Below, one piece after another: positions 1 through 64,000 of a stretch of 64,000 nucleotides of DNA. Location: positions 8,188 to 72,187 of the forward strand of contig CAZLHM010000005.1 in the NCBI GenBank assembly GCA_964559555.1, written 5' to 3'. The position numbers and the translations under genes are program-made. A model generated the notes under the pieces. The model did not search any database. It worked only from the letters and a program-made list of their open reading frames with translations, and had not been told where the DNA came from. Origin of the DNA: an uncultured Candidatus Bathyarchaeia archaeon. GTDB lineage: Archaea > Thermoproteota > Bathyarchaeia > 40CM-2-53-6. The stretch's first letter is position 1, and every line of letters starts with the position of its first letter.

Positions 1-905
1 GGTGAGAACGGAATCGACATATGTGGAGCCGCCACGCGAAGGATGGGTGCGTCCAACGAATCGAAGGCCTCTTCCATCACTGCTGCAGCTATCTCGGATC
101 CGATTCCACCTGTCTTCACATCGTCCGACGCGACTATCAATCTGCCGGTCCTCTTGACAGACTCGACGATTGTCGCCAGATCCAGAGGCTGGATCGTTCT
201 GGGATCGACGACCTCGACGGTGATGCCTTGCTCTTCCAGTTTGGAGGCGGCCGACAGAGCTTCACCTACTACCCTAGATACTGCGACCAGCGTTAGGTCG
301 TCGCCCTTTCTTTTGACGTCACACTGCCCAAGCGGTAGGGTGTACTCCTCGTCCGGAACCGGCCCTTTCGTGCGATACAGCATGCCGCTCTCGATGAAGA
401 CGACAGGGTTATCATCGCGAATAGAGGACTTCAGGAGACCCTTCGCATCGTAAGGAGTCGAAGGCAGGACCACCTTGAGCCCTGGTACTTGTAGGAACCA
501 CGATGGGAAGAACTGCGAGTGCTGAGACCCGTGCACGCGACCGAGACTGTACTGTGTTCGGAGAACGATGGGAACTTTCAGTCTGCCACCGCTCATGAAG
601 CACATCTTTGCCGCTTGGGTCGCTATCTGATCGAGACAGATCGGCACGAAGTCCATGTACATGATCTCAGCAACAGGCCTCAGCCCAGTCAGAGCAGCAC
701 CTATCGCCGCGCCCGCTATCGCCGCTTCTGAAATCGGTGTGTCCCTTACCCTCCCTGGGCCGAATTCCTTGAGGAGTCCACGCGTTACTTTGTAGACGCC
801 TTCAAAAACCCCGATCTCCTCACCCATCAATACGACTCGTGGGTCTCGGAGCATCTCCTCTCGGAGAGCCTCACGCAAAGCGTCGGCGTAGGTCAATTCC
901 CGCAT
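1..905 (-). CDS. pdhB: 2-oxoacid/acetoin dehydrogenase E1 beta subunit (3' end runs off the window)
   Basis: Not in the ORF track. Manual minus-strand translation from ATG 905 reads MRELTYADALREALREEMLRDPRVVLMGEEIG...RVRDTPISEAAIAG...PGLKVVLPSTPYDAKGLL...VEVVDPRTIQPLD. It starts 6 bp after the E1 alpha stop. Confidence 0.92.
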   Translation of the reverse strand, partial: MRELTYADALREALREEMLRDPRVVLMGEEIGVFEGVYKVTRGLLKEFGPGRVRDTPISEAAIAGAAIGAALTGLRPVAEIMYMDFVPICLDQIATQAAKMCFMSGGRLKVPIVLRTQYSLGRVHGSQHSQFFPSWFLQVPGLKVVLPSTPYDAKGLLKSSIRDDNPVVFIESGMLYRTKGPVPDEEYTLPLGQCDVKRKGDDLTLVAVSRVVGEALSAASKLEEQGITVEVVDPRTIQPLDLATIVESVKRTGRLIVASDDVKTGGIGSEIAAAVMEEAFDSLDAPILRVAAPHMSIPFS

Positions 906-911
906 GTGGTG

Positions 912-1931
912 CTACCTCGCATAGACATACTGCATGAGATCCTGGAAAGGCAAGATCGGGCTCGCTTTCGCGAATACGACGGATTCCTCGACCTCGGCCT
1001 TCACCTGGTTTTCGATCTGATCGAAGTCCGCTTGTGTCGCCAGTTTCGCCTTGAGCAGTTTCGCCCCAAGGCCGTTGATAGGGTCTCGTTTGAGCCATCG
1101 CTCAATCTCTTCTTTGGGCCTGTACTCTGCTCTGTCATAGACCCCATGGCCCTTCAGCTTGTACGTCATGCACTCCACAAGCGTCGGACCCTGACCGCTC
1201 CTCGCGTTGTCGATTGCTTCCCTCCCGGCCAAGAAGACTGAGACTGCATCGTTTCCATCGGCGACGATGCTTCGCATGCGATAGGCCTCAGCCCGACTTG
1301 CGACACTTTCCGCTGCCACTGCCTGATCTGCTCGAGTCGACATTGCGTAGAGATTGTTCTCGCAAACGAAGATGACTGGGAGCTTCCACACAGCTGCAAG
1401 ATTCATTCCCTCGTGGAAGGCTCCAGTGTTCGAGGCCCCATCCCCGAAGAAAGTCATTACAACCTGCCGCTTTCCCGCTTGTTGCAGCCCCAACCCCACC
1501 CCAGCCGCTATGGGTATACCGCTACCGACAATCGCAGTCGCGTACAGCGATCCTTTCTCGGGGTAGATTGCGACATGCATGGAACCACCCAAACCCTTGC
1601 AGGTGCCCGTGGCTTTCCCGAAGAGCTCAGCCATCAATGGTTGCATGGGAACGCCTTTCGCGATCGCGTGTCCGTGACCGCGATAGGTTGTTACAATCAA
1701 GTCATCATCGCTAAGAGCACCAATCGCCCCAGCCGCGACTGCCTCCTGTCCGAGATAGAGGTGCGAAGGCCCGATCAACGCGCCTTCTTGCAAGAACAGA
1801 CGTTCAACGCGTTCTTCGAACCTTCTAATCTCAATCATCCTACGAAGCATCCAGAACAGCTTGTCTCTCGAAACACCACACTTCTGGTAGTCATCCGCTT
1901 CAATCGATCCGATAGTCTTCGTGGTTTCCAA
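912..1931 (-). CDS. pdhA: 2-oxoacid/acetoin dehydrogenase E1 alpha subunit (TPP-dependent)
   Basis: Motifs HLYLGQEAVA, TYRGHGH, GLGGSMH and the TPP motif FGDGASN...ENN. The frame is open to 2267. The probable start is TTG 1931 or ATG 1991, and the start is uncertain. Confidence 0.9.
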   Translation of the reverse strand: METTKTIGSIEADDYQKCGVSRDKLFWMLRRMIEIRRFEERVERLFLQEGALIGPSHLYLGQEAVAAGAIGALSDDDLIVTTYRGHGHAIAKGVPMQPLMAELFGKATGTCKGLGGSMHVAIYPEKGSLYATAIVGSGIPIAAGVGLGLQQAGKRQVVMTFFGDGASNTGAFHEGMNLAAVWKLPVIFVCENNLYAMSTRADQAVAAESVASRAEAYRMRSIVADGNDAVSVFLAGREAIDNARSGQGPTLVECMTYKLKGHGVYDRAEYRPKEEIERWLKRDPINGLGAKLLKAKLATQADFDQIENQVKAEVEESVVFAKASPILPFQDLMQYVYAR

Positions 1932-2325
1932 CTCCGAGGCTTCGGCCAAATATTGAGGAGCCGCCTTAAGGTCTTTCGAGTCACGAAACATGACGTACTC
2001 AGTCAGTTGCGCACCTACACTACTCCAACTCCCAAACGATGATGCTACTGCTGAAAACTCAGGTCGCTTACCAGTCTCCACAATGCTCGCACACATCAAT
2101 GGGGTCAGCACATCGAGCGCGATAAGGATTACAATTGAATACTGAAAGCTTCCCAGAGCGTTCTTTAGGGATTCCATCAGAACGATGAACACGACCGAAC
2201 CGATCTGGCAGAAAACCAGAGTATTGAAGTCCAGTTCCAGCCACCCTAGGACCAAGGACGACAGCATAGCTTCCGCTGCTTCGGGCAGGGATTCTCGGTT
2301 GAGTTCTGGAGTTCTCGCGCTCGAT

Positions 2326-2613
2326 CTACCAGTATCCGAACATTGGGGCAGGGAACCATTGCATCGGGTACTGGAAGTATGGGCGAGGCATCATCGCCGG
2401 ATAGAGTGGCTGATACCCATAGCCGTAGTAGTACGGGCTGTAGTATGGGCCCCAGTACGGGTAGTAACATGGGTAGGCTGCCGCTCCAGCTAGGCCACCT
2501 ACAGCTGCTCCCGCTATACCCCCGAGCGCCGCTCCAGTTAGACCGCCAAGCCAATATCCGCCCAGTCCACCGAGGGCTGCTCCACCAAGTGCTCCCAACA
2601 GTGCAATGGCCAT
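2326..2613 (-). CDS. Small protein with a Gly-zipper N-half and a Tyr/Pro-rich C-half, function unknown
   Basis: 95 aa from ATG 2613: MAIALLGALGGAALGGLGGYWLGGLTGAALGGIAGAAVGGLAGAAA followed by YPCYYPYWGPYYSPYYYGYGYQP. The composition is strongly non-random. Confidence 0.7.
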   Translation of the reverse strand: MAIALLGALGGAALGGLGGYWLGGLTGAALGGIAGAAVGGLAGAAAYPCYYPYWGPYYSPYYYGYGYQPLYPAMMPRPYFQYPMQWFPAPMFGYW

Positions 2614-2808
2614 CGAGATCACCGTTGTAAGGTAGCAAGAGACGGTGTAGTAAAACATTCGGTTCTCATCATCTTGGGCATACATTACCACAATGCAATT
2701 GGTCTTTTCGGCATCCTTTTGATTATACATCAGCAAGACAACTACCACAGCAGGGGCCGGAGCCTGAGAATAGGTGCTGGTATTCCGGCTCGATGACTGT
2801 GATGACTA

Positions 2809-3438
2809 TTGCGGCTGAAAGATTTCGTCGCAACGTATGGAGAACCGTACTCCGCCATGCTAGGCATCAATCTGAAGTCTCGAAGGAACAAGGAGATCGC
2901 GAAGTGGTTTCTGGCTTCGATCCTCTACAGCAAACCCATCAGAGAAAGCTCGGCAACTCGGACCTACCAATGCTTTGAAAAGCGCCGAGTCACGACCGCC
3001 AAACGCATTGTGGAGGTCGGGTGGGATCGACTTGTCAGCATTCTCGACGAAGGCGGCTACACGCGGTATGACTTCAGTACGGCAACCAGGCTGCTCGAGA
3101 TCTTCGGCAATCTTGAGAAACACTATCATGGTGACCTCACAAAGCTCTATGAAGCCTCGAAGGATGGAGCCGAGCTTGAAGCCAATCTGAAGAGGCTTGG
3201 CAAGGGAATCGGCGACACGACGATTTCAGTATTCCTCAGAGACATGATGCATATTTGGAAGAAAGCAGAGCCAAAACCGACACCGCTTGTGACATTGGCG
3301 CTGAAGAGACTGCGGATCAGCAATATCAGATGCTATGCAGAGAAGCACAAGATAGACGAGGTTCGATTACAGACAGCACTACTGAGATACTCGAAACTAT
3401 TCCTCAAAACAGGCAAAAGGTTCAGAGTCGTCCCCTAA
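2809..3438 (+). CDS. HhH / DNA-glycosylase-fold hypothetical protein
   Basis: 209 aa with GGYTRYD and an HhH-like LKRLGKGIGDTTISVFLR. No 4Fe-4S cysteine motif. Confidence 0.65.
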   Translation: MRLKDFVATYGEPYSAMLGINLKSRRNKEIAKWFLASILYSKPIRESSATRTYQCFEKRRVTTAKRIVEVGWDRLVSILDEGGYTRYDFSTATRLLEIFGNLEKHYHGDLTKLYEASKDGAELEANLKRLGKGIGDTTISVFLRDMMHIWKKAEPKPTPLVTLALKRLRISNIRCYAEKHKIDEVRLQTALLRYSKLFLKTGKRFRVVP

Positions 3439-3563
3439 CATGCGAGAGGATTCATTCAACTGGAGTTGCCCTCTGCAGCTGTCCGGTATTACAGAGTCAT
3501 CGCACTTGCCAGACGATGTGCTCCTTACTTCACGATACAGCGTGATGCAGGGGCAAGAGTAGC

Positions 3564-4613
3564 CTAAGAGGGCACCACGGTTCCATCTGTGGTGACGGTC
3601 TTGATTCGCTCGATGCCGGGGAAGATCGTGGCGGTCAATGTCGTTTCCAGAGATGAATTTCCCCTTAGTTTCTTGATGGTTCCTCTTTGTAGCTGCCCTA
3701 GTGCTGTGGGGTAGCCGGAGCATGGTTCCAATGCAATACAGTACGCCTTGCCGAACCACGGGTGATCTGGAATCCGGTAGCTCTGCCAGAACCAGATGGC
3801 CTCAAATACTGACAATTCCCATCTCAACGCGAATCCCAGTTTCAGGTTCGGGTTGACGATCGTATACCAAGAGTCTTTGAGGTCTGTAAGGAAAGCAGTT
3901 TCGTCAGCAACTATGTCATCACTCGGTATGATGCTGAGGTCCACTGTGTTTCCGGTCTTGTCCTGAGCATTTGGCCACTTGTAGGTTGTCTCGGCTTTAA
4001 GTCGGCCCCACGGTTCCGCCTTCTCCATCACAACGGTCTCCGCTGGAACGGTTATCCTCGTCCCAGGAGCTATGAACGGACTTCCGAACGCGGGATGGTG
4101 AAGCCAACAATACTCGAGCGTCTGGTTGCTCGTGTTAGTCAGTCTCTCCTTGATTGAGATAGAGGCACTGTTGTCCTTGATTGTGATCCATTTCTCCAAG
4201 TGGAACGGGTACCGGGGAACGTCAACCCAGAGTATGACCGTTGCCTCGGAGGCCGTCCCCTTCTCGATCATAGCATCCCATGAGAGTAGCGGAGTCTCGC
4301 CGTGCATCCCCCACTCTCCGAACCTATGCTTTACAGGCTCGTTCCCTGCAAACGGGAGTACATCCTGCCACCCTCCCCCATAGTACTCCATGAATTCTCC
4401 CTCCGATCGACGAGAGGTTCCAACGATGCTGCCCGGTTTTCTGTAGCCGGTCGGTGCGTGAAACAACAGGTCAATGTCTAGCGGTTTGTAGACTAGTTCG
4501 ATTATGTCCGAGCCCTTGTCAAGCAAGGAAACAAGCCGCAACTGCTGGTTCTCAAGTATCAGAGTACGCATTCCGCGATAGGTCCAGTCCAGACTCGCTC
4601 TGCAACCCGTCAA
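3564..4613 (-). CDS. Galactose-mutarotase-like / aldose 1-epimerase family (DUF4432-like)
   Basis: Motifs LENQQLRL, YYGGGWQ, HGE, WLHHPAFG and IALEP fit the beta-supersandwich epimerase family. Confidence 0.75.
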   Translation of the reverse strand: MTGCRASLDWTYRGMRTLILENQQLRLVSLLDKGSDIIELVYKPLDIDLLFHAPTGYRKPGSIVGTSRRSEGEFMEYYGGGWQDVLPFAGNEPVKHRFGEWGMHGETPLLSWDAMIEKGTASEATVILWVDVPRYPFHLEKWITIKDNSASISIKERLTNTSNQTLEYCWLHHPAFGSPFIAPGTRITVPAETVVMEKAEPWGRLKAETTYKWPNAQDKTGNTVDLSIIPSDDIVADETAFLTDLKDSWYTIVNPNLKLGFALRWELSVFEAIWFWQSYRIPDHPWFGKAYCIALEPCSGYPTALGQLQRGTIKKLRGNSSLETTLTATIFPGIERIKTVTTDGTVVPS

Positions 4614-4635
4614 CTCTTCCCTTTGCCTCCCAGCC

Positions 4636-5016
4636 TCAATCTCTCGCTAATCGAACCTCGTCGCCGTCTGTAACCTTCTTGAAGACGATCGAGTCGCCAA
4701 GGACCTTGGCAAATACGTTGACAGGACTGTAAGCTCGTGGTTCGTCATGTTTGCTGACTGGCGTCGGTCCAAAGAAGATGCATAGCGCTTTCCCTGGTGG
4801 CCAATACGCTATGCTGCCGAGCTCCACCTCAGCCCGTGCCTTCTCTTCCTTGAGGTTCACCGGGATCGTGAAGTAGATCTCGTCGCCCCACCTGTTCGCT
4901 TCTCCCTTTATAGGAAGTGAATTATAGATTGCCTCTGCAGTCTTCGGATTCTCCTCTGTGGTCACAGCTTCAATCGCGCCGGTTGCCTTCGTCCATATCT
5001 TGATTCGTCTCTCCAT
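4636..5016 (-). CDS. Cyclophilin-like fold protein (TM1367/DUF369 type)
   Basis: PKTAEAI..SLP, RWGDEIYF, IAYWPPGKALCIFFGPTP, SPVNVF. Confidence 0.85.
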   Translation of the reverse strand: MERRIKIWTKATGAIEAVTTEENPKTAEAIYNSLPIKGEANRWGDEIYFTIPVNLKEEKARAEVELGSIAYWPPGKALCIFFGPTPVSKHDEPRAYSPVNVFAKVLGDSIVFKKVTDGDEVRLARD

Positions 5017-5066
5017 CTTACCATCGACCTGAGATCGCGCCTACACAAGATGAAGCTTGCCGTGAA

Positions 5067-7079
5067 TCAGGGAATCGGAGCTGTGGCTAGATCGACGCAT
5101 CGTCCGAGGAACTTCTCGTATGCTTCCCTGAATTCGTTCATCGTCTTCATGACAGCTCCGAAATTGCGCCACTCGTCTTCGCGCACTCCCCTCAAGCCAA
5201 GATCCTCGAATCGGAAAAGAACTCCCACTTCCATTAGCTGAGCTGATATGGCCTTCGTTGACTCGTAACCTCGAACAAAATCCTCGATCCTCATCAGCCG
5301 CTTGAGCAGTTCTGGATCTGGAGGTTGAAGCACCGCGTTTCGATATGAATTCAGGTCGAAACCCTCCTTCTCTGAGAAAAGCTGAACTGCTCTTGCGTGG
5401 TTTGGAAATTCGGTGTTGCACATGTTCGGCGTCCCGAGGGTGTCAAGCGTGTCTTCAGGGATCCTTTTCGATGCCGGCAGCACGTCCATCGAATCGAGCG
5501 CGGCGATCGCGTCTGTGGGTCGCACTTTGTACTTCTTCTGAAGCCAAGCAACCCATTTCTTGTGATTCTGCCTCTCATAGAAGACGGAGTACACTCTTCT
5601 GGAGACAAGAGTGCCGGCTCTTCTTAGGTCAACCTCGAGTTGCTCAACATCAAGTCGACTCAGGCCTCCGTCGGATACGGCTTCGAGGAACGTATCGTGT
5701 GTGAGTGACTTCAGATACTTGAAAGCACAGACGATCTCGGCCTTCTTGGCAATGTCAGACGTTCTCTGCATGCGCTCAATCTCTTGCTTGGGAATGCCGA
5801 GCCTGCCCGCCAGACGCGTCAGCAGACTTGCCGCATTCTCGTCACTAGTGCGTCGTGCAATGTCAACGAAGATCCGCGAAGCTTCGAGCTCTCGGAGGTG
5901 GCTAACAAATCGTCCTCCCATGTTTGTCTCATATGTACGCGTCACGGGCTTGCCGGATCTGAGCGCCTTGCATTTCCCCTCAACCGCGTCCATGATGAGC
6001 TGGATCTCTTGGGCTACAGTGAACGTGACTGTGTTGTTAGTGCCGATTCCCATGAAGTTGAGTTCTCTGGTGACTTCCCTGGCCGCTTCCGAGCTTCCAG
6101 CGACTTTGAGGACAAGGTTTGGCCGCAACTTGCCTGGGTTGGCAATGCCCAGACATCTATCGTATGCAGTAAGGTGACGATGGGCGAGTTTGTAGGCACG
6201 TTTCGCGTCCTCGAGGCTTGCTTTCGCGTCGTCGGCAACGTTTGGATTGAGCTGGAAACTGATCATGTAGTCACGGTTCTTCGTCAACAACGCTAGGGGC
6301 CTGAAGACCTCCAAGTTCGGCCAAAGAGCGAGAAGCGTCCCTGCCATAACCATATCATGCGCGTATTCCTTGGGGCTCTGCTTCCATGTCGCGTTCTTGT
6401 GAATCCCTTCCCGAAGTTTCTCAACCAAGTTGGTGTCTTCATCAAAAGCCTTCGCAGCGAGCACCGGATTCGTGGACACCTGCGAGAAACCAAGATGTCT
6501 CAGTATCTCAAGGCCTCTCGCATAGTCATTTCCGAACTTGCAGAATCTCCCTTCAGCCATCTTCCAGTAGACTGTCTCACGCGCCGCAGTGGAGAACGCA
6601 TTAATCAAGCCCGACGGCGTAAGCTCACCTGCGAGAATCTGTTGGATCCTCTCAGCCATGTAACCTGGCAGGCTGTCGCCAGAGTTCACGCTCGCCATGC
6701 CTGCAAGGTACTTCTTTACGGCGTTGTTCGCGGAAGTCATCCAAGATTGCTCTAACGCTACGACACCTTTCCTCAGAATTGAGAGTGCTCTCTCGGCCGC
6801 ACGCCGTGGTATTCCAGCGACCTTCACATCCTGCCCGACCAGATTCAGACCGATCCGAATGAGCGTTGTGAAGACATCTCGTTCCAGACTCGGGTGTTTA
6901 CCCAGGAATCCGGGAAGCTCTCTGGCAAGATCTCGCATTACGGTGGCGAGGTCGCCCCTTCGCGGACGAACCAGCAAGTGATCTGCGGCTGCCAAGGTTT
7001 GGCGTTGTCGGATCTGAGTGAGAATATGATGGACAGATGAACCGGCGGGGGAACGTCCAACCAATGCTAAATCGGCCAT
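5067..7079 (-). CDS. Large (670 aa) transaldolase-family protein
   Basis: STNPVL (T-T-N-P motif), SFQLNP, Schiff-base lysine region NLVLKVAG, and TNNTVTFTVAQ. Carries an extra ~170-aa N-terminal region plus insertions. Confidence 0.75.
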   Translation of the reverse strand: MADLALVGRSPAGSSVHHILTQIRQRQTLAAADHLLVRPRRGDLATVMRDLARELPGFLGKHPSLERDVFTTLIRIGLNLVGQDVKVAGIPRRAAERALSILRKGVVALEQSWMTSANNAVKKYLAGMASVNSGDSLPGYMAERIQQILAGELTPSGLINAFSTAARETVYWKMAEGRFCKFGNDYARGLEILRHLGFSQVSTNPVLAAKAFDEDTNLVEKLREGIHKNATWKQSPKEYAHDMVMAGTLLALWPNLEVFRPLALLTKNRDYMISFQLNPNVADDAKASLEDAKRAYKLAHRHLTAYDRCLGIANPGKLRPNLVLKVAGSSEAAREVTRELNFMGIGTNNTVTFTVAQEIQLIMDAVEGKCKALRSGKPVTRTYETNMGGRFVSHLRELEASRIFVDIARRTSDENAASLLTRLAGRLGIPKQEIERMQRTSDIAKKAEIVCAFKYLKSLTHDTFLEAVSDGGLSRLDVEQLEVDLRRAGTLVSRRVYSVFYERQNHKKWVAWLQKKYKVRPTDAIAALDSMDVLPASKRIPEDTLDTLGTPNMCNTEFPNHARAVQLFSEKEGFDLNSYRNAVLQPPDPELLKRLMRIEDFVRGYESTKAISAQLMEVGVLFRFEDLGLRGVREDEWRNFGAVMKTMNEFREAYEKFLGRCVDLATAPIP

Positions 7080-7163
7080 AGAGTACAGTCATGGGCTTAA
7101 TGCATTTGTGGCGCTTCCCTATGCGTGCGAAAGGATCATTGTGGTACGTACACATGAGCGAAG

Positions 7164-8477
7164 TCAATCATAGTATTCGAGACCGAGGTGAGTGATCAGT
7201 TCCTCACCGCGGAGATGTCGTAGCGTGTTTTTCAGTTTCATCAGTTGAATGAAGATATCGTGTTCGGGATATAATCCCCGTGCGGTCATGGGGCTCTTGA
7301 AGTAGAAGCTGAGCCACTCCTGAATCCCTCTCATTCCGCTTCGCTTCGCCAAGTCTAAGAAGAGAGCCAAGTCCAAGACGAGCGGCGCGGCGAGGATAGA
7401 ATCTCGGCAGAGGAAGTTGATCTTGAGCTGCATCGGGTAGCCGAGCCATCCAAAGATGTCGATGTTATCCCAGCCCTCTTTGTTGTCACCTCTTGGAGGA
7501 TAGTAGTCGATTCTGACTTGGTGCCTTATGTCTCCGTATAGATCAGGATACAAGTCCGGCTGGAGTATGTATTGCAGCACTCCGAGTTTGGATTCTTCTT
7601 TGGTCTTGAAGCTCTCGGGGTCGTCCAGCACCTCCCCATCTCTGTTGCCTAGTATGTTTGTTGAATACCAGCCCCTGAGACCTAGCATCCTCGCCTTGAA
7701 CCCAGGCGCAATTATGGTCTTCATCAGAGTCTGACCCGTCTTCAGATCCTTACCGGCGACGGGAACGCCCTTGATTCTCGCCATCTCAACGAGCGCAGGT
7801 GTGTCCGAACACAAGTTCGGAGCTGCGTTAGCAAACGGAACTCCGCAGGAAAGAGACGCATAGGCGTATATCATCGATGGGGAGATCTCGGGGGAATTGT
7901 CTTCTAGCGCCTTCTCAAACGCTGAGACAGTCTGATGTTCAGGCTTGACAATTGTATGCGCTTCCGTCGAGCCGCACCAGATCATCACAAGCCTCGAGAC
8001 CCTCGTCACATTCTTGAACTGTTTGATGTCATCGACGAGTTGATTTGCCAGATCTTTCTTGTTGCGACCGACCTTGACATGTGTGCCGGATAAACGTTTG
8101 ACCCACTTCTGCTCGAAGACTGCCTTCATCGGCTTGATGGCGCGAAGTTGCCTCTCTAGGTTCTTGAGTAGCCCCTGGTCGAGAACAGCAGCTTTGGAAG
8201 CGGCCACGAAAGCATCATCCGGAAAGATATCCCATGCGCCAAACGCCAGATCGTTAATGTCGGCTAGCGGTACGAAATCCTTGATCAGCGGGGTTCTCCT
8301 TTCAGTTCGCCTGCCGAGTCTGATGGTTCCCATCTGCGTTAGACTGCCAAAGGGCTTGGCCTGCCCAAGCTTTAGAGCTTCAACGCCAGCGATCAGCGTA
8401 GTACTGACGGCACCGAGGCCAACAAGCATCACGCCGAGCTTGCCGGTAGGCTCACTGATATCCACGCCTTTTCCCAA
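7164..8477 (-). CDS. ino1: Inositol-3-phosphate (myo-inositol-1-phosphate) synthase
   Basis: GLGAV Rossmann motif, WCGSTE, GKDLKTGQT, NILGNRDG, GDNKEGWD, CRDSILAAPLVLDL. Confidence 0.93.
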   Translation of the reverse strand: MGKGVDISEPTGKLGVMLVGLGAVSTTLIAGVEALKLGQAKPFGSLTQMGTIRLGRRTERRTPLIKDFVPLADINDLAFGAWDIFPDDAFVAASKAAVLDQGLLKNLERQLRAIKPMKAVFEQKWVKRLSGTHVKVGRNKKDLANQLVDDIKQFKNVTRVSRLVMIWCGSTEAHTIVKPEHQTVSAFEKALEDNSPEISPSMIYAYASLSCGVPFANAAPNLCSDTPALVEMARIKGVPVAGKDLKTGQTLMKTIIAPGFKARMLGLRGWYSTNILGNRDGEVLDDPESFKTKEESKLGVLQYILQPDLYPDLYGDIRHQVRIDYYPPRGDNKEGWDNIDIFGWLGYPMQLKINFLCRDSILAAPLVLDLALFLDLAKRSGMRGIQEWLSFYFKSPMTARGLYPEHDIFIQLMKLKNTLRHLRGEELITHLGLEYYD

Positions 8478-8600
8478 CTCGCCGCACCAAAGACGCCCCA
8501 GCCAACCGCGCTACGACTTAATTCACCTTTGTGGTCTACTATTAGCTTGAATGAGGACGGCTGGTTGTTCACTACGCTTCGGCGACGGATCCGATGGTTG

Positions 8601-8942
8601 TCAGCAGGTCAGATGAAAACCGGCCAGTACTCGTTTCGATTTCCACAAGGAATTGAACAACTCGCAGGCTTTCCTGGTTGTCTCTACACGGAGTTCGATC
8701 CCCTTGTTCTGGAGATACCGCTTGGTTTCGTTTGGGACTCTCATCATTCCCATGTAACCTGTTCCGACTATCACCATCTCTGGAGCGAAACTATCCAGAG
8801 CTTTCTCGATGTCAGTTAGGTGCAGGGTGTGACCTTCCTTTCTCCACCACTCAGCTTGGACCTTGTCGCCCAAGATCAGTACATCGTTCGTGTAGGTCAC
8901 TCCGCCAATCACAATCCTGCCGAAATCATAGCTTTCAATCAA
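8601..8942 (-). CDS. Mth938-like / DUF498 protein
   Basis: IESYDFGRIVI, WWRKEGH, IVGTGYMG, FHLTC. TTG start at 8942 follows a GGAGG SD. Confidence 0.85.
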   Translation of the reverse strand: MIESYDFGRIVIGGVTYTNDVLILGDKVQAEWWRKEGHTLHLTDIEKALDSFAPEMVIVGTGYMGMMRVPNETKRYLQNKGIELRVETTRKACELFNSLWKSKRVLAGFHLTC

Positions 8943-8980
8943 GGCTATCCTGACCTCCAGCAGAAGACGTAAGCAAGCCA

Positions 8981-9190
8981 CTAGGCGACCAATGGTTCAA
9001 CCATTGCTTTCTTCCGCCTGCGTCGCACGGAATCCACGATGGCAAGGAACTCTGCCTCGCTGAGTAGTTGGATGCCCTCGTCACAGTAAAGTCCTGTTCT
9101 TCGTTCGATCTGGCGATCTATCTCCTCTCGTTCCTCGTGATTCGTCTCGATGCCCAGTCTATGAAGCCACTCCCTAACCTTGATGCTCAT
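8981..9190 (-). CDS. Small hypothetical protein (69 aa)
   Basis: ATG start, charged soluble protein, co-directional and directly upstream of the Mth938-like gene. Confidence 0.65.
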   Translation of the reverse strand: MSIKVREWLHRLGIETNHEEREEIDRQIERRTGLYCDEGIQLLSEAEFLAIVDSVRRRRKKAMVEPLVA

Positions 9191-9235
9191 GGTTCTGTTT
9201 TCCTCACACTATTGGTACTTCTGGCCCGAGGACGA

Positions 9236-9388
9236 TTAATCCGATGCACCGATTGGGTGCCATATGAACATCAGCAGGAAGTACGTTGCTAACAAAGTGA
9301 TAGGGATCAGCTCAACCATTAGCAGGATAAGGAGGATATTCAGTCTCTTGATGAGACGAGCTATTTGCTCCTCTAGATTCAAATCCAT
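9236..9388 (-). CDS. Small single-TM membrane protein (50 aa)
   Basis: MDLNLEEQIARLIKRLN followed by hydrophobic ILLILLMVELIPITLLATYFLLMFIW. A GGTGA SD-like site lies upstream. Confidence 0.5.
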   Translation of the reverse strand: MDLNLEEQIARLIKRLNILLILLMVELIPITLLATYFLLMFIWHPIGASD

Positions 9389-9551
9389 CACAATCACCCA
9401 GAACACTCTATGGGGCCATCTAGATAGATGCGTGCCATCGAGACACTTCAACTCTTTGTAGTTGCGTAGATCCCATTGGGCGTAGGCCAAGCACAGCGAT
9501 CTGTGACGGAGAGGTAATATTGCACCTCGTCCCCGTGGGACCCGACAACAC

Positions 9552-10223
9552 ATGGACTCGGATGATACGAAATCGAGCAACCCGAATAGTCGGAGGGCTG
9601 ATCAGACTCAAGGCCGCGAGCTCAAGGAAGAGGAGTTCTCGTCAGCTCTGGGCGAGGAGCTGATCGTCACAGAGGATATGCAGGCATCCGAGGGCGATGA
9701 AGAACCGTCTTCACCACTTTCCGAGAGCGATTTTGAGCCGTTGGCGCTCTACGGTTTCTCAGCGAAATACCCGAAGACCACGCGTCTTGAACTAAATCCG
9801 AAGTCCACGCGCGAGAAAGGCGATGTCGCCTTCCATCTTGAGGGAGCTCTGAAGATCTTCTTATCGTGGGGAAGCCTTGAGGAAGCGAGGAAACGATATG
9901 CGACCGCAGCCGCACAAGCATCTGGTAGCATCGAACGCTCGCTCAAGAGTACTCGCGCTCGTTTAGACGGGACGCCGGAGACCAGGAACATCAAGATACA
10001 AGAGCACGACGCCGTCTACACCCACGCAAAGATGTTTGTTGAACGAGGAGGTTTTCCGTTCGGCACACGCCGCGTGTTTCAGGAGGCGTACGCCTTGTAC
10101 GTGCATTGTGAGAACACGGGAAGGTACTATGTGGTCTATGCGTTCGCGAAACCCGAAGCCACCGAGGAAGTGGCAAAGATCTTCGATCCGATCATGTCCT
10201 CCCTGAAGTGCCATCTACCCTAG
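9552..10223 (+). CDS. Hypothetical protein with an acidic disordered N-terminus and a possible PsbP/Mog1-like alpha/beta domain
   Basis: 223-aa ORF filling the gap, containing YGFSAKYP...HCENTGRYYVVY...SLKCH. The fold is an inference. Confidence 0.6.
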   Translation: MDSDDTKSSNPNSRRADQTQGRELKEEEFSSALGEELIVTEDMQASEGDEEPSSPLSESDFEPLALYGFSAKYPKTTRLELNPKSTREKGDVAFHLEGALKIFLSWGSLEEARKRYATAAAQASGSIERSLKSTRARLDGTPETRNIKIQEHDAVYTHAKMFVERGGFPFGTRRVFQEAYALYVHCENTGRYYVVYAFAKPEATEEVAKIFDPIMSSLKCHLP

Positions 10224-11662
10224 GCTGAGCTCGCTTTCTTCTCAGCTTCTTGCACAATCTTCCAGAGACGCTTCTCTACATCCGCTGGCAAGGCGGGACG
10301 CGGGTGAGAAGCAAGTATCTTCTTCGCGACTTCTCTTGCGCGAACCTCCGCGGTTCTTGCGCCCTTCTCATGCCACTGGGACCAAGTCGTTCTATCTGAG
10401 ACCTGTGGTATCCACAATTCCTCTTTGAAGTGCTTCAACGAGTGCTTGGTTCCGAGGAAGCTTCCCCCCGGGCCTACGCGTTTGATGAGATCCAACGCTA
10501 TCTTCTCGTGGCTGACGCTGATTCCATCGAGAATCCTTTTCGTGATCTCAACGATCTCTTCGTCCAAGATGAACTGCTCGTAGCTCATCGTGTTGATGGA
10601 GTCGCACATGGCCATTCCTGAAACAATATTCAAGCCCGCCATCGCCGGCACGAGGCACGTCAACATCTTTTCATATCCACTCTGTGCGTCCGCTATCTTG
10701 GCGTCGGTGATGACGCCACCGCCTCTCGTCGGAAGACCGTAGTACCTGCCAAGCTGGGCTTGACACACCCTCAGGAGCGCGTACTCTGGCGTACCCATGG
10801 TGACGTTGGCTGTTCTCTGATCAATGTGCCTCGCCCAACATGCATAGATCACAGGCGCGGTGGGAGCCGCAACCTGTGAGACAACTAGGCCGCTGAGAAA
10901 TTCCGCGTTCGCCTGGGCAATTGTTCCCGCGAGGGTAACCGGGGAACTCGCACCCGCCATTGGCCCGGGGCTTATGCTGACCGGTATTCCGTTCCTCGCG
11001 CCTCCGACTATCTCTTGTGTTTGAAGTCGATCATGGGTCAGCGGGCTGATGACCGTGGCATCGAATGTGATGATCGGCTTCTTCCTGAGTGAGTCAGTGT
11101 CGCCTGCGACGACAGTGGCCATTGCCAAGGCATCTTGGATGCTATCGTATCCTCTTGCTTCGCTCAGTATGTGCTTCCTAGTGTTCGTAAAGGCGATCGC
11201 CCACTGGTGTCTGTCGAGAGTTGCCTGCGAGACGTCTCTCGGGGCCGCCGGGGGATTTGCGAGAAGATGGCAGTTCGGTATTGCGTCCGCCAGCCTAACA
11301 GCGTCAGCCAGATCTTGTGAAACAACCTCTCTACGTGCGCCAGTGGACAGATCATACACGTACGTCGCGTAGCCGCCGGTGGTGAAATAGGTCGCCCATG
11401 GCTCAAGCTTCACAGGATGGGTGCCGTCCCTTCCATAGAGAGTGAATTCCTTCGGCGCTTTCGTCAAGGCCTCGCGTACCAAGCTCTCCGGAAACTTCAC
11501 GATTGCCTTTCCTTGTTCTACGTGGGCTCCGGCTTCCCCAAGCATTTTGCACGTTTCAGGCTCGTCAATCTCTACCCCAACGTTGGCGAGTATCTCAAGT
11601 GAGGCTTGGTGAATCTGCCTGATCTCGTCCCTCGAGAGAATCTCGAAAGTTGTTCTCTTCAA
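10220..11662 (-). CDS. mttB: Trimethylamine methyltransferase (MttB) superfamily, non-pyrrolysine (copy 1)
   Basis: IHQASLEILANVG, ISPL, GASSPVTLAG, YGLPTRGGGVITDAK..DAQSGYEK, VGPGGSFLG. No in-frame TAG. Confidence 0.9.
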   Translation of the reverse strand: MKRTTFEILSRDEIRQIHQASLEILANVGVEIDEPETCKMLGEAGAHVEQGKAIVKFPESLVREALTKAPKEFTLYGRDGTHPVKLEPWATYFTTGGYATYVYDLSTGARREVVSQDLADAVRLADAIPNCHLLANPPAAPRDVSQATLDRHQWAIAFTNTRKHILSEARGYDSIQDALAMATVVAGDTDSLRKKPIITFDATVISPLTHDRLQTQEIVGGARNGIPVSISPGPMAGASSPVTLAGTIAQANAEFLSGLVVSQVAAPTAPVIYACWARHIDQRTANVTMGTPEYALLRVCQAQLGRYYGLPTRGGGVITDAKIADAQSGYEKMLTCLVPAMAGLNIVSGMAMCDSINTMSYEQFILDEEIVEITKRILDGISVSHEKIALDLIKRVGPGGSFLGTKHSLKHFKEELWIPQVSDRTTWSQWHEKGARTAEVRAREVAKKILASHPRPALPADVEKRLWKIVQEAEKKASSA

Positions 11663-11737
11663 GCCGGGCGCCTCAGCATAGCTTTCTGATCCACTACAAG
11701 AAGAGTTCGATCATAGCGAGGCGACTTGTTCTTGATT

Positions 11738-11750
11738 GGAAAGCTATATC
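11738..11750 (+). promoter_or_regulatory. Archaeal BRE/TATA element (GGAAAGCTATATC)
   Basis: Purine-rich BRE plus TATA ~50 bp upstream of the 11803 start. An identical 13-mer lies on the minus strand at 52052-52064. Confidence 0.55.
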
Positions 11751-11802
11751 AGAAGCACAGCGGTATCGGTTGCGAATTCGATAAAAAGGAAGCGAGGTCG
11801 AA

Positions 11803-12783
11803 TTGTATAGGCCAAAGGTCTACGTCAATCGATTGATTCCTGAGCAGGCATTGGAGAGACTCGCGGAACACTGTGACTATCGAATCTGGGAGGGCGAACT
11901 CGCAGTCCCACGCGATGTGCTTATTCGAGAGGTCCCAGTAGTAGACGCACTTCTCTCCCTTCTTACGGACAAAATTGATGCTGCTGTGATGGATGCTGCG
12001 CCTAAGCTGCGCGTGATCAGCAACATGGCAGTAGGATACGACAATGTCGACGTTCGTGAGGCGACGAAGCGCAAGATCATGGTGTGCAATACTCCTGGGG
12101 TTCTCACGGAGACAACTGCTGACTTCGCATTCACATTGCTGCTCGCCGCCGCCCGCCGCGTCGTTGAAGGCGAGCGAGTCGTGCGGGCCGGTAGGTGGAA
12201 GACGTGGGGTCCCCTGATTCTACTTGGCCAAGACATACATCACGCTACACTAGGGATAATCGGACTCGGTAGAATAGGAGCAGAGGTCGCGAAGCGAGCC
12301 AAAGGCTTCGATATGAAGGTCACCTACTATGATACTGTGAGGCGACCAGACATCGAGCAGAAGCTAGGCGTGGAGTTCAAGGATCTGAAGACGCTACTGG
12401 CCGAGTCGGATTTCGTGTCAGTTCACTGCCCGCTTCTTCCTGAGACGCATCACCTATTCGGAGCGGAGCAATTCAAGTTGATGAAGAAAACCGCGATACT
12501 GGTCAATAGTGCCCGCGGACCTATTGTCGATCCTAAGGCTCTCTATGAGGCGCTGCGAAATCGCCGGATTGCCTATGCGGCGTTAGATGTAACTGAACCT
12601 GAGCCGATACCAATGGATGACCCCTTGTTGACACTTGACAACATTGTCATTGCACCTCACATCGCAAGTGCATCAGTTGCGACTCGCACAAAGATGGCCA
12701 TGATGGCCGTGGACAACTTGCTGGCCGGCTTGAAGGGAGAGAGGCCGCCTTACATCGTCAACCCCGACGTACTCGTAGAGTAG
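11803..12783 (+). CDS. gyaR: Glyoxylate/hydroxypyruvate reductase (D-2-hydroxyacid dehydrogenase family)
   Basis: AVGYDNVD, NTPGVLTETTAD, GIIGLGRIG, NSARG, LDVTEPEP, PHIAS. Confidence 0.88.
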   Translation: MYRPKVYVNRLIPEQALERLAEHCDYRIWEGELAVPRDVLIREVPVVDALLSLLTDKIDAAVMDAAPKLRVISNMAVGYDNVDVREATKRKIMVCNTPGVLTETTADFAFTLLLAAARRVVEGERVVRAGRWKTWGPLILLGQDIHHATLGIIGLGRIGAEVAKRAKGFDMKVTYYDTVRRPDIEQKLGVEFKDLKTLLAESDFVSVHCPLLPETHHLFGAEQFKLMKKTAILVNSARGPIVDPKALYEALRNRRIAYAALDVTEPEPIPMDDPLLTLDNIVIAPHIASASVATRTKMAMMAVDNLLAGLKGERPPYIVNPDVLVE

Positions 12784-12897
12784 CTTCTGCGAGTCGCAAT
12801 GAGTGCCGGTAGCGTAAGCTCACTCGTATAGCTGCTTCCCCGGATCATGGGAATAATCGATTATCCGAACGGCGCCTTCGCCTGCACAACGACAGCC

Positions 12898-13797
12898 CTA
12901 TGACAGATTCGGCTTCCTAACCTGAGTCTTGGCGAGATCTTCGATTACGGTTATGATCCCGGAGTGGTCGTATTCTCCCCGTCCCGCGACTTTCATGGCA
13001 CCCATCATTTCGTGGATCAAACTCGTCACAGGTAGTGGTACTCCGTACTCGGATCCTGCATCCAGAGCAATTCCGAGATCCTTGTAGTGTAGTCTCGTTC
13101 TGAAGCCAGGGTTGAAATCTCGTTTCAATATGAGCGGCCCCTTTGCGTCAAGCACACGCATTGCCCATCCACCTGCAATCACCTTGAGAACAATCTCTGG
13201 GTCTACCCCTGCCTTTGCCCCGAGGACGAGAGCCTCGCCGGCCGACTCTAGGACACCAGCGACGAGGATCTGGTTGCACGCCTTCACGACCTGCCCAGAC
13301 CCTGTTTCGCCACAATACACTATGTTCTTGCCCATCGCCTGGAAGATTGGAAGACAATCTTCGAAGACCTGCTTCTCTCCGCCAGCCATGATCGTGAGTG
13401 TCCCTTCAATCGCCCCTTTCTCGCCTCCACTAACAGGAGCGTCGAGTGTTCGAACGTTCTTAGCCTTGGCAGCTTCCGCGAGTTTCTTTGTTGTGACGGG
13501 AGAGATTGTACTCATGTCAATGTACGTCGATCCGGGTTTGATCCCCTCGAAGATCCCGTCCGGGCCAAAAGCGGCTTTCTCAACATCTGGCGAGTCCGGT
13601 AGCATCGTGATGACCAAGTCGCTCGTGCCAGCAAGCTCCTTTGACGAGTGAGCGCGGTTGGCACCAGCGGCTTCGAGTTCTCGAACTGGCGCCTCATTCA
13701 GGTCGTAGACTACGAGTTCGTGTCCGGCCTTAACCAAGTTCTTTGACATCGGTTTGCCCATAATTCCGAGCCCAATGAAACCGACCCTTCGACCCAT
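12898..13797 (-). CDS. garR: 2-hydroxy-3-oxopropionate (tartronate semialdehyde) reductase-like, beta-hydroxyacid dehydrogenase family
   Basis: GFIGLGIMG, DAPVSGG, KACNQ, PGFR..LHYKDL. Confidence 0.85.
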   Translation of the reverse strand: MGRRVGFIGLGIMGKPMSKNLVKAGHELVVYDLNEAPVRELEAAGANRAHSSKELAGTSDLVITMLPDSPDVEKAAFGPDGIFEGIKPGSTYIDMSTISPVTTKKLAEAAKAKNVRTLDAPVSGGEKGAIEGTLTIMAGGEKQVFEDCLPIFQAMGKNIVYCGETGSGQVVKACNQILVAGVLESAGEALVLGAKAGVDPEIVLKVIAGGWAMRVLDAKGPLILKRDFNPGFRTRLHYKDLGIALDAGSEYGVPLPVTSLIHEMMGAMKVAGRGEYDHSGIITVIEDLAKTQVRKPNLS

Positions 13798-13887
13798 CTC
13801 GGTGACTCCCTGTTGGCATTGAAGCTGATTGCAAGTTCTTTAAGGCTAGTGGGCACATCTTGACCGTGCCGGTCTGAGGATTCCGAA

Positions 13888-14370
13888 ATGAGAATAGATC
13901 ACGTGTCACTCACGGTTCGAGATGTTGACAAATCCGTCGAGTTCTACAAGAAGGCCCTCGGGTTGAAGCTGCTGAGAGTATCCGTGCTCAGTCCTGCCCC
14001 GGGAACTGAGTACAAGAATGCCTACATGTACGGAGATCACTTCATGTTGGAGCTTGTGACCGCTGAAGGCTCGGCGCCGGAGCGGGAGATCCCGGCGACT
14101 TGGCAGAAGACGATGCGGGGATCGATCGGGATCGCACACCTAGGTTTGCGAGTCAGGGATCTCGATGGTGCGATGGCCAAGCTGAAGGCTGCTGGAGCAA
14201 CCTTGATCGGCGAACCATTCGAGGTCACAAAGAGGACGGCGAAAATCGAGTATGTCGCCGACAAGGCTGACCCAAAGATCAGCTACGCAAAGAAACCAGG
14301 CAAGAGAGCTTGGAGGATCGCGATCTTCTCAGATCCAGACGGAGTGATCCTAGAACTCGTTCAACGCTAA
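13888..14370 (+). CDS. VOC / glyoxalase family protein
   Basis: Metal ligands in IDHVSL, LELV, HLGL and DPDGVILELVQ. Confidence 0.85.
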   Translation: MRIDHVSLTVRDVDKSVEFYKKALGLKLLRVSVLSPAPGTEYKNAYMYGDHFMLELVTAEGSAPEREIPATWQKTMRGSIGIAHLGLRVRDLDGAMAKLKAAGATLIGEPFEVTKRTAKIEYVADKADPKISYAKKPGKRAWRIAIFSDPDGVILELVQR

Positions 14371-14392
14371 GAGATGTGAAAGAACGCGTATG

Positions 14393-14995
14393 CTAGAGTC
14401 TTGAACGACTGGTCTTAAGTGAGTCCGAAAGAAATGCTATCTGAGCTGCGTCCTCCGTCCAATCCATGTTTCTGAAAACCTCATAGAGGTCGCGTCCTAC
14501 CGCCACAACACCGTGACGGCTCAGAAGGACCGACAGAACTGATGGGTCTGAGAAACCTTGCGTAACGATCTCTGCAAGTTCGGGTGAACCAGCCGGTGCG
14601 TAACTCAAGAGTGGTACCCTCTTCAAGATGAATCGTGCTGGTCCCGTGACCATCGGAAGTTCCACGTCTGCAACTGCATACGATGTCGCGTAAGGTGGAT
14701 GCGCATGAAGGACCGCGCCAAGTTCAGGCCGAGCCTTATAGATGCCCAAGTGAAATCTGAATTCCATCGATGGTTTTCGGTTTCCCTCGACAGCGTTTCC
14801 GTCAAGATCTATCACGACGACGCTAGACTCGGAATCCATGGCACTGAAAACCATGCTCGTTCCAGTTGACTTGATGCAAACGTGACTTGTGCCCGGAACT
14901 CTCACACTCAAATTGGCACTGCTCCCGGGCGACCAGCCCCTCGCTGAAATCAACTGCATGATGCGACAAATCTCAGTTCTCAGTTCCTCATACAA
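14393..14995 (-). CDS. Class II aldolase/adducin family (FucA/AraD/OtnC-like)
   Basis: ANLSVR, PSMEFRFH, HAH and HGVV zinc motifs. Confidence 0.85.
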   Translation of the reverse strand: MYEELRTEICRIMQLISARGWSPGSSANLSVRVPGTSHVCIKSTGTSMVFSAMDSESSVVVIDLDGNAVEGNRKPSMEFRFHLGIYKARPELGAVLHAHPPYATSYAVADVELPMVTGPARFILKRVPLLSYAPAGSPELAEIVTQGFSDPSVLSVLLSRHGVVAVGRDLYEVFRNMDWTEDAAQIAFLSDSLKTSRSRL

Positions 14996-15086
14996 GCTGA
15001 CTCACGCTGTCCCCATTCGTCAATAGGAGCTATATTCACTCCCCCAAAGCTTAGACAAGCGGTCGAGGGACCTATAGGCGAGAGGA

Positions 15087-15917
15087 ATGAAGGTAAGCTG
15101 TCTGCCAGTCTCATTCTTTCGAGACATCATTGAGGGGAGAATGAGCCTACGCCAGTGGGCCATGGAAGGTGTCCGAGCAGGCCTAGACGGGATTGACCTA
15201 AGCATCCTATTCCTGAAGAGCCTTGAACCATATTATCTCGCAAGAGTACGGAAAGAGATCGAGGAATCAGGCATTCGTGTAGCGATGCTAACGACGTATC
15301 CAGATTTCACGCACCCAGACGCCGTCGAACGCGAGCGGCAACTGCAGCTACTTGAGGATAACATTCTTGCAGCTTCGAGGATTGGCGCCGACCTAGTTCG
15401 CGTCACAGCAGGACAGGCACATCCCGGCGTGGGTAAGCGTGAAGGAATCGAATGGGCAGTTCGCGGACTCACGAGAGCTGCGGAATTCGCAGTGGCGTAT
15501 CCGCTCAGACTCGTCTTCGAGAACCACGCCAAGCCTGGGGCATGGCAGTATACGGATTTCTCTCATCCTACGGAGATCTTCCTCTCGATCGTTGAAAGGA
15601 CAGCAAACACGACCCTCGGCGTCAACTGGGACACCGCCAACACACTCGCTTACGGAGAAGACCCGATTCCTGTGCTCAAGAGAGTGATCAATCGAGTCGT
15701 CAGCGTTCATGCTGCAGACACATCAACACGCGGCGCGTTGAAACCAGTCCTGCTAGGAACGGGCATTGTTCCGTTCAAGGAGATGTTCATGATCCTTAGA
15801 GACTCGGGATTCGACGGCTGGATATGCATGGAAGAAGCTAGCTTCACTGGGCTTGAAGCAGTCAAGACCGCCGCAGATTTTGTGAGACACACGTGGACCA
15901 AATCGCAGAGTCCTTGA
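15087..15917 (+). CDS. Sugar phosphate isomerase/epimerase (xylose-isomerase-like TIM barrel)
   Basis: FENH, WDTAN, VHAAD, LGTG, GFDGWICME. Confidence 0.85.
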   Translation: MKVSCLPVSFFRDIIEGRMSLRQWAMEGVRAGLDGIDLSILFLKSLEPYYLARVRKEIEESGIRVAMLTTYPDFTHPDAVERERQLQLLEDNILAASRIGADLVRVTAGQAHPGVGKREGIEWAVRGLTRAAEFAVAYPLRLVFENHAKPGAWQYTDFSHPTEIFLSIVERTANTTLGVNWDTANTLAYGEDPIPVLKRVINRVVSVHAADTSTRGALKPVLLGTGIVPFKEMFMILRDSGFDGWICMEEASFTGLEAVKTAADFVRHTWTKSQSP

Positions 15918-15962
15918 TTCGGAAAACCCGGATCACTTGCATCTTTTCCTTCAGACTCTCCC

Positions 15963-15976
15963 ACAAACCCTTATAG
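15963..15976 (+). promoter_or_regulatory. BRE/TATA promoter of the E1a-E1b-E2 operon
   Basis: ACAAACCCTTATAG ~50 bp upstream of TTG 16025, with an AGGAG SD between them. Confidence 0.5.
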
Positions 15977-16024
15977 TGCGCCAGATTCGTACCAGCCCGA
16001 AATCTCAGAATAGGAGCGAATCAC

Positions 16025-16996
16025 TTGGAACTCGACAAGCAGAAACTGCTTCTCATGTATCGAAACATGCTCAGAATCCGGCATTTCGAAGAAAGACTCG
16101 CGGAAGAAAGCGCTCAAGGAAACATCCCTGGTCTGCTGCACCTGTATGTTGGCGAGGAGGCAGTTGCTGTTGGCGCATGCTCAGCACTGAGGAAGGACGA
16201 CTACATCACCAGCACTCATCGAGGGCATGGCCACTGCATCGCAAAAGGCGGCGATCTTCGCAAGATGATGGCTGAACTGTTTGCTAAGGAGACTGGCTAC
16301 TGCAAGGGGAGAGGAGGTTCCATGCACATCGCCGCACCGGACATCGGCATCGTTGGGTGCAGCGCGATCGCAGGCGCAGGAATTCCAATCGCAGCCGGGG
16401 TCGGTCTATCGATCAAACTGAGAAGAACCGACCAGGTTTGTGTATCCTTCTTCGGTGACGGAGCGTCCAACACGGGCGCGTTCCACGAGGGAATGAACAT
16501 GGCCGCGCTCTGGCAGCTGCCCGTCGTCTACGTCCTGGAGAACAATCGCTACGCGATATCAACCCCGGTCGCGAAAGCAACCAAGTTGACCAATATCGCT
16601 GATAGAGCTGCAGCTTATGATATGGCAAGCGCTGTCGCGGACGGCATGGATGTTCTGTCAGTGTACGAAGCAGTCTCGAAAGCTGTAGAGAGGGCACGAG
16701 GAGGAGAAGGTCCAACGCTCGTGGAATGCAAAACGTACCGCTTTAGAGGACACCACGAAGGCGACCCGAAGAAAGGAGAGACGTACCGCACGAAACAGGA
16801 GATGGAAGAATGGGAGAAGAAAGACGCCACGCGAAGACTAGCGGACAAGCTGATCAAGGAGCGAAAGGCCACCGAGGCTGAGTTGAACGCGATCAACCAA
16901 GAGACACTTGAGGAGATCGAAGACGCGGTGGCGTTCGCAAAGCAGAGTCCGTCTCCGAGACCCGAGGACGTGACATCGTACCTGTTTGTCTCGTAG
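16025..16996 (+). CDS. pdhA: 2-oxoacid/acetoin dehydrogenase E1 alpha (second copy)
   Basis: HLYVGEEAVAVG, STHRGHGH, KGRGGSMH, FGDGASN...ENN, YRFRGH. Confidence 0.92.
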   Translation: MELDKQKLLLMYRNMLRIRHFEERLAEESAQGNIPGLLHLYVGEEAVAVGACSALRKDDYITSTHRGHGHCIAKGGDLRKMMAELFAKETGYCKGRGGSMHIAAPDIGIVGCSAIAGAGIPIAAGVGLSIKLRRTDQVCVSFFGDGASNTGAFHEGMNMAALWQLPVVYVLENNRYAISTPVAKATKLTNIADRAAAYDMASAVADGMDVLSVYEAVSKAVERARGGEGPTLVECKTYRFRGHHEGDPKKGETYRTKQEMEEWEKKDATRRLADKLIKERKATEAELNAINQETLEEIEDAVAFAKQSPSPRPEDVTSYLFVS

Positions 16997-17009
16997 AGGG
17001 TCATGACGA

Positions 17010-18044
17010 ATGAGCGAAGCGCGAGAACTCGATTTTGCCGAAGCGATCCGTGAAGCAATCCGACTAGAGATGCTGAGAGACAAGACTGTCTTCCTTCTAG
17101 GAGAAGATGTTGGGAAGTTCGGCGGAATCTTCGGCTGCACGAAAGGCCTTCAAGAAGAGTTCGGCGAAGAGAGAGTGCGTGATACTCCCATCTCGGAAAC
17201 AGCGATCATCGGCGCGGCGGTCGGCGCAGCTGTAACCGGCATGCACCCAATTGCCGAACTGGAGTTCATGGATTTCATAGGATGCGGCATGGATCAGGTA
17301 TTCAACCAGATGGCAAAGATCCGCTACATGTTCGGCGGCTCGATGAAGGTTCCGGTCGTCCTACGAACACCATGCGGCTCAAGGTACCCGATAGCATGTG
17401 GAGCCGCGCACCATTCTCAAAGCTTGGAGGCTTGGTTCATGCATGTTCCTGGCCTCAAGGTCGCAACGCCTTCTACGCCGTACGATGCGAAAGGCCTCCT
17501 GATCGCCGCGATTCGGGGCGAAGATCCCGTTCTCTTTGTCGAACACAAGCTCCTGTACTACGCGAAGAGAATGCCAAGACTACGCGAACCGTACCCCGGA
17601 CTCATCGCAAAAGTCCCTGAGGAACCTTACACGATCCCATTCGGCAAGGCAGACATCAAACGACCAGGCAAGGATCTCACACTCGTTGCTACAATGATGA
17701 TGATACACAAGGCACTCAGAGTGGCAGAAGACCTATCCAAGAAAGGAATCGACATAGAAGTCGTTGACCCAAGAACCTTGGTGCCACTCGACAAGCAGGC
17801 AATCGTTGACTCCGTAAGGAAGACTGGAAAGGTCATCGTAGCTTCAGAGGACAGCAAGACCGGCGGAGTAGCAGCCGAGATTGCGACCATGATAATGGAA
17901 GAGGCCTTCGACTACCTCGATGCACCGGTCCGACGTGTCTCCGCACTTGATGTGCCAATACCATACGCTCCAGTCTTGGAGAGCACGGTCGTTCCACAGG
18001 AGAAGCACATCACAGAGGCCGTCCTTGAGCTAGTCGAGAAGTAG
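17010..18044 (+). CDS. pdhB: 2-oxoacid/acetoin dehydrogenase E1 beta (second copy)
   Basis: GEDVG, RVRDTPISE, AAHHSQ, PSTPYDAKGLL, VVDPRTLVPLD. Confidence 0.92.
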   Translation: MSEARELDFAEAIREAIRLEMLRDKTVFLLGEDVGKFGGIFGCTKGLQEEFGEERVRDTPISETAIIGAAVGAAVTGMHPIAELEFMDFIGCGMDQVFNQMAKIRYMFGGSMKVPVVLRTPCGSRYPIACGAAHHSQSLEAWFMHVPGLKVATPSTPYDAKGLLIAAIRGEDPVLFVEHKLLYYAKRMPRLREPYPGLIAKVPEEPYTIPFGKADIKRPGKDLTLVATMMMIHKALRVAEDLSKKGIDIEVVDPRTLVPLDKQAIVDSVRKTGKVIVASEDSKTGGVAAEIATMIMEEAFDYLDAPVRRVSALDVPIPYAPVLESTVVPQEKHITEAVLELVEK

Positions 18045-18072
18045 TGACGAGATCTCGAAGGAGGTTGGGTCG

Positions 18073-19260
18073 GTGCCCACGCTGGTTCGCCTGAAGAAAA
18101 TGACTTGGACGATGGAAGAAGGAAAGCTCACAAAATGGGTGAAGCATGAAGGGGACGCTGTCTCTGAGGGAGAAGCAATTTGTGAGGTTGAGACAGAGAA
18201 GACTACAGACGAGATTCAGGCGCCCGCCGCCGGGACACTCCTCAAGATCGTCCACAGTGAAGGAGAAGCGGTACCTGTAAATGCCGTTATCGCGGTGATC
18301 GGCTCTCCTGGGGAAGATGTCACCTCTATCCCCGAAGTCGCCGGAGTTGGCCCGCCAACTGTCCCAGAGGCAGCCCCAGCTCAGCGAGTGGAGCTCGCTC
18401 CTCCGTCCGCCATAGAACCTAAGCCATCACTTGAGAGAATTCTGATATCACCTTCAGCAAGAAGAGTGGCCAGAGAGCGGGGCATCGATGTCACCAAGAT
18501 CATGGGAACCGGGCCCGGAGGCCGCATAGTCGCGGAGGACATACCAAAAGCCGTGGAGAAGCCTGCTGCTATTCCCCTGAAAGAAGACTACGCATCCGCT
18601 CCTTTGTCCGGGCATAGGAAGGTGATCGCGGACAGGCTCTCCTTGAGTGCCCGCACCGCCGTTCACGTCCCTATCACAATGGAAGTCGACATGACATCCG
18701 CCTCGAAACTGAAGAACGACCAGAAAGGCACTGGAGTAGATCTCTCATACAGCGACATGATCGTCAAGGCGGTCGCGAAATCACTGGAAGAATTCCCACG
18801 CGTCAACACGATGCTGCTCGGCGATGAACTAAGGACTATGAAAGAAGTCAATGTCGGCCTCGCTGTGGGGACTGAAGACAATCTGCTGGTGCCCGTTGTC
18901 AGAAATGCCAATCGTCTATCGCTTGCAGAGATCTCAAGAACCGCCAATACTCTCATTGAGCGAGCAAGAAATCGAACACTCGCCACCAGAGAGATGTCCG
19001 GAGGGACGTTTACAGTGAGCAATCTGGGGATGTATGATGTAGACCTATTCGCTCCGGTCATCAATCCTCCTGAGACCGCGATACTGGGCGTCGGCCGCAT
19101 AGCTCAGAAGAGTGTCGTGGTGAACGGCGCGACAGCGATCAGACCCGTTATGACGCTGACCTTGGTCTTCGATCACAGAGTGATTGATGGCGTCCTAGCT
19201 GCACGGTTCCTGCAAAGGGTGAAACAGCTGCTGGAAGACCCAAGCAAGCTCGTTGCGTGA
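18073..19260 (+). CDS. pdhC: Dihydrolipoamide acyltransferase E2
   Basis: Lipoyl domain EVETEKT, subunit-binding domain ISPSARR...GTGPGGRI, and catalytic DHRVIDG. Confidence 0.92.
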   Translation: MPTLVRLKKMTWTMEEGKLTKWVKHEGDAVSEGEAICEVETEKTTDEIQAPAAGTLLKIVHSEGEAVPVNAVIAVIGSPGEDVTSIPEVAGVGPPTVPEAAPAQRVELAPPSAIEPKPSLERILISPSARRVARERGIDVTKIMGTGPGGRIVAEDIPKAVEKPAAIPLKEDYASAPLSGHRKVIADRLSLSARTAVHVPITMEVDMTSASKLKNDQKGTGVDLSYSDMIVKAVAKSLEEFPRVNTMLLGDELRTMKEVNVGLAVGTEDNLLVPVVRNANRLSLAEISRTANTLIERARNRTLATREMSGGTFTVSNLGMYDVDLFAPVINPPETAILGVGRIAQKSVVVNGATAIRPVMTLTLVFDHRVIDGVLAARFLQRVKQLLEDPSKLVA

Positions 19261-19277
19261 ACCGCTGGAAAGCATCA

Positions 19278-20318
19278 CTATGGCGAGAACAGAACCTTTC
19301 CGCTTTCTCCTTTTATGACTCGTTGAAATGCTTCTTCGGCCTTCTCAAGAGGCAGACGGTCCGTTATTACTCCCGTCAGGTTGACTCGCTTGTTGGCAAC
19401 GAGGCTTGCCTCTCGCTCCCATGTCCCGAACATGGATCGCCCGGTACTGCCGGCCACGGTCGCTTCCTTGTAGATGATCATGCTCGTTGCCTCAATTTCC
19501 ACCGACTTCGCAGGAAGGCCAACCAGCCCAACTCGTCCGGTCTTCTTCAACGCTTGAAATGACTGGCGAATGGTCACAGGGCTGCCAGCGAGTTCAATAA
19601 CCACGTCGGCACCTCTTCCGTTTGTCAACTCCATTGTCCGCTTCACGACATCCTCTTTCTCCGTGTTGACATACACGTCTGCAGACCCTATCCTCCTCGC
19701 CAAGTCGAGTCTGAACTGTCTAAGCTCGGCGGCAATCACGACTGAGGCGCCTGAGACCTTGGCTACCTGCTGGGCGAAAATCCCGATTGGGCCGGCGCCC
19801 ATGACCAACACGACATCACCTGGTTGTATTCCTGTTCTCTCGATTCCGTGAACGGCAACACCGAACGGTTCGAAGAGAGCTCCCTCCTCGTACGAAACTG
19901 AAGCTGGCAACTTGTAAGCGATGATTTCAGGAACCGCGGCATATTTCGCAAACGAACCTTCTCTCGTTTGGAGTCCGAATATCAGCATGTCTTGGCAGAT
20001 GTGCATGTTTCCCGTGCGGCAATAATAGCAGATCCCGCATGGAATGTGCGACTCGCCAGCCACATTGTCACCCGGCTGAAGAGATCGAACGTCTTTCCCG
20101 ACCTCAACGACCTTTCCAGAGAACTCATGACCTACCGTCATGGGGATCGGCGATTTCCAACGGGTAGTCTGCTCATCCCAATTGTAGATGTGGATGTCTG
20201 AACCACAGATAGCAGTCGCTTTGACCTCTACCAAAACCTGAGATGGCCCAATTGTCGGCTCTTCTATTTCCTGCACCCAAATTCCCGGCTTTGGCTCGAT
20301 CTTTCTTACAGCTTTCAT
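19278..20318 (-). CDS. tdh: Zn-dependent MDR dehydrogenase, L-threonine 3-dehydrogenase-like
   Basis: ICGSDIH, GHEFSG, ESHIPCGICYYC..C, GAGPIG, GSTGR, SGKV. Probable start is ATG 20318. Confidence 0.75.
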   Translation of the reverse strand: MKAVRKIEPKPGIWVQEIEEPTIGPSQVLVEVKATAICGSDIHIYNWDEQTTRWKSPIPMTVGHEFSGKVVEVGKDVRSLQPGDNVAGESHIPCGICYYCRTGNMHICQDMLIFGLQTREGSFAKYAAVPEIIAYKLPASVSYEEGALFEPFGVAVHGIERTGIQPGDVVLVMGAGPIGIFAQQVAKVSGASVVIAAELRQFRLDLARRIGSADVYVNTEKEDVVKRTMELTNGRGADVVIELAGSPVTIRQSFQALKKTGRVGLVGLPAKSVEIEATSMIIYKEATVAGSTGRSMFGTWEREASLVANKRVNLTGVITDRLPLEKAEEAFQRVIKGESGKVLFSP

Positions 20319-20498
20319 CCGAACCCATTCCCGGTTTCCGACTTGGACCCTATGCAGCTGAGATGCCATTAAAAGATCTCTCAAGATCGACCGCACACAG
20401 AGAACGTTTCAGACAGAGACTATCCCGTGATGACGGGTGAGGATCTCGCGCTATGTCTTTAAAGCGAAGTTCTCCAATTGACGGTCAGATGATCGAAT

Positions 20499-21263
20499 GT
20501 GCCGGAGTTCAAAGATGTAGCAATTGAAGCTTCCAAGCGCGCCGGAAAAGTGCTGATGGAGAACTTTGAGAAGAAGAAGCAGGTTCATCGCAAAGAAGCG
20601 AAGGAACTTGTAACTAACGTTGATGTCGAAGCTGAAGCCATTATTATGAAGACAATTCGAGAGACGTTCCCCAGCCACAAGTTCGAATCCGAGGAACTTG
20701 GCAGGGAGAAGTACACGGCCGAAGACTACGTCTGGATTGTGGATCCGCTTGACGGAACTCACAACTACACATATGGAATACCGTTCTTCAACACGTCGAT
20801 CGCACTAGCTCGCGGGGGCGAACTGATCCTCGGCGCAATATGCGACCCAGTTCACGACAAAATGTTCTACGCCGAGAGGGGCAAAGGCGCCTTCGTGAAC
20901 GGACAGCGGACTCATGTTTCTGAGAGAAATAAGCTGAGCGAAGCTCTTGTCATGTACGACAACCAATTCCACAAGAGAGAGGACATGTTTGCCAACTTCC
21001 AGAAGATCTACCCGAAGATCTTCACTGTGCGAATCTCTGGATCGGCGGCTACTGACGCGTGCCTAGTTGCATCTGGAATTGCAGACGCAAGGATATGGCA
21101 CAGAACCAAAGTCGTCGATGTTGCCGCCGGAGTTGTGATCGTCCAAGAAGCCGGAGGCAATGCTACCGACTTCAAGGGGAATCCCCTGCAACTTGGCGGT
21201 ACGGAAGTTATAGTGTCGAATGGGAAGATACTACCCGAACTGGTCGCAGCGCTGAAGGTCTAG
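20499..21263 (+). CDS. suhB: Inositol monophosphatase family
   Basis: LVTNVD, SEE, WIVDPLDGTHNY, DVAAG. Confidence 0.85.
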   Translation: MPEFKDVAIEASKRAGKVLMENFEKKKQVHRKEAKELVTNVDVEAEAIIMKTIRETFPSHKFESEELGREKYTAEDYVWIVDPLDGTHNYTYGIPFFNTSIALARGGELILGAICDPVHDKMFYAERGKGAFVNGQRTHVSERNKLSEALVMYDNQFHKREDMFANFQKIYPKIFTVRISGSAATDACLVASGIADARIWHRTKVVDVAAGVVIVQEAGGNATDFKGNPLQLGGTEVIVSNGKILPELVAALKV

Positions 21264-21295
21264 GCATGTCAGTGGTTTCCTGAAGCCGACGAGAA

Positions 21296-22300
21296 TCAGG
21301 CTTTGGAGCCCATCTTCACTTGGGCCATCTTGGCCGCGAGCTTGATGGCCTCGACCATGCTGCGCTCGTCCGCAATTCCTTTGCCGGCTATGTCGAATGC
21401 GGTACCGTGATCTACGGATGTTCGGATTATTGGCAACCCTATGGTGACATTCACGCCCGTATCGAAGCCTAGGAGCTTCACCGGAATGTGACCTTGATCG
21501 TGGTACATTGCAACGACACCGTCGAACTCGCCCTTGTTAGCTCGAAGGAAGACTGTGTCAGGTGGAATTGGGCCGAATGCCTTCATTCCTTCCTTGTTTG
21601 CGGCCTCCACTGCGGGCGCAATCTTCTCCCGTTCCTCCGTTCCGAAGAGCCCCCCGTCACTTGCGTGCGGATTGAGCCCTGCAACAGCTATCTTTGGGTC
21701 TGCGATTCCGAGCCCTTTGAGGGAGTTGTGCGCCAACCTGACTGTTTCAAGCACCGATTCCGGCGTTATGAGGGATGGAACCTTGCTCAATGGTACATGT
21801 ATGGTGACGTGGAATACGCGGACATTGCCCGCGACCAGAAGCATCGTGACTTCTTTCGTGCCGGTTAGGTTCGCTAGAAGTTCCGTATGGCCTGGGAACT
21901 GCGCCCCTGCTTTCCGGATCGCCTCCTTGTTGATAGATGCCGTGCAGAGTGCATTGAGCTTGTTCTCTTTTGTCAGCTTGACGCCTGTCTCGATGTATTC
22001 AAGCGACGCCTTCCCGGCTTGCGCCTGAACCTTTCCGATCTCGAGCTTGCTGATGTCAATGTTGTGAAGGTCGAGCACATCGATCGTACCGAACTCATAC
22101 TTGCCTTTCGCAGGATCATCGACAGCTCTTACGTTCATGTTGCTCTTCACGAAAGAGACAGCGTTCTTCATCACTCCAGCATCGCCGACCACGATCGGGC
22201 GACAGATATCGTAGAGCTCCTTGTGTGTAAGAGCCTTAGCGACTACTTCGGGGCCGATGCCGGCTGCATCGCCCATTGTGATACCTATAATCGGGTTCAT
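21296..22300 (-). CDS. pdxA: PdxA family (4-hydroxythreonine-4-P / tetronate-4-P dehydrogenase, PdxA2-like)
   Basis: ITMGDAAGIGPE, FPGHTE, LNPHA, PPDTVF, AMYHDQG, RTSVDHGTAFDIAG. Start is ATG 22300. Confidence 0.92.
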   Translation of the reverse strand: MNPIIGITMGDAAGIGPEVVAKALTHKELYDICRPIVVGDAGVMKNAVSFVKSNMNVRAVDDPAKGKYEFGTIDVLDLHNIDISKLEIGKVQAQAGKASLEYIETGVKLTKENKLNALCTASINKEAIRKAGAQFPGHTELLANLTGTKEVTMLLVAGNVRVFHVTIHVPLSKVPSLITPESVLETVRLAHNSLKGLGIADPKIAVAGLNPHASDGGLFGTEEREKIAPAVEAANKEGMKAFGPIPPDTVFLRANKGEFDGVVAMYHDQGHIPVKLLGFDTGVNVTIGLPIIRTSVDHGTAFDIAGKGIADERSMVEAIKLAAKMAQVKMGSKA

Positions 22301-22484
22301 CGAGGGATACCTCCCGACTGCGGGCGCCTTCCTTGCCGGTCCTCTATAAAGAGGCTTCCCCACCAAATCCTGAAGCAAGTAACCTTCGAGTTCGCTCAAC
22401 CTTTCCTCAGCTGGAAAGCCACGAATCGTTGCCTTCAATCGAGCGCTTATATTTCCGGCAAACTACGTGATCGCGGGTCGGTCT

Positions 22485-23495
22485 ATGAAACTGCGAATCG
22501 GCTACGACTGTTGCATGGAGCTGTACCACCCGAACGTCTTCCTTGAACTCGTTCCGCTTGTCGAGAATGCCGGATTCGATTCGTTGTGGGGTAGCGATCA
22601 CTTCCATCCTTGGGGAGACACGGGCGCATCCTCGTGCTTCACGTGGGCTTGGATTGCAGCAGCAGCGGAGAGAACCAAGAGAATCCCCATCGGAACAGCA
22701 GTGACCTGTCCGATGTTTCGATATCATCCTGCAATTGTTGCTCAAGCATTCGCGACCTTACGAGCAATGTACCCGGACCGCATATTCCTCGGATTGGGCA
22801 CTGGAGAGGCAATGAATGAGGTACCCCTTGGATACGTTTGGCCTTCTGTGAAGGAACGAATCGAACGCTTCGAAGAATCAATCCAGTTGATGAAGAAACT
22901 GTGGACAGAAGAGTGGATTGACTTCAAGGGTAAGTACTATCGTCTTAAACAGGCAAAGCTCTACGTGAAACCTGCAACTCCTGTACCGATCTATGTAGCC
23001 TCGTTCGGACCCAAAGTCGCTGAGATTGCTGGAAAATATGCAGATGGCTACATCACGACCCTGGTGTCCGAGGAGCAGCTACGCAATGTTCTTGTTCCCG
23101 CGATCGAACGCGGCGCGAAGAAAATGGGCCGGGATCCATCAGAGATCGAAAAGGTCGTGGAACTTGGTGTCGGGTACGACAAGGACTACGAAAGAGCGCT
23201 CAAGAAGGTACGCTTCTGGGCGGGGACGATGTTCCACTTCGTCTTCAAACACGGCATATCCGACCCACGAGAAATCGAAGCGATGGGAAACCTCGTCGGC
23301 GATGAGCACATCGCGAAGGGCTTTGCGATCGGAACCAAGGCTGAGGACTTCATCCCCAGAATTGAGACCTGCATCAAGCTCGGATTCGACCACATCTATC
23401 TTCAGAGCACAAGCCCAGACGAGAAGGCCTTCATCCACCTATGCGAAAAGGAGATCCTACCTTACATTAGAGAAACATATTGTAGGGAGCGGTAG
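22485..23495 (+). CDS. F420-dependent LLM oxidoreductase (Fgd/Adf-like)
   Basis: SDHFHPW, GTAVTCP, RYHPAIVAQAFATL, GTGEAMNE. Confidence 0.85.
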   Translation: MKLRIGYDCCMELYHPNVFLELVPLVENAGFDSLWGSDHFHPWGDTGASSCFTWAWIAAAAERTKRIPIGTAVTCPMFRYHPAIVAQAFATLRAMYPDRIFLGLGTGEAMNEVPLGYVWPSVKERIERFEESIQLMKKLWTEEWIDFKGKYYRLKQAKLYVKPATPVPIYVASFGPKVAEIAGKYADGYITTLVSEEQLRNVLVPAIERGAKKMGRDPSEIEKVVELGVGYDKDYERALKKVRFWAGTMFHFVFKHGISDPREIEAMGNLVGDEHIAKGFAIGTKAEDFIPRIETCIKLGFDHIYLQSTSPDEKAFIHLCEKEILPYIRETYCRER

Positions 23496-23506
23496 GTAGC
23501 CCGCCC

Positions 23507-23938
23507 ATGACAACGAAGATCATACAGGTAGGAATCCTTGTCAAAGATGTGGAAGAAAGCGCGAAGAAGCTCGAGAAAGTGATGGAGATCGGGCCGTTTG
23601 AGACCTTCGAGCCTGAATACCGCGACTTGACTCTGCACGGGATGCCTGCGAAGTTCAGGATGAAGATAGGACTCGCCAGAGCAGGGCCGGTACAGATCGA
23701 GCTCATGCAGCCTCTAGAAGGCGACACAATCTACGATGATGCGCTTCGAGAGAAAGGATACGGACTCCACCATTTGGGAATCCGAACCGACAACATGGAC
23801 GAGAGCATCAAAGAGATGGGGGCAAGAGGTTTCAAAGTGATACAGAGCGGGAATCGCCCAGGAGTGAAATGGGCGTACTTGGATACAGAGCAACAGACCG
23901 GCGTGATCTTCGAGCTGATCGAGAAGAAAGAGCCCTGA
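23507..23938 (+). CDS. VOC family protein (methylmalonyl-CoA epimerase-like fold)
   Basis: QIELMQP, GLHHLG, AYLDT, FELIE. Lies 11 bp after the LLM gene. Confidence 0.85.
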   Translation: MTTKIIQVGILVKDVEESAKKLEKVMEIGPFETFEPEYRDLTLHGMPAKFRMKIGLARAGPVQIELMQPLEGDTIYDDALREKGYGLHHLGIRTDNMDESIKEMGARGFKVIQSGNRPGVKWAYLDTEQQTGVIFELIEKKEP

Positions 23939-23962
23939 CCCGTGGAGAACAGGGTGACCGTG

Positions 23963-25381
23963 TCACAGGTGCGCGTCTAGCTGACGGACGATGTTGTCCA
24001 GCTGTTTCCGGATGTCTCGATCCAGCGGAGGGACCTCATGCTTCGACAGGATCGTGTCTGCCTTCTTCTTGGCGACTTGCTCGATTCTGGCGTGACCTGC
24101 ACTTTGCCATCGACCACGGGGGCTCTTGTCGAAAAGCCGTGGCTGGTAGTGTTCCTTCTCATAGTACCTAAGTGTGTGTGGATACTTGATGTATGAAGCA
24201 TCGTGGCCAACTTGTGCAATTAGATCAGTTGCGAGCGTTTCGTCGTCAACTATCATTCCTCTAAGCGCTCGGAACATCATTCCGTACAACTCGTCATCTA
24301 TGACCAACTGTGCAAGACTTGAGCCTACGAGACTCTCCATCGTTCCGGCGCCTGAGACAATTTCTGAACCAGCAAGCGCGGGAAAGAGACTGCACAAGGT
24401 CTTCTCGAACCCAACTTGCTCGTCGTGTGTCTTCGAATCGGTGCATGGACCAACGGCATCGGAGGGCATACCGTAGTAGTGGGCGATCTGGACGCCCGCA
24501 GCTGAGAGAAGCGCCGTCTCAGCTGATCCCCACGACAAGCCCCCCGTTCTCATGTCTACCGGCGCGCAGCGTGTCCCATAGATCACCGGCGAGTTTGGAC
24601 TACTCAGCTGGACTATTGCGTTCATCGCAAGATCTTCTACGTTCTGAAGAACGAGTGAACCGGCAAGGGTTACTGGACCGGTAGTACCTAGCATTGGACT
24701 GGAATCGAGCATTACGGGGACTTTCGATCTTGCGCATGCAATGATTTGTCTCGCACAGTCTTGACCGATCTTAAGTGGCGTCGATGTTGCCGCCAAGAAG
24801 CTCACAAGAGGACGCTTCACGAACTCGTTCTGACCCCCTCTGACGATCTGAGCCATCCCTACGATTGTTCTGAAAGTCTCGTAGGTCAAAGGAGAGAAGA
24901 ATAGATGCTTTGTCGTGTTCTCCAAGCACGTCCTGACTGCGTGGACGTCTGCCATAGTTACAGGGACATCGCTAGGAATCAGGTGCGTAGCGCAAAAGGA
25001 GATGTTGTCGAGCGCATCAACGAGCCTTGCTGATGCTGTTGTGTCCTTCATGGTCGCATTCCGAGATTGACCGGTCTCAATATCAAGGACCTTCGTGTAG
25101 CCACTCCCAGGTCGGCTGGAGACTCTGCCCCTCTCGATCAGCAGGTCGCGCTCCTTTTCTCGTGCGCCTAGAACCAGACTGTGTGGAGTCTTGTCGACAG
25201 TCGCATCAATGACCTTCTTGGGGATCTTCACGATCCTGGTTGCCTGATCAACTTCGCACCCCGCCTCGCCCATTAATCGGAAGGATTCATCATCGTAGAT
25301 TACCACTCCAACCCTTTCGAGGACGTTGAGCGTTGCGAGATGGATCTCGTCCAGCTGTTTCTTGTCGAGGAGAGTGTACAA
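23963..25381 (-). CDS. mttB: MttB superfamily methyltransferase, non-pyrrolysine (copy 2)
   Basis: IHLATLNVLERVG, GTTGPVTLAG, DMRTG, YGMPSDAVGPCTDSK..DEQVGFEK. Confidence 0.9.
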   Translation of the reverse strand: MYTLLDKKQLDEIHLATLNVLERVGVVIYDDESFRLMGEAGCEVDQATRIVKIPKKVIDATVDKTPHSLVLGAREKERDLLIERGRVSSRPGSGYTKVLDIETGQSRNATMKDTTASARLVDALDNISFCATHLIPSDVPVTMADVHAVRTCLENTTKHLFFSPLTYETFRTIVGMAQIVRGGQNEFVKRPLVSFLAATSTPLKIGQDCARQIIACARSKVPVMLDSSPMLGTTGPVTLAGSLVLQNVEDLAMNAIVQLSSPNSPVIYGTRCAPVDMRTGGLSWGSAETALLSAAGVQIAHYYGMPSDAVGPCTDSKTHDEQVGFEKTLCSLFPALAGSEIVSGAGTMESLVGSSLAQLVIDDELYGMMFRALRGMIVDDETLATDLIAQVGHDASYIKYPHTLRYYEKEHYQPRLFDKSPRGRWQSAGHARIEQVAKKKADTILSKHEVPPLDRDIRKQLDNIVRQLDAHL

Positions 25382-25578
25382 TCACCGTTCTCCTGTGTTC
25401 TCATTGTTAGGAAGAGGCAAGACCTCTAAAGGAACTTTCTGTGAAGAGTCTCCTCCTACCAATGCTCTCCAATGGTTGGAAGATGTTCGCGGACGGATTC
25501 TGAGTGAATTGGCACGCGCTTGTGATGGAGAGACAACGCTTTTGTCGATCCAGCGGGGCCCCTATTGGCGCAAGCTGA

Positions 25579-26961
25579 GTGGATTTGCACACACAGGAGC
25601 AGTTAGGTAGATTATTACCTCGCATCGCGGTTGACCCTCCGGGTCCGAACTCTAAGAAGATCGCCGCAGTATTGGGCGAGTTTGAGACTCCGAGTCTATC
25701 CTCAGTTCTCCTCGGAGAGATCCCCACGGCGTGGAAGCAGGCACGAGGTGCGAACGTCATCGACGCTGACGACAACCTATACGTTGACTTGACGGCTGGC
25801 TTCTGCGTCGGAATCGCCGGTCACTGTCATCCAAGAATTGTGGGGGCCATCCAGAGACAAGCGGAGATCATGACACATGCTCCGGCAGCTCAGGCACCTT
25901 CTCCCGGCAGAGCTGAACTCGTCAAGAAGATCGCTGAGATCGTGCCCAGACCGCTCAAGCGAACCCACCTCCTCACCGGTGGCGCAGAGGCGATCGATGT
26001 CGGTCTCAAACTAGCGCGTCTTCACACGAAGAGAATGGAGATAATGGCGTTTGAAGGTGGCTTTCACGGCAAGACGTTGTTCGCTTTGTCTGCAACGGCG
26101 AGGAGACACTACCGGGAAGGCTTTCTCCCGCTCGTTCCCGGGGTCTTTCACGCACCGTTCCCATACTGCTACCGTTGCCCGTTCGGTGAGGATGTCTCCT
26201 GTGGCGACTGCTCGACCCAATGCCTGAACTACATCGAGCACATGATCAAAGATCCAGCTTCAGGCATTACTGAAGTCGCCACCATGCTTCTTGAGCCGAT
26301 TGAGGGACATGAGGGGTGGATCGTCCCGCCAACGGACTTCCTGCCCGCGCTCAGAAGGATCTGTGACGAGAACGGAATTCTACTCATGCTCGACGAGATC
26401 ATCACCGGCTTCGGCAGAACCGGAAAGATGTTCTGCTTCCAGCATTTCGATGTCGTTCCTGACATTCTTGTGTGCGCAAAAGGTGTCGCGAGCGGGTTTC
26501 CGATCTCGTTGGTCGTTTCCACGGATGAGATCATGAGCTCTTGGGGAGCCTTCAAACATACGAGCACTTTCTCAGCAAACCCGCTCGGATGCGCCGCCGC
26601 GCTGGCAAGCCTAGATGTAATTGAGAAGGAGCGCCTGGTGGAACGATCCGCGATGATGGGTCGTGACTTCCTCAAGCGTCTAGAGGAGATCAAGGACCGG
26701 CACAAGATAGTTGGTGACGCGAGAGGGCTCGGAATGATGTGCGGGCTCGAACTCGTCCGTGATGCGAGAAAGACCCCGGCGGTGGAGGAGACCAGGGCGA
26801 TTGTTGAATACACGCTTAAGCATGGCGTCATCCTACAACCCCCTGGAGGACGATTCGGAAACGTTCTGAAGCTGTCACCCCCGCTCGTAATCACGGAGGA
26901 ACAGCTCGACTTCGGCCTACGAATTTTGGATGAAGCAATCGCCTTCGCCGAGAAACACTAG
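25579..26961 (+). CDS. Class III PLP aminotransferase (GabT-like)
   Basis: GGAEA, FHGKT, LDEIITGFGRTG, AKGVASG (PLP Lys), HTSTFSANP. Confidence 0.9.
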   Translation: MDLHTQEQLGRLLPRIAVDPPGPNSKKIAAVLGEFETPSLSSVLLGEIPTAWKQARGANVIDADDNLYVDLTAGFCVGIAGHCHPRIVGAIQRQAEIMTHAPAAQAPSPGRAELVKKIAEIVPRPLKRTHLLTGGAEAIDVGLKLARLHTKRMEIMAFEGGFHGKTLFALSATARRHYREGFLPLVPGVFHAPFPYCYRCPFGEDVSCGDCSTQCLNYIEHMIKDPASGITEVATMLLEPIEGHEGWIVPPTDFLPALRRICDENGILLMLDEIITGFGRTGKMFCFQHFDVVPDILVCAKGVASGFPISLVVSTDEIMSSWGAFKHTSTFSANPLGCAAALASLDVIEKERLVERSAMMGRDFLKRLEEIKDRHKIVGDARGLGMMCGLELVRDARKTPAVEETRAIVEYTLKHGVILQPPGGRFGNVLKLSPPLVITEEQLDFGLRILDEAIAFAEKH

Positions 26962-27048
26962 CGCCTTCCACGCTCGTCTGATTGACGCAGAGTGCTATCG
27001 TTAATAGCGTGAGATGTCGGCTCATCAAGTGATCTGATCGGTTGTGGT

Positions 27049-27453
27049 GTGATGATCAAGAGAGTCAGTCACGTAGGAGTTGTCGTAAGCAACCTGGATG
27101 AGACGCTGAAGCTCTACGAACGAGTCTTCGGGCTCAAGCCTACAGTTGTCAAGGAAGCCATGGAAGGCAAGGTCAGAATCGCATTCGTGCCGGTGGGCGA
27201 TGGCGAGATTGAACTAATACAGCCCGTAGATCCGAGCGTACCTCAGAGCAAGTTCTTGCAGACTCATGGTCCGGGACTCCACCACGTCTCACTCTCCACT
27301 GACGACATGGATGCAGACCTTGAGAAGATGAGAAAGGACGGAGTTGCTTTCGCCGCCGAAAAACCCAACGTCGGCGCACACGGCGTGCGAATAATCTTCA
27401 CGAAGCCAGAGACGACGGGTGCAGTCGCTTTCGAGCTATGTGAGGAAATCTAG
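27049..27453 (+). CDS. Methylmalonyl-CoA epimerase-like VOC protein
   Basis: HVGVVV, IELIQP, GLHHVS, GAHG, FELCE. Confidence 0.85.
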   Translation: MMIKRVSHVGVVVSNLDETLKLYERVFGLKPTVVKEAMEGKVRIAFVPVGDGEIELIQPVDPSVPQSKFLQTHGPGLHHVSLSTDDMDADLEKMRKDGVAFAAEKPNVGAHGVRIIFTKPETTGAVAFELCEEI

Positions 27454-27518
27454 GCTCGGCCCCGACCGTCGTAGCACAGCGTTCGAATTGATGCCCCTGC
27501 GCTAGAAGTCCAGCCAGC

Positions 27519-27902
27519 CTAGAGTTTGCCCATCATCCTCAGTAAGGCCTCCTCGGGCCCCGGAGGAACCAGTATCCAGTAGGCGTGCAGCGTCTCTTTT
27601 CCTGTATTGATTATCTGATGTGTCGACTTCGCCGGCGCATAGGCAATGGCGCCCGGCTCAACCTCGACCTCATTTTCGTCCGCAATGACTTTGCCATGAC
27701 CTTTGGTGATTATCCAGAACTCATCTGTTACCTCGTGTGAGTGAGGATCACTCTTTCCGGTCGGCGGGATGGTGACCGTTCCAAGCGAGGCCGATTTTAC
27801 TCCCTGAATCTTGGTAGAGTAGAGGACTTGCCGGTGCCTCTCGTATGGAGGAGGTGTGGCTAGATAGTCTGCTTCCCATGATTTCGCGACTAGTGGTTTC
27901 AT
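27519..27902 (-). CDS. Cupin domain protein
   Basis: PHSH...E..I..G and P...H...NTG cupin motifs. Confidence 0.85.
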   Translation of the reverse strand: MKPLVAKSWEADYLATPPPYERHRQVLYSTKIQGVKSASLGTVTIPPTGKSDPHSHEVTDEFWIITKGHGKVIADENEVEVEPGAIAYAPAKSTHQIINTGKETLHAYWILVPPGPEEALLRMMGKL

Positions 27903-28051
27903 CTTGTCAACGCACCTTGTCTTTGGCGGAGCATTTCAGGGCATTCTCGCTCTAATAAGATGCAACCTCGCGCGCTGAGGGAATAGAAGCACCGGCGACA
28001 ATTGTGCACAACGTTATTGTGAGTTGGATGATACTGACTGGCTGAGGCAGA

Positions 28052-29218
28052 TTGCCGGCGCGTCTTCTAGTCCACAACGGGGTCGTATACACACCACTCG
28101 AGATGATCCCAGATGGGGCTGTCCTGATAGAGAACGACAGGATCAGAAAGGTCGGTCGGAGGCGTGAGATCTCTGACCAGTACCTTGAGACCGTGGACGC
28201 CGGAGGCAAGATAATCTGCCCAGGTTTCATTGACCTCCAGGTGAACGGTGGGGGAGGAGCGCTTCTAACCGAAGATGCGAACTACGAATCTGTCTGTAGA
28301 ATGGCTGAAGCCCATTCCTCCTTCGGGACGACAAGCTTCCTGCCCACCGTCATGACTGCACATGAGCGGCAGATCTGCTCAGCTCTTCGTGCTGCAAGTG
28401 AGGCTGTTCGAAAGGGCACTGGAACAGCGACTGTCCTCGGAAGCCACCTTGAGGGACCGTTCATCAACAGAAAGAAGAAGGGCATTCACGACGAACGATA
28501 CATGCTCTCTCCCTCAATCGAGACATTCTCGTCATTCTACGAGGCTTCAGAGGGCACACTGAGGCTACTCACGCTCGCGCCAGAACTACCCGCAAGTCTT
28601 CCTCTCGTAGAACACGCGGTGATGAAAGGCGTGACGGTATCGATCGGTCACACGACCGCTAGCTTCTTGGAGGTCCAGCAAGCCGTGAACGCAGGGGCCA
28701 GTGTGGCGACCCACATCTTCAACGCAATGGAGGGTCTCAGTAGCCGCGAGCCTGGCACCGTCGGCGCGATACTATCAATCGAGAAAGTGCGGGCGGGACT
28801 AGTCGCGGATGGCATTCACGTTCATCCCAAGTCTATGAAGGTCTGCATCCAAGCGAAGGGAATTGAGAATGTCTTCCTCGTAACCGACGCCATGTCGCCG
28901 GTGGGCACATCAATGACCTCCTTCCGACTCGGTGACAAGGAGATCAACGTGCGAGATGGAGGATTGTATGCATCGGATGGAACGATTGCAGGGAGCATGC
29001 TGACAATGAACACAGCCGTGAGAATCATCAATGAACTCGCAGACCTTCCGCTCCAACAAGCAATAGCGATGGCCACGATCAACCCAGCCACAGCAATATG
29101 CATCGATCAACAGAAGGGAAGCCTCGAAGCCGGAAAGGATGCGGATCTTGTTGTCTGCGACGAGAAACTCAATGTTCGCAAAGTCCTAGTGAAGGGCGGA
29201 TTGGTTCACGAAGCATGA
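28052..29218 (+). CDS. nagA: N-acetylglucosamine-6-phosphate deacetylase
   Basis: PGFIDLQVNG, HLEGPF, LAPE, GHT, THIFNAM, DGIHV, VTDAM, AGS. Confidence 0.92.
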   Translation: MPARLLVHNGVVYTPLEMIPDGAVLIENDRIRKVGRRREISDQYLETVDAGGKIICPGFIDLQVNGGGGALLTEDANYESVCRMAEAHSSFGTTSFLPTVMTAHERQICSALRAASEAVRKGTGTATVLGSHLEGPFINRKKKGIHDERYMLSPSIETFSSFYEASEGTLRLLTLAPELPASLPLVEHAVMKGVTVSIGHTTASFLEVQQAVNAGASVATHIFNAMEGLSSREPGTVGAILSIEKVRAGLVADGIHVHPKSMKVCIQAKGIENVFLVTDAMSPVGTSMTSFRLGDKEINVRDGGLYASDGTIAGSMLTMNTAVRIINELADLPLQQAIAMATINPATAICIDQQKGSLEAGKDADLVVCDEKLNVRKVLVKGGLVHEA

Positions 29219-29270
29219 GATCAAATGCGAGACTCGCAATGATGTAATTCCGCGTATCTTGGTGACAGAA

Positions 29271-29972
29271 ATGAATGACATAACCACACAGGTTTCACTG
29301 GACGTGACAACTCTCGATGAAGCGCTGAGGATGGCGTGCGGGGCTGTGAGGGCCGGGATCGATTGGCTTGAGGCGGGCACCCCGCTGATCCTCGCGGAAG
29401 GCCTTCGCTCTATTCGTGCCCTTCACAAGGAGTTTCCAACTCATCCGATCGTAGCCGACCTCAAGACTATGGATGGAGGCCGCGGGGAGGCTGAATTGGC
29501 GTTCGACGCTGGTGCAACCTTCGTCGTGGTGATGAGTCAGGCTCATTGGGCAACAGTGAAAGACGTTGTGGCAATGGCTCGCCGAAAAGGTGGGAAGGCC
29601 ATGGCTGATCTGCTGAACGCGCCGGACAAGGTACACGCGGCCAAGGAGATGGAACAACTAGGCATTGACTACATAATAGCTCATCTTGGATTCGATGAAC
29701 GACATCATGTTGCAGGACTGAGTGCTTTAGACAAGTTGGACGAAATCGTTCACGCGGTGAAGACTCCCGTTCAAGCGGTTGGGGGCCTTTCAATTGACCA
29801 AGCGATCCAATCGCTGAGACTCGGCGCGAAATCTATTGTGATCGGCTCACCTCTTGCAATCGCTCCGGACCGTTTTGCCACAGTAGCCGAATTCGAGGCA
29901 ATCCTACGTGATGTGGTGAATCGCGTCAGGAACCTGAGAGATATCGATTTGGAGAAGGGCATTGCACGATGA
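29271..29972 (+). CDS. HPS/KGPDC family (3-hexulose-6-P synthase or 3-keto-acid-6-P decarboxylase)
   Basis: QVSLD, WLEAGTPL, VADLKTMDGG, HLGFD, AVGG. ATG 29271 follows a GGTGA SD. Confidence 0.85.
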   Translation: MNDITTQVSLDVTTLDEALRMACGAVRAGIDWLEAGTPLILAEGLRSIRALHKEFPTHPIVADLKTMDGGRGEAELAFDAGATFVVVMSQAHWATVKDVVAMARRKGGKAMADLLNAPDKVHAAKEMEQLGIDYIIAHLGFDERHHVAGLSALDKLDEIVHAVKTPVQAVGGLSIDQAIQSLRLGAKSIVIGSPLAIAPDRFATVAEFEAILRDVVNRVRNLRDIDLEKGIAR

Positions 29973-30145
29973 TCAGATCAGGCGTAGAACAGCCCCATCT
30001 TTCCGTTGGAAGCAAGCTTGTCTTAATCATCAGAACCCGCACTCGAGATCTGACTGAGAGCTTCAGAACGACGGCGAGAGGAGTGCTAAGAATAAGAGGT
30101 TTTGCGTGAGCCTGCGCCGAGCTACTTCAACGACGAAGCGTTGTC

Positions 30146-30160
30146 CGAAAGGCTCTTAAA
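30146..30160 (+). promoter_or_regulatory. BRE/TATA promoter, probably giving a leaderless transcript of the ABC SBP
   Basis: CGAAAGGCTCTTAAA ending 25 bp before ATG 30185. Confidence 0.55.
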
Positions 30161-30184
30161 TCGACCTTGTCGTACCTTCGAGCC

Positions 30185-31690
30185 ATGTCAACTGGAAAAG
30201 ACGTATCAAAAGAGCAAACTGATGTCTCTCGAAGGAAGTTCTTGAAATACGGTGCAGGAGTTGTCGTCGTCGGAGCTGCAGCTGCAGCCGGATACTACGC
30301 TCTCACTGCTCAACCACCCGGACCTCCTACAGAAACAACAACCGCTGAAACTACTGTTCCAGAAACGACGGTGTTGGTGCCGGAAGAAGTCGAGTGGGGC
30401 ATATGGAGCTGGGGTGTTGAACTCGTCCAGGATAATGCGCGAATATTCAACGAGGCAAACCCGGATGTCCACGTGAAGGTCGGTGACTACGGTCTCGACA
30501 CGTACGGCTCGGGTCTCGCGGCCGCATACGCAGGAGGTAAACCCCCTGATATGCACTACAGTACGCCAGACATCACCATTACGTATCACAACGCAAAGCA
30601 AACCTATGACATGGAAACTGACTACCCGGAGATAAGGAAGTACCTCGACGACGTATTTCCCGGATACAGATCGGGGTTGATTAATCCCTTCACGGGCAAG
30701 GTCTACGGTCTCTTCTACTATTCCGGAGGACAGACATTCGTCTACAACAAGAAACACCTCGACGCAGCTGGAATCAGCGGACCCCCCGCCACGATGGAGC
30801 AGCTCAGAGAAGATGCGAAGACGATCAAGAAGAAAGGCGTTGTGGAGTTCCCGTTGGGCTTCTTCGCGGGAAGCTGGGGCTTCGTTGAATGTGCATGCTA
30901 CGGTACAATGTTGGCATTGACGAACCAGGACCCACCGTTCATGTGGGATGAAGACCTCAAGCCGACGTTCAACTACAAAGGATCTCCGTTCTTCAATGCG
31001 ATTAAGTACGTTGGTGAGGCCATATGGGTCGATAAGACATCGACCACGGCAGTCGTTCAGTACGATGAACCTACGACAGTCAAGGTGATGGGCGCAGGAA
31101 CGCACTCATACATCGAGATGCCGGACTATGAGCTGGCATTCATCAACCCGCCAGGAGCCAGCGCAGAGGCAGGGAACCTCAAGTACGCGGTGGCGCCGGG
31201 GTCCGGCAGGATCTCAAGCATCTACCGAACGTATGTCGCTTCCCACACTGCGAACGACTATGGTGCTCGTCACCGGGACGCGGTCTGGAGACTGATGCAG
31301 TTCACTGGGGGAAAGACAACCAATACGAAACCTGACTTTGCAAGTGGCAAATATCAGGTCGTAAAGCGATTGGCTATGCAAGCGGGACTTGCGTTCCCGT
31401 ACGCCTCCATGTGGCAAGACCAAGAGATACTTGACTCGATGAAGGCATGGTGCGACCCAGAAGTCAGAGGACAAGCCCTTTCCAAGGCATACGACTTCTT
31501 CAACGACCCGAAGATGACCCCATGGTGGGATCCATGGTGGGGATACTGGCTTGCTGGAGTCGTTAGACCGAGAATACATTCGATCTGGCTCGGAGAGCAT
31601 GGGCAGCCGGCTAGCGACGACTACATCCTCCAGACACTCAACGAAATCGCTGACGAATGGACCAAGATGAAGCAAGCCGCAGGCGGGTAA
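30185..31690 (+). CDS. Carbohydrate ABC transporter substrate-binding protein, Tat-exported
   Basis: Twin-arginine SRRKFLK, a hydrophobic helix and a Pro/Thr-rich linker, then GGKPPD and YNKKHL..AGI..PP.T (CUT1-type SBP). Confidence 0.9.
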   Translation: MSTGKDVSKEQTDVSRRKFLKYGAGVVVVGAAAAAGYYALTAQPPGPPTETTTAETTVPETTVLVPEEVEWGIWSWGVELVQDNARIFNEANPDVHVKVGDYGLDTYGSGLAAAYAGGKPPDMHYSTPDITITYHNAKQTYDMETDYPEIRKYLDDVFPGYRSGLINPFTGKVYGLFYYSGGQTFVYNKKHLDAAGISGPPATMEQLREDAKTIKKKGVVEFPLGFFAGSWGFVECACYGTMLALTNQDPPFMWDEDLKPTFNYKGSPFFNAIKYVGEAIWVDKTSTTAVVQYDEPTTVKVMGAGTHSYIEMPDYELAFINPPGASAEAGNLKYAVAPGSGRISSIYRTYVASHTANDYGARHRDAVWRLMQFTGGKTTNTKPDFASGKYQVVKRLAMQAGLAFPYASMWQDQEILDSMKAWCDPEVRGQALSKAYDFFNDPKMTPWWDPWWGYWLAGVVRPRIHSIWLGEHGQPASDDYILQTLNEIADEWTKMKQAAGG

Positions 31691-31711
31691 GCATAGAACA
31701 CGTGTGACGCC

Positions 31712-32596
31712 TTGAAAGGCGACATCAAGGACATCTCGATAGGGCTGTTACCAGCCCTAATCCCCCTTTTCTTGTTCGGTTTCTATCCGTTAGGCTACGC
31801 GGCCTACGTGAGTCTGTACAAGTACAATCTGAAGTATCCTAACCTCTATGGCTTCATCGGAGGCCAGAACTATGTCGACGTAACGCAGACATACTACTTC
31901 AAGCAGTCCCTCACGAGCAGCGTGATTTTCGCCGTGATCGCCATTCCCGCGATCTTGTTCGTCTCCTTGGCCCTCGCCCTACTTGCCGCGAGAAAGTTCA
32001 GAGGGTCCGGTTTTGTTCAATGGATGATTCTCGTCCCTTGGGGGATCCCGTACGTTGTTGCGGGACTCGACTGGAAATGGATTTTCGACTCCAACTATGG
32101 CCTATTCAATGCAATTCTACTTCAGCTTGGACTGATAGATGCCTACAAGCCATGGCTCACGATGCAATGGCCCGCGATGACAGTTGTGACAATCTCATTC
32201 ATTTGGGTGACGCTGCCGCTTCCGACGCTTTTGTTCTTGGCGGGGATTCAGTCGATTCCCCAAGAACTCTACGAGGCGGCAATGGTAGATGGAGCGAGAA
32301 CTTTCGCTCGTTTCCGGGCCATTACCTACACATGGCTGAAGCCGATATTCCTGATAGTCATAATCCTCACAACCCTCATGTCAATACAGGTCTTTGACCC
32401 GATCTACGTGATCACACAAGGCGGACCCGCAGACTTCACAGCACTGATTAGCTACTATACCTTCCAAGAGATGTTCACTTTCTTGGACTTTGGCCATGCA
32501 TCTGCATTGGCCTTTATGATCTTCATTGTGAGCATCCTCCTGATCTTCGCGTACTTCTACGTGTTGCGTATGGGTCGCCTGAGACTTCGTGCATGA
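31712..32596 (+). CDS. Carbohydrate ABC transporter permease (MalF-like)
   Basis: Six TM segments, EAA loop ELYEAAMVDGA, TQGGP. Confidence 0.93.
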   Translation: MKGDIKDISIGLLPALIPLFLFGFYPLGYAAYVSLYKYNLKYPNLYGFIGGQNYVDVTQTYYFKQSLTSSVIFAVIAIPAILFVSLALALLAARKFRGSGFVQWMILVPWGIPYVVAGLDWKWIFDSNYGLFNAILLQLGLIDAYKPWLTMQWPAMTVVTISFIWVTLPLPTLLFLAGIQSIPQELYEAAMVDGARTFARFRAITYTWLKPIFLIVIILTTLMSIQVFDPIYVITQGGPADFTALISYYTFQEMFTFLDFGHASALAFMIFIVSILLIFAYFYVLRMGRLRLRA

Positions 32597-32609
32597 GAGG
32601 CAAGGAAAC

Positions 32610-33497
32610 ATGGGAAGAGGAAGCAGTGCTGGTCTCACGCTGGCGGTGATTCTGGTTGCTGTCTGGATATTGTTTCCGATTGTCTGGATGGTCAACCTCA
32701 GCCTCCAGACGGAACCTCAGATTACACAGGTTCCTCCCTACTATCTCCCTCCGACTCCCTCACTGAGGAACTATGAGTTCGTTCTTAACGCGGAACAGGC
32801 GATCAAAGAACGTCTGAAGTACTTCGGGATAGCAGGCGAGTTCCTACCTGCAGTTGCCGCCCAGTATCCGAGAGGCATTGTGAACAGTGTCGTTATCTCA
32901 CTCACGATAGTGGGAATCAACTTGGTGGCTGGGACACTTGCATCGTATACTTTCACGCGAATAAGGTTCCGGGGTCACATGAAACTCTTCTACGCGTCTA
33001 TCGTGGGCAGATTGATACCACCTGTAGCCGTCGTAGTTCCGTACTACATCATTCTATTCGGATTCAAGATGTTGGATACTATCCCGGCTGTCGTCATGAT
33101 ACACGCCTACTTCACACTCCCGCTGACGATCTGGATTCTGAACACTTATTTGGCGACTATTCCGGAGGACATCGAAGACGCCGCCAGGGTTGACGGCTAT
33201 TCTCGATTGGAGACGCTACGAAAGGTTGTCTTTCCGCTAATCAAGCCAGGAATCGTAGCGATCGGCATTATCAGCTTCATGATGTCATGGACTGAGTTCT
33301 TCTTTGCGTTCATGGTTACCAAGACCGAGGCTGCTCGAACTTTGCCCGTGATTATCGGTTTCATGTCAGCCCAGCCTGTCAAACCTGTCGGCATAATCAT
33401 GGCCTCAGGCCTGATTGCCATGATACCTGCACTGATCATCATCGCTGTGTTCCGCAGATATCTAATCCGAGGCCTTGTTGCAGGAGCCGTCAGGTAG
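32610..33497 (+). CDS. Carbohydrate ABC transporter permease (MalG-like)
   Basis: IPEDIEDAARVDG, SWTEFFFA, RYLIRGLVAGAV. Confidence 0.93.
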   Translation: MGRGSSAGLTLAVILVAVWILFPIVWMVNLSLQTEPQITQVPPYYLPPTPSLRNYEFVLNAEQAIKERLKYFGIAGEFLPAVAAQYPRGIVNSVVISLTIVGINLVAGTLASYTFTRIRFRGHMKLFYASIVGRLIPPVAVVVPYYIILFGFKMLDTIPAVVMIHAYFTLPLTIWILNTYLATIPEDIEDAARVDGYSRLETLRKVVFPLIKPGIVAIGIISFMMSWTEFFFAFMVTKTEAARTLPVIIGFMSAQPVKPVGIIMASGLIAMIPALIIIAVFRRYLIRGLVAGAVR

Positions 33498-33638
33498 ACA
33501 CAGCTGCCGCAGAGCCGGATACACGAGCCTAAACTGCAGTCTTCCTCGTGCTTTGTCTAGTTCGCCTTGAGAACCAGAAGGGCCCACGGTCGAGTGTTTT
33601 GGGCTGATGTGAACGGCCGTGGCCTGCGCGGTTTGATC

Positions 33639-34733
33639 CTATACCAACGTGACTTCCGATTGCTTGTCGAAGATGTGCATCCTACCTCTGTCAATCGAAA
33701 GCCACACGTTCTCTCCCATCTTTGATGTGAATGTCGGAGGCACGACTGCTTTGACTATGTCCTCTCCAAGCTTGATGTCTAGGATCGTTTCCGAACCCAG
33801 TGGTTCTGCAGCGTAGACCTCAGCCTGTATCCGTTCTGCAGAGGTCTTCTCCCTCGACACCGCTATGTTCGTAGGTCTAACGCCCAAGACAAGTTCTGAC
33901 CCAACCTGCCTATCACCGAGCTGCTGCCGGAACTCTGAGATGTCGAGGACGAAACCGTCAAACGTAATGAACGCCTTGTGTCTATCTTTCTGCTCGTACT
34001 TGCCGATTAGGGTGTTCATGGGAGGGCTACCAACGAACTTGGCAACGAAAAGATCCTTTGGGTGATCATAGACAGCTTCGGAGACATCGAACTGAAGTAG
34101 CTTTCCTTCGTTGATCACCGCTATCTTGTTGGCCATGGACAATGCCTCAAGCTCGTCTGGTGTGCTGAATATGGCGGTTTGTTTGAGTTCCTCCTGCAGT
34201 TTTCTGAGTTCCGCACGCATGTGAAGCCTGAGTTTCGCGTCGAGGTTACTCAGAGGCTCATCCATGAGGAAGACATCTGACGGTCGTACAATTGCCCTGC
34301 CGATGGCAACTCTCTGTCTTTCTCCGCCACTCAGGAGCCCGGGCCTCTTCTCTAGCAGGTGTGAGATGCCGAGCATCTCGCCTACTTCCTTCACCTTCTT
34401 GTCGATGTCTGGCTTCGACATGCGCCGCTTCTTCAGAGGGAAGGACAGGTTGTCGTACACGGTCATCTGGGGATAAAGTGCGAAGGTCTGGAATACCATT
34501 GACACGTTCCTCTGGGAAGGTTGGAGATTGTTGACCTGTCTGTCCCCGATGTAGATGTTGCCACTTGTTTGACTATCTAGGCCCGCGATCATTCGTAGAG
34601 TCGTTGTCTTGCCAGCGCCTGGAGGACCTAAGAGGCAGACAAACTCACCATCCTTGACCTCCAAGGTCAGATTGTCAACGATAGTCGCCTTACCGATCTT
34701 CTTTGTAAGATTCTCAAGTACTACATGAGCCAT
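33639..34733 (-). CDS. Sugar ABC ATPase (MalK-like, TOBE) lacking the H-loop His
   Basis: Walker A GPPGAGKT, signature LSGGERQR, Walker B FLMDEP, and H-loop STPDE instead of VTHDQ. Confidence 0.92.
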   Translation of the reverse strand: MAHVVLENLTKKIGKATIVDNLTLEVKDGEFVCLLGPPGAGKTTTLRMIAGLDSQTSGNIYIGDRQVNNLQPSQRNVSMVFQTFALYPQMTVYDNLSFPLKKRRMSKPDIDKKVKEVGEMLGISHLLEKRPGLLSGGERQRVAIGRAIVRPSDVFLMDEPLSNLDAKLRLHMRAELRKLQEELKQTAIFSTPDELEALSMANKIAVINEGKLLQFDVSEAVYDHPKDLFVAKFVGSPPMNTLIGKYEQKDRHKAFITFDGFVLDISEFRQQLGDRQVGSELVLGVRPTNIAVSREKTSAERIQAEVYAAEPLGSETILDIKLGEDIVKAVVPPTFTSKMGENVWLSIDRGRMHIFDKQSEVTLV

Positions 34734-34747
34734 TTCCCATGATCCTC

Positions 34748-35830
34748 CTAGACTAGAGCTCTCTCACTTTCCTTGTCGAAGACATGTATTCGGTCCATAT
34801 CGAAAGCTACAGGGAGCTTCTGCCCCTCAGAGACCTTGATTGTACGGGGCGCGACGGCTTTGATTACTTGACTTCCAACCTTCAGGTCTATGATGTTCTG
34901 GTCACCGATCGGCTCGACCAAGTACACCTCAGCGTCGACTCTCTGCTTGGCGCCGCGAGCTTCCACTGAGATGTCGTGCGGTCTGACTCCCAGCACCAAC
35001 TTCTTGCCCCCGCTCATGAGGGATTCCTTGAAATCGCTGGCATCCAACGTGAAGCTTTCAAACTGAAGGAACGGCCCGCGATCCTTTTCCACACGGTCAC
35101 ACTCGAGGAAGTTCATTGTTGGGCTGCCGATGAACCCTGCCACAAATTGGCTCTTTGGATGGTCGTAGAGCGTTTCTGGCGCGTCGTATTGCAGTAACAG
35201 CCCCAAGTCCATGACGCCAATTTTGTCAGCCATCGACATGGCTTCAACCTGATCGTGAGTTACGTAGATCGTCGTCTGTTTGTGCTCTTCGTGAATTCGC
35301 TTGAGTTCCACTCTCATAGTAGCCCTTAGTCGAGCGTCCAAGTTTGTGAGCGGCTCGTCGAGCAGCAAGACCTGCGTATCTCTAACATATGCCCTCCCAA
35401 GGGCGATCCGTTGTTTCTCACCTGCGGTAAGACTCATCGCATCCTTGTCTAGGATCTGACTGATTCTCAGCATCTCGGCGGTCTTCTTGACTCTGCTGTC
35501 AATCTCTTCACCCGACATCTTTTGCTGCTTCAGGGGGAACTCGAGATTCTGCCTCACAGTCATTCCCGGATAGATGGCGTAGAACTGAAACACCATCGCA
35601 ATCTTCCTTTCCACTGGGGAGAGATCGTTGACGACTTTGTCCCCGATGTAGATCTTGCCTTCGTCTGGTGTCTCAAGACCTGCGATCATTCTGAGCGTAG
35701 TAGTCTTCCCGCAACCCGACGGACCCAAGAGACATGCGAGGGTACCGTCTTCGATTTCCAAGTTCAGGTCCTTGACTGCCTCAAGCTTGCCGAAACGCTT
35801 CACCAAGTTCTCGATCTTCACTCTCGCCAA
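34748..35830 (-). CDS. Sugar ABC ATPase (MalK-like, TOBE) with a degenerate signature
   Basis: GPSGCGKT, LLLDEP and VTHDQ are intact, while the signature reads LTAGEKQR. Confidence 0.92.
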   Translation of the reverse strand: MARVKIENLVKRFGKLEAVKDLNLEIEDGTLACLLGPSGCGKTTTLRMIAGLETPDEGKIYIGDKVVNDLSPVERKIAMVFQFYAIYPGMTVRQNLEFPLKQQKMSGEEIDSRVKKTAEMLRISQILDKDAMSLTAGEKQRIALGRAYVRDTQVLLLDEPLTNLDARLRATMRVELKRIHEEHKQTTIYVTHDQVEAMSMADKIGVMDLGLLLQYDAPETLYDHPKSQFVAGFIGSPTMNFLECDRVEKDRGPFLQFESFTLDASDFKESLMSGGKKLVLGVRPHDISVEARGAKQRVDAEVYLVEPIGDQNIIDLKVGSQVIKAVAPRTIKVSEGQKLPVAFDMDRIHVFDKESERALV

Positions 35831-36124
35831 GTACTAACGGCCTCGCTCACTGCGCGCATGATGAACCCTGTTTGTGAGGTTCCTCGATACGGTTTGGCGA
35901 AATCACTCGACCCTTGATATATAACTTATCACCAAGGGGAGTCCTCGCAACTGCACGAACCATCGGCGCCGACATAGGTGGTTCAAGAGGTGCCGATGGT
36001 TTTCGAATCCTATACACACTACGCTATTCGTTGGCGCTGGACAATGAAGGCGTTGCGCTGACAAGGCTTTTCAATGCAAACCGCCGGTCATGGCGCACAC
36101 GCACTTGCAGAAAGAGGCAGAACA

Positions 36125-37027
36125 ATGCGAAGAGAGTATCTGATGCTGATCGCGGCGACTTTCATCTGGGGCTCGGGACATCCGATTGGGAAGCTCATCC
36201 TCGCTGAGATTACACCTCTTCAGCTTTCCATGCTGAGTTCCGTCCTAGGCGCGCTTGCCGTTGCGTTTGGTCTGGTCGTCAAAAGACGACTGAGCAATCT
36301 TGCTCAGCTACGAGGTCGAGGGCTGACTCTGGCGCTGCTGTCTGGCGCAATAATGTTCTTTCTCTATCCGAATCTGAGTTTCTCCGCCCTCCAGCAGATC
36401 CCTGCGTCAGCAAACGCGATACTCGTGGCGACGAGCACGATCTTTGTGGCAATACTTTCGCCGATCGTTTTGAAAGAGAAACTCGACATCAGAGGATATG
36501 TGGCCGTTGTGGTTTCTTTCATGGGAGTCGCGTTTGTAGTGTTGAGTACTGGTCAGAGAAGCGCGAGCCTTCTAGGATTGAATCTGTTGGGATGTTCACT
36601 CTCTTTGGCAGGGGCGCTTGCGGCTGCGTCGTACACGATGATAGGTAGAAAAGCCATGGCTAGGCATGATGCGCTCTCTGTCACGCTTGTGGGTTCGGTG
36701 CTCGGCGGAGTCCTTCTGGCTGTGGTCGTGCAGGGCACGTCTGGATTCGTTGAGATCGCTCACGCGTCATTGAGGACCGATGCACTCGTGGCTTACTGGG
36801 GGATCTTCTCTGGTTTGGCGTACGTCATGTTCTACGATAGTTTGAAGAGGCTTGAGGCGACGAAGGCAAGTTCGTTCATCTATCTCAGCCCGCTCTTCGC
36901 AGTAGTGCTCTCGATAGCGATTCTGGGGGAAGCGATGACGCTCACATTCGTGGGTGGTATGGCACTCATCCTAGGCGGAATCTGGGGAACCCAGAGGAGC
37001 AGATCAGCGCCGCAAAGCACGGGCTAA
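36125..37027 (+). CDS. EamA/DMT family transporter
   Basis: About ten TM segments, IWG start, and a duplicated LKEK/LGE EamA repeat. Confidence 0.88.
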   Translation: MRREYLMLIAATFIWGSGHPIGKLILAEITPLQLSMLSSVLGALAVAFGLVVKRRLSNLAQLRGRGLTLALLSGAIMFFLYPNLSFSALQQIPASANAILVATSTIFVAILSPIVLKEKLDIRGYVAVVVSFMGVAFVVLSTGQRSASLLGLNLLGCSLSLAGALAAASYTMIGRKAMARHDALSVTLVGSVLGGVLLAVVVQGTSGFVEIAHASLRTDALVAYWGIFSGLAYVMFYDSLKRLEATKASSFIYLSPLFAVVLSIAILGEAMTLTFVGGMALILGGIWGTQRSRSAPQSTG

Positions 37028-38043
37028 CTCGTCATGGGCAGTAGGACAGGTTCTCCTTTCTTTGCGGATTCGTAGGCCGCTACAGTAATCTCCGTGCCTT
37101 GTCTTCCATCGAACGCCGTGGCCACGGGTTTCTTGTCTTCCAGGATGCAGTCTATGAAACCCCGAACCATCTCCTTGTCCGCGTCACATCCCCAGAAATT
37201 CCACTCAAGTCGATTGTTCGGCGCTTCGGCCTGCGTGACATACACTACCTGTCTGAATGCGTCGAAAGATAGCATGCCCTTAGTTCCTATTATCTCGAGA
37301 GCCATGTCACCCCACATGTACCATCCTGCGGGCCTGGACCAGCTTCCGTCGATTGTGCCGACTGCTCCGCTGCGGAAATCTATCACTGTCAGACCATTGT
37401 CCTCGACCGGGAGCTCGGGATGAACATTCTTGCCTATTGTCGTGTACACTTTCTGGGCCTCGCTCTTAGTGTACCAACGCATCAGGTCTAACAGGTGAAT
37501 GGTGTGATCCATGACCGAACCGCCGCCAGAAAGTTCGGGTCGAATGAAGAATCCGGTGTGTAGCTGTTCTAGCCACTTGAGATGGTTCGTGCCTGTCATG
37601 GCCACGACCTTTCCGATCCTTCCTTTGTCGACAGCGTTCTTGATTAGTCTTGAGACCGCGTGATACCTCATCACGAAGCACATTTGGAACTTGATTCCAG
37701 CCCTCTGTGCTGCACTCGACATTCGATCTGCATCAGGAACTGTTGTCGCCATGGGTTTCTCACATAGAACGTGCTTCCTGGCCTCGGCAGCGTCAACCGC
37801 CATCTGTGCGTGTTTCGTATTCTCGGAAGTTATGATAACAGCGTCGACATCATTCCTCTTCAGAACGTCGTGGTAATCGAGATAGTGCTCCACACCGTAC
37901 CGCTGGCCAGCCTCCTTCGCTCTGCCAGCGTCATCATCCGAGACTGCTACGAGGTTTCCGTGTGTAAGTTCCTTCACGGCCCTAGCGTAGCTGTAGCCGT
38001 GGAAATGCCCCAATCCCGTGACTGCTATGTTCACTCTCTCCAT
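37024..38043 (-). CDS. Gfo/Idh/MocA oxidoreductase
   Basis: HVLCEKP, GGGSVMDHTIH. Confidence 0.9.
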   Translation of the reverse strand: MERVNIAVTGLGHFHGYSYARAVKELTHGNLVAVSDDDAGRAKEAGQRYGVEHYLDYHDVLKRNDVDAVIITSENTKHAQMAVDAAEARKHVLCEKPMATTVPDADRMSSAAQRAGIKFQMCFVMRYHAVSRLIKNAVDKGRIGKVVAMTGTNHLKWLEQLHTGFFIRPELSGGGSVMDHTIHLLDLMRWYTKSEAQKVYTTIGKNVHPELPVEDNGLTVIDFRSGAVGTIDGSWSRPAGWYMWGDMALEIIGTKGMLSFDAFRQVVYVTQAEAPNNRLEWNFWGCDADKEMVRGFIDCILEDKKPVATAFDGRQGTEITVAAYESAKKGEPVLLPMTS

Positions 38044-39078
38044 CTAGGATCCCTCCAAAGGAAGCTTGACCACTCTCCCAGTCTTCGAGGACCGAATCGC
38101 CGCCAAGGCAATCTCGAGGCTCTTCCCTGCCTCCTCGCCGTTGGTCATCGGCTCCTTGTTCTCAAGAACACTGTCGACAAAATGCCGTATCTCTCGATAG
38201 TAAGGGTCGATCGGGAATGGCATCCCGGGAACAGATGGCAATGTCTCCGGACTAAGCTTCTCGACTTTGCCGTCTGACATGATCGTGATTGGGGCGACCG
38301 AGTGGTTGTCTACCGAGATGAAACCTTTCCTCCCGGCGATCTCGAAGTAGTAGGTAAACGGATATTGGGTCGGAACTGCCCAGCTTGCTTGAATGTGGGC
38401 GATTCCGTCATGCTCGAACCGTAGGATTATGAGGGCGTGGTCATCGCATATGCCCTTCTTGTGGACGAGCCTGCCGATTCTCGCATATACGTGCTTGACT
38501 CTGTCATCGAAACACCAACGCGTGAAGTCAATGTCGTGTATTGCCAAGTCGATTCCAACCCCTCCGCTCTTCTTTGGATCTGTGAACCAACTTCGCTCTC
38601 CCCATGTTGGCAGAGGTCCCGCCCTGAGTGCGCGCGATATGACGGGTTCGCCAACCGCGCCCTGTGAGACAAGTTCCTTGATCTTGGCGTATTCAGCGAA
38701 GAATCGAATACATTGAGCCACCATCAGCTTGACCCTGGCCTTGCGGGCGGCCACGATCATCTCATCGGCGTCTTTCAGCGTCAGCGCGAACGGTTTCTCA
38801 ACGATTACTTGCTTCCGGGCTTTGACGGCGTTCATTACGTGTTCCTTATGGGTGAATGTCGGCGTGCAGATGTCTACGATGTCGACATTCGTTTCTTTCA
38901 TTGCTCTGTCAAGATCGGAGAAGACTCTAGTTTTGAATTTCTTGGCTACGCGCTTGGCCCTGTTCGGATGTCTCGCCACCAACGCGACTGCTTTGGCTTC
39001 TGGAATCAATGACCAAGCATTCAGGTGAACTTCTCCCATGAAACCGTAGCCAACCACAACGACCCCCATTTTCTTCAA
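38044..39078 (-). CDS. Gfo/Idh/MocA oxidoreductase
   Basis: GYGFMG, CTPTFTH, VEKP, GGVGIDLAIHDID. TTG start follows a GGTGA SD. Confidence 0.9.
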   Translation of the reverse strand: MKKMGVVVVGYGFMGEVHLNAWSLIPEAKAVALVARHPNRAKRVAKKFKTRVFSDLDRAMKETNVDIVDICTPTFTHKEHVMNAVKARKQVIVEKPFALTLKDADEMIVAARKARVKLMVAQCIRFFAEYAKIKELVSQGAVGEPVISRALRAGPLPTWGERSWFTDPKKSGGVGIDLAIHDIDFTRWCFDDRVKHVYARIGRLVHKKGICDDHALIILRFEHDGIAHIQASWAVPTQYPFTYYFEIAGRKGFISVDNHSVAPITIMSDGKVEKLSPETLPSVPGMPFPIDPYYREIRHFVDSVLENKEPMTNGEEAGKSLEIALAAIRSSKTGRVVKLPLEGS

Positions 39079-39292
39079 CTTGTTCACCTGTCGATGAGAT
39101 CGATCTTCCCACCGCCTCACATTCTATATTACACTTTTCATGGGTGCTCCCGTTTCATTCTGTTGCTGCAGGAGTCTTCTGGCTGTCGGAGTGAACTAGC
39201 GTGATCAAACCAGCGATCTCGGATCGGGGAAAGGCCTGACCAAGACATCCTGCCACTTGATAATGAGCGAGGAACTGCTCGTTCATAAGCTG

Positions 39293-39307
39293 ACAAGTTT
39301 TTTATAT
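39293..39307 (+). promoter_or_regulatory. BRE/TATA promoter
   Basis: ACAAGTTTTTTATAT ~31 bp upstream of ATG 39339. Confidence 0.55.
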
Positions 39308-39338
39308 CCACCGGATCCGGTACTCTCCCGATTCTGAA

Positions 39339-40379
39339 ATGAACAAACTCAGAGTTGGGATAGAAGGCGCAGGTTGGGTCTCAGGAGAGCACATCAAAGC
39401 ATACAAGAACAATCCAAGCTGTCAAGTCGCCGCAATCTCGAGCCGAAAACTCGCAAGTGCCCAAAAGAAGGCCCAAGAGGCCGGTTTGACAGATGTGAAG
39501 TGCCTCACGGACTACGACGCGTTGCTCAAGGAAGTCGACGTCGTCTCGATCTGCACACCACAGAATCTGCATGCCGATGAGACCGTGAGAGCTGCCAATG
39601 CGGGTAAACACGTCCTTGTCGAGAAACCTATCTGCGTGACCCTTGAGGAACTGAAGGCAATGCGTGACGCGGTCAGGAAGAACAAAGTCAAGACGGTCGT
39701 AGGTTTCGTGTTGCGATGGAACCCGCTCTTCGAAACGATAAAGACCATGATCTCCGACGACGCGCTCGGAGACATCTACTACGTAGAAACTGATTACCAA
39801 TCCCACATAGCGGAATGGTGGTCCGGCTGGGAAGCGGTCAAACCAAAAGAGGTAGGCGTCAGCTCCTTCATAACCTCAGGTGTACACGCAGTCGATGCAA
39901 TGCGATGGTTTGCATGCAAGGAGAGATACAAGGCAGCCAAGATCATCGAGGTGACTGCTCTCGCTGGCGGTTACCGCAAAGATAGAAAGGACATGGACTG
40001 GTACGGCCTAGAAGTCATGCTAGTGAAGCTGGACACAGGAGGAATTGCGAAGGTCTGCTCAAACTTCGATTGCATCCAGCCCTACACATTCCAGATCGAA
40101 ATCTTCGGCGACAAGGGCACAGTGAAGAACAACAGAGTATGGTCGCACAAGTTCCCTGGACAGAAGGGATGGGTCGAGATCCCAACAATCCTACCCGATA
40201 GCGCAGAGGTGACGCATCACCCGTTCCAAGATGAGATCGACCATTTCATCGACTGCATACTCAAGGACAAGGAATCTCACTGCAACGTCGAGGATGCAGT
40301 GAACACGCACGAAGCCGCTTTTGCAGCCATGAAATCGGAACTAGAAGGTAGACCGGTAAAGCTTCCACTGCTGAGCTAA
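39339..40379 (+). CDS. Gfo/Idh/MocA oxidoreductase
   Basis: GAGWV, CTPQNLH, HVLVEKP, GVHAVD. Confidence 0.9.
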   Translation: MNKLRVGIEGAGWVSGEHIKAYKNNPSCQVAAISSRKLASAQKKAQEAGLTDVKCLTDYDALLKEVDVVSICTPQNLHADETVRAANAGKHVLVEKPICVTLEELKAMRDAVRKNKVKTVVGFVLRWNPLFETIKTMISDDALGDIYYVETDYQSHIAEWWSGWEAVKPKEVGVSSFITSGVHAVDAMRWFACKERYKAAKIIEVTALAGGYRKDRKDMDWYGLEVMLVKLDTGGIAKVCSNFDCIQPYTFQIEIFGDKGTVKNNRVWSHKFPGQKGWVEIPTILPDSAEVTHHPFQDEIDHFIDCILKDKESHCNVEDAVNTHEAAFAAMKSELEGRPVKLPLLS

Positions 40380-40448
40380 CTCAACGTCACCGAATTGTCC
40401 GAATGCCGGAAGTCCGGTGCACATCTCGCTAGTGTTGATGCTGCAGAT

Positions 40449-40661
40449 TCAGAGCATTCCAGCTTTCCTTCGCAGAACGTCAAGCTGCCAAGGCTCGATT
40501 CTTCCTCTGCCCGCCATCCAATCAGAGATCGTCTGCGGCGTGACTTTCAGCTCCGATGCTAGATCATTCAGCACGTCATCTATGGATGGACCAGGTTTTG
40601 GAACAAGCGCCAATATGTTTCTTATGCAAATGCTGACCTCTTTGTAGGTCTCGTAGCTCAT
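40449..40661 (-). CDS. Small XRE/Cro-like helix-turn-helix protein
   Basis: LASELKVTPQTISDWMAG matches an HTH. It lies 17 bp downstream of the D-aminoacylase gene on the same strand. Confidence 0.6.
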   Translation of the reverse strand: MSYETYKEVSICIRNILALVPKPGPSIDDVLNDLASELKVTPQTISDWMAGRGRIEPWQLDVLRRKAGML

Positions 40662-40678
40662 TGTTTGACACCAACTTG

Positions 40679-42364
40679 CTACATGATAGAGAAGTGACTG
40701 AACTTCACATCCTCAAGCGAAGCATGTTGGCGAGAAGGAAACCTGAGCGGCCTCCCGGCAGCTATGCCGGTGTGCTTGCCGTTCTCGACGACGAGTCTTC
40801 CATTTACTATGACATGTGAGATCCCTTTCGGGTACTGGGCTGGCAACTCAAACGTGGCCGTGTCCTCGATCGTTTCCGGATCGAAGACTACAAGATCAGC
40901 GAAGGCGCCTTCAGCCAATACCCCTCTGTCGCGCAGGCCAAGTCTCTTGGCGGTCTTACCTGTCATCTTGTGCACAGCCTCTTGCAAGGACAGCATCCTC
41001 TTCTCCCTCACATATCTTGCGAGAACTCTCGGGAAGGAACCGTAGGCTCGTGGATGCGGCCTTCCACCGGTCACTGGTCCAGTGGGAGCGACGGTCCACA
41101 TGTCCGTGCAGAAGACAACCTCAGGGTGCCTCATTATTCTCTCCAGATCCTCATCATGTGCGTAGAAATCGACCATGATGGCGTTCGGATCATTAGAGAT
41201 AATGTCGAACATGATCTCGTACGGATCCTTACCGGTCTCCTTGCTCATCTGAGAGAGACTCTTCCCCTCGAACTGCTTGTCGGGCTCGTGTCTGGTGTAG
41301 CTGAGAACGATATTCTCCAATCCGCAACTTGCGACCACGTTCTCCCAACCGGAGCTCGCGTCATAGGTGACAGAAAGCGTGTTAGTCTCAACGTCGTGCC
41401 TAATCCTCGCTCTGGTCAAGTTGTCCCTCAATCGTTCAACAAGAGCATCTACTCCACCCTCCAAACTCCAAGGAGGAAGTGTCTGCCGCAGAACAGTAGA
41501 ACCTGCAGGATACGGATACTGGTCACCACTGACATCCACTCCTCTCCTCCTAGCATCATCGATGATTTCCAGAGCCTGCAAACTTCGCCCCCAGTTTCTC
41601 TTGCCCACCGATTTGAGATGGGAGATGTGAACGGGCAAATGCGCATGTTCGCCGACCGCTATGGTCTCCTTGATCGAGTCAAGCAAGATGTCTGCTTCTC
41701 CCCTCATGTGCGAAGCATATATGCCGCCGAACTTGCCGGCAACGGCTGCCAATTCGACAAGCTCATTGAGATCTGCGAAGCATCCTGGAGGATAGACCAA
41801 ACCTGAGCTGAGTCCAGCCGCGCCATCTTTCATCGCTTGTGCCACCATGTTCTTCATCGTATCCAGCTCTTTGTCTGTGGGTGCCCTCGGCTCGAACCCC
41901 ATGACGGAAGTTCTCACAGTTCCGTGGCCGACGAGCTGAACGATGTTGATGCCTATCTTGGCTCTCTCAAGTGCCTGAAAGAACTCCTCCACACTCGACC
42001 AGTCCCAAGCATACTCCTGACCGAAAAGAAATGCTCCAAGATACTGCTTGACCTCTTGCAGTCTCTCCTTGTCAATTGGGGCGAGACTCATTCCACAATT
42101 GCCGGCAACTTCAGTCGTGATTCCTTGGTGAATCTTGCAATATGAGAAGGGATTTGCCAGAAGCGTGAAATCCGCATGCGAATGCATGTCAATGAAGCCT
42201 GGAGCGACCACTCGTCCAGACGCATCGATCCTGAAGTCCGATGGCTCATTGCTCAGGTGCCGGACGGTTACTATTTTCTCGTTCTGGATCGCGACATCTG
42301 CCCAGATGGGAGCAGACCCAGTTCCGTCTAGCACTCGCCCGTTCTCTATCACTATGTCGTACAT
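40679..42364 (-). CDS. N-acyl-D-amino-acid deacylase (D-aminoacylase) family
   Basis: PGFIDMHSH, GNCG, SHMR, ISHLK, YPYPAGST, HPRAYGSFPR. Confidence 0.92.
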   Translation of the reverse strand: MYDIVIENGRVLDGTGSAPIWADVAIQNEKIVTVRHLSNEPSDFRIDASGRVVAPGFIDMHSHADFTLLANPFSYCKIHQGITTEVAGNCGMSLAPIDKERLQEVKQYLGAFLFGQEYAWDWSSVEEFFQALERAKIGINIVQLVGHGTVRTSVMGFEPRAPTDKELDTMKNMVAQAMKDGAAGLSSGLVYPPGCFADLNELVELAAVAGKFGGIYASHMRGEADILLDSIKETIAVGEHAHLPVHISHLKSVGKRNWGRSLQALEIIDDARRRGVDVSGDQYPYPAGSTVLRQTLPPWSLEGGVDALVERLRDNLTRARIRHDVETNTLSVTYDASSGWENVVASCGLENIVLSYTRHEPDKQFEGKSLSQMSKETGKDPYEIMFDIISNDPNAIMVDFYAHDEDLERIMRHPEVVFCTDMWTVAPTGPVTGGRPHPRAYGSFPRVLARYVREKRMLSLQEAVHKMTGKTAKRLGLRDRGVLAEGAFADLVVFDPETIEDTATFELPAQYPKGISHVIVNGRLVVENGKHTGIAAGRPLRFPSRQHASLEDVKFSHFSIM

Positions 42365-42400
42365 CTCAGAACAGCTCAGCGTGTTTCTTGGAAGGCTTTG

Positions 42401-43390
42401 CTAGGGCTTCCTCTTCTTGAAATATGGAATCACCTTCTGTCTGAAGACCCTGATAGTCTCCTTCGGGTCAGGGCTGAAGTCCGTAAAGATTAGCTCAGAT
42501 GCCCCAACGCTCCTGTATCGATCGATCGCATCAATCACTTCCTCAGGAGTCCTGCTGAGGTGATAGTTCTCCCAGATCATTTCGTCAGTCACGCGCGACT
42601 GCGACTCCTCTATCTTCTTTGGATCCTCCTCGTTGAAGTTCTCGAGGATTATGGAGCCGACGTGCACTTTGCGGATTTTGCGGATTGCACCCTCGATGTC
42701 TTTGACCCCTCCTGCTATGAGAACAGCCTTGCCCATCGTCTTTGGATCCTTTCCAGCCTCTCTCGCGCCCTTCTCGAACTCGGGAAAGATAGTATCCCTA
42801 CACTTCTGCCAAGTATTCACCGTCATCAAGTGGTCGGCGTACTTCCCAGCACGGAAGGCAGCCTTTGGACCAATTGCCGAGAAATAGATCGGAACGGGTT
42901 TCTTGGGCTTGACATAGAGCATAACCTTCTCCATCGAGAAGTGCTTTCCATGAAAATCGAAGAAGTCATCATTCCTGAACAGCGCTCTGATAAACTCAAG
43001 AGCCTCGACGAGGCGATCCGTTCGTTCTTTCCAACTGGGCCAATATCTCATGAATCTCTTTTCGCTCATCGCCTCGCCACTGCCCACGCCGAGAAGAACT
43101 CTTCCCGGATACATTGTCGCGAGCGTGCCCACCGCTTGGGCCACTATGGCAGGATGATATCTACCCCCTATTGGAACAGTCACATCCACACCAATCGGGA
43201 TATTCTTCGTTCGTTCCGCGACCGTAGCCATCACAGACCACACAAAGAAACTGTGCTTGAAGGAGTGATGCCAAGGCAGAAAATGGTCACCAAACCAAGC
43301 AGAATCAAAACCAGCTTTCTCCGAAAGCTTCACTGTCTCAAAAGCGTAGGCAGGATCAGTCCAAAATGAAACATCGATTCCAATCTTCAT
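42401..43390 (-). CDS. F420-dependent LLM oxidoreductase (second)
   Basis: GDHFLPW, RYHPAIVAQ, GSGEAMSE. Confidence 0.85.
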   Translation of the reverse strand: MKIGIDVSFWTDPAYAFETVKLSEKAGFDSAWFGDHFLPWHHSFKHSFFVWSVMATVAERTKNIPIGVDVTVPIGGRYHPAIVAQAVGTLATMYPGRVLLGVGSGEAMSEKRFMRYWPSWKERTDRLVEALEFIRALFRNDDFFDFHGKHFSMEKVMLYVKPKKPVPIYFSAIGPKAAFRAGKYADHLMTVNTWQKCRDTIFPEFEKGAREAGKDPKTMGKAVLIAGGVKDIEGAIRKIRKVHVGSIILENFNEEDPKKIEESQSRVTDEMIWENYHLSRTPEEVIDAIDRYRSVGASELIFTDFSPDPKETIRVFRQKVIPYFKKRKP

Positions 43391-43488
43391 CTCTTAGCCC
43401 ACCACTTGGAATCGAATCTGACAGCCTCAAAATACTCTTATATGCTCTTGGGAGCGCTAACCTCACTTCAAATCTTGAGGAAACTTTC

Positions 43489-44739
43489 TTGATCTCAAAA
43501 ATCAATGCAGGCATCTATCTTCACCCGTGGGATGTTGTTGATGAAGGTCCTGAGCAAGTCTTCTCGCGCATTAGCGACGCCGGACTGAAGCATGTGAATC
43601 TCGCTACAAGTTATCACTGTGGGCGTTACTTGCTTCCACACAACCCTAGGAGGAAAATGTACTCGGCAGAGGAAGGGGTCGTCTATTTTCCACCAGACGA
43701 GAAATACTTCAAAGACACTGTTCTGAAGCCCAAGCAGAGTAGCCAGTTCCCTGACATCGACATCGTAGCTCTCACCACACGCGAGGCGAAGAAACACGGG
43801 GTGGGCGTAAACAGCTGGACAGTCACACTTCACAACTACAGACTGGGAGAGGCTCATCCCGAGCTGGCCATGGTGAACGCGTACGGCGATGTCGATCACA
43901 ATTTCCTTTGCGGGAACAAGCCTGATTCAAGGAAGTTCATTGTGGGTCTGGTTCGGAATCTCGCCGAGGAGTATGATCTTGAAGCTATGATGCTCGAATC
44001 GGCGGGCTACTGCTGGGGCCTAGAACATGGCGGCCATCATGAGATGCTGGGCACTCAGATTGAACCATTCACCTCTGACCTGATGAACATCTGCTTCTGC
44101 GACAACTGTATGGTCAAGATGAGGGAAGAAGGCCTTCAACCAGATCGAATGCGAGAACTCGTTAGGTCGATCGCGGACATCAGCATAGACACACCGACCA
44201 ATATCCTACGCAGTGTCCCTATCGTGGAGATGTTGAGGAACTCGTACGTGCTAACGGCAGACATCGAGGGACTGCACAAACTCCTCAGCTTCAAACGAGC
44301 GATGGTGAATTCCCTCTTCAAAGAGGTGAAGGAGACCCTCAAGGCCTCGAATCCCAACGTCAACCTTCGAGTGATCACGGCAGGCGGCTTCACCGGTGGC
44401 GGGAGCGGAGTCATGGGAAGAGGATCAGAAGGCGTCAACCTTCACGAACTGGCAGAGATTGTCGATGGGATCGACTTCATTGACTACGTCTCCGAACCAG
44501 AATTGGTGTACTACCATGTTCAATGGGCAAAATTTGAGGTGGGGGACTGTCCGATCTATGTAGCTCTACGGCCAAGCTTCCCCACGTTGTTCACCAAGGA
44601 GACGATCGAAGCTGAGGTTATCTCAGCACTAGAGGCGGGAGCGAGCGGCGTCGAGTTCTATAATTATGGTTGGACGAGCCTTAGGAACTTGGGGTGGGTG
44701 AAGCACAGTCTCAAGAATGCATCCTCACGTCTGTCCTGA
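43489..44739 (+). CDS. Uncharacterised glycoside-hydrolase-like TIM-barrel protein
   Basis: YLHPWD, LATSYH, LCGNKP, LES, CFCDNC, FYNYG. TTG start at 43489. The family assignment is an inference. Confidence 0.55.
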   Translation: MISKINAGIYLHPWDVVDEGPEQVFSRISDAGLKHVNLATSYHCGRYLLPHNPRRKMYSAEEGVVYFPPDEKYFKDTVLKPKQSSQFPDIDIVALTTREAKKHGVGVNSWTVTLHNYRLGEAHPELAMVNAYGDVDHNFLCGNKPDSRKFIVGLVRNLAEEYDLEAMMLESAGYCWGLEHGGHHEMLGTQIEPFTSDLMNICFCDNCMVKMREEGLQPDRMRELVRSIADISIDTPTNILRSVPIVEMLRNSYVLTADIEGLHKLLSFKRAMVNSLFKEVKETLKASNPNVNLRVITAGGFTGGGSGVMGRGSEGVNLHELAEIVDGIDFIDYVSEPELVYYHVQWAKFEVGDCPIYVALRPSFPTLFTKETIEAEVISALEAGASGVEFYNYGWTSLRNLGWVKHSLKNASSRLS

Positions 44740-44812
44740 GTCGCATCAGTGCCGAGCAGAGCATCAGATCTGTTGAACACCATTCAGCGTAGCTCGTACG
44801 AGCAAGCACCAA

Positions 44813-45580
44813 TCAAGCAGTAGCGTGCTTGACTGCCTGCACCAGTGCATCAACCATCATGTTCAAAATCTTCTCGCCTTTTTCCTTGGAAGCGATTGTC
44901 GCGTCGCCGACGATTCCGGTCTTCGTATCTCTTCCCAAGAACTTCTCCGTTGTGAATACCCTGAGCCACTCCAAGAAGTTCGGGGTCGTCAAACCTTTCG
45001 GCAGACCGGACGGAATCTCCTTTGGCGCCTTCTTCATGTCCACCAATTCTGGTCGTAGAAGAAGCAGAAGAGATGTCTCCAATTCCTCGGCGTGCAGGAA
45101 TATCTCTTCCTGCAGAACCTGCCCGAGAACCTCCACGGGCAGAATAGAGTACGGCGAGATATTGTGTACCCTCGGGAATCCGGACGGGTTGGTCACGTTC
45201 AAGTCGTAGGAAACGTCATTCAGTTGGAAGAGATGACCAGCATGACCTGTCAACAGCACGACGTGCTTGACACCGTTCATCGACAGGCTCCTCACCATGT
45301 CTCGAATCACATGACCAAGGGTCTCGGCTGAGAGGCTCACCGTTCCAGTGCGAGGAAAATGGTCTTCAGAGAAACCATACGGAAGCAGTGGGAGAACCAG
45401 CGCACCGGTGCGTTCGGCAACTCGTTTCGCGAGCTCCCATGTGACTATGTGGTCAGTTCCTGTGGGTAGATGCGGCCCGTGCTGCTCGGTGCTGCCGATT
45501 GGAACGATGACTACCCTTGCTTTCGCGATCTGTTGTTTGAGATCCGGGGAGGATCTCTCTCCCCAAAGTTGATTGTTCAT
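44813..45580 (-). CDS. Creatininase-family amidohydrolase
   Basis: PIGSTEQHGPHLPTGTD, SEDH, GHAGH, HAEELETS. Confidence 0.88.
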   Translation of the reverse strand: MNNQLWGERSSPDLKQQIAKARVVIVPIGSTEQHGPHLPTGTDHIVTWELAKRVAERTGALVLPLLPYGFSEDHFPRTGTVSLSAETLGHVIRDMVRSLSMNGVKHVVLLTGHAGHLFQLNDVSYDLNVTNPSGFPRVHNISPYSILPVEVLGQVLQEEIFLHAEELETSLLLLLRPELVDMKKAPKEIPSGLPKGLTTPNFLEWLRVFTTEKFLGRDTKTGIVGDATIASKEKGEKILNMMVDALVQAVKHATA

Positions 45581-45701
45581 GAGTATCACCCAGCAAGCGG
45601 GTGCATAGCACTACTTAACGCTTGTTTCGCGATTGTCGAGCGAGGCGTGACTGTTATGATGAACGCACAGCCCTGAGCGGCAAGTGAACTACTCGGATCA
45701 T

Positions 45702-46559
45702 CTATGCTAGGAGCGCTTCGAGTGCCTCTTTTGACTTCCTCAGGCCGGATTCAGGATTCTTCGCGTAGAATATCTCTGGCACGAGGTAGCCTTCCCAGCC
45801 CCTCTGTTTCAGGAAGTCTATGCATTTCTTGAAGTCAATCGTGCCCATCCCGATCGGGAGATGATAGGCGTATGAGCCGTCATTGTCCGAGACGTGTATG
45901 CAGTTGCACAGGTAGCCGTGAAGCATCTCGAGGTATTCCATGGGTGGGAAGATCACGTTTGCATTGGCTATGTCCAAGTAGACCTTCACGTATTCGGACC
46001 CCACTTGCTGCACAATCTTCAGCAATTCCTCAGGGCGGTCGATGAAATTGCACACGACTGCGTTCTCAACGCCGAGGCATACGCCTACTTCTTCGGCGTG
46101 CTTCGCGCATTCCCTCAGAGACTCGACAGCTCTCTCCCAGTGGTTTCTAAACGAGGATCGCGAGGACATCAGATTCGGCTCTTCCAGAGCGCCTGCTAGG
46201 CAAAGGACAACATCAGATTCAAGATCACTCGCAACATCCAGAGCCGTATTGTAGAATCTCACTGAGTCTCTCCGCTTCTTGCTGCTCGGATGTGCGAGGT
46301 TGTACCTGAACTCGAATACCTTCCATTGTCTGACTTTGAAGAACGGATCGGGGAGTATTGCTGCAACGTCGAAGCCGTACTGATTGATTGATTCCTTGAT
46401 CCTCTTGCGCTCACCAGGTTTCAGCAGCTTCTGCCACAGGTCTTTCCAATCACACCAAAGCTCCATGGCCTCGAATCCTATTTCTGATGCAAACTTCATG
46501 TAGTCATCGTAGCGACGACCGAAAAGCGAGAAACTGCCTGTTTCAAAAGCAAGCTTCAA
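45702..46559 (-). CDS. Sugar isomerase/epimerase TIM barrel (ketose 3-epimerase-like)
   Basis: GVEN, YLDIAN, IHVSDN, HLPIGMG, PE. Confidence 0.82.
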   Translation of the reverse strand: MKLAFETGSFSLFGRRYDDYMKFASEIGFEAMELWCDWKDLWQKLLKPGERKRIKESINQYGFDVAAILPDPFFKVRQWKVFEFRYNLAHPSSKKRRDSVRFYNTALDVASDLESDVVLCLAGALEEPNLMSSRSSFRNHWERAVESLRECAKHAEEVGVCLGVENAVVCNFIDRPEELLKIVQQVGSEYVKVYLDIANANVIFPPMEYLEMLHGYLCNCIHVSDNDGSYAYHLPIGMGTIDFKKCIDFLKQRGWEGYLVPEIFYAKNPESGLRKSKEALEALLA

Positions 46560-46682
46560 TCAAGATCTCCTCATGACATCACGAGTCGAAGCATGTTAAA
46601 GCACCATGTCTCTGACGAGTATGCGCACTCTACCTTCGTGAATCTTTATATTGGTTTTCTATGCCGTTTGCGTTCGACTGGG

Positions 46683-47972
46683 TTGGTGAAGACAATCTCT
46701 CAGGAATTGTACGAGAGAGCTGTGAAGGTTCTTCCCGCCGGAGTGACAAGACCGCTTCGATATTACGCTCCTTTTCCCTTCTACGCGAAGAAAGCATATT
46801 CGAGCAAACTCGTTGACTTCGAGGACAATGTCTACTCGGACTTCTGGATGGGACATGGTGCCCTCATCTTGGGGCATATGCATCCAGTCATAGTCGATGT
46901 GGTTAAGCAGCAACTTGAACTCGGATTCCATGTGGGAGTCTGCAATGAATGGGAAGTCAAACTCGCTGAACAGGTTGCGAAACTTGTTCCTAGCGTGGAG
47001 ATGGTCACCTTCAACAATAGCGGCAACGAAGCTAACATGCATGCGTTGAAACTCGCAAGGACCTACACAAAGAGACAGAAGATCGGAAAGTTCGAAGGGC
47101 ACTTTCATGGAGTGCTTGAGCCACTGTTTGTTGGCGTCAGTTCATCAACCAACAGAGCAGAGTCCGCAGGTCACGATATCTTCTCTGGCAAGAACACGAT
47201 TGTGCTTCCCTTCCATGATCCCGACGCAACCTACAGGACGATCAAGAGAAGGCGCATGGCATGCGTCATAGTGGAATTGGTCGTTGGAGGTGCCTCTGTC
47301 CCGGCTGACAAGGAATTCGTCAAGGGCTTGAGGGAAGTCTGCGATGATACAGACACCGTGCTGATTTTTGATGAGGTCATTACCGGATTCAGACTGGCTC
47401 CTGGAGGAGCTCAACAAGCATTTGGAGTCACGCCGGACCTAACGACATTTGGGAAAGCGATTGGGGGAGGAGAGTTCCCAGTCGGAGGACTGGGTGGAAA
47501 GGCCGAGATAATGGAGTTGATGAATCACCTCAAGCATCCAAAGCATTCGGAACTCGTCGTTCGTGGCGGCACGTACGTTGGAAATCCGCTCGTCATGCAC
47601 GCGGGCTACGAAGCTGCCAGAGTTTATGAAGAAGGAAGCCTCTACGACCACATAGACAGGCTCGGTGACAGGCTGATCAAGGGGTTTCAAGAAGCTGTCG
47701 ATGATACCCACGCAAACGCGCATGTCACAGGATATCATTCAATTGCGAAGGTGCATTTCCTGAAACGCAAGGTCAAGGCCACTCATCTGAGGTCACTCAT
47801 AACGAACGTGGATCCCCAAGCCGAGAAGAATTATTTCCATCACCTGATTTCGAACGGAATACTGGCCATGATCCCAAGTGAGGTGCATTTCTACGTTTCA
47901 CTTCCACATACAGAACAAGAGATTGAACAAACGATCGCGGCGACGCGGGACTTCCTGAAGGCACTCAAGTAG
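46683..47972 (+). CDS. Class III aminotransferase, glutamate-1-semialdehyde aminomutase-like
   Basis: NSGNEA, FEGHFHG, FDEVITGFR, FGKAIGGG. Start placed at TTG 46683 downstream of TTTATA. Confidence 0.85.
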   Translation: MVKTISQELYERAVKVLPAGVTRPLRYYAPFPFYAKKAYSSKLVDFEDNVYSDFWMGHGALILGHMHPVIVDVVKQQLELGFHVGVCNEWEVKLAEQVAKLVPSVEMVTFNNSGNEANMHALKLARTYTKRQKIGKFEGHFHGVLEPLFVGVSSSTNRAESAGHDIFSGKNTIVLPFHDPDATYRTIKRRRMACVIVELVVGGASVPADKEFVKGLREVCDDTDTVLIFDEVITGFRLAPGGAQQAFGVTPDLTTFGKAIGGGEFPVGGLGGKAEIMELMNHLKHPKHSELVVRGGTYVGNPLVMHAGYEAARVYEEGSLYDHIDRLGDRLIKGFQEAVDDTHANAHVTGYHSIAKVHFLKRKVKATHLRSLITNVDPQAEKNYFHHLISNGILAMIPSEVHFYVSLPHTEQEIEQTIAATRDFLKALK

Positions 47973-48041
47973 TACGATGACTACCATAGAGTACGGTATT
48001 TGCCAAGGCGCGATTGGTGTAATGTAGCTCGTCAAGGCTTT

Positions 48042-49082
48042 CTACGAATCATGCCGGAGGTATACTCTCGCGTCTTCACTGAGAACGGATGGGAGAGGCA
48101 AGTCCTTCATTGTGTAAAGCCCTGGTTCTGCATTCAAGACTTTGGGAATCATATTCAGAACCACGGCCACCGTTCCAACGTCGCCATGGATTCCCCCGAT
48201 TATCTTCTGGTTCACGTTGGGCAGGCCCTCGATAGATACGGCATCGTATTCCTCTTCGACGCCAGCGTGTGCGACGAACTCCAACATTATGACGGGTCTC
48301 TCGTCCTTGATTCCGTGTGCAAGGCTCTTGAGCCCGGCGGCACAGCCCGGCTTGACAGTCGTGTACGGTGTGACTATCTGTCTCTGTGTGATGACCGGTT
48401 CGGGCGGGAACTCCTTTATCAGGTCAAGTCTCCATCCCAATGCCGCTGCGATCATGGCGATTGACTCGGCCAGGCCGACGTGCCCAGTGATGATCTTGTC
48501 ACGAATCATCCTCGTGAATTCCTCAGGTGCAAGTCCTGTCCCGATCTTCTTCTGGAACGGAATCCGGCGCTTTGATGAATCCATCATTCGTGTGACTTTG
48601 ATCCTGTCTACCCGAAGACAGGCTCCTGTCAGAGTGATGGGCAGTGCGTCCATGAGATAGCCAGGGTTTATGCCAGTGCCCAGAATCGCTATTCCGTGTT
48701 TCTTCGCCAGCTTGTCGATTTCCTTCGACAGATCTGGATATCTGTAGTAAGGATAGGAGAGTTCTTCGCAAGTCGAGACAACATCGACCGCGGCTTTGGC
48801 GCATAAGTTCAATTCGTTGCGAATACCTTCGAGTGAGGACCTTGTCGCAACAATCGCGATGTCCGGTTTGGTTCTTGAGAGCACGCCCTCACCGTCTGTA
48901 GTTACTCTCACTCCGAGCGTCTTGCCGAGATTGAGAACCTCACCGAGATCCTTGCCCGAGAGGTCCATGGCAATATCCACTGCTCCGACAATCTTCATTC
49001 CTTTCTTGTCCAAGAGTCCTTTGGCAATGGCCACACCCAATGGCCCAAGTCCAAACATCGCGACTTTGATCTCGTTCGCCAT
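48042..49082 (-). CDS. NAD(P)-dependent amine dehydrogenase, 2,4-diaminopentanoate dehydrogenase (Ord)-like
   Basis: GLGPLG, VVSTCEEL, LGTGINPG, GHVG, NMIPKV..AEPG. Confidence 0.8.
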   Translation of the reverse strand: MANEIKVAMFGLGPLGVAIAKGLLDKKGMKIVGAVDIAMDLSGKDLGEVLNLGKTLGVRVTTDGEGVLSRTKPDIAIVATRSSLEGIRNELNLCAKAAVDVVSTCEELSYPYYRYPDLSKEIDKLAKKHGIAILGTGINPGYLMDALPITLTGACLRVDRIKVTRMMDSSKRRIPFQKKIGTGLAPEEFTRMIRDKIITGHVGLAESIAMIAAALGWRLDLIKEFPPEPVITQRQIVTPYTTVKPGCAAGLKSLAHGIKDERPVIMLEFVAHAGVEEEYDAVSIEGLPNVNQKIIGGIHGDVGTVAVVLNMIPKVLNAEPGLYTMKDLPLPSVLSEDARVYLRHDS

Positions 49083-49227
49083 CTCTGTGAGCACAGTGCG
49101 GCGTAGGCTTCACGTTGTGATTTAAGTCTTCGATCGATCAGACTCCATCAGTCTGAATAGATTCGACAGAGACTTCAAAGAACCCTAAAATACGAACGCT
49201 CTAGAGTGTGCGCGCGAGGATCGCTCT

Positions 49228-50199
49228 GTGAAGGCGTTCGTCCGCGCAACATGGATTCTTGACGATTGGGATCTGCTTCAGAAGGCAATCGACACAAGGA
49301 TGGAGTTCGCTGACTTCCCGTTTCTTACTGGAAAGGCCCTTGCCGATCGCATGCGCGGGGAAGAGATTTTCATAACAAACGAGGATCGTATCGATGAGGA
49401 GGCGATCGACGGCAACAGTGACTTGAGGTTCATCGGCACGCAATCAGCAGGTTTGGATCACATCGATGTCAACGCTGCCACAAAGCGTGGCATACCGGTT
49501 GTTCACACTCCGGGCGCGAATGCTGACTCAGTCGCAGAGCACACTTTCGCCCTGATATTGGCCATATCCCGAAGGATCACGAGAGCTGACGCACAACTCC
49601 GAAGAGGAATGACACCCAAGATAGATTCATACAAGCCCCTGATGGGCGTTCAGCTCAAAGGCAAGACCATAGGCATCGTCGGAGTTGGAAACATCGGGTC
49701 ACGCGTGGCAATGATCGCAAGAGGCTTCGGCATGAATGTTGTCCTGTTTGATCCTGGTATCTTGTCGACTCGTTTGGAGCAGTTCGGTCGAGTCGTCCAG
49801 CTTGACGAGCTGCTGAGCGTCTCGGATTTCGTTTCTGTTCACGTTCCTCTCACAAGTCAGACTGCAGCCATGTTCGGAACGGAGCAATTCGGTACGATGA
49901 AAAGGAGCGCTTTTTTCGTGAACACTTCGAGAGGAAAGGTTGTGAAGGAGCCGGAGCTGATCGAGGCGCTGAAAGAAAAGAGAATAGCTGGAGCGGCTCT
50001 CGACGTTCAGGCGGTTGAGCCTCTTCCTGCAAGTAGTCCCCTCCTCGAACTAGACAGTGTAATCGTGACACCTCACATCGCCTCCTTCACAAGAGAGGCA
50101 CAGGAATACTGCGATTACCTTGTCCAAGAGGAGGCGATCCGGTTCGCCAGAGATGAACCTCTGCGTTTCGTGGCAAACCCGCAAGTTCTGAAGCGTTAG
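49228..50199 (+). CDS. D-2-hydroxyacid dehydrogenase (SerA-like core, no ACT domain)
   Basis: AGLDHID, NADSVAEH, GVGNIG, NTSRG, EP, TPHIA. Confidence 0.87.
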   Translation: MKAFVRATWILDDWDLLQKAIDTRMEFADFPFLTGKALADRMRGEEIFITNEDRIDEEAIDGNSDLRFIGTQSAGLDHIDVNAATKRGIPVVHTPGANADSVAEHTFALILAISRRITRADAQLRRGMTPKIDSYKPLMGVQLKGKTIGIVGVGNIGSRVAMIARGFGMNVVLFDPGILSTRLEQFGRVVQLDELLSVSDFVSVHVPLTSQTAAMFGTEQFGTMKRSAFFVNTSRGKVVKEPELIEALKEKRIAGAALDVQAVEPLPASSPLLELDSVIVTPHIASFTREAQEYCDYLVQEEAIRFARDEPLRFVANPQVLKR

Positions 50200-50217
50200 A
50201 TTCACTAGTGTTGGATC

Positions 50218-51237
50218 ATGGACTCCAGAGAACGCGTCCTGAAGGCCTTAGACCTCAAGAAACCCGATAGGGTGCCCGTTATTCCCTTTGTCATCTCGTT
50301 TGCAGCGAAATACGCTGGGGTCAAGTTCTTTGACTATTGCAGAGATCCAAGACGACTCGCAGAAGCACAGATCGTCACAGCAAGGCGATTCGGGATCGAA
50401 GCTGTCTATGTAGACTCGGACCCGGTCATCGAGATAGAGGCGATGGGGGCCGAAGTCAAGTACTACGACGACGAGATACCCACGGCGTCACGACCGACAG
50501 TAGCATCCTCGAGCGACATCAGATCCTTACGTGTGCCCGACATAGAAAGAGACGGTCGACTGCCGGTTTGGTTGGAGGCGATCAGGATACTGAAAGAACG
50601 CGTTGGGCATGACCTTGCTGTCTTTGCCAACATAAACGGTCCCTTCCAAGCGGCAGCACAACTGCGAGGCATATCTCAGATCTGCATGGACTTCTATCGA
50701 GATCCCGGAATAGCCACTGAACTTGTCCGGTTCACGACGAATACGATTATTGCATTTGCCAAGGCGGAGATCGAGGCTGGGGTAGATGCCATTGTACTAG
50801 GAGACGCTATGTCGTCTCCGAACCTCATCTCCCCGAAGCAGTTTGAGGAATTCAGCTTCCCATACATTCGGCGAGTAGTCGCCGAAGCCGGAGCGTCGTT
50901 TCCTTTCTTTCTTCACATCTGCGGGAATTCTACTCCTATAATTGACAAGATGGTTCGGACGGGTGCAAGGTTCTTGGAAGTTGATGCTCAAGTCGACTTG
51001 GCAGACATCAGGAAGAAGTACGGGAATTCGATTGGGATCAGGGGAAATGTGAGTCCAAGTTTGCTCTTGATGGGACAACCCCATGAAGTTGAGGGCACCT
51101 GTCGCATAGCAATTGAAGCCGCAGCCAGTGACGGAGGATTCATCCTAGGGTCAGGCTGCGAGCTCCCGAAGAACACACCATACGACAACCTCGAGACAAT
51201 GGTACGAGCTGCTGAGAAATTCGGCAAGTATGGATAG
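50218..51237 (+). CDS. UroD/MtaA-family protein, methylcobamide:thiol methyltransferase-like
   Basis: PDRVPV, GPF, and the zinc motif HICG-X78-GSGC. Confidence 0.85.
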   Translation: MDSRERVLKALDLKKPDRVPVIPFVISFAAKYAGVKFFDYCRDPRRLAEAQIVTARRFGIEAVYVDSDPVIEIEAMGAEVKYYDDEIPTASRPTVASSSDIRSLRVPDIERDGRLPVWLEAIRILKERVGHDLAVFANINGPFQAAAQLRGISQICMDFYRDPGIATELVRFTTNTIIAFAKAEIEAGVDAIVLGDAMSSPNLISPKQFEEFSFPYIRRVVAEAGASFPFFLHICGNSTPIIDKMVRTGARFLEVDAQVDLADIRKKYGNSIGIRGNVSPSLLLMGQPHEVEGTCRIAIEAAASDGGFILGSGCELPKNTPYDNLETMVRAAEKFGKYG

Positions 51238-51316
51238 CAGCTGTGTTGGTATCTCGCTACAGCGAGTCTACTTGATGGGTTGCTGCGCGATTTCGTCAAC
51301 AGATCTTGGGGCCCGC

Positions 51317-52012
51317 CTAGGGGAGGTCAACCGGCGCGACCTGCATATGCTTGCTCACGTGTTGGAATCCCTCTGCGTATTTCACTCCGACTTGGAGCCC
51401 TCTGAAGCGAGAACATACGCGAGCATCATCGATGAAGTCGACGCCATGATGATCCTTCATCCATGTGATTTGGGTTCTATGCTCGGCGAGGGCCTTCAGC
51501 TTCAGATCAATGAAGTCTGAGATGTCAACCCAAAGGGTCGGTTCGAATCCGATACCGAAGATTGTCTCACAATAGTATACTTTCCTTGGCGTGTGTGCTG
51601 GAGATTCCGTCCTGACGAGAGGAACGCCCGCGTCAAAAACCGCCTCGACCACTATTGTGGCAGTGTTCGTGTGATCAGGATGATAGTCCAGAGGAGACAT
51701 AGTGAAAACGATGTCGGGTTTCGCCTTCCGAATCACCTCAACTACCTTCATCACGGCCTCCCTGTCGTGGAAGACCTCGGCGTCCCTGAACCCAACCCAC
51801 ATATGGTCGGCTCCAAGGACTGATGCTGCAGTGCGAGCTTCCTCCAGCCTCATCTTGCCTAGTTCTTCCGGTGGAATCGTGAGGTGACCTTTGTCGCCAT
51901 TGGCCATCGTTGCAATCACGACCTTATGTCCGTTCTTCGTGTACTTCGCCATAGTTCCGCCACACAAGAACTCGACATCGTCAGGGTGCGCGCCTATGGC
52001 TAGAATCCGCAT
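51317..52012 (-). CDS. PIG-L/LmbE family N-acetyl-sugar deacetylase
   Basis: AHPDD, DYHPDH, HRTQ, YAEGF. Confidence 0.9.
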   Translation of the reverse strand: MRILAIGAHPDDVEFLCGGTMAKYTKNGHKVVIATMANGDKGHLTIPPEELGKMRLEEARTAASVLGADHMWVGFRDAEVFHDREAVMKVVEVIRKAKPDIVFTMSPLDYHPDHTNTATIVVEAVFDAGVPLVRTESPAHTPRKVYYCETIFGIGFEPTLWVDISDFIDLKLKALAEHRTQITWMKDHHGVDFIDDARVCSRFRGLQVGVKYAEGFQHVSKHMQVAPVDLP

Positions 52013-52051
52013 TCATGTCACACCAGATTCGGAGCATCTTCGGAGACGTGA

Positions 52052-52064
52052 GATATAGCTTTCC
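52052..52064 (-). promoter_or_regulatory. BRE/TATA element (GGAAAGCTATATC)
   Basis: ~40 bp upstream of the PIG-L start and identical to 11738-11750. Confidence 0.55.
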
Positions 52065-52181
52065 AGTAATTCCTTCGAATGGGCAAGAAAGCATAGCGAT
52101 GGCATGAGCGCTCTACGAGCTATCTGAGAGCAACGCTCTAGGAGGGACCGAATTCTCGGATTGGATGAATGATGGGAGACG

Positions 52182-53237
52182 TTACTCGGCGCATTTCGAG
52201 AGGGGATACTGTCCGTATTGGCGAGCAACTCTCACCATGGTCTCGATGTTCTTCAACGGAAACTCTGGCATTACGACGCACCCCGGGCTCAGGACGTAGC
52301 CTCCGTTGGCGGCTCCCGCTTCGATGCACTCCTTAGACTTACTTGCGACTTGGTATGTTGTGCCATGTCGAATTGTCGCACTTGGATCCAAGTTGCCAGT
52401 GATACACACCCGGTCACCTATCTTTACCTTGGCCTCAGCGAGGTCAACCGTCTGGTCGACTTCAACGTTCTGAACTCCTGTCGCGATCATGTCGGCCCAG
52501 ATTGAGGTGCTTCTACCGCAGATATGTAGTGAGGTTAGAACCCCTTGCTTCTTCCATTGCTCAAACACCATCTTGTCGTAGGGCATCGCATAATCTTTGA
52601 AGAACTGGGGCGAGACAAGGGAGGGACCTGCAAAGGAATCACCCAAGTGAACGATATCAGCACCGGCTTCTGCTTCGGCTCTTCCCATCTCAATCATGTA
52701 CTCTGTACAGAACTCAATGAGTCTCAGAGCTAGCTCCTTGTTGACGTAGAGATCTTTCAGGAACGTTTGGAGTCCCCTTATCTCAGCAGCAAGCGAAAAC
52801 GGGCCTTGGCCTCCGGTATAGATCGCGATCTTGCCGCCAACTTTGCCACGCAGCAGCTCTATCCCTCGAATCAGCATGGGAAGTCTGCCGTCTCTTTGTG
52901 GATCAGGAACCTCGAGCTTCTCGACGTCTCCCATTTCCCTCACGGGTGATTCGATTGGGTTCGGTGTGTTGTTCTCGGGGAAGTCGAGCTTCACACCCAC
53001 AGCTTCTGCGAAGACCCAAACGTCAACAAAGCTCAACACGAAATCACACCCGAATCTCTCTTGGAAATGTAGTTGACCTTTGACCATCTTGTTGATGTCG
53101 TGGCAGTACTCACGTATGCTATAGCCGAGAGGTGCTCCCGATGCGTAGGTGATCATTGGGAAAACAGGGACCATATCAGGCTCAGAGAGCGAGTACGCAG
53201 CTCGTACCCTCTCCAGAGACGACATGACGCCCTTCAT
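52182..53237 (-). CDS. UroD/MtaA-family protein, methylcobamide:thiol methyltransferase-like (second)
   Basis: GPFSLA, and the zinc motif HICG-X79-SPGC. Confidence 0.85.
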   Translation of the reverse strand: MKGVMSSLERVRAAYSLSEPDMVPVFPMITYASGAPLGYSIREYCHDINKMVKGQLHFQERFGCDFVLSFVDVWVFAEAVGVKLDFPENNTPNPIESPVREMGDVEKLEVPDPQRDGRLPMLIRGIELLRGKVGGKIAIYTGGQGPFSLAAEIRGLQTFLKDLYVNKELALRLIEFCTEYMIEMGRAEAEAGADIVHLGDSFAGPSLVSPQFFKDYAMPYDKMVFEQWKKQGVLTSLHICGRSTSIWADMIATGVQNVEVDQTVDLAEAKVKIGDRVCITGNLDPSATIRHGTTYQVASKSKECIEAGAANGGYVLSPGCVVMPEFPLKNIETMVRVARQYGQYPLSKCAE

Positions 53238-53391
53238 CAGTCGCATCCCTCAAACTCCACTTCTTCGATCTGATGATGACTCTCCAGACCAGTGGATTGG
53301 CAAGTAAAGTCTATCGCATTTGAATGGCACTGCACGGCGAATTGCCTGGCGGATCTTGGAAAGTTATATGTAGCCGCCGTCCGCAAGGACC

Positions 53392-54357
53392 GTGAGTTCC
53401 ACATCAAAGGTAGGATGTTGTTTGGGTGTTTCTTGGGAGAATACTCTTCGACTAAGTATTGTTCCCGTGATGATGTACCCTGAAACGCAATCCGGGGGCA
53501 CATCGTTATTGGAGAATCTCACTCAACTCGTCGCTGACGATTTCTTTTCAGTTCTCGAGCTCACCTGGATCAAGGATTCCGGAACTCGGAAAGCCACCAG
53601 AGACATCGCGGAGAGCGCCCGTGTTACGCTAACCTATGGCGCACAGATGGCCTTACTGAGTCAGAAGCTCGATCTGAATTCCGTGGACAACTCGCAGAGG
53701 AGCAAGGCCGTCCAAGAGGTCAAGATCTGTCTCGACGAAGCGTCTGAACTTGGGGCGGAGCGTCTCAGTCTACTGAGTGGATTCGATCCAGGAGAGTCGC
53801 AACGAAAAAGTGCTCGCGAGCTCTTTGCAGATTCTTTGAGAGAAATCTGTGCCTATGGCGAGCAGAGAGAGATCGGAGTTACCCTAGAGACCTTCGATCG
53901 CGAAGTCGAGAAGAGATGTCTGATCGGACCGTCAAGAGAGGCTGTTGCGCTAGCGCGGACGATTAGAAAGGAGTACCCTAGTTTCGGAATAATGTACGAC
54001 ATGGCTCACGGCCCACTCCTCAACGAGAACCCACGAACCGCACTGAGACTACTCAAGGACTACTTGGTACACATCCACTTGGGCAACTGCGTCAAGACTC
54101 AAGGGCATCCAGCCTACGGCGATAGGCATCCCAGATTCGGAGTCGAAGGGGGCGAGCATGATGTGGAGGACTTGACACGATTTCTGAAGATACTCTTCGA
54201 CATCGGATATCTTGGCAAGAGAGCGGAACGGTCACGCAAGTTGCCGATTGTTGGGTTCGAGATCAAGCCTTTGCCCGGGGAGAAATCCGAAGCTGTGCTT
54301 GCGGGAACCAAGCGCGTCTGGAGACAAGCTTGGGCACAACTTCAGCGAAGGAGCTGA
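53392..54357 (+). CDS. Sugar isomerase/epimerase-like TIM barrel
   Basis: LETFD, YDMAH, HIHLGN, HPRFG, GFEIKP. GGAAAGTTATATG lies ~22 bp upstream. Confidence 0.8.
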   Translation: MSSTSKVGCCLGVSWENTLRLSIVPVMMYPETQSGGTSLLENLTQLVADDFFSVLELTWIKDSGTRKATRDIAESARVTLTYGAQMALLSQKLDLNSVDNSQRSKAVQEVKICLDEASELGAERLSLLSGFDPGESQRKSARELFADSLREICAYGEQREIGVTLETFDREVEKRCLIGPSREAVALARTIRKEYPSFGIMYDMAHGPLLNENPRTALRLLKDYLVHIHLGNCVKTQGHPAYGDRHPRFGVEGGEHDVEDLTRFLKILFDIGYLGKRAERSRKLPIVGFEIKPLPGEKSEAVLAGTKRVWRQAWAQLQRRS

Positions 54358-54402
54358 GGAGCAAGCGTAGAGCCGAGATCAGACACAGGAGCGCGTCCCG
54401 TC

Positions 54403-55044
54403 GTGAATGATGTCTTCGAGAATATCGCTCAAGCGATTGGCAGATTGGATCCGGCCGAAAACACGAAGATACTCCTGAACTCGGCAGTTTCTCAAGGAGT
54501 GAATGCATCGGATATTGTTGAGAAAGGTATTAGACGAGGACTCGAGATCGTCGGTCAGAAGTACGAAGCCGGAGAGTATTTTCTCTCAGAACTTCTATAT
54601 GCTGGTTCTCTCGTCGCAGATCTTTCTGAGATTCTGAAGCCCGCTTTGAAGAATCAACGGATCCAAATGAGAGGTGTCATAGCCCTCGGCACCGTCAAGG
54701 GTGACATCCACGACATTGGCAAGAATGTCTTCAGGATGCTTGCGGACAGTGCTGGCTTCGAAGTCCACGACCTCGGGGTGGATGTTGATCCTTCCGTGTT
54801 TGTTGATGAAATAGAGAGGTCTGGTCCACAAGTGCTTGGGCTTTCTGCATTGCTGACAACAACCTTGCCAGAGATGAAGAACACGATCGACAGCGTTCGA
54901 GCAGCTGGCGTGAGAGACAAACTGCGTATCCTCTTGGGCGGCAACGCTGTCAAGAAGGAGTTCGGAAGCGAGATAGGCGCCGACGCCACTGCCCTTGATG
55001 CCGTGGAAGGATTGGGGATATGTAGGCGGTGGACACAGAAATGA
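54403..55044 (+). CDS. Corrinoid (cobalamin-binding) protein 1
   Basis: Four-helix cap plus GDIHDIGKN, LSALLTT and GG. Confidence 0.92.
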   Translation: MNDVFENIAQAIGRLDPAENTKILLNSAVSQGVNASDIVEKGIRRGLEIVGQKYEAGEYFLSELLYAGSLVADLSEILKPALKNQRIQMRGVIALGTVKGDIHDIGKNVFRMLADSAGFEVHDLGVDVDPSVFVDEIERSGPQVLGLSALLTTTLPEMKNTIDSVRAAGVRDKLRILLGGNAVKKEFGSEIGADATALDAVEGLGICRRWTQK

Positions 55045-56207
55045 TGACTCCTCGTGAGAGATTCGAGGCCGTAGCCCATTTCAGAAAGCCAGACCAGTTG
55101 CCATGGGTGGAGAACGCTTACGATGAGACGATCCTGCAATGGTTCAAGCAAGGGCTTCCTCCAGAGGATGTGACGGTTATTGAATGGGAGATGGGGCGCG
55201 GCGGGACTGCGCTCGCAAACATGACGACCGTCAAAGGGTTCAACCCGTATCGCTATCTTGGCTGTCAATGGCTGTACGGATGTCTCTTACAGGTCGATGT
55301 GGGGCCATTACCGAGGTACAAGCAGCGACTCTTGAACGAGACCGACAGACACCTGGAGCTCCTCACAGAGACAGGTGCGAAGGCACGGCGATCAAAGACC
55401 GCAAGATATGCATGGTACAGTATGCCCATGTTTGTGGAGTTCCCAGTAAAGGATCGAGAAACATGGTACGAGTACAGAAAGCGCCTCGATCCAGAAGACC
55501 CTAAACGCTACCCGAAAGACTGGGATACTGAAGACTACATTCGAGCCTTCGAGACCTATCAAGAAGGCAACACGATGCTGAGGTTCAACGGCTTCTACGG
55601 CTTTGGCGCGGAACTGATGGGAATACCCACGTTCAATCTCATGTTCTACAAGGATCCTGAATTGATGCACGACATGATCGAGTACTGGGAATACTTCACC
55701 GTCGAAACAATTCGGTCAGCTGCAGAGACCCTCAAGGACAGAATCGACGTCGTCTATTGGTGGGAAGACTTTGCGGACAGGCATGGACCTTGCATCTCAC
55801 CGAAGATCTTCAGAGAATTCTTCCTGCCGCATTACAAGAGGGTCACTGATTTTCTCGCCAAGAACAAGATCGATCGGATACTGATGGACAGCGACGGCAA
55901 CATCAACCCGATACTGGACTTGATCGCTGAATCAGGAATCAATGGCCTATGGCCCCTTGAAGTCAACGCCGGCATGCATGCCGTCGGCATAAGGAAGAAG
56001 TACGGAGAGAAGTTCTTCCTGATAGGAAATCTCGACAAGATCGAACTGGCAAAAGGCGGAGAAGCAATGATGAGAGAAGTTGACGCCAAGGTTCCACCTT
56101 TGAAAGAGTTGGGAGGTTACATGCCCGGCGCTGATCACCTGATCCCGGTCGAAATGACTCTGGCGCGGTTTCGAGAATACGGGAATTACATCCGCAGGTA
56201 TCTGTGA
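55041..56207 (+). CDS. UroD-fold protein lacking the HxC...C motif, possible substrate:corrinoid methyltransferase (MT1)
   Basis: MTPRERF, WED, ISP..FREFFLP, DSDG, GNLDK, GGY..GADH. ATGA overlap with the corrinoid gene. Confidence 0.8.
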   Translation: MMTPRERFEAVAHFRKPDQLPWVENAYDETILQWFKQGLPPEDVTVIEWEMGRGGTALANMTTVKGFNPYRYLGCQWLYGCLLQVDVGPLPRYKQRLLNETDRHLELLTETGAKARRSKTARYAWYSMPMFVEFPVKDRETWYEYRKRLDPEDPKRYPKDWDTEDYIRAFETYQEGNTMLRFNGFYGFGAELMGIPTFNLMFYKDPELMHDMIEYWEYFTVETIRSAAETLKDRIDVVYWWEDFADRHGPCISPKIFREFFLPHYKRVTDFLAKNKIDRILMDSDGNINPILDLIAESGINGLWPLEVNAGMHAVGIRKKYGEKFFLIGNLDKIELAKGGEAMMREVDAKVPPLKELGGYMPGADHLIPVEMTLARFREYGNYIRRYL

Positions 56208-56281
56208 TCTAGGGCTCTCGCTGGCCTTGCGCGCGGGTTCAACAAATGGTAACCTCTTTTGCGAATCGTTCGGCTTCTAAT

Positions 56282-57571
56282 CTACTTGAGCGTCTCGAAT
56301 GCTTTCTTGGCGCATGAAAGGAACTTGTTCGCGTCTGCTTTGGTGTGCGCAGCTGAGAGATGACATCGCTTCAGGTGATGCGTGCTCAGTATAACACCTT
56401 GATCTCTCATCGATCGGCTGTACTTGCCGTACATCTCGGCATCATTAGAAAGAACGGAAAGGTAGTTCACGATATCGGCGTCTGTGAAGTATAGAGTGAA
56501 GATAGAGTGGAACCTCTTGACCTGCGCCCTCAGCCTGAAGTCCTGTACAAGTTGCGTCAGTCCATTGACTATCATATCCGCTACGTTGTCCATGCGCTCG
56601 TGGGCTTCCCCACTCTCTAGTTCGGAGATCGTAGCCAGGCTTGCAGCGACGGAGATCGGATGTGAATAGTAGGTCGCCGCCATGTGGACATCGCCCAGCG
56701 GCCTCAGACGGTTCATAATGTCGGACCGACCGGCGAGCCCGCCGATTGGATAACCGTTGGCCATCGCCTTCGCAAAGGCTGTGAGGTCAGGCTTTATCCC
56801 GAATAGCTTCTGCGCGCCACCTATGCTGTGTCTAAATGCTGTTATGACTTCGTCCAAGATGAAGACGATTCCATGGCGCGCTGTGAGTTCCCTTATTGTC
56901 TGAAGGAATCCTTCTTTGGGCATGACGACACCTATGTTGTGAAGAATAGGTTCGGTGATCACCGCAGCGAGCTCGTCTTTGTACCGTGAGATTGTCCGCT
57001 CAAGAGTATCGATGTCGTTCCAAGGAACGACGATCGTCTGGGCCATCGCTTCCGGCAGGCTTCCTGCGGACACCGGCCAAGGTGTTCCAACCTTGTCTGC
57101 GGGAGGCATCACACTAATGTCAACATAGTCATGCCAGCCATGGTATCCCCCCTCGAACTTGAGGATCTTCTTTCGTCCCGTGAACGCTCGTCCGAGCCTT
57201 ATCGCGTGAAATGTGGCGTCGGAGCCGGCGTTGCAGAACCGCACCTTCTCTGCGGATGGAACATGCCTCGTGATCTTCTCGGCGAGTTTGTACTCGAGTT
57301 CTGTTGTGCCAATCCCCCAGAGATCGCTCTCCAAGGCCGCCTTCCTGACGGCTTGCACAACTTTCGGATGGCAGTGACCAAGAATCAGCGGACCATACCC
57401 TAACAAGAAGTCAGTGTAGATATTCCCATCAACATCATAGATCTTTGATCCCTTGGCCTTCCTGAAGAAGATCGTATAGGGTTCCGTGAAGCGGAGTTCA
57501 TCGTGAACGCCGCCGATTGTCACAGACCTAGCCTTCTCGGAGAGCGCAGCAGACTTCCTACCTGAAACCAA
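56282..57571 (-). CDS. Class III aminotransferase, GSA-aminomutase-like (divergent)
   Basis: FEGGYHG, LDEVITAFR, FAKAMANG, AATYYSHP. Confidence 0.85.
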   Translation of the reverse strand: MVSGRKSAALSEKARSVTIGGVHDELRFTEPYTIFFRKAKGSKIYDVDGNIYTDFLLGYGPLILGHCHPKVVQAVRKAALESDLWGIGTTELEYKLAEKITRHVPSAEKVRFCNAGSDATFHAIRLGRAFTGRKKILKFEGGYHGWHDYVDISVMPPADKVGTPWPVSAGSLPEAMAQTIVVPWNDIDTLERTISRYKDELAAVITEPILHNIGVVMPKEGFLQTIRELTARHGIVFILDEVITAFRHSIGGAQKLFGIKPDLTAFAKAMANGYPIGGLAGRSDIMNRLRPLGDVHMAATYYSHPISVAASLATISELESGEAHERMDNVADMIVNGLTQLVQDFRLRAQVKRFHSIFTLYFTDADIVNYLSVLSNDAEMYGKYSRSMRDQGVILSTHHLKRCHLSAAHTKADANKFLSCAKKAFETLK

Positions 57572-57744
57572 TCAGCGAACACCGCATCCGCCACGTAGAA
57601 GCTCAGGCCAATATAGAAATTTCCATGCACCGTGTGCAGACGAGCTTCTTTCATTCGAGCAGACAGTCTCGGTCCAAGTACAGCAGCAAGCTCAACCTAG
57701 TCTGATCGGGCCTATCTGCAATCTAGAGAAACATCGCTGACCTA

Positions 57745-59025
57745 TCATATATTCGTCCGAGGAGCGACGGGAACTACCTCTCCACATTCCAGCACTCCGA
57801 CACGGGCTCGTTCTCCGTGCCGTTTCAGAGCGATTTCGATCGCCTCCTCTATCGTCGAGGCGTGCTCGAATCCCAGATCGACCTTATCTTCCTCCGTGAG
57901 CCCAGTCGAATAGCAGACAATGTTCGCATGTTCACGCATTTGCGCATGCATCAGCAACGCTCCTGCTACCGGTAGGTCTTCGATCTCGTCTCTGTCGACT
58001 GCCTCCAATAGCGAGGCGTAGCTCTCTGTCGCCCGGTTCCTGAAGCTCGGATGGGTCGGCGAGATGCGCTCAGGACAGGGCGTGATGAAGACGATAGTTC
58101 CACCTTTCCTGACACCGACGTGCGCAAAATCTAGCGCCTTCATGGCCTGCCAATAGTCAATGTCCGCTGGGTAGGTGGAGAAAACGATCACATCAGTGAG
58201 TTCAGGAACAACCCTACAGAACACCTGACGCGCGGTCTCGACTCCGTCACGAAACGCTTGTTCAGGATCGCCGGCAAATACGCGGACAACCCTGTCCTCG
58301 TTGTTGAGGACAGTATTGACTATGGCCTTCAGACCTGCCTTCCGGGCGATTGTGTTGATGTCTCGCCTCATGGGATTGTCGGCCGTTGCGACCAAGCTGC
58401 CAATCGGCTTGACTCTGCCTGCCGCGATGTGGAGTATGCCGACGGATTCTTCGCCGCACACGCCGGGGAGGATCATCTTACCGCCACCACCCCAACCTGC
58501 CGCGTTGTGAGGTACAATGTTACCCACACTCACGACCAAGTCCGCGTCGACAACAGCTCTGTTCACAAGAGCAGGAATGCCAAGCTCAGTCGTTCCTAGA
58601 TTCACCAGCCTCCTGTCGTCTCTGAAGTCATGATTGGAGACCCCAAACCGTTCAACGACTTCTGGCCCCAAGTGATCTAGGATCTCTGCATCCGTCATGG
58701 GCCTATGGGTTCCTAGGCCGATCATTATCTTGATATTATCCTCGTTAGCACGGCTTGAGCAGAGCTCCCTCAGAACTACTGGCAGAATCTCTTTCTGTGG
58801 AGTCGGTCTAGTCAGGTCATCGACGAGGACAATGATGCTGTCATTTTTCTTCGCTATCTTGTTCAGAGGAGGCGTTCCCGTAGGATCCCTTACCGCCTCT
58901 ACGACCGAGTTGCGCACATCTGGAACTGATGGCAGGCCCTTTCGCTTCACGTAAAAGGCGACGTTCCGATCGGGTATGTCGAACTTCACTTTCTGATGGT
59001 GCCCATAGGGGAGGGTGAAGTGCAT
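57745..59025 (-). CDS. larA: LarA-family nickel-pincer-nucleotide racemase/epimerase
   Basis: DDLTRPTP, GLGTH, VPH, GWGGGGKMILPG and a downstream His. The specific substrate is unknown. Confidence 0.88.
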   Translation of the reverse strand: MHFTLPYGHHQKVKFDIPDRNVAFYVKRKGLPSVPDVRNSVVEAVRDPTGTPPLNKIAKKNDSIIVLVDDLTRPTPQKEILPVVLRELCSSRANEDNIKIMIGLGTHRPMTDAEILDHLGPEVVERFGVSNHDFRDDRRLVNLGTTELGIPALVNRAVVDADLVVSVGNIVPHNAAGWGGGGKMILPGVCGEESVGILHIAAGRVKPIGSLVATADNPMRRDINTIARKAGLKAIVNTVLNNEDRVVRVFAGDPEQAFRDGVETARQVFCRVVPELTDVIVFSTYPADIDYWQAMKALDFAHVGVRKGGTIVFITPCPERISPTHPSFRNRATESYASLLEAVDRDEIEDLPVAGALLMHAQMREHANIVCYSTGLTEEDKVDLGFEHASTIEEAIEIALKRHGERARVGVLECGEVVPVAPRTNI

Positions 59026-59080
59026 TTCCAGTTCCTTCCTATAGCGCGCTTTCTTGATCGATCAGTGCCGGTGTGCTTCT

Positions 59081-60559
59081 TCACTGAATGCTCCGCGCTG
59101 AGGACTTTCTGACCATTTTCTCGCAAGCTTCTTTCAGGATCCTGTCCATTTGTTCTGTCGTCTCCTTCGGAAGCGACGGTACCTTGTGCTCGGCAAGGAC
59201 CTTCTTCACCTTCAGCTTTGCCTCCTCCCGAGCGCTCAATTGTCCCCTAGCTTTCCAGTCTGCTATCGCTTGACGATTGAAGAGTTTCGGATGTAGGATC
59301 TCGCCTTTCTCGAGATACCTACGTGTGTGCTTCTCGGCCATGAAGTGTCCTCCAGGCCCAAGTCTCCGAATGAGATCGACCGCCAACGTGTCATCATTGA
59401 CCTCGATCTGGATGAGAAGTCGCTGGATGTAATTGACGATCTCGTCGCAGATGACGCCCATCTCGAGGCTTCCCGAGGAGCCGTGCGCCATTGTTCCGCA
59501 GTTGTGGATTAGGTTGATTCCGGCGGCGGCGTTCAAATAGGCATTCATGAACGCTTCTGCACCAGCTTGCGCGTCTGGGCATTTTGAGTCAGTCCCCCCA
59601 CCCGATCCAAAGGTTGGAAGATGATAGTAGTCCGCCAGTTGCCCGACGATGAGCCAACCGAGTCCCCACTCTGGCGCGCCGTAGCACACACTCCCAGTAC
59701 GCATGTCGATGACCGATGTGTGAATACCGTAGAGCATTGGCGCGCCCGGAGAAACTAGCTGAGCAAGTACGACACCAGCCAAGCACTCCGCGTTACAGAC
59801 CGCATGCTCACCCGCCAACGTTATTGGAGCAGAGGCACCGGGCATCGGACCCGGCGCATATGCCACCGGGACGCGTGCCTTCGCAAACTCAATTACACCT
59901 TCGTTGATCTCTGGGATCACGAGTGGGGTTATCGGCTCGCTGAAGAGCGTCACTATGGGGCGACGAGCGAGATGCTCCAAGCCTCCGGTGACGGCTGCCG
60001 CTAACGAGAGTAGATACTTGGCCCCTTCTGCACCAGCAGCGGCATACACGATCGGCTTCTCTGTGTTCTGCAACATGAGCGAAGCCTCGTGAAGCCATGC
60101 GATCTCATGCGGCACGTTCGACGCACCGCCGAGCGACATGACGAAAGACATGTTCGGCAGTGCATCGCCGAGAATCGTTGTTCTTATGACATCCTGGCTC
60201 GTCGAAAGTCTGAATTCGCCACTGTCAATGTCCAACGTGTACGGTGTAGGTGTGCCTCCAAGACCGAAATAGATGCGCCCGCCCTCAAGTACGATATCGT
60301 TGGTTTCGGTTCTTCCACCCAAGACTATCTTGCGTGGTGCCTTACTCAAAGAATCCTTGACCAAGTGTTCCGGTATTCTGACCCTACTGGTTGCCGGTTC
60401 CACCTCGGCTCCCCCTGCCCTGAAGACCTCGATTATCCTCTGAGACTTCACCTCTACGCCAACTTGGTCGAGAATCTCAAGAGATGCTCCATCGATCGCT
60501 TGGATGTCAGAACGTGAAAGAGGACGGATTGCTCCTCCGCGGATTCCTCGCCTGACCAT
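59081..60559 (-). CDS. mttB: MttB superfamily methyltransferase, non-pyrrolysine (copy 3)
   Basis: GASAPITLAG, DMRTG, GAPE, YHLPTFGSGGGTDSK.PDAQAGAE, GPGGHF. Confidence 0.9.
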   Translation of the reverse strand: MVRRGIRGGAIRPLSRSDIQAIDGASLEILDQVGVEVKSQRIIEVFRAGGAEVEPATSRVRIPEHLVKDSLSKAPRKIVLGGRTETNDIVLEGGRIYFGLGGTPTPYTLDIDSGEFRLSTSQDVIRTTILGDALPNMSFVMSLGGASNVPHEIAWLHEASLMLQNTEKPIVYAAAGAEGAKYLLSLAAAVTGGLEHLARRPIVTLFSEPITPLVIPEINEGVIEFAKARVPVAYAPGPMPGASAPITLAGEHAVCNAECLAGVVLAQLVSPGAPMLYGIHTSVIDMRTGSVCYGAPEWGLGWLIVGQLADYYHLPTFGSGGGTDSKCPDAQAGAEAFMNAYLNAAAGINLIHNCGTMAHGSSGSLEMGVICDEIVNYIQRLLIQIEVNDDTLAVDLIRRLGPGGHFMAEKHTRRYLEKGEILHPKLFNRQAIADWKARGQLSAREEAKLKVKKVLAEHKVPSLPKETTEQMDRILKEACEKMVRKSSARSIQ

Positions 60560-60574
60560 GATTCCCAGCCTCGC

Positions 60575-61228
60575 CTATGCTATTCCTAGTACCTTCTTGG
60601 CCAGTTTCACCGCGTCGACCGCATTTGGGGCATATCCGTCCGCGCCAATGTCCTTTGCCCACTTCTCAGTAGCTGGCGCTCCCCCTACGAGCAACTTGTG
60701 TTGATCACGTATCTTACTCTTGACAAACTCGTCAATCACATCTCTCTGCACGGGAAGCGTCGTGCTCAGAAGCGCTGATGCCCCCACAATTCCAGCTCGA
60801 AGTTCGGTTGACCGAGCGACAAATGCCCCAACTTGAACGTCAGTTCCCAAGTCTATGACCTCAAAACCCGAGGCAAAGAGCATGGCTGCAACGATGTTCT
60901 TTCCTATGTCGTGAATGTCACCCGCCACGGTACCGAGCACAACCTTGCCGAGGGATCGCTGAATAGTGCGAGACTTTTCCATCGCGGGCCGTAGTACCTT
61001 GTCCAAGGCTTCCTTGGCCGCCGCCGCGGCACCCACCAAGTCTGTGAGAAACGCGTCTCCTCTTTCGAACCTCTCACCAACCTTCTTCAGTCCCTTCGCG
61101 ATGCCAGCCTCAACAGCGTCGGCGGGACCGATTCCCGCATCAATCGCGTGCTTCGCAAGCACGACTACCTTCTCGGGATCCATCTCTTCTACCGAACTGG
61201 CGATTTCATCGAGAATCTGTTTGGACAA
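60575..61228 (-). CDS. Corrinoid protein 2 (MttC-like)
   Basis: GDIHDIGKN, SALLSTT, VGGAP. TTG 61228 is preceded by an AGGAG SD. The longer ORF-track extension is antisense to the next gene. Confidence 0.9.
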   Translation of the reverse strand: MSKQILDEIASSVEEMDPEKVVVLAKHAIDAGIGPADAVEAGIAKGLKKVGERFERGDAFLTDLVGAAAAAKEALDKVLRPAMEKSRTIQRSLGKVVLGTVAGDIHDIGKNIVAAMLFASGFEVIDLGTDVQVGAFVARSTELRAGIVGASALLSTTLPVQRDVIDEFVKSKIRDQHKLLVGGAPATEKWAKDIGADGYAPNAVDAVKLAKKVLGIA

Positions 61229-61364
61229 CGAAACTCCTGACAATGGGAACAGGTCAATCACCATTTCTCTGTTTCGCATGCCCAGAACCAGGGAGCATTG
61301 ATTCGGGGACCTAAGGCTAATATTCGTACAGCCTGAACTCTTTGGGCGGAAGGAAGCAGGACGG

Positions 61365-62018
61365 ATGAGTTCAAAGACCGAAGTCATCGAGAAACTGAGG
61401 ACCGCTGTGCTTGAGTTCGATGTTGATCGAGTTCGAGCGGTCGCTGAAGAGGCTGTGCATCTCGACATCGATCCGGTCGAGGCCATCGAGGATGGACTCT
61501 CGAAAGGCGTGCGCACAATCGGGGACAGATTTGCAGCAGGCGAAGCGTTCCTCACTGAACTCGTCATGGCAGGCGAAGCCATGAAGGCGGGAGTCGAGGT
61601 GCTGAGGCCCATTATACTGCAACGGAAACTGCAGCGTAAGAGTACTGGAATTGTTGTGATCGGAACCGTTCGTGGCGACATTCACGACATAGGAAAGAAC
61701 ATCGTGGCTGTCATGTTGGAAGCGGCTGGTTTCGAAGTAGGCGACCTCGGCGTCGATGTGCCTCCGGACAGGTTCGTTGACAAGACCAAAGAGACGAACG
61801 CACAGATCGTTGGCATGTCAGCGTTGCTCACCGTGACCACACCCGAGCAGAAGATCGCTATGGAGGCGCTTGAGAAGGCGGGTCTGCGTAAGAACGTTAA
61901 AGTGGCCATCGGCGGAGCAGCAGTAACCCCAGAATGGGCGCGTGAGATAGGGGCCGAAGGCTATAGCGACAACGCTGTGGACGCGGTGGAGCTATTCAAG
62001 AAGCTCGTGGCTTCTTGA
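61365..62018 (+). CDS. Corrinoid protein 3
   Basis: GDIHDIGKN, MSALLT, IGGA. Confidence 0.92.
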   Translation: MSSKTEVIEKLRTAVLEFDVDRVRAVAEEAVHLDIDPVEAIEDGLSKGVRTIGDRFAAGEAFLTELVMAGEAMKAGVEVLRPIILQRKLQRKSTGIVVIGTVRGDIHDIGKNIVAVMLEAAGFEVGDLGVDVPPDRFVDKTKETNAQIVGMSALLTVTTPEQKIAMEALEKAGLRKNVKVAIGGAAVTPEWAREIGAEGYSDNAVDAVELFKKLVAS

Positions 62019-62065
62019 GTCCGCACGCGCGTCTTATCATCCGCAAGAGCCTGCTTACCTTGTCT

Positions 62066-63493
62066 TCAAAACTTCGCTTCGAACTCTCTCACAATTCGGG
62101 CCAGCGCATCTTTCGCATTTGCGGGCAATTCTCGTGGATGGTGTTCGCGCAGGATCTTCTTGGCCTTTTCCTTTGCGACCTTGACGATGTCCGGGCCTCC
62201 TCTGTTCATCCACCGACCAAAGGACGAGCGACATGAGATGTCAGGGATCCAGTGCTCGCTCTTGAACTGCTTCAGTGTGTGAGGTTCCTTGAGGAACTGC
62301 CCTCCGTGGCCAACCTTCTGAACGAGATCCACCACGAGCGCCTCGGAGTCAGCCTGCATTCCCCTAACCACTCTTTCCAAGTATCCGCAGATCTCGTTGT
62401 CAATCACTAGTTGCTCGTAGCTGACGATCAAACCTGTCGAGAACATCCCTGGGTTTAGCATCAAGTCAGCTCCTCCCAAGTAGATTGCGAGACCCGTCAT
62501 CGCCTTTTCCCACGCCGTCTGTTCATCGTGAACGTGTGCGTCGGTGTCAGGTCCTGCGGAGAGACATGGCAGACCATACTGCTTGGCTACCTGAGCGCTG
62601 GCGATCCTCATTATCGTGCCTTCGGGGGTGGCGATTACCGCGTTACCCTCGCGCATATCAAGAACGGTAGGAACATACCCATAGATTACGTGGGTCCCAC
62701 TTCTGACGAGCTGCGCGATCACGAGACCTGCGAGAGTCTCAATGTTCTGCAGAAGAAGCACGCCGGCAAGTGTGATTGGGGCAGTGATACCTGCGATCGG
62801 TTGAGAGATTATGTGAAGGGGGACGCCGGCAGCAGCCGTCTCCATCAGCGTCTCGATCGCATTCTTCTCCCATCGCAGAGGACTTGTGGGCGAAGCCATG
62901 GAAGTGATGGGAGGCTTGGAGGAGAGGTCACTTCGCTCCGAGGCGATCCTCGCCATCTCAAATACCGCTCGAGCGACTTCCGCGTCAGAGGGGGAGAAGT
63001 GACAATGCTTGGACGTGTTGTTCAGGATGACCTCGACAGCATGAGGTTCAGCGGATCTCGCTGACACGTCCTGCGGAATGGCCTCGGTCCCGACGATATG
63101 GATGTTGGGCAGGGCATCTGCGAGCTTCGCGAAATCTCCAACATCACGTTTCGTGGATCGCCGGCGTTGCCCTGTTTCTGAGTCCAACGTATAGGTTGCA
63201 TCGAAGCCGCTAATATTGTAGGTTCTCTTTCCTTCAAGCCTGATGTACGATGCCCCTGTCCTGTCATACAGATCGAGAGGACACTGAATGCTTGATGAGA
63301 TGGACTTCCTGACAAGGTCTTCAGGGATCTTCGCAATTCCTACCTTGTGATCGACTTGAGCACCGGCGGTAGCTAGCAGTTTACAGGCCTTCTCGTTCGC
63401 AATGGAAACCCCAACTTCGGAAAGAACATGCATCGTAGCCTTGTCGATCTCTCTGACTTCGTCTGGAGAAAGAACCGTCGCTCTCAGATGCAT
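62066..63493 (-). CDS. mttB: MttB superfamily methyltransferase, non-pyrrolysine (copy 4)
   Basis: TSPL, GITAPITLAG, DMREG, YGLPCLSAGPDTDAH..DEQTAWEK, VGHGGQFL. Confidence 0.9.
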   Translation of the reverse strand: MHLRATVLSPDEVREIDKATMHVLSEVGVSIANEKACKLLATAGAQVDHKVGIAKIPEDLVRKSISSSIQCPLDLYDRTGASYIRLEGKRTYNISGFDATYTLDSETGQRRRSTKRDVGDFAKLADALPNIHIVGTEAIPQDVSARSAEPHAVEVILNNTSKHCHFSPSDAEVARAVFEMARIASERSDLSSKPPITSMASPTSPLRWEKNAIETLMETAAAGVPLHIISQPIAGITAPITLAGVLLLQNIETLAGLVIAQLVRSGTHVIYGYVPTVLDMREGNAVIATPEGTIMRIASAQVAKQYGLPCLSAGPDTDAHVHDEQTAWEKAMTGLAIYLGGADLMLNPGMFSTGLIVSYEQLVIDNEICGYLERVVRGMQADSEALVVDLVQKVGHGGQFLKEPHTLKQFKSEHWIPDISCRSSFGRWMNRGGPDIVKVAKEKAKKILREHHPRELPANAKDALARIVREFEAKF

Positions 63494-63761
63494 CTGGGCA
63501 CCTTCAAATCCTTTCGTACAACGGCCTGCGTTGCATTGAAAAGCTTTCGACCCGGTTGTCGCGCGCTGGTCATTGATCGCTTCCTGTAGGTCTCTTTCAC
63601 GAAATCATACGATCCCAAGAGAGAAGCGGTGACCCGAAGCCAACCCTTCGAAAGCACACCACGCGAGCACAGGTGATCTCAGATTCTGCTTGCCGGACTG
63701 GTTATTGTTTCGGGTTCTCTACATTGGCTGGGACCTGACTCAAACCTAGGTAGCGTTTCGT

Positions 63762-63776
63762 CGAAAGTTCCTTATA
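63762..63776 (+). promoter_or_regulatory. BRE/TATA promoter of the permease
   Basis: CGAAAGTTCCTTATA, with a GGTGA SD before ATG 63817. Confidence 0.55.
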
Positions 63777-63816
63777 CCTACCGCGCGGGGGTTTCTTCAC
63801 GAAAAATGGTGAGAGA

Positions 63817-64000
63817 ATGACGAGCAAACCAAAGGTCTTCGTCAGAGAAGCAACAGGACTTGTTCGAGAGATCGGTGTCCGTGACCATGCGTTGACCGCT
63901 ATGAACGGCGTCGTTCCGATGATGGCAATCGCATTTACGCCATTCTGGATCTATCTTGCGATTCCCGGTGGCGACCCGACAGTGGGCATAGTGCTTGGCT
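63817..64000 (+). CDS. APC-superfamily amino acid/amine permease, N-terminal fragment running off the window
   Basis: Manual translation MTSKPKVFVREATGLVREIGVRD... FVRxATGLVRE is a typical archaeal APC N-terminus and is followed by a hydrophobic TM1. Confidence 0.8.
   Translation, partial: MTSKPKVFVREATGLVREIGVRDHALTAMNGVVPMMAIAFTPFWIYLAIPGGDPTVGIVLG

Follow-up and report, generated by a model that had tools for sequence, protein, structure and literature searches.

Predicted corrinoid methyltransferases of three kinds in a dense Bathyarchaeia catabolic neighbourhood, a probable mosaic of separately inherited modules

We analysed a window of 64,000 nucleotides on contig C5 of G000, the 2.21-Mb MAG of a sediment archaeon of the Bathyarchaeia, and we consider it probable that its real, unusually dense catabolic neighbourhood combines separately inherited modules in a mosaic rather than forming one pathway or a mobile island. 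As judged from sequence, the neighbourhood holds three kinds of predicted corrinoid methyltransferase unit (Table 1). Module A (10220-27902, 48042-50199, 53392-54357 and 56282-63493) is a genus-conserved backbone and appears to encode four deeply diverged non-Pyl MttB proteins with two corrinoid proteins, together with putative LarA-like, cupin, HemL-like or class III aminotransferase, DAPDH-like, 2-hydroxyacid dehydrogenase and E1/E2 genes. Three further blocks sit inside this backbone in the G000 lineage: B (28052-47972), a predicted uptake and oxidation block of (amino)sugar or cyclitol type; C (50218-53246), a putative PIG-L deacetylase gene flanked by two predicted MtaA-type UroD methyltransferase genes; and D (54403-56207), a widely conserved pair of predicted corrinoid protein and UroD3.

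Table 1. Genes of the window, with module, position, strand and the basis of each family assignment
Module	Feature	Position	Strand	Basis
A	MttB1, non-Pyl MttB-superfamily methyltransferase (MT1)	10220-11662	-	PF06253 3.2e-113
A	2-hydroxyacid dehydrogenase	11803	+	Pfam
A	Tartronate-semialdehyde-reductase-type dehydrogenase	12898	-	TIGR01505 365.7, cut-off 340.75
A	VOC	13888	+	Pfam
A	Class II aldolase	14393	-	Pfam
A	TIM barrel, AP_endonuc_2	15087 (segment ends 15917)	+	Pfam
A	2-oxoacid dehydrogenase E1 alpha, E1 beta	within 16025-19260	+	E1_dh; Transket_pyr/Transketolase_C
A	E2 with lipoyl domain	within 16025-19260	+	2-oxoacid_dh+Biotin_lipoyl
A	Zn-ADH	19278	-	Pfam
A	IMPase	20499	+	Pfam
A	PdxA-type dehydrogenase	21296	-	TIGR00557 395.6, cut-off 290
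A	LLM (Bac_luciferase)	22467	+	Pfam
A	VOC	23507	+	Pfam
A	MttB2, non-Pyl MttB-superfamily MT1	23963-25381	-	PF06253 4.6e-94
A	Class III aminotransferase AT1 (Aminotran_3)	25579	+	Pfam
A	VOC	27049	+	Pfam
A	Cupin	27519 (segment ends 27902)	-	Pfam
B	NagA-type GlcNAc-6-P deacetylase	28052	+	TIGR00221 356, cut-off 225.65
B	Hexulose-6-P-synthase-like OMPdecase-family protein	ends 29972	+	TIGR03128 157, under 200
B	CUT1-type ABC importer binding protein	30167	+	no own Pfam match
B	ABC permeases (two)	31712, 32589	+	BPD_transp_1
B	MalK-like ATPases (two)	33639, 34748 (importer ends 35830)	-	ABC_tran+OB_MalK+TOBE_2
B	EamA transporter	36074	+	Pfam
B	GFO/IDH/MocA oxidoreductases (three)	37024, 38044, 39339 (segment ends 40379)	-, -, +	Pfam
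B	Amidohydro_3	40679	-	Pfam
B	LLM (Bac_luciferase)	42401	-	Pfam
B	457-aa protein, weak GHL10-like lead only	43366	+	Pfam
B	Creatininase-family hydrolase	44813	-	Pfam
B	TIM epimerase-like (AP_endonuc_2)	45702	-	Pfam
B	Class III aminotransferase AT2 (Aminotran_3)	46593 (segment ends 47972)	+	Pfam
A	2,4-diaminopentanoate-dehydrogenase-like (DAPDH)	48042	-	DAP_DH_C; NF040740 314, under 400
A	2-hydroxyacid dehydrogenase (2HADH)	49228 (segment ends 50199)	+	Pfam
C	UroD1, MtaA-type (MT2-like) predicted methyltransferase	50218-51237	+	URO-D 2.6e-83
C	PIG-L family de-N-acetylase	51317-52012	-	PF02585 2.6e-33
C	UroD2, second MtaA-type predicted methyltransferase	52182-53246	-	URO-D 1.8e-74
A	TIM3, weak xylose-isomerase-like TIM barrel, 321 aa	53392-54357	+	AP_endonuc_2 71 bits; no NCBIfam match
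D	CoPa, corrinoid protein	54403-55044	+	B12-binding, B12-binding_2, DIHDIG
D	UroD3, divergent UroD-superfamily, candidate MT1	55029-56207	+	URO-D C-terminal match
A	AT3, HemL-like class III aminotransferase or aminomutase	56282	-	NF000818 411, cut-off 398
A	LarA-family racemase/epimerase	57745 (segment ends 59025)	-	Lar_N; malate-racemase model 308, under 500
A	MttB3	59081-60559	-	full-length PF06253, NCBIfam
A	CoPb, corrinoid protein	about 60575-61264	-	Pfam, DIHDIG; several candidate start codons
A	CoPc, corrinoid protein	61365-62018	+	Pfam, DIHDIG
A	MttB4	62066-63493	-	full-length PF06253, NCBIfam
	APC-family permease, 5' end (first 61 codons)	63817-64000	+	full gene G000:C5:72004-73608

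Pfam and NCBIfam profile searches, in which 59 window ORFs were scanned, reproduced all the family counts of an earlier note made from the letters alone: four Pyl-free MttB proteins (full-length PF06253 matches, with no in-frame stop in any), three corrinoid proteins (DIHDIG in all three), three proteins each of the UroD, Gfo/Idh/MocA, VOC, class III aminotransferase and TIM families, two LLM proteins, four amide hydrolases (NagA-type, Amidohydro_3, creatininase-family and PIG-L), a sugar ABC importer of CUT1 type and an EamA transporter. The APC transporter is present in the window by its 5' end only, and the product of the whole contig gene (534 aa) matches AA_permease_2 with 38.4 bits against a cut-off of 27. 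The archaeal origin that had been read from the sequence agrees with two named relatives being Bathyarchaeota/Bathyarchaeia MAGs. The absence of housekeeping genes holds for informational genes, but the IMPase, PdxA-type and HemL-like genes could be biosynthetic. The island of the earlier note is not a mobile island as usually understood, since the GC content is flat across the region (0.50-0.56), no tRNA was found and no integrase family appeared among the 59 ORFs; neither were flanking repeats, a tRNA or a GC shift marking an insertion found. As more genes for enzymes of this sort follow upstream, the left boundary of the region is arbitrary. No RNA run holding the region was found.

The modular organisation is seen by comparison with two congeners, G004 and G008, in which contigs G008:C1, G004:C12, G004:C54 and G004:C4 are collinear with the backbone at 63-86% amino-acid identity and all four MttB genes stand in compact order. 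The segment 11803-15917 is collinear in G004:C12 and G008:C1, and 19278-23938 in G008; the DAPDH-2HADH pair, part of the backbone, is kept in G004:C54 and G008, the order MttB3-CoPb-CoPc-MttB4 is identical in G004:C4 and G008:C1, and TIM3 is kept in both genomes, there without CoPa. Block B, which starts with the NagA-type gene, and blocks C and D are not present at the syntenic site (28052-29972 has no counterpart at either locus), and with completeness of 69% for G008 and 90% for G004 they could lie on unassembled DNA. The difference can be either an insertion in G000 or a deletion in G004/G008. As common descent would by itself keep two congeners collinear, this match carries little information on function. 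The order DAPDH-2HADH-UroD1-PIGL-UroD2-TIM3-CoPa-UroD3 recurs in the metagenome contigs L064, L065 and L097, and contig L095 joins LLM-creatininase-TIM to DAPDH-2HADH-UroD1 (65-81% identity in all), which makes the G000 order a stable variant rather than an accident of assembly. Run X1 yields a Logan contig that spans 26706-31649 and so bridges the cupin/NagA junction.

Within the backbone, MttB1 scores 470 bits with TIGR02369, under the cut-off of 525, carries AUC where the UAG-equivalent position falls in the PYLIS_3 alignment and has orthologues (76-77% identity) that were found only in G004 and G008. MttB2 orthologues occur in the same two genomes at 69%, in G052 at 56% and in G082 at 54%, the last adjoined by a corrinoid gene. 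The AT3 and LarA genes are linked with MttB3 and the cupin in G004, G008, G052 and G058, the cupin orthologue (81-83%) lying between LarA and AT3 in the two congeners; beyond the genus, MttB3 is found with LarA and cupin in G052, and in G058 its LarA- and AT3-like neighbours are weaker matches (31-38%). An E1/E2-like set (45-57% identity) adjoins MttB and corrinoid genes in G030:C7, of a second family. The ORF 60575-61681 was called too long and runs into the corrinoid gene on the opposite strand. The pairwise identity among the four MttB proteins is only 32-36%, which implies different substrates. Module A would most likely comprise a number of demethylation systems that act independently of each other on methylated amines or betaines, and nearby enzymes may work up the demethylated backbones.

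The predicted methyltransferases of block C show a different set of neighbours. For UroD1 the best solved relative is MtaA 4AY7 (5.5e-34), with LHICGN and GC aligned; the Zn motif is intact, H233, C235 and C314 are invariant in six orthologues, and the MtaA/CmuA models score under cut-off. UroD2 retains H-x-C...C in the alignment, and the PIG-L gene scores 164.7 with the BshB1 model, under 182.5. Among 23 clades of UroD1 orthologues, 12 have sugar/amino-sugar genes next to UroD1, 11 a second UroD-superfamily gene, six a corrinoid protein and five PIG-L; one has an MttB within 5 kb. In a more distant UroD group 22 loci were inspected and not one had sugar-type neighbours, a count subject to labelling bias. 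In family f10, UroD1 orthologues stand beside an ABC sugar importer, MocA, a corrinoid protein and a PIG-L gene. The importer, MocA3 (39339), in part the corrinoid protein, and UroD1 occur together in G027, G083, G084 and L091, the PIG-L-like gene joining the set in the last three. MocA3 orthologues (61-65% identity) adjoin UroD1 orthologues in these four and in L093, and L092 has a 63% tblastn match to MocA3 beside UroD1. The importer gene order is kept in G027:C25, and a 49% UroD2 homologue adjoins the binding protein in G084:C105. A 44%-identical relative of the binding protein in L091 matches SBP_bac_1. Orthologues of the binding protein itself (62-71%) were found in four genomes out of the 105 of the order, each of them from family f10, and no MttB was found on the examined contigs that carry them or the ABC-MocA set. 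Three congeners have UroD1 orthologues in a different context, with PGK, a FucI-like gene, a second UroD and an ABC importer in G004 and G009, and with an SBP_bac_5 binding protein and ABC ATPases in G002, where the contig ends at the UroD1 gene. The three MocA proteins reach 141-192 bits with the IolG model TIGR04380, under its cut-off of 355, and in the segment 40679-47972 the IolN and IolO models give 83 (under 245) and 47.7 (under 300).

These neighbourhoods suggest a genomic link between corrinoid-type methyl transfer and (amino)sugar/cyclitol-type genes, made via UroD/MtaA-type genes and not via MttB; of the coupling claimed in the earlier note, the part that holds up is the one via the former (sugar-type neighbours of UroD1 in 12/23 clades), not the one via MttB (near UroD1 in 1/23). 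MocA3, UroD1, PIG-L and the ABC importer form one contiguous group in f10 but are spread over 20 kb here, so modules B and C at least may be one functional set. The CoPa and UroD3 genes overlap and form a two-gene unit, in which UroD3 lacks the Cys ligands in the alignment. A corrinoid protein gene lies directly 5' of UroD3 in 16 of the 20 loci examined; at 63-85% identity more than 120 protein clusters were found. Of 301 Bathyarchaeia genomes 22 have UroD3, and none of the seven other congeners does. The pair is a separately conserved unit, and the genes around it vary strongly.

It is unlikely that the region is a chance accumulation of abundant paralogues, in which adjacency would be uninformative beyond the obvious MT1-corrinoid pairs. 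G000 is indeed rich in such genes (15 AT3, 14 LLM, 11 MocA, 9 UroD, 9 ZnADH and 6 LarA paralogues), comparable mixed clusters occur on its contigs C1, C2, C4 and C8, congeners already differ in gene order, the cupin and VOC genes having moved, and the variable surroundings of CoP-UroD3 point the same way. However, 4 of 9 genomic MttB genes (binomial P = 4e-5) and 5 of 18 methyltransferase gene units (P = 5.6e-5) fall inside 2.43% of the genome, so the clustering of methyltransferase genes exceeds chance; the UroD1 set with MocA3, ABC importer, PIG-L and corrinoid protein, and MttB3 with LarA and cupin, recur in other families, and a MocA-UroD adjacency is found a second time in G000, on C2. 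The concentration of three kinds of unit could still stem from common regulation or from a cofactor economy that the units share, either of which would be some functional coupling.

That UroD1/2 and CoPa-UroD3 are ordinary Mto/Odm-type O-demethylases for methoxylated aromatics, of the kind reported earlier from Bathyarchaeia, the sugar neighbours being coincidental or serving phenolic-glycoside uptake, we regard as quite improbable. The UroD superfamily includes the aromatic O-demethylase MT1s MtvB, OdmB, VdmB and MtoB, according to PMC13222342, bacterial-type MT1 genes are reported for 31 of 297 Bathyarchaeia MAGs in PMC10989822, and UroD1 can be likened to an MtoA/MtaA-type MT2. Nevertheless, a sequence search of UroD3 against solved structures gave nothing at E up to 0.01, CdmB is not among the matches listed for the UroDp and UroDq structure searches, the Pfam scan of the window recognised no genes for the catabolism of aromatic rings, and the sugar/amino-sugar neighbours recur among clades.

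Least of all do we expect the single O2-independent route over 54 kb of the earlier note, in which methylated (amino)sugars, cyclitols or betaines would be imported, demethylated via MttB/corrinoid proteins and then deacylated, deaminated, oxidised, epimerised and decarboxylated: every required enzyme class lies within 54 kb, the methyltransferase units are concentrated non-randomly, a partial order recurs in the four metagenome contigs and E1/E2 genes adjoin MttB in a second family, but the synteny check across relatives argues against it, as synteny between MttB and sugar genes is absent from the two congeners having all four MttB. An MttB lies within 5 kb of UroD1 orthologues in only one of 23 clades and was found on none of the examined f10 contigs with the ABC-MocA set, the divergence of the MttB proteins implies different substrates, and the genes change strand so often that they cannot be a single operon.

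Returning to the mosaic of modules, as for acceptors, substrates and fluxes we infer from the observed families, motifs, gene order and distribution that an MT1 (MttB or divergent UroD) would methylate a Co(I) corrinoid protein and that an MT2 (MtaA-type UroD1/2, or MtrH encoded elsewhere) would pass the methyl on, probably to H4MPT, from where it may enter the CODH/ACS route, which G000 also encodes; the cofactor would be re-reduced by a RACo/RamA-type activase whose gene lies on another contig. G000 has RACo_C_ter, MtrH and CdhC, and McrA was not found in it at 93% completeness. One small predicted methyltransferase set accompanies sugar genes in several lineages, and this association of UroD with sugar genes is a new candidate lead.

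The gene content described in the earlier note was recovered throughout. We listed all ORFs of at least 100 aa and compared 59 non-overlapping candidates and one short ORF with Pfam, and 30 of these with NCBIfam, and all of the family counts were reproduced in these scans. The four MttB genes, described as Pyl-free, are full-length, uninterrupted ORFs, with the PylS and PylB models scoring below cut-off in a genome that is 93% complete, and the archaeal origin agrees with the two named relatives found, both Bathyarchaeota/Bathyarchaeia MAGs. The longest ORF of CoPb is over-extended and overlaps CoPc, on the opposite strand, by 317 bases; ~150 residues at its N-terminus are of low complexity and gave no match, the B12 domains begin at residue 154-157, and the start codons further in lead to a protein of ~220-235 aa. 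The APC permease lies mostly beyond the window, as a 534-aa gene matching AA_permease_2. For the 457-aa protein Protein Atlas gave only nameless clusters and a weak GHL10-like lead, and no run matching window 48042-57571 was found among the RNA runs searched.

Features of the window (contig C5 of the source genome G000) and of related loci; positions without a prefix are those of the window
Feature	Position	Strand	Remark
Upstream five-gene set	3564-8981		DUF4432, cyclophilin-like, 670-aa protein, myo-inositol-1-phosphate synthase, DUF498
MttB1	10220-11662	-
PYLIS_3 match in MttB1	10612-10711	-	score 41, gathering 38
Genes considered for a tetronate route	12898, 14393, 15087, 21296
IMPase	20499
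MttB2	23963-25381	-
PYLIS_3 match in MttB2	24346-24445	-	score 42.5, gathering 38
Logan contig of run X1	26706-31649		across cupin/NagA junction
Sugar/MocA block	28052-47972		NagA, ABC importer, MocA x3, creatininase, TIM
UroD1	50218	+
UroD2	52182	-
TIM3	53392	+	321 aa
CoPa	54403
UroD3	55029	+
MttB3	59081-60559	-
CoPb, longest ORF	60575-61681	-	start codons at 61279-61228
CoPc	61365-62018	+
MttB4	62066-63493	-
APC permease	G000:C5:72004-73608		534 aa
Segments collinear in congeners G004 and G008	3564-27453, 48042-50199, 53392-54357, 56282-63493		identity 63-86%
Pieces with no counterpart at the G004/G008 syntenic loci	28052-47972, 50218-53246, 54403-56207
Extra DNA in G008	G008:C1 ~296500-309800		~13 kb
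Split MttB4 orthologue	G008:C1:266169-267552		two overlapping frames
MttB homologues with in-frame TAG	G025:C2:25368-26774, G030:C12:96165-97574, G076:C12:34821-36281
Three MttB-like, VOC, UroD, corrinoid protein, E1 alpha/E1 beta/E2	G030:C7:161073-175421 (L150 5073-19421)		15 kb
MocA-type gene and UroD-family gene	G000:C2:54282-56432		22 bases apart
Corrinoid protein and UroD pair	G000:C4:77831-79617

Three kinds of corrinoid methyltransferase unit are concentrated in 54 kb of one genome, which is new. The source genome (2.21 Mb, 127 contigs) is rich in the same families, with 9 MttB loci (10 matches by tblastn of the window proteins, including a fragment), 7 corrinoid genes, 9 UroD loci, 15 class-III aminotransferases, 14 LLM, 11 MocA, 9 Zn-ADH and 6 LarA genes. 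When adjacent methyltransferase genes are grouped together as units, the 53.8 kb, 2.43% of the genome, hold 5 of 18 units (binomial P 5.6e-5) and 4 of 9 MttB (P 4.0e-5), and the concentration of methyltransferases is therefore real. A chance accumulation of paralogues, which the earlier note had set against its own proposal, fits the abundance of these families, mixed clusters of which are also found on contigs C1, C2, C4 and C8 of the genome, but the concentration of the methyltransferase units speaks against it.

The proposal itself was a single O2-independent route joining MttB/corrinoid demethylation to sugar and cyclitol catabolism, with synteny named as its test, and here the comparison of relatives goes against it. 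MttB matches range from 0 to 12 per genome among the 10 genomes of the genus, and all four MttB orthologues are present only in G004 and G008, at 69-80% identity. A 520-kb contig of G008 (C1) and three contigs of G004 (C12, C54 and C4) are collinear with much of the window (see the table), and both congeners keep, over ~11 kb, the order MttB3, LarA, cupin, AT3, (HPS-like), TIM3, 2HADH, DAPDH, AT1 and MttB2; since metagenome locus L024 is the same DNA as G004:C54 it was counted once, giving two independent genomes and not three. The MttB backbone is thus kept without the sugar block, and neither this block nor the pieces carrying UroD1/UroD2 and CoPa/UroD3 have a counterpart at the syntenic loci, G008 being only 69% complete. 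The missing pieces differ in their own distribution: orthologues of the ABC binding protein (62-71% identity) occur in 4 of 105 genomes of the order, all in another family, f10, the best match within its own genus reaching 31%, and UroD3 is present in 22 of 301 Bathyarchaeia genomes and in 0 of 7 other congeners, the relatives being kin so that such counts are not independent events. From this collinearity and these distributions it follows that the region is a mosaic, made of a genus-conserved backbone and three pieces of different distribution. The backbone is variable too, as G008 carries extra DNA, absent from the window, between the orthologues of the 2-hydroxyacid dehydrogenase and MttB1.

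An assembly artefact as the origin of this gene order is ruled out by its repetition in metagenome loci, of which L064, L065 and L097 show DAPDH-2HADH-UroD1-PIGL-UroD2-TIM3-CoPa-UroD3 and L095 shows LLM-creatininase-TIM-DAPDH-2HADH-UroD1, with identities of 65-81%; AT2 and the 457-aa gene were undetected in L095. A Logan contig of sequencing run X1, the probable source run, spans the cupin/NagA junction, and run X2 covers both flanks of it in short contigs only, with no bridge. X2 represents a second sediment sample with the same organism, in which most pieces over 24000-43999 are at least 99% identical, and it covers the MttB2 region and the sugar block. A mobile genomic island in the usual sense is not supported, given a flat GC (0.50-0.56 across the window), the lack of any tRNA in the window and of any integrase, transposase or mobile-element family among the ORFs scanned with Pfam, and flanking repeats that are only short and imperfect, no repeat, tRNA or Rfam feature marking insertion boundaries.

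The four MttB proteins align to positions ~29-494 of the 500 of PF06253 (E 1e-87 to 1e-113) and share 32-36% identity with one another. The trimethylamine MttB equivalog was discarded for all four, which score 433-470 bits against a TIGR02369 cut-off of 525. Compared with sequences of solved structures they are about equally far from the glycine-betaine enzyme MtgB (2QNE/9YCE, E 1e-62 to 1e-80) and from Pyl-MttB (7XCL, 1e-67 to 1e-77). Non-Pyl MttB-superfamily quaternary-amine systems include the carnitine, proline-betaine and gamma-butyrobetaine enzymes of Eubacterium limosum and MtgB of Desulfitobacterium hafniense with MtgC/MtgA. The latter is resembled here in the full-length, Pyl-free MTTB fold and in the DxHxxG corrinoid proteins beside MttB3 and MttB4, whose best scores are to MtgC/MtbC models; the window differs in that no adjacent gene encodes a pterin-type MT2, a neighbouring corrinoid gene is missing for MttB1 and MttB2, all four proteins fall below the sole NCBIfam cut-off and the host is a non-methanogenic archaeon. 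Matches to the Rfam element PYLIS_3 in MttB1 and MttB2, which fall in the part of the coding sequence equivalent to the Pyl site, were rejected as a working element and are probably coding-sequence homology, the UAG of the model pairing with AUC in MttB1 and the MttB2 ORF having no in-frame stop.

In G052, of a second genus, MttB3 keeps the cupin and LarA-family genes (67-73%), in G058 its neighbours are LarA-like and AT3-like genes of only 31-38% identity, and in G082 a corrinoid gene adjoins a more distant MttB2 orthologue. In G030, of a third family, MttB, corrinoid and UroD genes adjoin E1 alpha, E1 beta and E2 genes, a cluster that echoes the proximity of MttB and 2-oxoacid dehydrogenase genes in the window. 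These neighbourhoods are consistent with a number of separate demethylases for amines or betaines, whose products would pass into the metabolism of amino, hydroxy and oxo acids. In G008 two overlapping frames make up the MttB4 orthologue, and MttB homologues of G025, G030 and G076, in other families of the order, contain one in-frame TAG each, some also TAA; such genes may have decayed, may reflect errors of sequencing or may be of the Pyl type. In Bathyarchaeia, mttB genes (PMC10321748, PMC11264602), methylotrophic acetogenesis (PMC7886697, PMC11264602) and both bacterial-type and Bathyarchaeia-specific O-demethylases (PMC10989822, PMC9534799) are already described in these papers. The MttB part is an extension of known work.

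The second and third kinds of unit are built on the UroD superfamily. CoPa, CoPb and CoPc all combine B12-binding and B12-binding_2 domains and each contains DIHDIG (DxHxxG). UroD1 and UroD2 match MtaA best (UroD1 against 4AY7, E 5.5e-34), miss the MtaA/MtbA equivalog cut-offs and retain H-x-C...C (LHICG, GC), invariant in 6 UroD1 orthologues; these residues are the metal ligands of MtaA-type MT2. UroD3 is without the MtaA cysteine ligands, its URO-D match covers the C-terminal half only, and it has insertions after the first strands relative to UroD1 and UroD2 (alignment A2). The AlphaFold2 model of UroD3 from an 8-row alignment, with a mean pLDDT of 49.2, was too low for a fold search. No match to UroD3 was obtained among solved-structure sequences at E up to 0.01, UroDp, a divergent UroD partner found beside UroD1 orthologues elsewhere, matched MtaA and UroD only, and UroDq, another such partner, matched one UroD at E 0.0038; these searches do not decide between MT1 and MT2. 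UroD3 is remarkably conserved, more than 120 protein clusters being related to it at 63-85% identity, with names that include Bathyarchaeia, Methanomethylicia and Ranarchaeia. In 16 of the 20 Bathyarchaeia loci fetched (L153-L172) it is immediately preceded by a corrinoid gene on the same strand, forming a conserved two-gene unit whose other neighbours vary between genomes. We read UroD3 as a candidate MT1; according to PMC13222342, the superfamily holds the MT1s MtvB, OdmB, VdmB, MtoB and CdmB and many substrate-unassigned clades. Two proteins named [Eubacterium] cellulosolvens (P0085, P0149), on contigs of 17 kb and 28 kb, are 66-67% identical to UroD3/UroD1, which means either that the two genes have moved between domains or that the assembly includes contigs of archaeal origin.

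Among known UroD-type systems, MtoABCD of Methermicoccus shengliensis, Odm/Vdm of Acetobacterium dehalogenans, Mtv of Moorella and CdmBCA (PDB 9RUI) share with the window a divergent UroD-fold candidate MT1, a corrinoid protein and an MtaA-type UroD with H-x-C...C, together with an activase, encoded here away from the cluster (a single RACo_C_ter gene on contig C38, 303 bits). They differ in context, which here consists of sugar and amino-sugar genes and not of aromatic catabolism, and UroD3, UroDp and UroDq gave no CdmB match in the solved-structure sequence searches. In Ca. Baizosediminiarchaeum ligniniphilus a Bathyarchaeia-specific MT1, also called MtgB, of ~300 aa and without recognised homology, is clustered with a corrinoid protein and MT2, and no activase is placed in that cluster (PMC10989822, Yu et al. 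2023). TIM3, of 321 aa, with only a weak TIM-barrel match and lying directly upstream of CoPa, might correspond to this MtgB; its orthologues in G004 and G008 lack an adjacent corrinoid gene.

The link with sugar genes was examined through the neighbours of UroD1. Orthologues were taken from genomes and from metagenome contigs, 80 metagenome loci being kept of 339 confirmed relatives (58 of the 80 at least 57% identical), ORFs within 5 kb were clustered and annotated, and clades were defined at 85% identity to curb repeated sampling; the clade count excludes 10 of 64 loci because their genes are partial, and the clade labels for L058, L059, L037 and G000 were added by hand. A sugar- or amino-sugar-type neighbour is present in 12 of 23 clades, MocA labels including weak tblastn matches of 24-28% identity, a second UroD-superfamily gene in 11, a corrinoid protein in 6 and MttB in 1. 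No corrinoid gene appears within the DNA at hand in 17 of the 23, most metagenome contigs being short, and four clades are without any labelled neighbour because of short contigs. By the same method the sugar label was assigned to 37 of 60 UroD1-orthologue loci and to 0 of 22 loci of a distant UroD group (35-40% identity; corrinoid gene in 4, MttB in 3), a control whose representatives were drawn from the orthologue set and which under-labels divergent sugar genes.

The arrangements are varied. The commonest clade (21 loci, including G004 and G009) has, in this order, PGK, FucI-like, UroD1, UroDp, binding-protein, permease and ATPase genes, and others add NagB-like, PfkB, SIS and DUF4432 genes; in several clades the end of UroDq and the start of UroD1 are separated by a 4 bp gap. 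Three genomes of family f10 bring UroD1 together with MocA3 in contiguous sets, which run in these orders: in G084 (C105, C92) UroD2-like, binding protein, two permeases, two ATPases, MocA3, corrinoid protein, UroD1 and PIG-L-like; in G083:C10 MocA3, corrinoid protein, UroD1, PIG-L-like, HAD and SIS; and in G027:C25 creatininase, binding protein, two permeases, two ATPases, MocA3, UroD1, HAD and SIS. In the source genome itself, a second MocA-type gene on contig C2 is close to a UroD-family gene and another corrinoid protein and UroD pair is found on C4. Taken together, the clade counts, the control and the pairs on C2 and C4 indicate a genomic link between methyl transfer and sugar-type genes that runs via the UroD/MtaA-type genes, not via MttB. 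The coupling proposed in the earlier note thus holds in part, whereas its single pathway is not supported. That MtaA-type UroD genes recur beside sugar and amino-sugar genes in several lineages is new.

Judged from its families, the sugar block looks like a set of genes by which an (amino)sugar or cyclitol is taken up and oxidised, among which NagA lies above its NCBIfam cut-off and all Iol-type models are far under theirs. Inositol catabolism proceeds through IolG and Thermotoga-type IolM/IolN/IolO, and rhizopine catabolism through moc genes. The window is similar in its MocA/IolG-family dehydrogenases and its ABC importer; it also has a TIM epimerase like IolO and a creatininase-family hydrolase like IolN, the gene for which immediately precedes that of the binding protein in G027 and G081. 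However, the scores (IolG 141-192 vs 355, IolN 83 vs 245, IolO 47.7 vs 300) are under every cut-off, so that the equivalogs of an inositol pathway are not identified here, and Pfam scans of the window gave no IolB/C/D/E-type family and no MocDEF-type oxygenase. The five-gene set upstream, in which the 670-aa protein has a partial transaldolase match, is collinear in G004:C12 and G008:C1, and together with the IMPase gene it suggests inositol synthesis beside inositol-dehydrogenase-like genes. In the chitobiose/GlcNAc route of Thermococcus a PIG-L deacetylase, Dac, acts with a SIS-type GlcN-6-P deaminase; PIG-L and NagA-type deacetylases and an ABC importer are found here, and SIS, NagB-like, PfkB and HAD genes beside UroD1 orthologues elsewhere, whereas the window has no SIS or NagB gene and no recognisable chitinase or glucosaminidase, and the methyltransferase genes have no counterpart in that route. 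A tetronate (threonate/erythronate) pathway, considered for four genes of the window, was rejected as unsupported; ThreonDh (191 vs 350) and OxoTetrPhDc (92 vs 250) were under their NCBIfam cut-offs and no DUF1537 kinase was found in Pfam scans of the window ORFs.

All functions proposed here are predicted from gene families and neighbourhood. The source genome encodes a RACo/RamA-type activase, MtrH and CdhC, and McrA was not found in it at 93% completeness. The MT1 proteins (MttB, UroD3, UroDp/UroDq) would methylate Co(I) corrinoid proteins, and MtaA-type UroD1/UroD2 or MtrH would hand the methyl group to H4MPT, from where it may enter acetyl-CoA synthesis or be oxidised; MT2 transfer to THF or H4MPT (PMC10989822) and a CoP-MtrH couple for Bathy-6 (PMC7886697) are discussed in these papers. 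A tentative reading, which we judge rather unlikely, is that a corrinoid methyltransferase system drawn from the UroD superfamily serves Bathyarchaeia of this order specifically for methyl groups on sugars, amino sugars or cyclitols. Such a system would consist of MtaA-type UroD1/UroD2, a divergent UroD (UroD3, UroDp or UroDq) and a corrinoid protein, and its substrates might be O-methyl-inositols (pinitol), N-methyl amino sugars, methylthio-sugars, or O-methyl-fucose, -xylose, -glucuronate and -galactose from plant or algal polymers. The adjacent CUT1 ABC system would take up the substrate, which would be demethylated without O2, MocA, PIG-L, SIS, NagB-like and isomerase enzymes encoded nearby would process the backbone, and the methyl group would feed H4MPT and the CODH/ACS route.

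A literature search on corrinoid/UroD-type demethylation of methylated sugars returned no paper on the topic, as judged by titles and abstract starts. Both the density of the three unit types and the association of UroD with sugar genes are worth a bench test. If true, this sugar-demethylation system would parallel, under anaerobic conditions, the demethylation of sugars that depends on oxygenases, and if its enzymes do demethylate methylated sugars or cyclitols, the abundant methyl ethers of plants and algae would have an anoxic sink that has gone unrecognised, and sediments a new source of C1 units.
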